Source: Candidatus Vampirococcus lugosii | Lineage (GTDB): Bacteria > Patescibacteriota > Gracilibacteria > Absconditabacterales > Absconditicoccaceae | Reading direction: 5' to 3' | NCBI RefSeq assembly: GCF_018420025.1 | Contig: NZ_JAEDAM010000007.1 | Span: 1-24,935, forward strand | Length of the DNA: 24,935 nt | Shown: one piece after another, positions 1 to 24,935 of the stretch | Numbering within the stretch: position 1 is the first letter of the stretch | Layout of the letters: every line of letters begins with the position of its first letter | Made by a program: the position numbers and the translations under genes | Notes under the pieces: generated by a model | What the model saw: the letters and a program-made list of their open reading frames with translations, nothing else | Told to the model about the DNA's origin: nothing | The model's database searches: none

Positions 1-1473
1 AACAAAGACAAAGAACTTAACAAAAAAAGATGATTAGCTGAAGATACTATTACAGACAATCTTATTATCAAATGAAATAATTTACTTGATTTGCATTCAT
101 TAAAAAAACAATTTGCTGGTAAAATAAAATTGATCTATATAGACCCACCTTATAATACTGGAAATGATAGTTTTGGTTATAATGATAGATTCAATCACTC
201 AACTTGGCTTACTTTTATGAAAAATAGACTGGAAGTTGCAAGAGAATTATTGAAAGATGATTGAGTTATATTTGTGCAATGTGATGATAATGAACAAGCA
301 TATTTAAAAGTTTTGATGGATGAAGTTTTTGGTAATGAAAATTTTGTTTCTGATATAGCTGTTAGGTCTTCAACTCCTAGTTGATTAAAAACAACACACA
401 AGGAAAAAACTATAATTAAACAAAGAGATAGTATAATTTTTTTTACAAAAAAAATAAATTATTTAAGAATAAATCCACAGTATTATAGAAAAGAATATTG
501 GGATAGTCATTATATGTATTTTTTTGATAGAGATAATAATGAAGTTTTAAAATTAAAAGATATTTTACTTAAAAAGTGATTAATTAGTAAAAATCAAAAA
601 TTAAATAATCTAAATATTAATGATATTAATTTCAAAGAATTTTATAAAAAAAATAAATTAAATATTTTTAGAACTGCACCAGAAATGCCAGAAAAGATAA
701 AAAAAGATTCTAAATTAAATCCTAACAAAATAATTGAATATTGAAATGAAAATCAAAAACAATTTGCTTGGAATGGTAATAGAATGACTTTTATAGATAA
801 AGCAATGAAGATTGTTGATTGAGAAGAAGTTTTAGCAAACTTATTGTGTGATTTTTGGTGAGATATTGATTTTCAAAATACACAAAATGAATGATGAGTG
901 AGTTTAAAATCTTGAAAAAAACCAGAAAAATTATTACAAAGAATAATAGAACTTTCAACTAATCCTTGAGATATAGTCTTGGATTATCACTTATGAAGTG
1001 GGACAACTACTGCCGTTGCTCACAAGATGCAAAGACAATATATAGGAATAGAACAAATGGACTACATACAAGATATTACAGTTGAGAGGATGAAAAAAGT
1101 TATAGAATGAGAACAAGGCTGAATTAGTAAAAATATAGATTGGCAATGATGATGAAATTTTGTATATATGGAAACTATGGAATCAAATCAAACTTTTGTA
1201 AATAATATAAAATCTACTGAAGATAAACAAGAACTTATTAAAATATATGAACAAATCAAACAAACTTGATTTATAAATTATAATATCAATATAAAATCAA
1301 TTGATGAAAATATACAAGAATTTGAAAACTTGAGTATAGAAAATATGAAAAAATTCTTGATATCATTGCTTGATAAAAATCTATTGTATGTAAATTACAG
1401 TGAGATAGAAGATGAAACTTATAATGTAAGTAATGAAGATAAGAGGTTGAATGATGAGTTTTATAATAATTAG
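1..1473 (+). CDS. mod: Type III restriction-modification DNA methyltransferase (Mod, N6-adenine), 5' end outside the window
   Basis: Frame 1 is open to TAG 1471-1473 if TGA=Gly. Motif IV DPPYN at 142-156. Motif I HLGSGTT at 988-1008, with the first G encoded by TGA 994-996. Also IIKGNNL, DDGVIFV, NEGGVSLKSGKKPEKLLQRII, NPGDIVLD and a C-terminal GGGNFVYME. The IV-then-I motif order is typical of beta-class type III Mod. Confidence 0.93.
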
Positions 1474-1499
1474 AATTTTTAAAAAATAAAGAATTAGTT

Positions 1500-2531
1500 A
1501 TGAAAAAAGAATTAGTAAATTCAAAAATTGATAGACAAAATATTTTAAATAATAATCTTGCAATAAATCAAATTCAAGAGCAAATTTGAATGAAATGATT
1601 TAAATTTGAATGAAAAATTTGGTTTACAAAAGAAGAAGTAACTAACTTTTTTGAAGTTACAAGAAAAACAATAGATAATTATTTAGAATCAAATGAAGAA
1701 GAATTAAGAAAAAATTGATATGAAATTTTTACAGGAAAAAGGCTTAAAGAAGCCAAAGAAGAGTTTAAGAGGGAAATTGATTACCCTCTATTTTGACAAG
1801 AAAACGGCTTATTAAAGGCAAAATCTAATTTATGAATGTTTGACTTCCGTAGTTTTTTAAATCTCTGAATGATTTTAAAAGAAAGTAAAAAAGCAGTTAA
1901 ATTAAGACAAATAATTCTTGATATTACTATTGATACAATCAATAAAAAAACTTGATGAAATACAAAATATATTAATAAAAGAGATATAGAATTTTTAGAA
2001 AGTTCTTTTAAATGAGAAAATTATAGACAAAAATTTACAGATGCTTTGAAAAACTATGTAGATATGTGAAATATTAAATATCCTATTTTTACTGATAAAG
2101 TATATGAAGTTGCTTTTTTAGAAAAAGCTAAAGAATATAAAAAAATATTAAATTTAAAAGCCAAAGATAATTTAAGAGAAACATTTTATACTGAAGTTTT
2201 AAATGCTATTGCTTGTATAGAAAACTGAATTGCAGATGAATTGGAAAAAAAAAGTCAAATTTTATGAAGAAAATTAAATCAAGTAGAAACAGAAGATATA
2301 TTTAATGAAGTTTGAAATAATTCATTTTTAAAACCACAAATTGAAGACATTAGAAATAAAATGGCTAGTCGTGATTTATGTTTTAGAGATGCTTATCATA
2401 ATAAACTTGAAAAATATATTAGTGAAGTTTGAATTGAAGATTTTGAGAAATTTATTTGAGAAAAAAGTAAAGACTTTGAAGAAATATTGAAAGATACAAG
2501 TGATGTTATTAAAAGATTAAAAAATAAATAA
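1500..2531 (+). CDS. Hypothetical helix-turn-helix DNA-binding protein (RhuM/antirepressor-like, 343 aa) embedded in the R-M operon
   Basis: ATG 1500 to TAA 2529-2531, with 20+ in-frame TGA and no TAA/TAG. Likely N-terminal HTH (WFTKEEVTNFFEVTRKTIDNYLESN). The segment LGMFDFRSFLNLGMILKESKKAVKLRQIILDI resembles the RhuM/Bro/KilAC-type core from memory. The rest looks helical. Function is not established. Confidence 0.6.
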
Positions 2532-2532
2532 T

Positions 2533-3003
2533 ATGATTATGAAAATAAATTATCCTGATATAGACAAATTGATAGAGTTTCATTATAAAATAATCCAACT
2601 TTGATTAGATAAATGAGAATGATGAAGTTTTGGTTTTTTATGATGAAAAGATAAATCCGATTTAAATAGTATAATTGAATTTATTAAAAATGATGATCAT
2701 TATCCCAAATTAGAAGATAAAATCACTCATTTGATGTTTTCTATAAATAAAAATCATATTTTTGTAGATTGAAACAAAAGAAGTAGTATTTATTTTTCAG
2801 CTTATTTTTTATCTTTAAATATTTCTGATAATGATTTAGTAAAAAGATATATTAGAGAATTAGAAGATATTACAGTATATGTAGCAGATAATAAAATTTC
2901 TAAAAATTTATTATGAGAAATAATAAATAGTATATTAAATTATGAAGAATATAATGAAGAATTAAAACTAAAAATTTTTAATTCAATAAATTTAAAGTGG
3001 TAG
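2533..3003 (+). CDS. Fic/Doc family protein (death-on-curing-type toxin, 156 aa)
   Basis: ATG 2533 lies 1 nt after the upstream stop; TAG at 3001-3003. Doc-type Fic motif HIFVDGNKR at 2755-2781, with G encoded by TGA 2770-2772. Size is typical of Doc toxins. Confidence 0.82.
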
Positions 3004-3072
3004 TTGCAAAAAATACAACAACCAATAAACAAAAAATGATATGACTTGTTTTATTATTATTAAAATAACAAA

Positions 3073-5685
3073 ATGCAAAATCAACAATTCCTATATCAAA
3101 AACTTAACACACTCTCAGAGATGTGAGCTTTAAAAAAAGATATTCCACTTTATATAAATTCAAATTTAAATCCAAATTTTGAAATAAGAGATTATCAAAA
3201 AGAAGCTTTTGCAAGATTTTCTTATTATCTTAATGATTTTCCAAATAAAAAAATACCTATTCATTTACTTTTCAATATGGCAACTTGAAGTGGTAAAACT
3301 TTCATAATGGCAAGTTTGATCTTGGAACTTTATGAAAAATGATATAGAAATTTTTTGTTTTTTGTAAATTCCACAAATATTATTGAAAAAACAAAAGATA
3401 ACTTTGTAAATAATAATTCATCAAAATACCTTTTTAATCAAAAAATAAGTTTTGATAATAAACAAATAAATATTAAAGAAGTTGATAATTTTACAACATC
3501 TCATACTGATGATATAAATATAAAATTCACTACAATACAGTGATTACATATGGATTTAACTTTTCCAAAAGAAAATGGACTTACTTATGAAGATTTTAAA
3601 GACAATAAGATAGTAATACTTTCTGATGAAGCTCATCATATAAACAGCACTACCAAAAAATCAAAATTAAATAAAACTGAAGAACTACAAAAGTCTTCTT
3701 GGGAGCAAACAGTAATGAATATATTAAAATCTCATAAAGATAATTTACTTTTAGAATTTACTGCAACAGTTGATTTACAAAATGAAAATATAGCAGAAAA
3801 ATATCTTGATAAGATTATCTATAAATATGATCTAAAACAATTTAGACTTGATGGTTATTCTAAAGAGGTTGATATTCTCAAAGCTGATATGGAACAAGAT
3901 GATAGGATATTGCAAGCAATTATACTTAGTCAGTATAGGTTGAAAGTAGCAGAAAAAAATAGAATTTACTGTAAGCCTGTAATTTTATTTAAAGCTCAAA
4001 AAACTATAGCAGAAAGTCAAACAAATCTTGAAAACTTTAATCAACTTATAAAAAACTTGAAAGTAGAAGATTTGGAGAAAATACAAAATACAACAAATGA
4101 AAAAGTTTTATTAAAAGTATTTAACTTCTTTGAAGAAAATAATCTATCTTTGCAAGATATAACAAATGAATTAAAGCAAGATTTTGCAGAAGAAAATTGT
4201 ATAAGTGCAAATGATGATAAGCAAGCAGAAAAAAATCAAATCTTATTAAATACTTTGGAAGAAAAAAATAATAGAATAAGAGCTATATTTGCAGTTCAAA
4301 AGTTAAATGAATGATGGGATGTATTAAACCTTTTTGATATAGTAAGACTTTATGATTCAAGAAGTAATGTGATAGATAAAAAAACTTGAAAAGTAAAAGT
4401 ATGACCCCAAACAATGTCAGAAGCACAACTTATATGAAGATGAGCAAGATATTTTCCATTTACTACAGATAAAGCTATTTGAGAAAGTAAATATAAAAGA
4501 AAATTTGATAAAAAAGATGATGAAGAATTAAAGATACTTGAAACATTTTATTATCATACAAGTTTTGATAATCTTTATATTACAGAGATTAAACAAGCAT
4601 TGAAAGATACTTGAATGATGGATGAAGAAGAAAAAAAAGACTTTACAATAAAACTTAAAGATAGTTTCAAAAAATCTAACTTTTATAAAAACTGATATAT
4701 CTATACTAACAAAAGAAAAGAAAAAGATAATCAAGAAGTTTCAAGTTTGGAAGAAGTATGAATGAAAATAGAAAGATTTGAATTTACTCTTCATACTGGT
4801 AAAAGTTGAGCAGTTCAAGTTTTTGAAAGTAGTGAAAATCCATCTTGAGAAAAGATAGAAAAAGAGCCTAAAAGTTTTCAAATCAAAGATATAGATATAA
4901 GAATTATCAAAAAAGCAATACAACAAAATGATTTTTATAAATTTGATAACTTAAAAAAATATATATGAAAACTTAAAAGTATTGAAGATTTTATAACAAA
5001 TTATAGATATCTTTCATCTAAAAGAATTGATTTATATAGTTCAAAAGATGTTTTAGAAAATTTAAGTAATGATGACTTATTAAAAGCAGTGTCTTCATTA
5101 TTAAAATCTATGGAAAATGAGATAAAACAACAAGAAACAAAATATGAATGAACTACTATGTTTGATGCAAAATCAATACAAGAAATGTTTAAAGAAAAAA
5201 CAATAAAAGTATCTTCTTATGAAGATTATACAAAAAATCAAGATTGGTTTGTCTTTGATAAAATAACCGCAACTAGTGAAGAAAAGTATCTTGTAGAGCT
5301 ATTTGAAAAGAAAATACAAGAATTGAATGATAAATATGAAGATATATATCTAATAAGAAATGAAAGACATTTTGCTATATATTCTTTTGAAGATGGTGAT
5401 AGATTTGAACCTGATTTTGTTCTATTTATGAAAGAAAAACAAACTAAAAAACCTTTAACTTATCAAATATTTATAGAGCCTAAATGAAGTCAGTTTAAAG
5501 ATGCAGAATGATTATTTTGAAATTCAAAAGAAGCTTGGAAAGAAAAATTTTTATCTTGAATAGATGAAAAAGCAGAAATAATAGATTCTAATTTTGGTAA
5601 TTATAAATTGATATGATTGCCTTTATATAATAAAGATTTAGAAAGTGATTTTGAAGAAGCTTTTGATGATAGATTTGGTAAATAA
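3073..5685 (+). CDS. res: Type III restriction endonuclease Res subunit (SF2 helicase plus C-terminal PD-(D/E)xK nuclease, 870 aa)
   Basis: ATG 3073 to TAA 5683-5685. Motif I MATGSGKT, with G encoded by TGA 3286-3288. DEAH box at 3625-3636. KLNEGWDVLNLFDIVRL and QLIGRGARY (motifs V/VI). C-terminal nuclease-like FEPDFVLF...IFIEPKG. It joins three separate standard-code ORFs (3355-3543, 3550-4314, 5158-5487) in one frame. Confidence 0.93.
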
Positions 5686-5806
5686 TTTATTTTTGATATA
5701 AATTTATAGTATAGAGAATATTTTATATATAGAAAATATGTAATAAATTTTTTATTTAAGTCAAAAGAAAAATATTAACAAATAAATAGTAAAAAAATTA
5801 ATATAT

Positions 5807-6691
5807 TTATTTACAATTATTTAAATTTGGTATTTTTCATTGTGTTAATCATGAATTTTTATTAAAATCAGAACAATATTTTGCATTTTTAAGATTCCAA
5901 GAACTTATATCTCTATCAAATTCTATAGCTCAATTAAATATATAACTTATATTATCTACATCACTTACATCCCAATTTCATATATTTTGATTAAAAGAAA
6001 TTGCTCATCTAAACATATTACTCATATTTTTAACATTACTTACATCCCAATTTCATATATTTTGATTAAAAGAACTTGCTTTTCAAAACATACTATTCAT
6101 ATTAATTACATTACCAACATCCCACTTTCATATTTCTTGATCAAAAGATCTAGCTCATCTAAACATATTACTCATATCTTTTACATTACTTACATCCCAA
6201 CTTCATATATGAGAATTAAATAAATTATTTCATCTAAACATATTACTCATATTTTCTACATTACTTGTATTCCATTTTCATAAATATTGACTAAAAGAAC
6301 TTGCTCACCTAAACATATTACTCATATCTTTTACATTACTTACATCCCAACTTCATACATCTTCATTAAAAAATTCTGCTCAATATTTCCAATCTTCAAA
6401 TAATCATTTTTCAAGTTCATCAAATCATGACATATCTTCAATATTACTAGTACATGCCGTGCTTAAATCTTTTCATTGTTTTATCCATTCTAATAATATT
6501 CATCTATTTATTACAGTATACATTTTTCAATTTAAAACTTTTGTTTCCAAAGTATCTTTTCATCTACAATAAATAATTCAATCATTTTCTTCCCAAGAAT
6601 TATTACTAACATTACTACTATTACTATCATTAGAAATTTTAAATAATAACATTATAATAATAATTATTATTATTAATGCTTTTTTATTCAT
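5807..6691 (-). CDS. DUF285 / BspA-family leucine-rich-repeat surface protein with N-terminal signal/anchor (294 aa)
   Basis: ATG (complement of 6689-6691) to TAA (complement of 5807-5809); 885 nt. N-terminus MNKKALIIIIIIIMLLF. About 6.5 copies of a 25-aa unit, F(N/D)QxIGxWDVSNVxNMSNMFRGAxS, which is the DUF285 consensus. Several conserved G residues are TGA. Confidence 0.85.
5900..6375 (-). repeat. In-frame tandem array of ~75-nt units (coding DUF285 repeats)
   Basis: The core catattactcatat..ttacattacttacatcccaa.ttcata recurs at about 6015, 6090, 6165, 6240 and 6315. A 49-nt block is identical at 6169-6217 and 6309-6357. Array boundaries are approximate. Confidence 0.8.
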
Positions 6692-6902
6692 ATTTTTTAT
6701 ATAATTACTATAAATAATTTAATCATAGATTTTAAAAATGTATTAAAATAAATTGATATATTATAATATTAATATTTATTTTTTCAAGCTAAAGTTGCTA
6801 TTACATAAAGTAACAGTTAGTTTAGTTTATTAAATAACTTGCTTTTTTTTATTAAATTATTATAATTTATATATATTTAATATTGAAATTAAATATATAT
6901 TT

Positions 6903-7928
6903 ATGAGCAATACAAATGTTATAGAAAAAGAGGATATAAATCAAATTCAAGTAATAATAAATAAAAAACTTGAATGAGGTAGTTTGGAAATAATTGAATT
7001 AGATAAAAATGAAGTAAAACAAATAGATGATACTTTTGATAATATTAAAGATTTTAGAAGTTTATGAGAAAAAATAACCTCACCTGTAGATAATATAATT
7101 AATGAAACATCAAAAGTTATAAAATCTGATTTAATTATGAATACATCAAATAAATTAGAAACAGTAAATTATGATATTCAAAAAGTTTATGAAAAAATAG
7201 TAAATGAAGATTGAGCAATTTTAAGATTTTTGAAATCTATACCATTAATAGGTAATATTATTTCATATTTTATGAAAAAAAAATATAATATGAAAGAAAT
7301 TAAATGACAAATAGAAAATATTTTTTCTTGATTTGATCAATCTTATGAAAGTTTAAATAAATCTATTTATATACAAAAAAACTTTTTGGATAGTCTAGAA
7401 AAAAATCTTTGAAAAATAAATAATTATCAAAAATTTATTGATAAAAGATTAATAAATCTTGAAGAAAAATATAAAAATGAAATAGATAAAGATCAAAAAG
7501 GAAAATATAAAGTATTTATTGAACAAGTAGAATATTTTTTACAAAATATAAGAATTCTTATAGGAAATTTGGAACTTGCTAGGAAAAGAATTCTTACAAG
7601 ATTAGATTCTACAATAAAGCTTTCTTTATCTATGAATAATTCAAGACCTATATTTAAAACAATTATTAATGTGGCAATCTTGGAAACAAGTTGACAACAA
7701 GCTCTTGATGCAAGTTCTAAATATATGGAAGCAATGTGAAATGCTTTGGAAAGTATATCAGAAGATATACTTGAAGATAAAACTGAACATAAAAATGTTG
7801 AAGATAAAAATGAAGATAATTCAAATAATGAAGATAAATTAGTTGAAAATGTAAAAAAACTTAAAAATAATTTTGATGAAATTGAATGATACAGAAAAGA
7901 AATTGTAAAACAAACTCAAGAAGTTTAA
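6903..7928 (+). CDS. TelA-like (toxic anion resistance family) protein, 341 aa
   Basis: ATG 6903 to TAA 7926-7928. All-helical, coiled-coil-rich. The segment order resembles TelA/YceH from memory (LRFLKSIPLIGN..., GQIENIFSGFDQSYESLNKSIYIQKNFLDSLEKN..., LARKRILTRLDSTIKLSLSMNNSRPIFKT...). Family assignment needs an HMM check. Confidence 0.6.
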
Positions 7929-7960
7929 AAAAAATTTATTAACTAAATAATTAAATAAAA

Positions 7961-9004
7961 ATGTGATTTATGGACTTTTTTTGATGACAATTTATTGATA
8001 TTATCAATTGGGAAAATCCTGAAGAATTTCTTCTTGTTAAGAAATTTGATAGACCATTAGATGAAATTAAAAATAATTCTACTTTGATAGTAGATCCTTG
8101 ATATGCAGCTATATTTGTACATAATTGAAAAATAGAAGCTATACAAGATACACCTTGACAATGGACATTAGATACTGAAAATATTCCTTTTATTACATCT
8201 TTCAAAAATATACTTAGATGACTTGAATCTCCAGATAAAGCTGCTGTATATTTTTTGAAAACAACGGAAATAAGTAATCAAAAATGGGGAACTAAAAATC
8301 CTGTAAAATATGTAGATCCTGTATATAATTTTCCTATTAAACTTAGAGCTTTTTGAAATTTTACATTCAAAATATCAAATATAGAGTATTTTTGGACTCA
8401 ATATATATGAACAAGAAACGAAGTTACAGTTGATGAAATAAAAGCTACTATTGTAGATAGAATGTTACAACTTATAACAGATTCTTTTGCTGAAGTATGA
8501 TTGTCTTACAACAACATAGATTCAAATAGAATGGAAATAGCTGAAGAACTTTTCAAAAAAGTAAATGATAATATATGAAATTTATGAATTCATCTTACAG
8601 ATTTTAGAATAGAAGATACAAACTTTAGTGATGATACAGAAAGATTAATTGCAAAAATAGCAGAACAAACTGCAAATGTAAATACTATAAATCAATTACA
8701 AAATGTTAATCAACAAGCTATGCAAAATTATAAAACAACTAGACAACTTGATGCTATGGAAAAAGCAGCTGAAAATGAGTGAGCAGCTTGAGGTATGATG
8801 TGAACTTTTGTAGGAATGAATATGGGTAATCAAGCTAATGCTATGGGTAATATCAATGAACAAGATAATTATTGACAAAACAATAATTCTTGACAAGAAA
8901 GTTTGGAAGATAAATTAATGAAATTAAAAAATCTTCTTAATAAAGAACTTATAAGTGAAGAAGAATATAATGAAAAAAAGAAAGATATATTAAAATGATT
9001 TTAA
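7961..9004 (+). CDS. SPFH/Band-7 domain protein of the YdjI (virion-core-like) type with C-terminal SHOCT domain, 347 aa
   Basis: ATG 7961 to TAA 9002-9004. The N-terminus MGFMDFFGGQFIDIINWENPEEFLLVKKF matches the conserved MGxxDkxxGEFIDxIEW start of YdjI-like proteins. The C-terminus LEDKLMKLKNLLNKELISEEEYNEKKKDIL is a SHOCT-type motif. Confidence 0.82.
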
Positions 9005-9005
9005 A

Positions 9006-9335
9006 ATGAAATATAGACCAGATTGAAAACAATTTATAGCAGATATATGGTTTGAAGATAATATACCAAATATAGATAATTTTGTTCAAAAAATTACAAA
9101 TTGAGTAAAACTTAATATAGTAGATAAATATTCTTACAATTTTTGAATTTGAGAAACTATAATTTATATATTATCTGAAAGCCATTTTGCTATACATACA
9201 TATCCAGAATATAATTATATATCAATTGATATATACACTTGTTGAAAATCAAATCCCTATGATGCAGAACAAATTATAAAGGAAAGTTTTTCTGTGAAAA
9301 AAATAAATATACATAAATTACAAAGATGAATATAA
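9006..9335 (+). CDS. speD: S-adenosylmethionine decarboxylase proenzyme, small bacterial class (109 aa)
   Basis: ATG 9006 lies 1 nt after the SPFH stop; TAA at 9333-9335. The self-processing/pyruvoyl signature [25 protein letters not shown] matches (E)SH..(I)HT(W/Y)PE....(D)(V/I)(F/Y)TCG. Confidence 0.82.
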
Positions 9336-9374
9336 ATAATATTATTTTAATATATTAAATTAAATTATATAAAA

Positions 9375-10043
9375 ATGGAAATTACTTGTCCATCTTGTTG
9401 AGCAAGACATAATATACAAGCAGGTATGCTATCTGTTGTTTGTGAATATTGCAATAATATAATGAAAATTGAAAGAGATGAAGTTGTAGAAACTTGACAA
9501 AAAAGTTTTATATTACCATTTCCAACAGTTTTTGATGTTTGAAAATATTTTTATGTTATAGAAAATAAAAAATCAAACGATAAATTATTTTGAAAAAATG
9601 TTGAATATATATCTGATAAAGAACTTTATGAAAGAAAATTAAAAGATTATATAGCAAAATTATATGTATATTGACAAATAAGATATACAAATGATGGCTG
9701 ATTTTGGGATGATTGGTTTGTAAGAATTTTGGAAAATAAAAAGGATATAGATAGAAATAAAAATTTTGTAATTAAAGAAAATGAATGACTTATAAATATA
9801 CAATATATATCAAAAATACAAGAAGATATAAATCATGAAATATTTAGTAAATCTGTATGATTAAGTTATAATGGTTATTTCATACAAGAAATATGAACTG
9901 CAAGTATAGAATGATTTAAGTGAGATTTCCCTTTTTTTGTAGATAATCAAGATAATAGTAAATATGTTGATTTAGTTGCACAAAATACAACGGCAGAATA
10001 CAAAATCATATGAAATAATACTTTATTTTTACAAGGAATTTAA
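9375..10043 (+). CDS. Zinc-ribbon plus DUF4178-like protein, 222 aa
   Basis: ATG 9375 to TAA 10041-10043. N-terminal CPSCG..x..CEYCNN zinc ribbon. Central GQIRYTNDGGFWDDWFV resembles the DUF4178 core (G.i.Y....W.Ew.l). Family call is from memory only. Confidence 0.6.
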
Positions 10044-10123
10044 ATTATCAAAAATAAATTTAAAAGATCGGGAATATAATTGTTAGTAACAATATAAATA
10101 TTTATTATACAAAAATTAATTCT

Positions 10124-10161
10124 AAAAAAAATAGGGTAGTTAAACATAACTCTATTTTTTT
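10124..10161. terminator. Putative bidirectional rho-independent terminator between convergent genes
   Basis: An A-run (10124-10131), an imperfect hairpin atagGGTagtt-aaac-ataactctat, then a T-run (10154-10161). It lies between the DUF4178-like stop (10043) and the Hsp20 stop (10178). Confidence 0.45.
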
Positions 10162-10177
10162 ATTATTATAAATAATT

Positions 10178-10513
10178 TTAATCTAATTCTATTTTTAATT
10201 TTTCTGGAATAATTATTTTAGGAACTATTATTAATAATATATTTTCTCAAGTGAATTTAGTTTGTATTTTATCAAAATAAACATTTTGAGGTAGTGGTAT
10301 AGTATTACTAAAAGATCATCGAAAACATTCTTGTTTAACTGCTTCTAATGTATCTTTCAAATCTGGCAAAACTCTCTCTCATTTTATAAAAAGATCAGTT
10401 CTTTCCAAAAAAACTTCTATACTTTTTTTATTTACTCATCACAAAGGAGCTATAATAACAATTTCTTGTTCTGAATCATAAATATCTATAGGTATATCTA
10501 TCTTTTCTGACAT
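10178..10513 (-). CDS. Hsp20/alpha-crystallin family small heat-shock protein, 111 aa
   Basis: ATG (complement of 10511-10513) to TAA (complement of 10178-10180). DIYDSEQEIVIIAPLGGVNKKSIEVFLERTDLFIKGER ... CFRGSFSNTIPLPQNVYFDKIQTKFTGENILLIIVPK matches the ACD pattern (A.LPGV, G.F.R...LP, G.L.I..PK). Confidence 0.85.
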
Positions 10514-10540
10514 CTAAAAGATTAATTAATTAAAAAAACA

Positions 10541-11119
10541 TTATTTATTATTATAAATACTTATTACATTTTGTATCTGCAATTTTAAATTATCAGGATC
10601 TTTTACATAAAAAATGTGTATATCTCAAGTACTTGAACTATCTCATTCAGACAAAAATTGCATATTACCATAATTAAATATACTTCTCAATATTCAATTT
10701 TTTTCTACAGATATAGTTTTTAATTTTCTAACACTAATACTAACAGAATCTCTAGTAAACATTCAAGTTTGATCATAATGAATAATATCATCAGGAGTAA
10801 CTATAGTAAAATCCATCAAATAATCCATTAATTTTTTTAATAATTTCCATCAATAAATAATAAATGATAAAAGAAATATAATTAAAAAAAAGTAAAATTT
10901 GATAGAATTTAATGAATCATCAGAAAAATCTATAATATATCAAATATACAACCAAATTGAAATCAAAAAAATATATAAAAAAGATGGTATTAAAATATAT
11001 AATATAAGATATATTTTATATCTAAAAAATAATAATACATTAGATTTTCAATATTTTTTAGTATATTCTTCATATAAATCATAAGATAAATTTGTATCAA
11101 AACTTGATAATATTTTCAT
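10541..11119 (-). CDS. Hypothetical membrane protein (two TM helices plus a C-terminal bPH/YdbT-like domain?), 192 aa
   Basis: I checked all 192 codons by hand and found no TAA/TAG between ATG (complement of 11117-11119) and TAA (complement of 10541-10543). Hydrophobic stretch LILYILIPSFLYIFLISIWLYIGYII...FFLIIFLLSFIIYGW. The domain guess is weak. Confidence 0.6.
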
Positions 11120-11137
11120 TAATTTAATAATTAATTA

Positions 11138-11911
11138 TTAAAACTCTTTTTTATTGAAAATAAGTATAGCGAAAAATAAAATAATTACAATATAAATTAA
11201 TGATACAAAAACAGAAGAAAGAATATGTAAAGGAGAATAATATGAAAGATTAGGAGAAAGTAAAAATTCTTTCATACTTAAATCTTGAAAATTTGGAAAT
11301 AAATAATAAACTACATTAACCAAATAATATTGAATAGAATCTTTATCTATTTTGGATAATTCAATTAAATAAAATTTAACAAATGATGTACTATGAGAAA
11401 TAGTATAAACACAAATACTTATTAATAAACTAATAAAAGGTGAAGTAAATGTAGAAAAGAAAATTAATATTGAAAGTAATACTAATATTTTAACAAAACT
11501 AAGACCTATTGAATACAAAAAATTAATATCAAAAGGAATTCAATGCAAAAATATAACTAATAAAAAAGCAATACTTAATATTAAATATACTAATAATAAT
11601 ATTCAAGAAAATCATAAAAATTTACCCAAAATAAATTTTGCTCTAGAAGGTGATTTTGATAATATTAATAATATTGTATTTTTTGATAATTCAGAATATA
11701 ATAATGAAGATCATAAAAATATAGTAGAAATAAGTCAAAATATTTCTATCAAAGATAGAGAAAAATCAATTATTATCTTTTCTGATTCAATAAAAGCTAA
11801 AGAAGACAATACAATTGTAAATAAAATAAATCAAGTTGCTACAAAAAGCATTAAATACATTATTTTATTTCTAATAAATTCTTTGAAAGTATTTTTTGAT
11901 ATAGTAAACAT
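11138..11911 (-). CDS. ABC-2 family transporter permease, 257 aa
   Basis: Checked codon by codon: ATG (complement of 11909-11911) to the stop at 11138-11140, with only TGA interruptions. The N-terminus MFTISKNTFKEFIRNKIMYLMLF is typical of ABC-2 permeases. About six hydrophobic segments. Confidence 0.7.
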
Positions 11912-11940
11912 TATATTATATAATATTATAAATAAATTAT

Positions 11941-13236
11941 TTATTTAAGAATTGAAGTATAAAGAACTTTTACTTTTTCTATTTTATCTCATGATTCATT
12001 AAGTTCTATAACTTTAAAAGTTAGAGTATCTAACTTAACTATTTCTCATTTTTTAGCAAAACTTTTTAAATAAGTAAGTATAATATAACTTATCATATCT
12101 TCTTCTCAAATTTTATCTTGTAATTCATCTGGAATATTAAAATTTTGAATATTAAAAGACATAATAATTTCTCTAAGTAAAACATCTCACCTAACTATCA
12201 ATTCATTTACTCAAACTTTAACGATATTACTTTCTTCTTTGGAATCAGATTCATCTCTAATATCGCCCAACATATCTTCCAAAATATCTTCAAAAGTAAT
12301 AATTCAATCAGTTCATCAATATTCATCCATAATTACTGCAAAATGATGTCAAGTTTTCTTCATTTTCAAAAAAACATCAAAAACATTTGCAGTTATAGGA
12401 AGTTTAAATACAGGTCTTAACTTAAGATCTCATATTTTTTTCTCCAAATTATTTAAATTTATAGAATTTTTTAACATTTCTCTAATATTCAAAATTCATA
12501 TAATATTATCTTTATCTTCTTCATAAATAGGAATTCTAGAATATGGTTTTTCCAAGACCATTTGTATTGCATCTTTAAGTTTTGTATTTGAACAAATAGC
12601 AAATATTTCGGTTCTATGTTTCAAAATTGAATCTACACTTCTATTATTAAAATCAAAAAGATTTTTAACAATCATACTTTCTATATTTGAAAATATTCAC
12701 TGTTTTTCTCATTCATCTACAAATATTTCTACATCACTCCTAGAAACACTTTCATCGTTTGTACTAACTGATTTACTTATTAAAGTAGTTAAGAAATCAA
12801 AAAATATAACAAATGGGAACAATATTCTAGATAAAAAATCTATAAAAGGAGATATAAAAAGTGCATATTTTAAGTAATATTTATTTGCAAAAACTTTAGG
12901 AACTATTTCACCAAAAAACAATATCAAAGTAGTAATCAAAACAGATATAGCAAAAAATCAAATCGCTCAAGATATAGCAAATGATTTTACAATAATATCT
13001 CAAATACTTGATGCATAAATTGTTAATATAACATTAACTAAATTATTTCATATAAGAATTACTATCAAAGTTCTACTAGAATTCTGTCTTAATTTCAAAA
13101 GCAATCTCGCTAATTTTGAATTAGAATTAACAAGTTGCTTTATTTTATAAATAGGTGAAGACATTATAGCAATTTCTGATGCTGAAAAAGCAGCAGACAA
13201 AAATAACAATAAAACAATAATTATTATTTCAGACAT
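11941..13236 (-). CDS. CNNM/DUF21-CBS-CorC_HlyC family membrane protein (hemolysin/Mg-Co efflux-like), 431 aa
   Basis: Start MSEIIIIVLLLFLSAAFSASEIAIMS (DUF21), GEIVPK, a CBS-pair region, then AVIMDEYGGTDGIITFEDILEDMLGDI and a CorC_HlyC tail. It unites ORFs 13048-13236 and 12709-12939 in one frame. 1296 nt. Confidence 0.9.
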
Positions 13237-13273
13237 TTATTTTAATATATTTTAAAAAAAACTTAATATTTTA

Positions 13274-13912
13274 TTAATTAAAAGTAGAAAAATCTGGAAA
13301 TATCCTTATAGAAACTTTTCACAATATATCTTCTTTTGTAAGAAGATGGTCTTGAGAATCATCACTAAAACATCAAACACCAAAACAACATCTAGAATCT
13401 GTACTTTCTTGTCTATTATCTCACAAAACATAGTATGATCAACTACTAACTTCAAATTCATCTATTCAACATTCAGCAAAAGTATTTCATTCATTAACAA
13501 GATAAGGTTCATCCAACTTATAACAATTTTCTCATCATCCATCATTATTATCACAAATATAAACATATCAATCTATTAATTTTACAGTTTCTCAAGGCAT
13601 ACCAACTATTCTTTTAATATAATTAATACTTCTAGATGGAGGCAAAAAAACTACTATATCTCATCTTTGATAATCTGAAAACCTTGGAGAAAATTTATTT
13701 ACAACAATAAAATCACTTTCCTTAAAAGTAGGATCCATACTTTTTCAAACTACAGTAAATGGATTAAATAAAAATATTCTTATAATCAAAACAATTCACA
13801 ACACAAAAACCAAAAAAGCTATAATATCAAATATATCTATTAAAAAACTTTTTAATGTTCTTTCTTTTCTTTCATTATTCTCAATAATATCTACTATTTC
13901 ATTATCATGCAT
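13274..13912 (-). CDS. lepB: Signal peptidase I (LepB), 212 aa
   Basis: One TM helix, then box B VVGKSMDPT, GDIVVF, box D YIKRIVGMPGETV, and box E VLGDNRQESTDSR (the G of GDNR is TGA). Confidence 0.9.
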
Positions 13913-13935
13913 AGATTAATATGTATTTATTATTT

Positions 13936-14337
13936 TTAAAAAGGAAGATCTTCATCATCTTTATTTTCATTATTTGATGAATTTCATTTATTCAATCATT
14001 GTCCTGACTTTCAATCCAACAATATAACATTATCCGAAACTATTTCAGTAGTATATCTATTATTTCAATTTGTATCTTCCCATTTCTTTGTTTTTAATCT
14101 TCATTCCAAATATACTTTTTTACCTTTTTCAGCATAATTTCAAATTATATCTGCAAGTCATCAAAAAGCAACACATTTATGAAATTCTGCTTCTTCTATA
14201 GTATTTCATTCACTATTTTTATATCTTCTATTAGTTGCAATATTAAAATTTACAACTGATACTCAATTTTCTCAAATTTTCTTTAATTCAATATCTGTAG
14301 TAATTCTTCAAATTAACATAACTTTATTTAAATCCAT
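13936..14337 (-). CDS. ssb: Single-stranded DNA-binding protein (SSB), 133 aa
   Basis: MDLNKVMLIGRITTD...VVNFNIATNRRY...EFHKCVAFGGLADI...[30 protein letters not shown]... with the acidic tail DDEDLPF. The conserved Trp is encoded by TGG, while conserved Gly residues are TGA. Confidence 0.95.
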
Positions 14338-14380
14338 AATAATATTATTTATAATATAAATTATAAGTCTAAAAATAAAC

Positions 14381-14418
14381 ATTTTTATTAAAAAATCAAT
14401 TGATTTTTTAATAAAAAT
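14381..14418. promoter_or_regulatory. Perfect 38-bp palindrome in the ssb / tRNA-Leu divergent intergenic region (candidate operator)
   Basis: atttttattaaaaaatcaattgattttttaataaaaat is its own reverse complement, centred on CAATTG. It lies 44 nt upstream of the ssb ATG and 49 nt upstream of the tRNA. Confidence 0.35.
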
Positions 14419-14466
14419 ATGTATATATGTAATCAATGTAATAATTACATTAAAAAATAATATTTT

Positions 14467-14550
14467 GCCCAGATGGCGGAACTGGTAGACGCGGTAGACT
14501 CAAAATCTGCTAACCTTATGGTTGTGTGGGTTCAAGTCCCACTCTGGGTA
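14467..14550 (+). tRNA. tRNA-Leu (anticodon CAA), class II with long variable arm
   Basis: The only GC-rich island in the window. Acceptor GCCCAGA/TCTGGGT (G1:U72), D-arm GCGGAACTGGTAGACGC, anticodon stem-loop GTAGA-CTCAAAA-TCTGC, long variable arm, T-arm GTGGGTTCAAGTCCCAC, discriminator A. No encoded CCA. Confidence 0.9.
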
Positions 14551-14559
14551 ATTAGTAAT

Positions 14560-14588
14560 ACTACTAATTTTAATTTAGTAGTTTTTTT
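14560..14588 (+). terminator. Rho-independent terminator after tRNA-Leu
   Basis: Stem ACTACTAA (14560-14567) / TTAGTAGT (14575-14582), followed by a T-run to 14588. Confidence 0.6.
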
Positions 14589-15160
14589 ATTGCCAAAATA
14601 TTTTTTTGTAATTGTTGACTTCTTTCTTTTCTTTGTGTATCTGTATAAAATACTGTATTACAAAGTAAATTATAAATAGTAAGATTTCGATCTTGATCAG
14701 AAATTTTTTTTCAAGTAATATTTTGTAATTCTTTTTTTACTAAATCTCATTTTTCAAAAAAATCCTTTCTTCAAAGATTATCTAAATCACTATCTTTCAT
14801 AATTTTTTCTAATATATTTTGTGGTTTAATAATAGGTTTAGTTACTATTATTATAGATTTTATAATATCTATTCTATCTTTTGGATAATTATTCTTTAAT
14901 AAAAAATCTTCACACATTTTACTAGAAAGTTCTTCATGATTTTTAAAATCATATTGGTATGCAACATCATGAAAAAAAATAGCTATAAAAATTATTTCAG
15001 ATAAATCATCATTTATTCATTCTTTTTCAATAAGATATTTTGCTCTATCATAAACTTCCAAAATATGCTCCCAACAATGATAATAATATCAATTTTTTTT
15101 ATTATCTTTCATAATTGATTCTACATAATTTTTAGATTTAAATACAATTTCTGTAATCAT
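14570..15160 (-). CDS. HD-domain metal-dependent phosphohydrolase, 196 aa
   Basis: Checked codon by codon. ATG is the complement of 15158-15160; TAA is the complement of 14570-14572. YHCWEHILEV ... IAIFFHDVAY supplies the H...HD motif. Confidence 0.75.
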
Positions 15161-15172
15161 TTTTAAATTATA

Positions 15173-15892
15173 TTATATGTCATAAAATATTTTTTCAAAA
15201 TTATCGTTTTTTAAATTTAAATTAAATTTATTATAATTTAATCATTCCAAATTTGAAAGAGAAAATCTAAATAATATAAGCTCATTTTTATATTGTAAAT
15301 ATTTAATAATTTTTTTATCATTATCACTTAATAAAAGAAAATCTGAAAAAATTATAATTATTCTTTTTTTATTATTTCACTTTTCTTTAAGTAAAAAATC
15401 AGAAAGTTTTGAAGTATATTTAAATCAAAAATTTGGAAAACTAAAAACTTTATATCTTGGTATATTTCAATATATTAAATTTTTAACTTTTCTTCACAAT
15501 CAAATATTATTTCATATTTTTTTATAATTTATTTTATTTCATGAAAAATATGAAACAACAATATTTGATTTATATTTTCTTGAAAAAAATAATAACTGTT
15601 CAAATATAGAAAATATTTTTTCCTTTACAACATATTTTCAATTATAACCACTCCAATTTTTATTTATATCAAAAAAAACTAATATTTCTGCTTCTTTTGG
15701 TTGTTTATATAAATTAACTATTAAATCTTTTGATTTAGAACTTAACTTCCAATTTATATGTCTAATATCATCTCAAACTGTATAAGTTTTTGTATCCTGC
15801 AATTCAATTCAATCTCATTTAAAGTATGAATTAAAATCTCATAATATTTTTCAAGATAATAATTTTTTAAATTTATACTCAAATATATTCAT
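15173..15892 (-). CDS. DUF58 domain protein (VWA-like, normally MoxR-associated), 239 aa
   Basis: FKGDGIELQDTKTYTVGDDIRHINWKLSSKSKDLIVNLYKQPKEAEILVFFDINKNW matches the DUF58 core G.G.EF...R.Y..GDD.R.IDWK..A+...L.V......E......D.S.SM. Confidence 0.72.
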
Positions 15893-15910
15893 ATTATAAT
15901 ATAATTATTT

Positions 15911-17167
15911 TTAAAGTCAACAAACATATTCTTTATCATTCCATTTTACTTTACCAAAATTAGTAACTTGTATTTTTTCATGTCATTTTCAAGCAAGCAA
16001 TATTATATCTCAAGAATTTGATATTTCATTTGCCAAATCTATTGCATTAGCTCTATTAGGAATAATATAATAATCATTTCATAATTTTCTATTTACTCAT
16101 TTTGATATTTCATCAATTATTTGATATTTATCTTCAGTATCAGGATCATCATCAGTAATGATAACAACATCACTTAAATTATCAACTTTCTCTCACATTT
16201 GTGGTCTTTTAAATTTATCTCTATTACCAGGAGCACCAAATACTGTAATTATTTTTGTATTATCTGAAATTTCTTTCAAAAAAGTTAAAACACTTTCTAA
16301 TCAATTTGGAGTATGAGCAAAATCTATAAACCAATTTTTATTATTATGAAATAAATACTCCATCCTACCACTTAATGGTAAAAAATTTTCCAAAGAAACT
16401 ATAATATCTTCTATTTTTATTCAAGAAATTAATCAAGCACTAAAAGAAGCTAGTATATTATAAACATTAAATTTACCAAGTAAGGAAACACTAACAGGAT
16501 ATGTTTTTCAAAGATAAAAAACTTCAAAACTAGTTTTATCAAAATTTAATTCTATATTATTTGCTTTTATTCAAGCATTAGTATTTATACTAAAATCAAT
16601 TGATTTATCAAATCATATATCTTCATACCAAATTCTTCATGTTCTATCATCTTTTGGAAGAACTGCCAATTTTTCATTTTTTGAATTCAACAAAATGGAA
16701 TCAAATAATTTCTTTTTTGTTTCAACATAAGTTTCAAAATCACCATGATAGTCCAAATGTTCTGGAGTAATATTTGTCAAAATTCACATATCAAATTCAA
16801 CTCATTCAAATCTATATTGATCAAGTCAATGAGAACTTACTTCCAAAACTGCATATTTACATCACTTTTCTTTTGCATAAGCAAGAATTTTTTGTAATTT
16901 AAAAGGATTTAAAGAAGTCATTTTGGAATTATTATCAATTTCTTCATCTCATATTTTTATTGAAATTGTAGTTACCAATAAAGTTTTTCATAAATTATCA
17001 TTATATATTTTATGTAACAAATTACAAGTAGTACTTTTTCCATCAGTTCAAGTTACTCAAACTATAAACATACCTTGAGAAGGTTTTCAATTAATTATAG
17101 TAGCAATATTTGCTAAACTTTTTTTATATATTTTATAAAATATACTTTTTCTCAAAAAATCTTTCAT
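15911..17167 (-). CDS. murE: UDP-N-acetylmuramoyl-L-alanyl-D-glutamate--2,6-diaminopimelate (or L-Lys) ligase MurE, 418 aa
   Basis: VGVTGTDGKSTT (first G of GTDGKS is TGA, complement of 17048-17050), EVSSHGLDQYR, TNITPEHLDYHG, LLGKFNVYN, GRMEY, IDFAHTPNGLE, FGAPGNRDKFKRPQMG, TDDDPDTED, LAGKGHE. Confidence 0.9.
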
Positions 17168-17241
17168 TTTATTTTTAATTTAAAATTAATATAAAAAATA
17201 TAATTATAACTATATATAATGTTATATATTTTTTTTTCAAT

Positions 17242-17270
17242 AAAAAAAACTCCAAAAATACATTTGGAGT
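17242..17270 (-). terminator. Rho-independent terminator downstream of the HU gene
   Basis: On the minus strand: ACTCCAAA-TGTATT-TTTGGAGT followed by a T8 run (plus-strand A-run 17242-17249). Confidence 0.6.
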
Positions 17271-17291
17271 ATAAAAATAAACAATAAATTT

Positions 17292-17582
17292 TTATTTAAT
17301 AGCTTTTTTAAATTCAGCACCAGCTTTAAAAGTAGGAAGACTCATAGCTTCAATCCGTATTTTTTCAGATGTTTTTGGATTCCTACCTTCTCTTGCTTCT
17401 CTTTTTGATTTCTTAAAAGTACCAAAACCTTGTATTCTTACTTCTTCTTCTTCCTTAACACCTTCAATTATACAATCAATAAGTGTATTAAGCATATCAG
17501 CTGATAATTTTTTGGAAACTTTATGATCCAAATCTCACAATCTATCTGCAAGTTTTGATATCAACTCTGTTTTTGTCATCAT
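17292..17582 (-). CDS. hup: DNA-binding protein HU/IHF family, 96 aa
   Basis: MMTKTELISKLADRLGDLDHKVSKKL...IQGFGTFKKSKREAREGRNPKTSEKIRIEAMSLPTFKAGAEFKKAI. This extends the track ORF 17292-17531 upstream through one TGA to ATGATG at 17582. Confidence 0.9.
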
Positions 17583-17788
17583 TATTATTAATATAATTAA
17601 TATATATAAAATATACTGTTATTATATATTCAAAACTATATTTTTCAATACTTTATATAAAAAGTATATTATATAATAAATTATTATAAAACGGTTAAAT
17701 ACAGTTAAAATCTAATGTTTCTAATAAATAAATATATAAATTAAATTATCTAATTGACACATAAAATATATTATATATAATATGTTTT

Positions 17789-18340
17789 TTATTTTAATTT
17801 AGATTTTAACTTATTTATAGCCCTTGAAGCCCTTTGTCTTACATTATCAATACTAATTCAAAGTATTGTAGAAATTTCTTTATTTGATAATTCTTCAACA
17901 TATTTTAAATGAATAATTTCTTTTGATAAATCATCAAGATTTTTTATTTCTTTATTAATCAAAGAATATTCGTAATCAGATTGTAAAATATTTAAAGATT
18001 CTGATTCTTGTGAAACAAGATCATTAATATCATTATCTTTTCATAAACTTGCATATTCATCTAATTTAAAATTTGATCATTTAAAATAATCTTTCATAGT
18101 ATTTTTAAATACTGTCCAAACCCAAGAATTTAAATTATAATTAGTATTATATTTTCATATTCAATTCCATATTTTTAAATAAAAATCTGATATAATATCA
18201 TAAATTTCTGAATCAGAAAGAAAATAATTTGATTTTAAATAACGGAAAAATATATCAATAGATTTTAAATAAAATTCATTAAATGCTGATTTATCTTTTT
18301 TTATAAGTTTATCTATAAAATCATTTGAAAAATTAAACAT
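17789..18340 (-). CDS. RNA polymerase sigma factor, sigma-70 family ECF-type, 183 aa
   Basis: Region 2-like FNEFYLKSIDIFFRYL ... LNSWVWTVFKNTMKDYF. Region 4 HTH LSKEIIHLKYVEELSNKEISTILGISIDNVRQRASRAINKLK. Confidence 0.8.
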
Positions 18341-18393
18341 TTTATATTTTATATATTAAATTATAATTTTTGTATACAATAAAAAAATTGAAA

Positions 18394-18849
18394 CTAAAAA
18401 AATTTTTTATTAGTTTTTTTATTTTCATCAGTTTTTTCTTCGTTATTTGATGATTCAATATTAGTTCAATCATCATATTCAAAATTTCTATTTTGTAAAT
18501 CTTGAATTAAATCTATTATATTTGGATCATAATGAGCAATTTTTTCCAAAAGCTCAGCTGCTAATTCTCATCAAACTCTAACAGCATATTGATATTTTGA
18601 TAATTCTCAAACAACATTTTTTAAATCATAATTATCTTGTCTTGCTTTTTTTATAGAATCTAAAAGAACTTCATTTTGAGCTTCATATTCCTTTTTTTCA
18701 TGTTCAATCTTTTCCATTTCTTCTTTTAATTTATTATTGGAAGAACTAAGATTATTTACAATATCTCTCTGACCAAACTGATAATAAAAATATAAATATC
18801 AAATTATAAGTCCAAAAGAAAAAGATAAAATTAAATATACTATAATCAT
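18394..18849 (-). CDS. Hypothetical single-pass membrane protein with coiled-coil region, 151 aa
   Basis: ATG (complement of 18847-18849) to TAG (complement of 18394-18396); 456 nt. N-terminal TM helix MIIVYLILSFSFGLIIGYLYFYY, then a heptad-like KLKEEMEKIEHEKKEYEAQNEVLLDSIKKARQDN stretch. No family recognised. Confidence 0.6.
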
Positions 18850-19258
18850 AATTAAAATAAAATTTATTAAAATAATAAATGTTTTATATTTATATAAAAT
18901 ATTATTTCAATAGATTTTACTATATATAAAAAAATTAATAATTTGTTAAATAAATGTTAAATAACAAAAAATATATTAATATAATTTTTCAATATTTTTT
19001 CAACAATTTAACAAATAAAAATATTTATAATTCAGTATTTTACTAAACTACAAATTTTTAACAAAGATAATATTATTATTTTTATTAAATAAATTTATTA
19101 TATATATTTTTATATATAAAACAAAAAAATAAATATGTGTATAAATACACTTAAAAATAAATATATTGACATTTTTTATATAAAATATACTTGAAAATAA
19201 ATTAAAAAGTATTATAAGAAAGATAACTTGTTTTATATTTTATTTAAATATTTTATAT

Positions 19259-20278
19259 ATGAAATATACCAAAATATTTTTTTATATTTTTACAGTTTTA
19301 TCTATATTTTTTTGATTTACAAATTCTATTTTTTATAAATTTTCTCATTTTCCTGCCAACAATTTTGAATTTGAAGAATTTTATGAAAAAAATTATAATA
19401 TATTAAAGTATTCTTGAAATACTAATGGTTCAAGTAATAAAAAAATTAATTTATCAGATATACAAGATGTAATTAATTCTTTTCCTTATATTTGATATAT
19501 GCAATATACTTATTATCAAAGATATTGATTTGAAAATACAAAAGATAATAATTTAGATTTAACTAATTTACATAGAACTAAATTAAATTATCCAATTTTT
19601 TCTATAGCATATGAAAAAAATTATATTAGTTTCATCTCAATTAATAATTTAAATGATCAACAAATAAATACAATTTGAGAAAAATATCAGTTTGAATCTT
19701 GATCTATAATAAGTAAATATCTTGATGACTGGTTTATAATTAGACAAAATTCACCCAAAGATGTATCATATGTATATGAATATGAAAAATATTTTGATAT
19801 ATTGCAAAAATTTATTGAAAAAAATTTAGTAAATTATCAAATATGACAAAATCCATTTTGATATCATGAAATAAATGATTTTTCAGATAATATAATTCAA
19901 ATTTGAACATTAAAAAATAATAAGTTAAATTGAATAATATTAGATCTTAAAAAAAATATGCCTTGAATTTTAGTTTCTGTTGAAAAATATTGACAAAATT
20001 ATTTAAGAGATGAAATTATGATGCAAAATATACAAAATCTTTATTTTAATGTAAAAAAATATAAAGAAACAATGTGATGATTACCTCAAGATTTATGAAG
20101 TTTAAATCCTAATTTTTTGGATATTACAAGTTTTAATGATTACTATCATAAATTAAAATTTACAAAAGAAAGTAATTTATGTTATAGTGCTTGATTTATT
20201 CCAAAATCTAATGATTTCAAAAGATTATTTTCATTTGAAATAAAATGAGAATATTGGATGTCTTATGTTTGTTATTAA
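19259..20278 (+). CDS. Hypothetical secreted/membrane-anchored protein, 339 aa
   Basis: ATG 19259 to TAA 20276-20278, with about 20 in-frame TGA and no TAA/TAG. N-terminal hydrophobic signal MKYTKIFFYIFTVLSIFFGF. No recognisable motifs. Confidence 0.65.
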
Positions 20279-20342
20279 TTTATTTTTTTATTAAATTAAT
20301 TATTTATATATAATAATATTTATTAATTTTATTAATAAATTA

Positions 20343-21491
20343 TTGGCAAATTTTGTAATATTTTTTATAAAAATATATCAATATACAATATCACCTGATA
20401 AATGAATAGCATCAATTTGGTTAAAATGAAAAATATGTATACATACTCCTCATTGTAGTAAATATAGTATACAAGTATTAAAAAGATATTGATTTTATCC
20501 TTGAATAATAAAAGTTATGGAAAGAGTTTCTTCATGCCATCCTTGGAATGATAATAAATATGATCCAGCATATTTAAAAACAGTTTTTTTTAGTAGTGCA
20601 GAAATTTGAGTTCCATTTTTGGAAAAATTAAATAAAGATAAAAGATATGAAATAAGTGCTATAATTACACAACCTGATAGACCATACGGTAGATGACAAA
20701 AAATAAATGAAAATGTAATAAAAAAAACTGCTAAAAAATTAAATATAGAAAATATATTAACACCAAATAAAATAAATCCAAATACTTCACAAGAATGAAA
20801 AGATTTTGTTGAAAAAATTAAACAAATAAATCCTGATATATTTATTGTTATTGCTTATTGAAAAATAATTCCTATACAATTACTTAATATTCCTCATAAA
20901 TGACCTATCAATATACATTGATCATTATTACCAAAATATCGTGGTGCATCTCCTATTCAATCTGTTTTTTTGAATGAAGAAGAAAAAACATGAATTACAT
21001 TGATGAAAATGGATGCAAAAATGGATACATGAAATATAATAAAACAAATTTCTTTTGATATAAAATTTAATTGGACTGTACAAGATATAATTGAAAAATT
21101 TATTGAAATCTGACCAAAATTTGTTTTGGATAATATACGAAAATATTCAAAAAAAGAAATTTGAGATATTAAACAAGATGAAACTAAAGCTATATATTGT
21201 AATAAAATTATTAAAGAAGATTGAAAAATTGATATTTTTAATGATTCTATTGAAAATATTTACAAAAAATATAGAGCATATAAATTATGGCCAAAAATAT
21301 GGTTTGAACTAAATAATAAAAGATTTATTATAGAATATTTGCAAATAGATCAAAATAATTTTTATTTATATAAATCATTATCAATTTTGGACAATGAAAA
21401 TTTAAATAAATCAATATTAAATATTAAAATAAAACCTGAATGAAAAAAATCAATATCTTGGAAAGAATTTAAAAATAATTATATAAATTAA
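20343..21491 (+). CDS. fmt: Fusion ORF: YidD (membrane protein insertion efficiency factor) domain plus methionyl-tRNA formyltransferase (Fmt), 382 aa
   Basis: Putative TTG start at 20343; the frame opens after TAA 20292-20294 and has no upstream ATG. Residues 1-76, FFIKIYQYTISP...CIHTPHCSKYSIQVLKRYGFYPGIIKVMERVSSCHPWNDNKYDP, match YidD. They run directly into Fmt: TVFFSSAEIGVPFLEKL, TQPDRPYGRGQK, VIAYGKIIP, INIHGSLLPKYRGASPIQ, TGITLMKMDAKMDTGNI. TAA at 21489-21491. Confidence 0.82.
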
Positions 21492-21528
21492 TTTACTAAA
21501 ATAATTATTTTTTGTATTTAAAAAATAT

Positions 21529-21720
21529 TTAATCTTTATGTATTTTAAATCAAGCTATATGTACTCATTTTTCTTTTGCTTTCTTTTTGAGAAAAAAATA
21601 TCAAATGATCATACCTATTCAATTTATTATAATTCAAATTCAAATTAAATAAGCTACTATTTCAGGAAATATAATTATAAGAATACCAAAAATTATCATA
21701 AATATTCAATATATAATCAT
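21529..21720 (-). CDS. Small two-TM membrane protein (DUF3096-like), 63 aa
   Basis: Checked codon by codon. MIIYGIFMIIFGILIIIFPEIVAYLIGIGIIINGIGMIIGYFFLKKK... The family guess is from memory. Confidence 0.5.
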
Positions 21721-21832
21721 AGTTTTTTTAATATATTTAAGTTGATAAATTCTTGTTTTTGATTATAAATTGATTATACATATATATGAAATATATTCAA
21801 GATAAAATTTATAATAATTAATTTATAAAAAT

Positions 21833-22756
21833 ATGATACATTTACATTGACATAGTCATTATAGTTTATTGGAAGCTGTTGGTAATCCTTCAAAAATAGT
21901 AAATAAAGCAAAAGAATTAAATATGGAAAGTATTGCTATTACTGATTATTATGGTATGTATTGAATAATTGAATTTTATCAAATAGCAAAAAAATCTTGA
22001 ATTAAACCTGTAATTTGAGTTGAAATAAATTTTACGGAAGATTTTGATAGATCATGAAGTGATTGATTTACTAGTTTAGTTTTGTTAGCAAAAAATAATG
22101 AATGATATCAAAATTTAATGAAATTAGTGAGCTATGCAAATATTAATTGATTTATAAATACACCTAGTGTAGATTTGAAATGAATAAAAAAATATAATGA
22201 ATGATTGATAGCTTTTTTTGGTTGAGAAGAGTCACAAATATGAAAAATGATTTTAAATAATGAAAATGATGATTTTATCAAAGATAAAATAAAATATTGG
22301 AAAGATATATTTGGAAATGATAATTTTTTGTTGGAAATAATTGCTCAAGATGAATCAAAAAATAAATATCTAAAAATTGTAAATAATAAAATTGTTGAAA
22401 TAGCAAATATTACAAATACTAAAATGATAGTAAATAATAATTTTTGTTATATAGAAAAATCTGATAAAGATGCATATGAAGCATTAATTAGTATTAAAGA
22501 TTCAAAAGCATATCAAGCTTGAAATATAAAATGAGATTTTCATATAATGTCAAAAGAAGAAATTGAAAATATTTTACAAAAAAATTGATATACTGATGAA
22601 ATTATTAAAAATTTAATAAATAATAATATACAAATATCTCAAAATTTAAATGTAGAAATGGATTTATGAAAAATTCTTTTTCCAAATTATGAATCTGATG
22701 ATAATATAAAAGATTTATATGAATCATTAAAAGATATTTTAGTAGAAAAAAATTAA
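21833..22756 (+). CDS. dnaE: DNA polymerase III alpha subunit (DnaE) N-terminal PHP-domain fragment, 307 aa; truncated or split
   Basis: MIHLHGHSHYSLLEAVG, IAITDYYGMYGIIEFYQ, GIKPVIGVEI, LVLLAKNNEGYQNLMKLVS, EGLIAFFGGEES, NFLLEIIAQ, NNNFCYIEKSDKDAYEAL, FHIMSKEEIENI, ISQNLNVEMDLGKILFPNY. It ends at TAA 22754-22756, where full-length DnaE (over 1000 aa) would continue into the palm domain. Confidence 0.85.
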
Positions 22757-23697
22757 TATTTTAATCAATCGTATAATCACTTAAAAACAGATTTTATAGT
22801 ATACCGTTTTTTTTCTTTTACAAAAAATAATATAAGAAATAAAAACCATATAGTCTGAATTCATAATCAAAATATATAAAAAATTATTTTTGATATAAAG
22901 TTAGCATTTTGTTTAATTAACATAATTCTATTTCTAGATTTTTGATATGCCATATTAGGTTCTCATATAAATGATTTTTCTGCTTTATTTTTTGGTCTTT
23001 CCATATGATATATTTTTAGTTCATTTGAAACATATATTTTATATCAAGCATTGCTTAATGTCCAAGTAAAATTAAGGTCTTCATAAACAAAATTGAAATA
23101 TTCATCAAAAGGATGTTTTTTAAAAATTTCAGTCTTTGCAAAAATTGAATTTCATCATATCATTTTAACTTTTTTAAATTTTTTATTTTTATTGTAATTT
23201 AAAACTACTTTCCCAAAAAATGGATTTAAAGATTTAATTCCTTGTGATTGAATTATTCAGGTTTTTCTATACATAACTGTTGGACAGAGAATATTTTTTT
23301 CAAATTTTGTTTTATTTATTTCTGTTTTATTATTTAAATATTTATATTCAGATAAAGTTTTTTTAAAAAAGTCTTTTTCAAAAACATTATCATCATCTAT
23401 GATATATAAATACTCAGTTTTAACTAATCCAATACCAAAATTTCTTACATAGCTTACTCAATTATTTGGACAGAAATTATAATTAATATTTGAAACTAAT
23501 TCTATTCTTCAAAAAATATTATTATCTATATTTTTACTTAAAAAATATTTGGAAACATTAAATTCATCTTTTGATAAGAATTTATCAATAATTATATAAA
23601 CTTTTTGAGCTAAAATATCTTGTTTGGAAATACTTTCTATTATATCTTGTAATTTTGATATATTTCATCTTGATGGAATAACTACTGAAAAATTCAT
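22753..23697 (-). CDS. Family 2 (GT-A) glycosyltransferase with C-terminal TM helix, 314 aa
   Basis: MNFSVVIPSRGN..., NNGVSYVRNFGIGLVKTEYLYIIDDDNVF (DxD), FNFVYEDLNFTWTL, TM tail IIFYIFGLGIQTIWFLFLILFF. I verified the 3' tail codon by codon. Its stop (complement of 22753-22755) overlaps the dnaE-fragment stop by 2 nt (4 nt of overlap between the two annotated CDS ranges). Confidence 0.8.
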
Positions 23698-23793
23698 TTT
23701 TTATAAATGATTATATATATAATATTGAATATATATTTAATGATTTATTATTTATTTTCAAGTTTATTTTATATTTACAGATTTTTTATTTTC

Positions 23794-23842
23794 AAAAAAA
23801 AAATTACTCAAAATAACAATTTTTGTTGTTATCTAGAGTAAT
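23794..23842 (-). terminator. Rho-independent terminator after the upstream minus-strand gene
   Basis: On the minus strand: ATTACTC..ATAACAA-loop-TTGTTAT..GAGTAAT nested stems, followed by T10 (plus-strand A-run 23794-23803). Confidence 0.55.
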
Positions 23843-23851
23843 TAAATATAT

Positions 23852-24935
23852 TTAATAATTACTTCTTACATTAAACATAGTTTGTAAATTTATTTGATAC
23901 TTTTTCAATGTGTCAGAATTTACTCTTCATGCCCAAGCTCATCAATAAAGTTTAGCTTCAATATTTAATTTTATATATGGATTTATTTGAGTTCAGTCTT
24001 CATTCCAAGATAAATTTGGATTCTTGCTTGGATATATTGCCAAGTTCCAATCAGTTATTGTAATTTCATTTGAAAATATATTTACCCAACCATCATCTTT
24101 ATCATCTGGTAATTTATAATCAGAATATGCTCATCAAACAGAATCACCACTACATTTGAATCATAAACCATAATCGCATGCCCAAGTATCTATTTGTCAA
24201 TCATACATTCAAGGAGAATTTAGATCAAAATCATGTTTTTTACCAGCATCAAATCATCTTAATCTCAACATTTGAAGTGTATACAATTTATTTGTATCAT
24301 CATCTATACTTCATGAATTATTCCGATCACCAGTACCTACCAAAGCTCTTCTTATCAAAATTCTCTGGTCTCATGCCTTATTTTTTAGATATATTTCTTG
24401 AACATTTTTATTTTTAAATAGAGAATCAGGTCAATGTCATAAATCCAAATCATCATCATCTCATACTGCTCATCATGTACCACTTACATTATCTCATACA
24501 TCCATAAATTGTCTAGCATATTGTCAATAAGATTGAGGTTTTCATACTAAATCAGTATCATTCCAACATCAATTTCGATCTTCTATACCATCACTAGACG
24601 ACCACTCACTTAAATCATCTTTCTTTCATCTGTAAATTTTATTAGGATCTGGAACTGTAGTATTAATACTACTACAATGATATAGTTGCCAATTATTTCA
24701 ATCAACTCAAGTTTGCCAATTTTTATTTCCGTAAGCAGTAAAATTATCACAATATCATTCACTATTAACTCAATTTGGTGATCAAGTCCAAACAAAACTA
24801 TCTCATCATCATCATCATCAACTACATCATACGATAGATCTATTGAAATATTCTTCATAATCTATAGTAAAATCTGATACTACAGCATTTAATCTCTCTA
24901 GCATAAAATATGTATTTTCAGTAAGAGTTTGTCTA
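23852..24935 (-). CDS. Hypothetical secreted Gly/Cys/Trp/Asp-rich protein, C-terminal 361 codons (5' end outside the window)
   Basis: 361 consecutive codons without TAA/TAG in a very AT-rich sequence, ending at TAA (complement of 23852-23854). Contains about 35 in-frame TGA, including a (TGA)6 run, and seven Cys. No family recognised. Confidence 0.7.

What the first reader, a model, noticed from the sequence alone, without database searches (positions are those of the whole stretch)
1..24935. TGA is read as glycine (genetic code 25); the standard ORF track is an artefact
Under code 11 the window shows only ~22 short ORFs. Treating TGA as sense gives ~28 contiguous genes that terminate only at TAA or TAG. 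TGA sits on invariant Gly positions in unrelated families. Examples: Res Walker A GSGKT (3286-3288), Mod FxGSGTT (994-996), Doc DGNKR (2770-2772), MurE GTDGKS (complement of 17048-17050), LepB GDNR, SSB LIGR, and the DUF285 FRGA/IGxW repeats. Conserved Trp positions (SSB KWED, DUF285 WDV) use TGG, which excludes the Mycoplasma-type TGA=Trp code. TGA appears to be the dominant Gly codon: by hand count, ~19 TGA against ~8 GGN in the Mod fragment. This places the fragment in Gracilibacteria or Absconditabacteria (candidate phyla radiation). The recoding itself is already described for these lineages, but every downstream interpretation depends on it.
Basis: partly seen in the sequence, partly recalled or inferred. 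Interest (0 to 1): 0.65.

Follow-up and report, generated by a model that had tools for sequence, protein, structure and literature searches.

The report
TGA-as-glycine Absconditabacteria genome fragment
This 25-kb contig comes from an uncultured Absconditabacteria (SR1) bacterium that reads the stop codon TGA as glycine, a known recoding, and it very probably also reads the rare codons CGA and CGG as tryptophan, so even the official "code 25" table mistranslates a few residues.

Summary
Under code 11, ORFs of at least 100 aa cover 6% of the window. With TGA as sense they cover 90%, giving 27 protein genes plus one tRNA that end only in TAA or TAG. Shuffled sequence reaches at most 5%.

TGA is Gly, not Trp. 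At 88 TGA positions in 7 unrelated families aligned to PDB homologs, 51% of cells are Gly (background 7%) and 0.5% are Trp. All 14 Pfam domains score Gly > X > Trp (1819, 1509 and 1358 bits). All four cited codon coordinates are correct. TGA supplies 81% of Gly codons (341 against 79 GGN).

The lineage is Absconditabacteria rather than Gracilibacteria. The best named hits are Absconditabacteria, and an 11-gene block is syntenic with Ca. Absconditicoccus praedator.

One refinement: plain code 25 is incomplete. As Shulgina & Eddy (2021) predicted, CGA and CGG pair with TGG in orthologs (24 pairings against 2 with AGR). Three of the window's seven such codons lie in Trp columns. One, in HU, lies at a Lys column.

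tRNA-Gly(UCA) and loss of RF2 cannot be tested on this contig. Public databases also hold this organism's proteins mistranslated with TGA=Trp. The phenomenon is known, so interest is low to moderate.

The parts
1..24935 (.). Whole contig: chromosomal fragment of an Absconditabacteria bacterium, GC 20.6%, in which TGA is a sense (Gly) codon and only TAA/TAG terminate
1..1473 (+). g01 Type III R-M Mod (N6_N4_Mtase), 5'-truncated by the contig end; 19 TGA, 8 GGN
1500..2531 (+). g02 unknown 343-aa protein between mod and res; 16 TGA
   Evidence: no Pfam hit
2533..3003 (+). g03 Fic/Doc family protein; 8 TGA, including the DGNKR Gly at 2770-2772
3073..5685 (+). g04 Type III R-M Res helicase-nuclease; 22 TGA, including the Walker A Gly at 3286-3288
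5807..6691 (-). g05 DUF285 repeat protein; 22 TGA, 1 GGN; Pfam bits 317 (Gly), 213 (X), 162 (Trp)
6903..7928 (+). g06 unknown 341-aa protein; 9 TGA
7961..9004 (+). g07 SPFH/Band 7 plus SHOCT protein; 18 TGA
9006..9335 (+). g08 S-adenosylmethionine decarboxylase-like protein; 6 TGA
9375..10043 (+). g09 zinc-ribbon protein (weak DUF4178 match); 12 TGA
10178..10513 (-). g10 HSP20; 5 TGA; carries the CGA codon at 10319-10321
10541..11119 (-). g11 membrane protein (weak bPH_2 match); 7 TGA
11138..11911 (-). g12 ABC-2-like membrane protein; 6 TGA
11941..13236 (-). g13 CNNM/CBS (CorC-like) transporter; 17 TGA
13274..13912 (-). g14 signal peptidase I (LepB); 13 TGA, including the GDNR Gly
13936..14337 (-). 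g15 SSB; true start is at 14337. The mechanical ORF runs on to 14535 and overlaps the tRNA gene
14466..14551 (+). tRNA-Leu(CAA), the only RNA gene in the window; found at the same position in relatives
14570..15160 (-). g16 HD-domain protein; 5 TGA; carries the CGA codon at 14687-14689
15173..15892 (-). g17 DUF58-like protein; 14 TGA
15911..17167 (-). g18 MurE; 23 TGA; six TGA columns are Gly in all four PDB homologs
17292..17582 (-). g19 HU; 1 TGA against 5 GGN; carries the CGG codon at 17355-17357
17789..18340 (-). g20 sigma-70 family factor; 5 TGA
18394..18849 (-). g21 small membrane/coiled-coil protein; 5 TGA
19259..20278 (+). g22 unknown 339-aa protein; 17 TGA
20343..21491 (+). g23 YidD plus methionyl-tRNA formyltransferase in one ORF; 16 TGA; carries the CGA codon at 21138-21140
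21529..21720 (-). Small 63-aa DUF308 membrane protein with 8 in-frame TGA; absent from the ORF lists of at least 80 aa and from the gene calls for L015
21833..22756 (+). g24 stand-alone PHP-domain protein (307 aa, resembles the DnaE N-terminus); 16 TGA
22753..23697 (-). g25 family 2 glycosyltransferase; 12 TGA; carries the CGG codon at 22804-22806
23852..24934 (-). g26 pseudopilin-like (type II secretion) protein, truncated at the contig end; 34 TGA, with six in a row at 24803-24820; carries CGA at 24575-24577 and CGG at 24323-24325
10319..10321 (-). CGA codon (g10 residue 65); orthologs have TGG in L007 and L009 and CGA in L006, so it most likely encodes Trp
14687..14689 (-). CGA codon (g16 residue 158); orthologs have TGG in L006 and L007 and CGA in L009, so it most likely encodes Trp
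24323..24325 (-). CGG codon (g26 residue 204); the homolog column is W 36, 'R' 41, F 24, Y 4, an aromatic/Trp column
22804..22806 (-). CGG codon (g25 residue 298); homologs have Y, F, L, I, K or N here, which weakly favours Trp over Arg
17355..17357 (-). CGG codon (g19 HU residue 76); all three orthologs have AAA (Lys), which fits Arg better than Trp. This is the one contrary case
21138..21140 (+). CGA codon (g23 residue 266); the column is variable (A, P, Q in PDB homologs), so it is uninformative
24575..24577 (-). CGA codon (g26 residue 120); gap-rich column of G 66 and W 37, probably TGA translated under two codes, so it is uninformative

Best explanation
The window is a complete 24.9-kb metagenomic contig from the chromosome of an uncultured, very AT-rich (20.6% GC) member of the Absconditabacteria (SR1; order Absconditabacterales, related to Ca. 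Absconditicoccus praedator). Its translation system reads UGA as glycine. Only UAA and UAG terminate, and UGA is the main glycine codon (81% of Gly codons). Shown here: UGA is sense, it stands at Gly positions and not at Trp positions, and the lineage placement. Inferred from published work on this clade and not testable on this contig: decoding by a dedicated tRNA-Gly(UCA) and loss of release factor 2. AT mutational pressure would then have moved Gly codons from GGN to UGA. In addition, the rare codons CGA and CGG (7 in the window) are most likely read as tryptophan by a Trp-type tRNA(UCG), as predicted for this order. The correct table is therefore code 25 plus CGA/CGG=Trp. That step is shown at clade level and for 3 of the window's 7 codons, and inferred for the others.
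For: TGA is sense: coverage by ORFs of at least 100 aa is 6% under code 11 and 90% with TGA sense. Shuffles reach at most 5%, and standard-code control loci are 83-95% covered under code 11. Pfam domains of 20 proteins run across multiple TGAs.

TGA is Gly: I aligned 7 families to PDB homologs with TGA masked as X, covering 88 TGA positions. 58 positions have Gly in at least one homolog and 42 have a Gly majority. Of 220 aligned cells, 113 are Gly (51%, background 7.3%) and 1 is Trp (background 0.8%). The query's own TGG columns give W in 8 of 24 cells. All 14 Pfam domains score Gly > X > Trp, summing to 1819, 1509 and 1358 bits. Composition agrees: TGA plus GGN is 5.5% of codons and TGG is 0.8%.

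Lineage: the nearest MurE homologs are 61-64% identical, and the named ones are Candidatus Absconditabacteria, Absconditicoccus and SR1. The block sigma70, HU, MurE, DUF58, HD, tRNA-Leu(CAA), SSB, LepB, CNNM, two membrane proteins, HSP20 is in the same order in A. praedator CP054059.1 and in two MAG contigs. TGA is also 70-85% of Gly codons in four relative loci: two MAG contigs, A. praedator and a Gracilibacteria MAG.

CGA/CGG are Trp: in codon-level ortholog alignments, CGA pairs with TGG 20 times and CGG with TGG 4 times, against 2 pairings with AGA/AGG. In the g26 and MurE families every conserved Trp column is a mixture of W and 'R', while Arg columns have 0% W. DNA of two homologs shows that the 'R' in mixed columns is always CGA or CGG and the R in pure-Arg columns is always AGA or AGG. 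The A. praedator tRNA(UCG) has A1:U72 and G73 and lacks A20, which is Trp-type by the published rule.

Literature: PMC8629427, PMC13092985, PMC4032931 (proteomic proof of UGA=Gly in a related lineage) and PMC10746230.
Against: The window contains no tRNA-Gly(UCA), tRNA(UCG) or release-factor gene; its only tRNA is Leu(CAA). The decoding machinery is therefore inferred, not seen. About half of the TGA cells do not align with Gly in distant PDB homologs, which is expected at variable positions; the query's own GGN columns reach only 75%. For CGA/CGG the window has only 7 codons: 2 CGA and 1 CGG are clearly in Trp columns, 1 CGG is weakly so, 2 are uninformative, and the HU CGG aligns with Lys in all three orthologs. 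Pfam scoring of R against W at these sites differs by less than 2 bits and decides nothing. There is no protein-level (mass spectrometry) evidence for this organism.
Confidence: 0.9

Rival explanations
1. Plain NCBI code 25: UGA is Gly and every other codon, including CGA and CGG (Arg), keeps its standard meaning in this organism.
For: The HU CGG codon aligns with Lys in three orthologs, a position where Arg is the conservative choice. HSP20 scores 1.3 bits higher in Pfam with R than with W. Only 7 such codons exist in the window, so its own evidence is thin.
Against: CGA/CGG pair with TGG 24 times against 2 pairings with AGR in ortholog codon alignments that include the window's own g10 and g16 codons. 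W/'R' mixtures occur only in Trp columns of two families and were confirmed at DNA level. The closest named relative has a Trp-type tRNA(UCG). The reassignment is published for this order (PMC8629427, PMC13092985).
Confidence: 0.08
2. UGA is tryptophan (code 4, as in Mycoplasma and Spiroplasma). Some public pipelines evidently assumed this for the organism.
For: Low GC and TGA as sense are also typical of code-4 organisms. Database entries P0242 and P0122 are this organism's g25 and g26 translated with W at every TGA.
Against: Only 1 of 220 TGA cells aligns with Trp in PDB homologs, against 113 with Gly. All 14 Pfam domains score lower with W than with X or G. Trp content would be 5.3% and Gly 1.0%. 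TGG, not TGA, sits at conserved Trp positions. Ortholog alignments show no TGA-TGG pairing.
Confidence: 0.01
3. Standard code 11, with the in-frame TGAs being pseudogenisation, sequencing error, selenocysteine or programmed read-through.
For: None beyond the formal possibility.
Against: There are 341 in-frame TGAs (4.5% of codons) spread over all 26 gene-model ORFs, and TAA and TAG never occur in frame. An independent assembly of the same organism is identical at 2396 of 2397 codons. TGA positions are conserved across orthologs (820 TGA-TGA pairings). TGA stands at catalytic Gly motifs.
Confidence: 0.005
4. The contig is a phage or other mobile element that carries its own recoding, not a piece of a bacterial chromosome.
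For: Code-25 phages of Absconditabacteria exist (PMC10746230). The left third (g01-g09) holds a Type III R-M system, a Fic/Doc gene and a DUF285 protein, and it is not syntenic with relatives.
Against: The contig carries housekeeping genes (MurE, LepB, SSB, Fmt, HU, a sigma factor, tRNA-Leu) in the same order as the A. praedator chromosome. No phage hallmark domains were found.
Confidence: 0.01

Closest known systems
NCBI translation table 25 (Candidate Division SR1 and Gracilibacteria code: UGA = Gly)
   Same: UGA is sense and encodes Gly. UAA and UAG are the only stops. UGG remains Trp. The genome is low-GC and belongs to the CPR. TGA is used heavily as a Gly codon, as reported before (PMC10746230, PMC8629427, PMC4032931).
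   Different: Table 25 keeps CGA and CGG as Arg. In this lineage they behave as Trp codons. The GC of 20.6% is at or just below the 0.21-0.53 range reported for the clade (PMC8629427), although this is one contig and not a whole genome.
Absconditabacterales extended code predicted by Codetta (UGA = Gly plus CGA/CGG = Trp; Shulgina & Eddy 2021, PMC8629427)
   Same: CGA and CGG are very rare here (5.3 and 4.0 per 10,000 codons), AGA dominates Arg codons (173), and CGA/CGG fall in Trp columns. The closest named relative has a Trp-type tRNA(UCG).
   Different: One of the three CGG codons (in HU) lies at a basic Lys position. The tRNAs of this organism itself were not seen.
Candidatus Absconditicoccus praedator (CP054059.1), a cultivated-in-coculture Absconditabacteria predator
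   Same: It shares an 11-gene syntenic block plus tRNA-Leu(CAA), the stand-alone PHP protein next to the GT2 gene, a similar TGA share of Gly codons (75% against 81%) and the same codon behaviour.
   Different: MurE is only 57% identical, g26 57% and GT2 55%. GC is 28-29% against 20.6%. Downstream of HSP20 the window has an R-M/Doc/DUF285 region where the relative has the tRNA cluster and rpsT.
Code 4 (Mycoplasma/Spiroplasma: UGA = Trp)
   Same: UGA is sense in an AT-rich reduced genome, and only UAA and UAG are stops.
   Different: The amino acid is Gly, not Trp. The phylum is unrelated.

Membership tests
Genetic code 25 (UGA = Gly) | UGA occurs in frame within conserved genes, and genes terminate only at UAA or UAG | tested here: met
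   341 in-frame TGA; stops are 23 TAA and 3 TAG; coverage 6% under code 11 and 90% with TGA sense
Genetic code 25 (UGA = Gly) | UGA columns correspond to Gly in homologs from standard-code organisms | tested here: met
   113 of 220 cells are Gly against a 7.3% background, over 88 positions in 7 families; all 14 Pfam domains score Gly > X > Trp
Genetic code 25 (UGA = Gly) | UGG, not UGA, encodes Trp | tested here: met
   TGG columns give W in 8 of 24 cells and TGA columns in 1 of 220; ortholog alignments show no TGA-TGG pairing
Genetic code 25 (UGA = Gly) | tRNA-Gly with anticodon UCA is present | not testable with these tools
   The window is the whole contig and holds only tRNA-Leu(CAA). The fetched relative loci (L001-L002, L006-L014) contained no tRNA(UCA)
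Genetic code 25 (UGA = Gly) | Release factor 2 (prfB) is absent | not testable with these tools
   Absence cannot be shown from a 25-kb contig. No RF gene is in the window
Genetic code 25 (UGA = Gly) | The organism belongs to the Absconditabacteria/Gracilibacteria clade | tested here: met
   The best named homologs are Absconditabacteria, Absconditicoccus and SR1, and the region is syntenic with A. praedator
Genetic code 25 (UGA = Gly) | All other codons keep their standard meaning | tested here: not met
   CGA/CGG pair with TGG (24 pairings against 2 with AGR) and fall in Trp columns. The window-level evidence is limited to 7 codons, one of them contrary
Absconditabacterales code with CGA/CGG = Trp (PMC8629427) | CGA and CGG are rare, and Arg is encoded mainly by AGA | tested here: met
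   CGA 4, CGG 3, AGA 173 and AGG 17 of 7585 codons
Absconditabacterales code with CGA/CGG = Trp (PMC8629427) | CGA/CGG occupy conserved Trp positions | tested here: met
   At clade level. In the window: g10 and g16 CGA and g26 CGG-204 are in Trp columns, g25 CGG is weakly so, two are uninformative, and the HU CGG is at a Lys column
Absconditabacterales code with CGA/CGG = Trp (PMC8629427) | tRNA(UCG) and/or tRNA(CCG) carry Trp identity (G73, no A20) | not testable with these tools
   Not present in the window. It is met in the relative A. praedator: L009 20119-20192 has A1:U72, G73 and G20
Code 4 (UGA = Trp) | UGA columns correspond to Trp in homologs | tested here: not met
   1 of 220 cells is W; Pfam scores fall when W is substituted

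The most novel reading that the evidence does not exclude
In this very AT-rich Absconditabacteria lineage the meanings of CGA and CGG may have separated, or CGG may be decoded ambiguously. CGA would be Trp while CGG is still, or again, read as Arg at some sites. The hint is the HU CGG codon at a conserved basic position of the DNA-binding arm. That would be a case where a UCG/CCG tRNA pair carries two meanings within one wobble pair, something Shulgina & Eddy argued is hard to achieve.
Probability: 0.06. Interest if true: 0.55.

Novelty: new member of a known kind. Interest (0 to 1): 0.25.

Why it matters
The biology is not new. UGA=Gly in SR1 and Gracilibacteria has been known since 2013 and confirmed by proteomics, and the CGA/CGG=Trp extension was predicted in 2021.

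The practical consequences are real. Under code 11 the contig looks almost non-coding. Under code 4, which at least one public pipeline applied to this same organism, every TGA-encoded glycine becomes tryptophan: 12 residues in g25 and 34 in g26. Under the official code 25, seven probable Trp residues are still called Arg. Any annotation, structure prediction or phylogeny of this contig, and of many database homologs, depends on using the right table.

The contig also adds an unusually AT-rich lineage (about 20% GC, MurE at most 64% identical to anything found) to a clade with few characterised members. It independently supports the Codetta prediction through codon-level ortholog comparisons.

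Tried and rejected
(1) The genome-contig scan with MurE returned only distant standard-code relatives at 27-35% identity. The peptide patterns probably failed on TGA-coded genes. I used those loci as code-11 controls.

(2) The listing of cluster members timed out.

(4) Res (g04) has no PDB sequence homolog at E below 1e-3, so it did not enter the PDB tally.

(5) I first read P0242 (96%) and P0122 (90%) as close relatives, and a G-versus-W column in g25 as TGA sitting at a conserved Trp. One search showed the DNA is identical to the window and one search showed these are code-4 translations, so I rejected that reading.

(6) I suspected g24 was a truncated DnaE. I rejected this because the same ~306-aa stand-alone PHP gene lies next to the GT2 gene in A. 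praedator.

(7) Scoring R against W at CGA/CGG sites with Pfam was uninformative.

(8) ARAGORN on the fetched relative loci (L001-L002, L006-L014) found no tRNA(UCA).

(9) Rfam found only the tRNA.

(10) Campbell et al. 2013 (PMC3619370) is not held in the library, so it is cited only through other papers.

Full report
**Observation**

The window is 24,935 bp at about 20.6% GC. Under the bacterial code it holds 19 ORFs of at least 60 aa. Only 3 reach 100 aa, and they cover 6% of the sequence.

If TGA is treated as sense, 30 ORFs of at least 100 aa cover 90%, the longest being 870 aa. Making TAG sense changes nothing (6%). Making TAA sense gives only short overlapping ORFs. In 50 shuffles, stop-to-stop TGA-sense coverage never exceeds 5%, against 94% for the real sequence. 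Five standard-code loci fetched later are 83-95% covered under code 11, against 16% for the window.

My gene model has 26 ORFs, a 63-aa DUF308 gene found in a gap and tRNA-Leu(CAA). Stop codons are TAA in 23 genes and TAG in 3.

The Mod fragment count of 19 TGA against 8 GGN is exact.

**Which amino acid TGA encodes**

In frame there are 341 TGA, 79 GGN and 61 TGG among 7585 codons. If TGA is Gly, the proteins are 5.5% Gly and 0.8% Trp. If TGA is Trp, they are 1.0% Gly and 5.3% Trp, which is not credible.

For an independent test I masked TGA as X and aligned seven unrelated proteins to PDB sequences, which come from organisms with known codes. The proteins were MurE, LepB, SSB, Fmt, Mod, the PHP protein and CNNM/CBS (tallied).

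- 88 distinct TGA positions were covered.
- 58 align with Gly in at least one homolog, and 42 have a Gly majority.
- Of 220 aligned cells, 113 are Gly (51% against a 7.3% background) and 1 is Trp (0.5% against 0.8%).
- The query's own GGN columns give 75% Gly, and its TGG columns give 33% Trp and no Gly.
- Gly columns conserved in every aligned PDB homolog are all TGA: MurE 37, 40, 102, 249, 357 and 395; the LepB GDNR Gly; SSB 10, 25 and 79; Fmt 173, 187, 217, 230 and 257; the Mod FxGxG Gly.

Across 14 Pfam domains in 10 proteins, the summed scores are 1819 bits with Gly, 1509 with X and 1358 with Trp. Every domain ranks Gly > X > Trp. DUF285 alone goes 317, 213, 162. So TGA is Gly, and code 4 is excluded.

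**Lineage**

The protein database holds the window's own MurE on a contig of 24,935 bp, so the window is a complete contig. The nearest MurE homologs are 61-64% identical. The named hits are Candidatus Absconditabacteria, Ca. Absconditicoccus (57%), SR1 (54%) and, further off, Gracilibacteria (52%). Hits for g26 and g25 give the same picture.

The block sigma70, HU, MurE, DUF58, HD, tRNA-Leu(CAA), SSB, LepB, CNNM, two membrane proteins, HSP20 (window g20 to g10) is in the same order in two MAG contigs and in the Ca. Absconditicoccus praedator chromosome CP054059.1. It is not in the SR1 RAAC1 or Gracilibacteria loci.

TGA dominance among Gly codons is shared by relatives: 85%, 74% and 75% in the three syntenic loci and 70% in a Gracilibacteria locus, but 30% in the higher-GC RAAC1 locus. 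It has been noted in the literature (PMC10746230).

**Refinement: code 25 is not the whole table**

Shulgina & Eddy (PMC8629427) predicted that Absconditabacteria also read CGA and CGG as Trp. A 2026 paper treats this as accepted for Absconditabacterales (PMC13092985). The window has 4 CGA and 3 CGG in frame, against 173 AGA.

- In codon-level alignments of 12 ortholog groups (window, L006, L007, L009), CGA pairs with TGG 20 times and CGG with TGG 4 times. They pair with AGA/AGG only twice.
- In 120-member alignments of the g26 and MurE families, every conserved Trp column is a W/'R' mixture (24-60% 'R'). Arg columns have 0% W, and no pure-W column exists.
- The DNA of two homologs shows that 'R' in mixed columns is always CGA or CGG, and R in Arg columns is always AGA or AGG.
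- ARAGORN found a tRNA(UCG) in the A. praedator locus. I read it as A1:U72, G73 and G20, with no A20. That is Trp-type by the published rule.

For the window's own seven codons:

- g10 CGA and g16 CGA have TGG in two orthologs each.
- g26 CGG-204 lies in a column of W, 'R', F and Y.
- g25 CGG lies in a column of Y, F, L and I, which is weak support.
- g23 CGA and g26 CGA-120 are uninformative.
- The HU CGG aligns with AAA (Lys) in all three orthologs. This is the only contrary datum, and Pfam scoring there is neutral.

**Mechanism: what is shown and what is inferred**

Shown here: UGA is sense and stands for Gly, UAA and UAG are the stops, UGG is Trp, and CGA/CGG behave as Trp at clade level and at three window sites.

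Inferred from the literature on this clade (PMC8629427, PMC4032931): a tRNA-Gly(UCA) decodes UGA and RF2 is absent. Neither can be tested on a 25-kb contig whose only tRNA is Leu(CAA).

**A database caveat found along the way**

Contigs from Logan assemblies of SRR13241708 and SRR13241709 are the same organism: 2396 of 2397 aligned codons are identical. Their stored proteins P0242 and P0122 are g25 and g26 with W at all 12 and all 34 TGA codons. They were therefore called under code 4.

Many database MurE homologs likewise show W at invariant-Gly columns. G/W-mixed columns in alignments of this clade therefore mark TGA codons, not real variation.

**Verdict**

The phenomenon is already known, and the contig is a new, unusually AT-rich member of a known recoded clade. 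The useful addition is that the correct translation needs UGA=Gly and, very probably, CGA/CGG=Trp. Interest is low to moderate.

Noticed in passing
L015 (Logan SRR13241708_18) and L016 (SRR13241709_902); proteins P0242 and P0122; window 15911-24934: The same organism appears in two public sequencing runs, with 2396 of 2397 codons identical. Its proteins there are stored with TGA translated as Trp (code 4). Many database homologs in this clade carry the same error, which produces G/W-mixed columns in alignments.
   Followed up: yes
window 17292-17582 (-), g19 HU: HU uses 5 GGN and only 1 TGA for Gly, against 81% TGA overall (Fisher p = 0.0011). This suggests that the one presumably highly expressed gene here avoids TGA. 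This HU also has a 5-aa insertion (DLDHK) and Ser in place of the conserved Gly of RNPxTG, compared with three orthologs.
   Followed up: partly
window 24803-24820 (-), in g26: Six consecutive in-frame TGA codons (TCATCATCATCATCATCA on the + strand) encode a GGGGGG run in a pseudopilin-like protein that is 12% Gly.
   Followed up: partly
window 21529-21720 (-): An uncalled 63-aa ORF with 8 in-frame TGA matches DUF308 (29.1 bits, cutoff 25). It is a small two-helix membrane protein that is missing from the gene calls for the identical contig L015.
   Followed up: yes
window 21833-22756 (+), g24; L017 9062-9982: A stand-alone 307-aa PHP-domain protein aligns with the N-terminal 290 residues of DnaE and stops there. 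The same ~306-aa gene sits next to the GT2 gene in A. praedator, so it is a conserved separate gene and not a truncated DnaE.
   Followed up: yes
window 20343-21491 (+), g23: YidD (residues 3-75) and methionyl-tRNA formyltransferase (81-378) lie in one uninterrupted ORF, which is also called as a single 389-aa protein in L015. I did not resolve whether this is a true fusion or two genes with an internal start.
   Followed up: partly
window 1-5685 (+), g01-g04: A Type III restriction-modification pair (Mod and Res) has two genes inserted between them: an unknown 343-aa protein and a Fic/Doc toxin-like protein. TGA makes up about 70-76% of Gly codons in Mod and Res, so the system is adapted to the host code and is not a recent import.
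   Followed up: no
window 1-10177, compared with L006, L007 and L009 downstream of HSP20: Synteny with relatives ends after HSP20. Relatives continue with a cluster of about ten to twelve tRNA genes (including tRNA-Gly(UCC)) and rpsT. The window instead has zinc-ribbon, AdoMetDC, SPFH, DUF285 and R-M/Doc genes on the opposite strand, which may be a rearrangement or a genomic island.
   Followed up: partly
window 5928-6371, within g05 (-): A 75-bp tandem repeat of 5.9 copies at 78% identity underlies the DUF285 repeats. Each protein repeat has two TGA-encoded Gly residues (MFRGA and IGxW).
   Followed up: partly
window 13936-14535 (-) and 14466-14551 (+): The mechanical SSB ORF extends 66 codons upstream across the tRNA-Leu(CAA) gene. 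The true SSB start is the Met at 14337, and the two in-frame CGC codons lie in the spurious extension.
   Followed up: yes
L009 20119-20192 (+): The A. praedator tRNA that ARAGORN labels 'tRNA-Arg(tcg)' has A1:U72 and G73 and lacks A20. These are Trp identity features, consistent with CGA/CGG=Trp.
   Followed up: yes

What the first reader, a model, noticed from the sequence alone, without database searches (positions are those of the whole stretch)
6903..10043. Compact TelA-like / SPFH-SHOCT / AdoMetDC / zinc-ribbon-DUF4178 operon next to the R-M locus
Four co-directional genes with gaps of 32, 1 and 39 nt, closed by a bidirectional terminator. Each component belongs to a family I recall as linked to envelope stress (PspA/YdjI-type SPFH, SHOCT, TelA) or to Ter-type and defence-island neighbourhoods. 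AdoMetDC and DUF4178 genes are reported to co-occur in PspA-associated, polyamine-related clusters. I am not aware of a characterised system with exactly this four-gene combination, particularly without PspA and without an aminopropyltransferase. Its position one gene away from a type III R-M/Doc island, in a presumably small CPR genome, suggests it is selectively important. It is a candidate membrane-integrity or anti-phage module that produces or senses a decarboxylated-SAM-derived molecule. This is the best candidate in the window for an undescribed system.
Basis: partly seen in the sequence, partly recalled or inferred. Interest (0 to 1): 0.72.

Follow-up and report, generated by a model that had tools for sequence, protein, structure and literature searches.

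The report
Split SPFH–AdoMetDC–DUF4178 envelope operon
This is a real four-gene operon in the predatory CPR bacterium Vampirococcus lugosii, but it is the front half of an already catalogued (though biochemically unsolved) gene cluster pairing a SAM decarboxylase with a membrane-bound spermidine-synthase-like enzyme, and the 'missing' enzyme gene sits elsewhere in the same genome.

Summary
Under code 25 (UGA=Gly, verified) the window, a Ca. Vampirococcus lugosii contig, carries four co-directional genes with gaps of 32, 1 and 39 nt. They are g1 (distant, sub-threshold TelA-like), g2 (Band_7_1 SPFH + SHOCT), g3 (class 1b AdoMetDC with an intact Ser/His/Cys core) and g4 (Zn-ribbon + divergent DUF4178). 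A weak A7/U7-flanked hairpin follows.

The 'undescribed system lacking an aminopropyltransferase' reading does not hold. In related Absconditabacteria the same four genes are followed directly by a fused multi-TM/spermidine-synthase-like gene and four more genes. V. lugosii keeps that enzyme (71% identical) on another contig. In ordinary bacteria its homologs sit in CesT/Tir–PspA–DUF4178–DUF350–SpdSyn(–AdoMetDC) operons. Ravi et al. 2024 described these operons, including PspA-free Band-7/SHOCT variants, and cite Li et al. 2019.

No PADLOC hit was found, and the R-M adjacency is not seen at any relative's locus.

Best reading: g3 supplies decarboxylated SAM to the unlinked membrane enzyme, which modifies an unknown acceptor. 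g2, g4 and g1 would act as the sub-membrane scaffold replacing PspA/CesT.

Verdict: a new lineage-specific, split variant of a known but uncharacterised cluster. Interest is moderate.

The parts
6719..6902 (.). Divergent intergenic region between the DUF285 gene (- strand) and g1. It presumably holds the operon promoter and contains a short imperfect inverted repeat, CTATTAC(6798-6804)/GTAACAG(6810-6816).
   Evidence: Sequence read. It is 184 nt and very AT-rich. Promoter-like hexamers are common throughout the region, so the scan is not discriminating. The promoter role is inferred, not shown.
6903..7928 (+). g1: 341-aa all-helical protein, a distant TelA-like relative. It has no TM helix. 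Its most hydrophobic stretch is aa 106-124.
   Evidence: 100% identical to an NCBI V. lugosii protein that UniRef names 'Toxic anion resistance protein'. g1 itself has no Pfam or NCBIfam hit. 6 of 26 family members hit TelA, best E 1.3e-5, at 22-25 bits against a 30-bit cutoff, collinear over positions 11-328 of 332. The AF2 model (pLDDT 67) shows long helical hairpins. No significant PDB match by sequence or fold. Hydropathy.
7961..9004 (+). g2: 347-aa soluble SPFH protein (Band_7_1, YdjI-type) with a Gly/Met-rich low-complexity linker and a C-terminal SHOCT domain.
   Evidence: Band_7_1 E 1.8e-44 (aa 28-234). SHOCT 29.5 bits against a cutoff of 27 (aa 317-344). No TM segment: maximum KD(19) is 0.75. 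76% identical to the L006 ortholog.
9006..9335 (+). g3: 109-aa class 1b S-adenosylmethionine decarboxylase proenzyme (SpeD/SpeH type).
   Evidence: AdoMet_dc 83.3 bits. TIGR03330 79.4 bits, above the 75.65 cutoff. Aligns to T. maritima AdoMetDC 1TLU, with '[26 protein letters not shown]' against '[26 protein letters not shown]'. S59/H64/C79 correspond to the T. maritima processing and catalytic residues S63/H68/C83, and the Pro that marks bona fide AdoMetDC is present (criteria from PMC10407285).
9375..10043 (+). g4: 222-aa N-terminal Zn-ribbon (two CxxC pairs) followed by an all-beta, divergent DUF4178 domain.
   Evidence: Zn_ribbon_4 22.8 bits and DUF4178 17.1 bits, both below their cutoffs. 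The deep profile search finds only 5 clusters at E<1e-30, then ~200-aa proteins of which 9 of 10 pass the DUF4178 cutoff. g4 scores 97 bits against a local profile of those nine, matching both the ZnR and DUF4178 parts. The AF2 model has pLDDT 78.8. No PDB fold match.
10125..10161 (.). A-run/hairpin/U-run element between g4 and the convergent Hsp20 gene. It is a candidate bidirectional intrinsic terminator.
   Evidence: Inverted repeat with 13-nt arms, 92% complementary. RNA fold -10.1 kcal/mol, z -2.41, with 3 of 200 shuffles folding as well. Not called by the G+C-requiring scanner.

Best explanation
The four genes are the 5' half of an Absconditabacteria operon. That operon is the lineage-specific form of the widespread gene cluster pairing AdoMetDC with a fused multi-TM (MFS-like)/spermidine-synthase-like enzyme, DUF4178 and DUF350. 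In most bacteria the cluster is headed by a CesT/Tir-PspA pair.

Proposed mechanism:
1. g3 self-cleaves at Glu58-Ser59 to form its pyruvoyl cofactor and decarboxylates S-adenosylmethionine. This is inferred from intact motifs.
2. The decarboxylated SAM is used by the membrane-embedded SpdSyn-like enzyme. That enzyme is encoded next to g4 in relatives and on another contig in V. lugosii. It would aminopropylate an acceptor that is probably not putrescine. This step is inferred from the literature on the fusion family.
3. g2 (soluble SPFH + SHOCT), g4 (ZnR-DUF4178) and the helical TelA-like g1 form the sub-membrane scaffold or sensor. They would take the place held by PspA/CesT in other bacteria and couple the modification to membrane state. 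This step is inferred from gene-order substitution and from the role of YdjI in B. subtilis.

In V. lugosii the operon has been split and shortened. Genes 6-9 of the relatives' operon are absent from both loci examined.
For: - Full operon in relatives. L005 and L006 carry TelA-like / Band7-SHOCT / AdoMetDC / ZnR-DUF4178 / multi-TM Spermine_synth (503-509 aa) plus four more genes. Identity of the L006 proteins to the window proteins is 57-76%.
- Same-contig linkage elsewhere. Matching contig lengths across the hit tables places g4-family and SpdSyn-like proteins together on contigs of 9319, 8436, 6325 and 8350/26190 bp.
- Enzyme retained in V. lugosii. P0112, 'fused MFS/spermidine synthase', is 71% identical to the L006 protein and keeps the GGGDG and DFPDP motifs. 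Its locus is L017.
- Canonical clusters around homologs of that enzyme. L012 has CesT/PspA/DUF4178/DUF350/two small proteins/SpdSyn/AdoMet_dc, and L013-L016 are similar. SpdSyn, AdoMetDC and DUF350 are homologous across these sets.
- Literature. Ravi et al. 2024 describe these operons and Band-7/SHOCT replacements of the PspA dyad with AdoMetDC. [quoted passage not shown] 2019.
- g3 active-site integrity.
- YdjI precedent. This soluble SPFH protein with a low-complexity linker is required to bring PspA to the membrane (PMC8581546).
Against: - No experiment exists for any component in this lineage, and the acceptor of the SpdSyn-like fusion is unknown.
- I could not read Li et al. 2019. Its finding that the fusion does not complement a spermidine-synthase mutant is from my memory of the abstract.
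- In V. lugosii the enzyme gene is unlinked, so co-regulation is lost.
- g1 homologs occur without the other genes in Arcobacter-type and Gracilibacteria genomes, so g1 may be only loosely coupled.
- L004 has Band7-SHOCT and a g4 homolog without AdoMetDC or SpdSyn. L009 has AdoMetDC and SpdSyn without Band7, DUF4178 or TelA. The scaffold genes and the enzyme genes are therefore separable modules.
- Whether V. lugosii can make or import SAM was not testable here.
Confidence: 0.6

Rival explanations
1. Ordinary spermidine (or other polyamine) biosynthesis. g3 is SpeD and the unlinked SpdSyn-like protein is a working spermidine synthase acting on putrescine scavenged from the prey. g1, g2 and g4 are unrelated envelope genes that happen to be adjacent.
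For: g3 passes the NCBIfam AdoMetDC equivalog cutoff. P0112 has a strong Spermine_synth domain with GGGDG and DFPDP motifs, and sources name it spermidine synthase. The V. lugosii paper lists it as 'spermidine synthase'.
Against: The enzyme is the ~500-aa multi-TM fusion type, not a soluble SpeE. This type sits in conserved operons with PspA, DUF4178 and DUF350 rather than with polyamine-precursor genes. Ravi et al., citing Li et al. 2019, speak of aminopropylation of other substrates. The order Band7-SHOCT/AdoMetDC/DUF4178/SpdSyn is conserved across Absconditabacteria with 50-76% identity, which argues against accidental adjacency.
Confidence: 0.2
2. An anti-phage or abortive-infection module. 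SPFH/SHOCT/TelA-type proteins would sense infection and a decarboxylated-SAM-derived product would act as signal or effector, placed in a defence island next to type III R-M/Doc.
For: It lies one gene away from a type III R-M with an embedded Fic/Doc gene. One canonical cluster (L012) is surrounded by toxin-antitoxin genes, transposases and a group II intron RT. TelA and SPFH families do recur in stress and defence neighbourhoods (own knowledge).
Against: There is no PADLOC hit at E<=0.01 apart from one 14-bit noise match for g4. The R-M adjacency is not seen at the relatives' loci: L004 has rpoB/rpoC upstream, and L005, L013 and L015 have unrelated genes. The window is otherwise housekeeping chromosome. 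The cluster's constant partners are membrane and polyamine-type genes, not nucleases or NTPases.
Confidence: 0.05
3. g3 is a neofunctionalised SpeD homolog, a pyruvoyl-dependent ornithine or arginine decarboxylase (SpeDC/SpeDA), making putrescine or agmatine rather than decarboxylated SAM.
For: Such enzymes are common in CPR bacteria. They were found by looking for SpeD without an adjacent SpeE (PMC10407285), and locally that is the situation here.
Against: g3 keeps the HT(Y)PE proline that the paper reports as fully conserved in bona fide AdoMetDC and not conserved in SpeDA. Its core closely matches the T. maritima enzyme. It passes TIGR03330. Its orthologs sit beside a dcSAM-using SpdSyn-like gene. 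The positions of the four SpeDC-diagnostic residues could not be read from the text, so SpeDC is not formally excluded.
Confidence: 0.07

Closest known systems
AdoMetDC + fused MFS/spermidine-synthase-like (+DUF350) gene clusters (Li, Kurihara, Kim, Liang & Michael 2019, Biochem J 476:2579; cited in PMC11237479)
   Same: It has a class 1b AdoMetDC. A ~500-aa multi-TM/SpdSyn-like fusion is encoded in the genome and lies adjacent in relatives. The SpdSyn-like proteins are homologous at 37-43% identity to those of Spirochaetota, Deltaproteobacteria and others. DUF350 is present in the L004 variant.
   Different: In V. lugosii the two enzyme genes are unlinked, and no DUF350 lies in the window. 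I could not read the paper itself. Its biochemical conclusions are from my recollection and from how Ravi et al. cite it.
CesT/Tir-PspA-DUF4178-DUF350-lipoprotein-7TM/SpdSyn operons and their PspA-free Band-7/SHOCT variants (Ravi et al. 2024, mSystems, PMC11237479)
   Same: It has DUF4178 and AdoMetDC, with the SpdSyn-like fusion in relatives. A Band-7 + SHOCT protein occupies the position of the PspA dyad.
   Different: - g2 has no TM segments, whereas Ravi et al. describe band-7 + 2TM + SHOCT.
- The DUF4178 protein carries an N-terminal Zn-ribbon, whereas L012's has a TM helix.
- A TelA-like gene heads the operon, which that paper does not mention (0 occurrences of 'TelA').
- There is no polyamine oxidase.
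- The operon is split in V. lugosii.
Bacillus subtilis pspA-ydjGHI (YdjI/SamI SPFH protein; Scholz et al. 2021, PMC8581546)
   Same: [quoted passage not shown] It is encoded with Zn-ribbon-containing partners in an envelope-stress operon.
   Different: There is no PspA and no YdjG/YdjH (TPM) homolog in the window. The C-terminal module is SHOCT, not a zinc finger. The partner enzymes (AdoMetDC, SpdSyn-like) are absent from the Bacillus operon.
TelA / toxic-anion-resistance proteins (PF05816)
   Same: It is all-helical, ~340-400 aa, and gives a collinear weak match over nearly the whole Pfam model in close homologs.
   Different: Scores fall below Pfam's cutoff, and g1 itself gives no hit. No Ter (TerD/TerC) genes are nearby. 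Homologs in Arcobacter pair with a ~390-aa protein of no recognised family instead.
Thermotoga maritima AdoMetDC (PDB 1TLU/1VR7)
   Same: It has the same class 1b size and the same processing and catalytic core, Ser/His/Cys with +5 and +20 spacing.
   Different: g3 is about 20 residues shorter overall, and its activity is untested.

Membership tests
Class 1b AdoMetDC (PF02675 / TIGR03330) | Profile score above the curated cutoffs | tested here: met
   PF02675 scores 83.3 bits against a cutoff of 25. TIGR03330 scores 79.4 bits against 75.65.
Class 1b AdoMetDC (PF02675 / TIGR03330) | Self-processing Ser in an E-S motif, catalytic His at +5 and Cys at +20 (T. maritima S63/H68/C83) | tested here: met
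   g3 has S59, H64 and C79 and aligns to 1TLU. The criteria come from PMC10407285.
Class 1b AdoMetDC (PF02675 / TIGR03330) | Conserved Pro that separates bona fide AdoMetDC from SpeDA arginine decarboxylases | tested here: met
   g3 has 'HTYPE' against T. maritima 'HTWPE'.
Class 1b AdoMetDC (PF02675 / TIGR03330) | Absence of the four SpeDC (ornithine decarboxylase) diagnostic residues Gln/Thr/Phe/Tyr | tested here: inconclusive
   Their alignment positions are given only in a figure that is not held. The g3 core resembles the AdoMetDC consensus.
Class 1b AdoMetDC (PF02675 / TIGR03330) | SAM decarboxylase activity | not testable with these tools
   This needs expression of a recoded gene.
Band_7_1 SPFH (YdjI type) with SHOCT | Band_7_1 and SHOCT profiles above cutoff | tested here: met
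   Band_7_1 scores 152.4 bits against a cutoff of 24. SHOCT scores 29.5 bits against 27.
Band_7_1 SPFH (YdjI type) with SHOCT | Soluble, with no membrane anchor, as in YdjI | tested here: met
   Maximum KD(19) is 0.75.
Band_7_1 SPFH (YdjI type) with SHOCT | Operon partnership with PspA | tested here: not met
   No PspA_IM30 gene is found in the window or in L004-L006. The rest of the genome was not searchable.
TelA (PF05816) | Score above the Pfam gathering cutoff (30 bits) | tested here: not met
   g1 gives no hit. Its homologs score 22-25 bits.
TelA (PF05816) | Full-length collinear, all-helical architecture | tested here: met
   The homolog matches cover model positions 11-328 of 332. The AF2 model is all-helical.
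DUF4178 (PF13785) | Score above the Pfam gathering cutoff (25 bits) | tested here: not met
   g4 scores 17.1 bits, and the other eight family members give no hit.
DUF4178 (PF13785) | Homology through intermediates that are certified members | tested here: met
   9 of 10 remote profile hits pass the cutoff at 26.6-65.3 bits. g4 scores 97 bits against a profile built from them.
AdoMetDC / fused MFS-SpdSyn-like / DUF4178 envelope cluster (Li 2019; Ravi 2024) | AdoMetDC gene in the cluster | tested here: met
   g3.
AdoMetDC / fused MFS-SpdSyn-like / DUF4178 envelope cluster (Li 2019; Ravi 2024) | Adjacent gene for a multi-TM + SpdSyn-like fusion | tested here: not met
   It is absent from the window. 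It is adjacent in relatives L005 and L006, and in V. lugosii it is present on another contig.
AdoMetDC / fused MFS-SpdSyn-like / DUF4178 envelope cluster (Li 2019; Ravi 2024) | DUF4178 protein in the cluster | tested here: met
   g4.
AdoMetDC / fused MFS-SpdSyn-like / DUF4178 envelope cluster (Li 2019; Ravi 2024) | CesT/Tir-PspA dyad, or a Band-7/SHOCT protein in its place | tested here: met
   g2 is Band_7_1 + SHOCT. The substitution is described.
AdoMetDC / fused MFS-SpdSyn-like / DUF4178 envelope cluster (Li 2019; Ravi 2024) | DUF350 membrane protein | tested here: not met
   None is found in the window. Among the Absconditabacteria loci it is present only in L004.
Known anti-phage defence systems (PADLOC-DB 2.0) | Any component matching a defence-system model | tested here: not met
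   There are no hits for g1-g3, and g4 gives one 14-bit match at E 0.0085.

The most novel reading that the evidence does not exclude
The cluster is a membrane-modification system rather than a polyamine pathway. Decarboxylated SAM from g3 would be used by the membrane-embedded SpdSyn-like enzyme to aminopropylate a non-polyamine acceptor at the inner membrane face, either a lipid head group or a protein. One candidate acceptor is the conserved ~80-aa TM protein with a Gly-rich tail ending in Gly-Lys (GGK in five of six; SGK in L006), which is encoded next to the enzyme from Absconditabacteria to Deltaproteobacteria. The SPFH-SHOCT, ZnR-DUF4178 and TelA-like proteins would gate or localise the reaction in response to membrane stress. 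Its retention in a 1.3-Mb predatory CPR genome that cannot make its own lipids would then point to conditioning of scavenged membranes.
Probability: 0.2. Interest if true: 0.7.

Novelty: new variant of a known kind. Interest (0 to 1): 0.35.

Why it matters
The gene-cluster class is widespread. By my recollection of Li et al. 2019 it occurs in thousands of genomes, and I re-found it here in several unrelated bacterial lineages. It is nevertheless biochemically unsolved: nobody knows what the membrane-bound spermidine-synthase-like enzyme modifies, or why it travels with PspA, SPFH and DUF4178 envelope-stress proteins.

The Absconditabacteria version is compact. It lacks PspA, adds a TelA-like gene, and persists in a 1.3-Mb genome almost devoid of biosynthesis. 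That argues the function is important and self-contained, and it gives a minimal gene set (g1-g4 plus P0112) for reconstitution.

It is not a new defence system, and it is not the 'orphan AdoMetDC without a partner' that made the finding look exceptional.

Tried and rejected
- Table-11 ORFs are fragmented and were rejected in favour of UGA as a sense codon. UGA=Trp was rejected in favour of UGA=Gly.
- The Pfam TelA assignment for g1 is not met.
- PDB sequence search with the g1 profile gave only noise.
- The genome-collection scan with the SpdSyn-like alignment used over-specific peptide patterns and returned only 4 loci. It could not show presence or absence in V. lugosii. The last protein search answered that question instead.
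- The metagenome scan with the g4 family only re-found L006 plus one fragment.
- Contig look-up of P0112 failed. A cluster member gave the locus instead.
- I first took L007 for a second strain at 95-97% amino-acid identity. It is 99.8-100% identical at the nucleotide level, and the difference was UGA translated as Trp, so it is the same organism re-assembled. dN/dS was therefore uninformative.
- Li et al. 2019 is not held in the library.
- The G+C-based terminator scan found nothing.
- The small accessory proteins p209/p213 and p73/p80 have no detectable homologs in the canonical clusters.
- I could not establish whether the 'SPFH domain-containing protein' in the paper's list of HGT-acquired genes is g2.


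Full report
**Source and genetic code.** The window is a 24,935-bp NCBI contig of Candidatus Vampirococcus lugosii. This is an Absconditabacteria/SR1-related CPR bacterium that preys epibiotically on Halochromatium and has a 1.31-Mb genome. Read with the standard bacterial code the region is fragmented. Counting ORFs of at least 100 aa, the window holds 1,384 aa with UGA as stop and 10,807 aa with UGA as sense. UGA means Gly, not Trp. At g1's nine UGA codons, homologs from standard-code bacteria have Gly at the conserved positions (aa 55, 104, 143, 170) and never Trp. The UGA=Gly translations of g1 and g4 are 100% identical to the deposited proteins. Many public metagenome gene calls translate these UGAs as Trp, which lowers apparent identities.

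**The observation.** Four + strand genes lie at 6903-7928 (g1, 341 aa), 7961-9004 (g2, 347 aa), 9006-9335 (g3, 109 aa) and 9375-10043 (g4, 222 aa). The gaps are 32, 1 and 39 nt, exactly as reported.
- Upstream is a 184-nt divergent intergenic region, then a DUF285 repeat protein on the opposite strand. Beyond that lies a type III R-M locus (N6_N4_Mtase, an unassigned 343-aa protein, Fic/Doc, ResIII).
- Downstream, g4 converges on an Hsp20 gene. The 134-nt spacer holds an inverted repeat flanked by A7 and T7 (10125-10161). It folds at -10.1 kcal/mol, z = -2.4.
- A scanner that requires G+C-rich stems does not call it a terminator. 'Bidirectional terminator' is therefore plausible for a 20% G+C genome but weakly supported.

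**Family assignments.**
- g2 is solid: Band_7_1 (E 1.8e-44) plus a C-terminal SHOCT domain above cutoff, with no TM segment.
- g3 is solid: AdoMet_dc at 83 bits and the NCBIfam AdoMetDC equivalog above its trusted cutoff. It aligns to the T. maritima crystal structure through the core 'SESH..IHT(Y/W)PE..Y..ID..TCG'. S59, H64 and C79 match the residues needed for self-processing and catalysis, and the proline that separates true AdoMetDCs from the arginine-decarboxylase offshoots is present.
- g4 fails Pfam's DUF4178 cutoff directly (17.1 against 25 bits). A deep profile search shows that its close family is tiny (5 clusters at E<1e-30 among 1.8 billion representatives), followed by ~200-aa proteins. 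Nine of ten of those tested pass the DUF4178 cutoff and share the Zn-ribbon + DUF4178 layout. g4 scores 97 bits over the full length of a profile built from them. The AF2 model (pLDDT 79) shows a Zn-ribbon followed by an all-beta domain, with no solved structural relative.
- g1 is the weakest call. It has no Pfam or NCBIfam hit itself. 6 of 26 family members touch TelA. The best matches are collinear over nearly the whole model but score 22-25 bits against a 30-bit cutoff. The model is all-helical and has no significant PDB match. 'Distant TelA-like' is fair, but 'TelA' is not established.

**What the neighbourhood shows.** The decisive evidence comes from relatives.
- L005 and L006 are two code-25 contigs whose proteins are 46-76% identical to g1-g4. 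Both carry the same four genes in the same order, and the g4 homolog is followed by a 503-509-aa protein with an N-terminal multi-TM domain and a C-terminal Spermine_synth domain.
- Four more genes come after that: a ~500-aa Zn-ribbon/TM protein, an ~80-aa TM protein with a Gly-rich tail, a ~210-aa protein and a ~75-aa protein.
- Matching contig lengths across the hit tables puts g4-family and SpdSyn-like proteins on the same contig in two further relatives.
- None of genes 5-9 is in the window.
- V. lugosii does encode the enzyme. P0112, 'fused MFS/spermidine synthase [Candidatus Vampirococcus lugosii]', is 503 aa, 71% identical to L006's, lies on a 58-kb contig and retains the GGGDG and DFPDP motifs.
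- Its locus was recovered from a Logan assembly of the same organism's reads (L017). It shows the gene with one co-directional multi-TM neighbour (weak Peptidase_M50B hit) and none of genes 6-9.
- The genome paper lists this 'spermidine synthase' and the adjacent M50B peptidase among 126 genes inferred to be horizontally acquired.
- L007, which I first took for a second strain, is 99.8-100% identical to the window at the nucleotide level. It is the same organism.

**Connection to known systems.** Homologs of the fused enzyme (37-43% identity) in standard-code bacteria sit in operons reading CesT/Tir - PspA - DUF4178 - DUF350 - ~190-aa protein - ~80-aa protein - SpdSyn-like, with AdoMet_dc following in L012. 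SpdSyn, AdoMetDC and DUF350 are detectably homologous between these and the Absconditabacteria operons.
- This is the operon class described by Ravi et al. 2024 (PMC11237479). They also report PspA-free variants of related polyamine operons in which a Band-7/SHOCT protein replaces the CesT/Tir-PspA dyad and AdoMetDC is present. They propose that these systems monitor polyamine levels or 'aminopropylation of other substrates', citing Li et al. 2019.
- I could not obtain Li et al. 2019. My recollection is that it reported thousands of genomes pairing AdoMetDC with an MFS/SpdSyn-like fusion that does not make spermidine.
- The modules are separable. L004 has Band7-SHOCT, DUF350 and a g4 homolog without either enzyme. 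The Gracilibacteria locus L009 has both enzymes plus p213 and p73 but no Band7, DUF4178 or TelA-like gene. g1 homologs in Arcobacter-type genomes and in one Gracilibacteria genome have quite different neighbours.

**Mechanism.** What is shown:
- The operon is real.
- g3 has every sequence feature of an active AdoMetDC.
- A dcSAM-using membrane enzyme is its conserved partner, linked in relatives and unlinked here.
- The scaffold-type genes occupy the position that PspA/CesT holds in other bacteria.

What is inferred:
- g3 supplies decarboxylated SAM to the membrane enzyme, which aminopropylates an unknown acceptor.
- g2 is a soluble SPFH protein built like B. subtilis YdjI, which is needed to bring PspA to the membrane (PMC8581546). 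Together with g4 and g1 it would localise or gate this reaction at the inner face of the membrane.

I put about 0.6 on this overall. Confidence is higher for the classification and lower for the mechanism.

**Rivals.**
- Plain spermidine synthesis from scavenged putrescine (about 0.2).
- A neofunctionalised ornithine or arginine decarboxylase (about 0.07).
- An anti-phage module (about 0.05). This has no PADLOC support, and the R-M adjacency is not seen at any of the relatives' loci.

**Novelty and verdict.** The two features that made it look exceptional do not hold up: the aminopropyltransferase-like partner exists, and the PspA-free Band-7/SHOCT + AdoMetDC arrangement is already in the comparative-genomics literature.

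What is new is modest:
- an Absconditabacteria-specific variant headed by a TelA-like gene;
- a Zn-ribbon-fused, highly divergent DUF4178;
- an SPFH-SHOCT protein without TM segments;
- in V. lugosii, a split and shortened operon.

The class as a whole remains biochemically unsolved, so this minimal version in a 1.3-Mb genome is a reasonable reconstitution target. I rate it a new variant of a known kind, with interest 0.35.

Noticed in passing
L006 6745-6984, L005 8105-8350, L004 7242-7496, L012 7751-8011, L015 7694-7936, L013 7523-7777: An ~80-aa protein is encoded beside the fused SpdSyn-like gene in the Absconditabacteria operons and in three unrelated standard-code bacteria. In all six cases it has an N-terminal TM helix and a Gly-rich C-terminal tail ending in GGK (SGK in L006). 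It has no Pfam family and is absent from the window. It could be a partner or acceptor of the unknown aminopropyl transfer, but that is speculation.
   Followed up: partly
window 1-5685: The type III R-M locus has two extra genes inserted between mod (N6_N4_Mtase, cut at the contig start) and res (ResIII). One is a 343-aa protein with no family hit (1470-2531) and the other a 156-aa Fic/Doc protein (2521-3003), with overlapping or near-contiguous reading frames. The V. lugosii paper lists a type III restriction enzyme and a death-on-curing protein among horizontally acquired genes.
   Followed up: partly
window 5807-6718 (-): A 294-aa secreted-looking protein is made of DUF285 repeats (317 bits). 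It is transcribed divergently from the operon and sits between the operon and the R-M locus.
   Followed up: partly
window 10178-10513 (-): An Hsp20/alpha-crystallin gene converges on g4 and shares the A7/T7-flanked hairpin. Behind it on the same strand are a 192-aa TM protein with no family hit, an ABC-2 permease and a CNNM/CBS/CorC transporter.
   Followed up: partly
L007 (whole), L017 (whole), and proteins P0002, P0102-P0109: Logan, JGI and ENA gene calls for these code-25 organisms translate UGA as Trp. Identical DNA therefore appears as 95-97% protein identity, and profile searches see spurious Trp at Gly columns. L007 and L017 are re-assemblies of V. lugosii's own sequencing runs, not other strains.
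   Followed up: yes
L006 5200-6744, L005 6647-8098, L004 5802-7229: Operon gene 6 (~450-515 aa) has two Zn-ribbon-like CxxC pairs, a beta-rich region that weakly matches the ZnR-DUF4178 profile (16 bits for the L004 protein), TM segments and a C-terminal domain. The full operon may therefore carry two DUF4178-type proteins.
   Followed up: partly
L001 7001-9747, L002 7001-9761: In Arcobacter-type genomes near dnaA, the g1-family (TelA-like) gene is followed by a conserved ~390-aa protein with no recognised family and a 150-aa secreted-looking protein. This is a different, uncharacterised partnership for the same family.
   Followed up: no
window 6798-6816: A short inverted repeat, CTATTAC-N5-GTAACAG, lies in the divergent promoter region upstream of g1. 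It is perfect (CTGTTAC) in the Logan re-assembly L007. It could be an operator or nothing.
   Followed up: no
L004 8723-9640: In the AdoMetDC-less variant of the cluster, the g4 homolog is followed by a MoxR-type AAA ATPase (AAA_3/AAA_5). In L003 a g1 homolog is followed by an AAA ATPase. This recalls the PspA-AAA+ associations described by Ravi et al.
   Followed up: no
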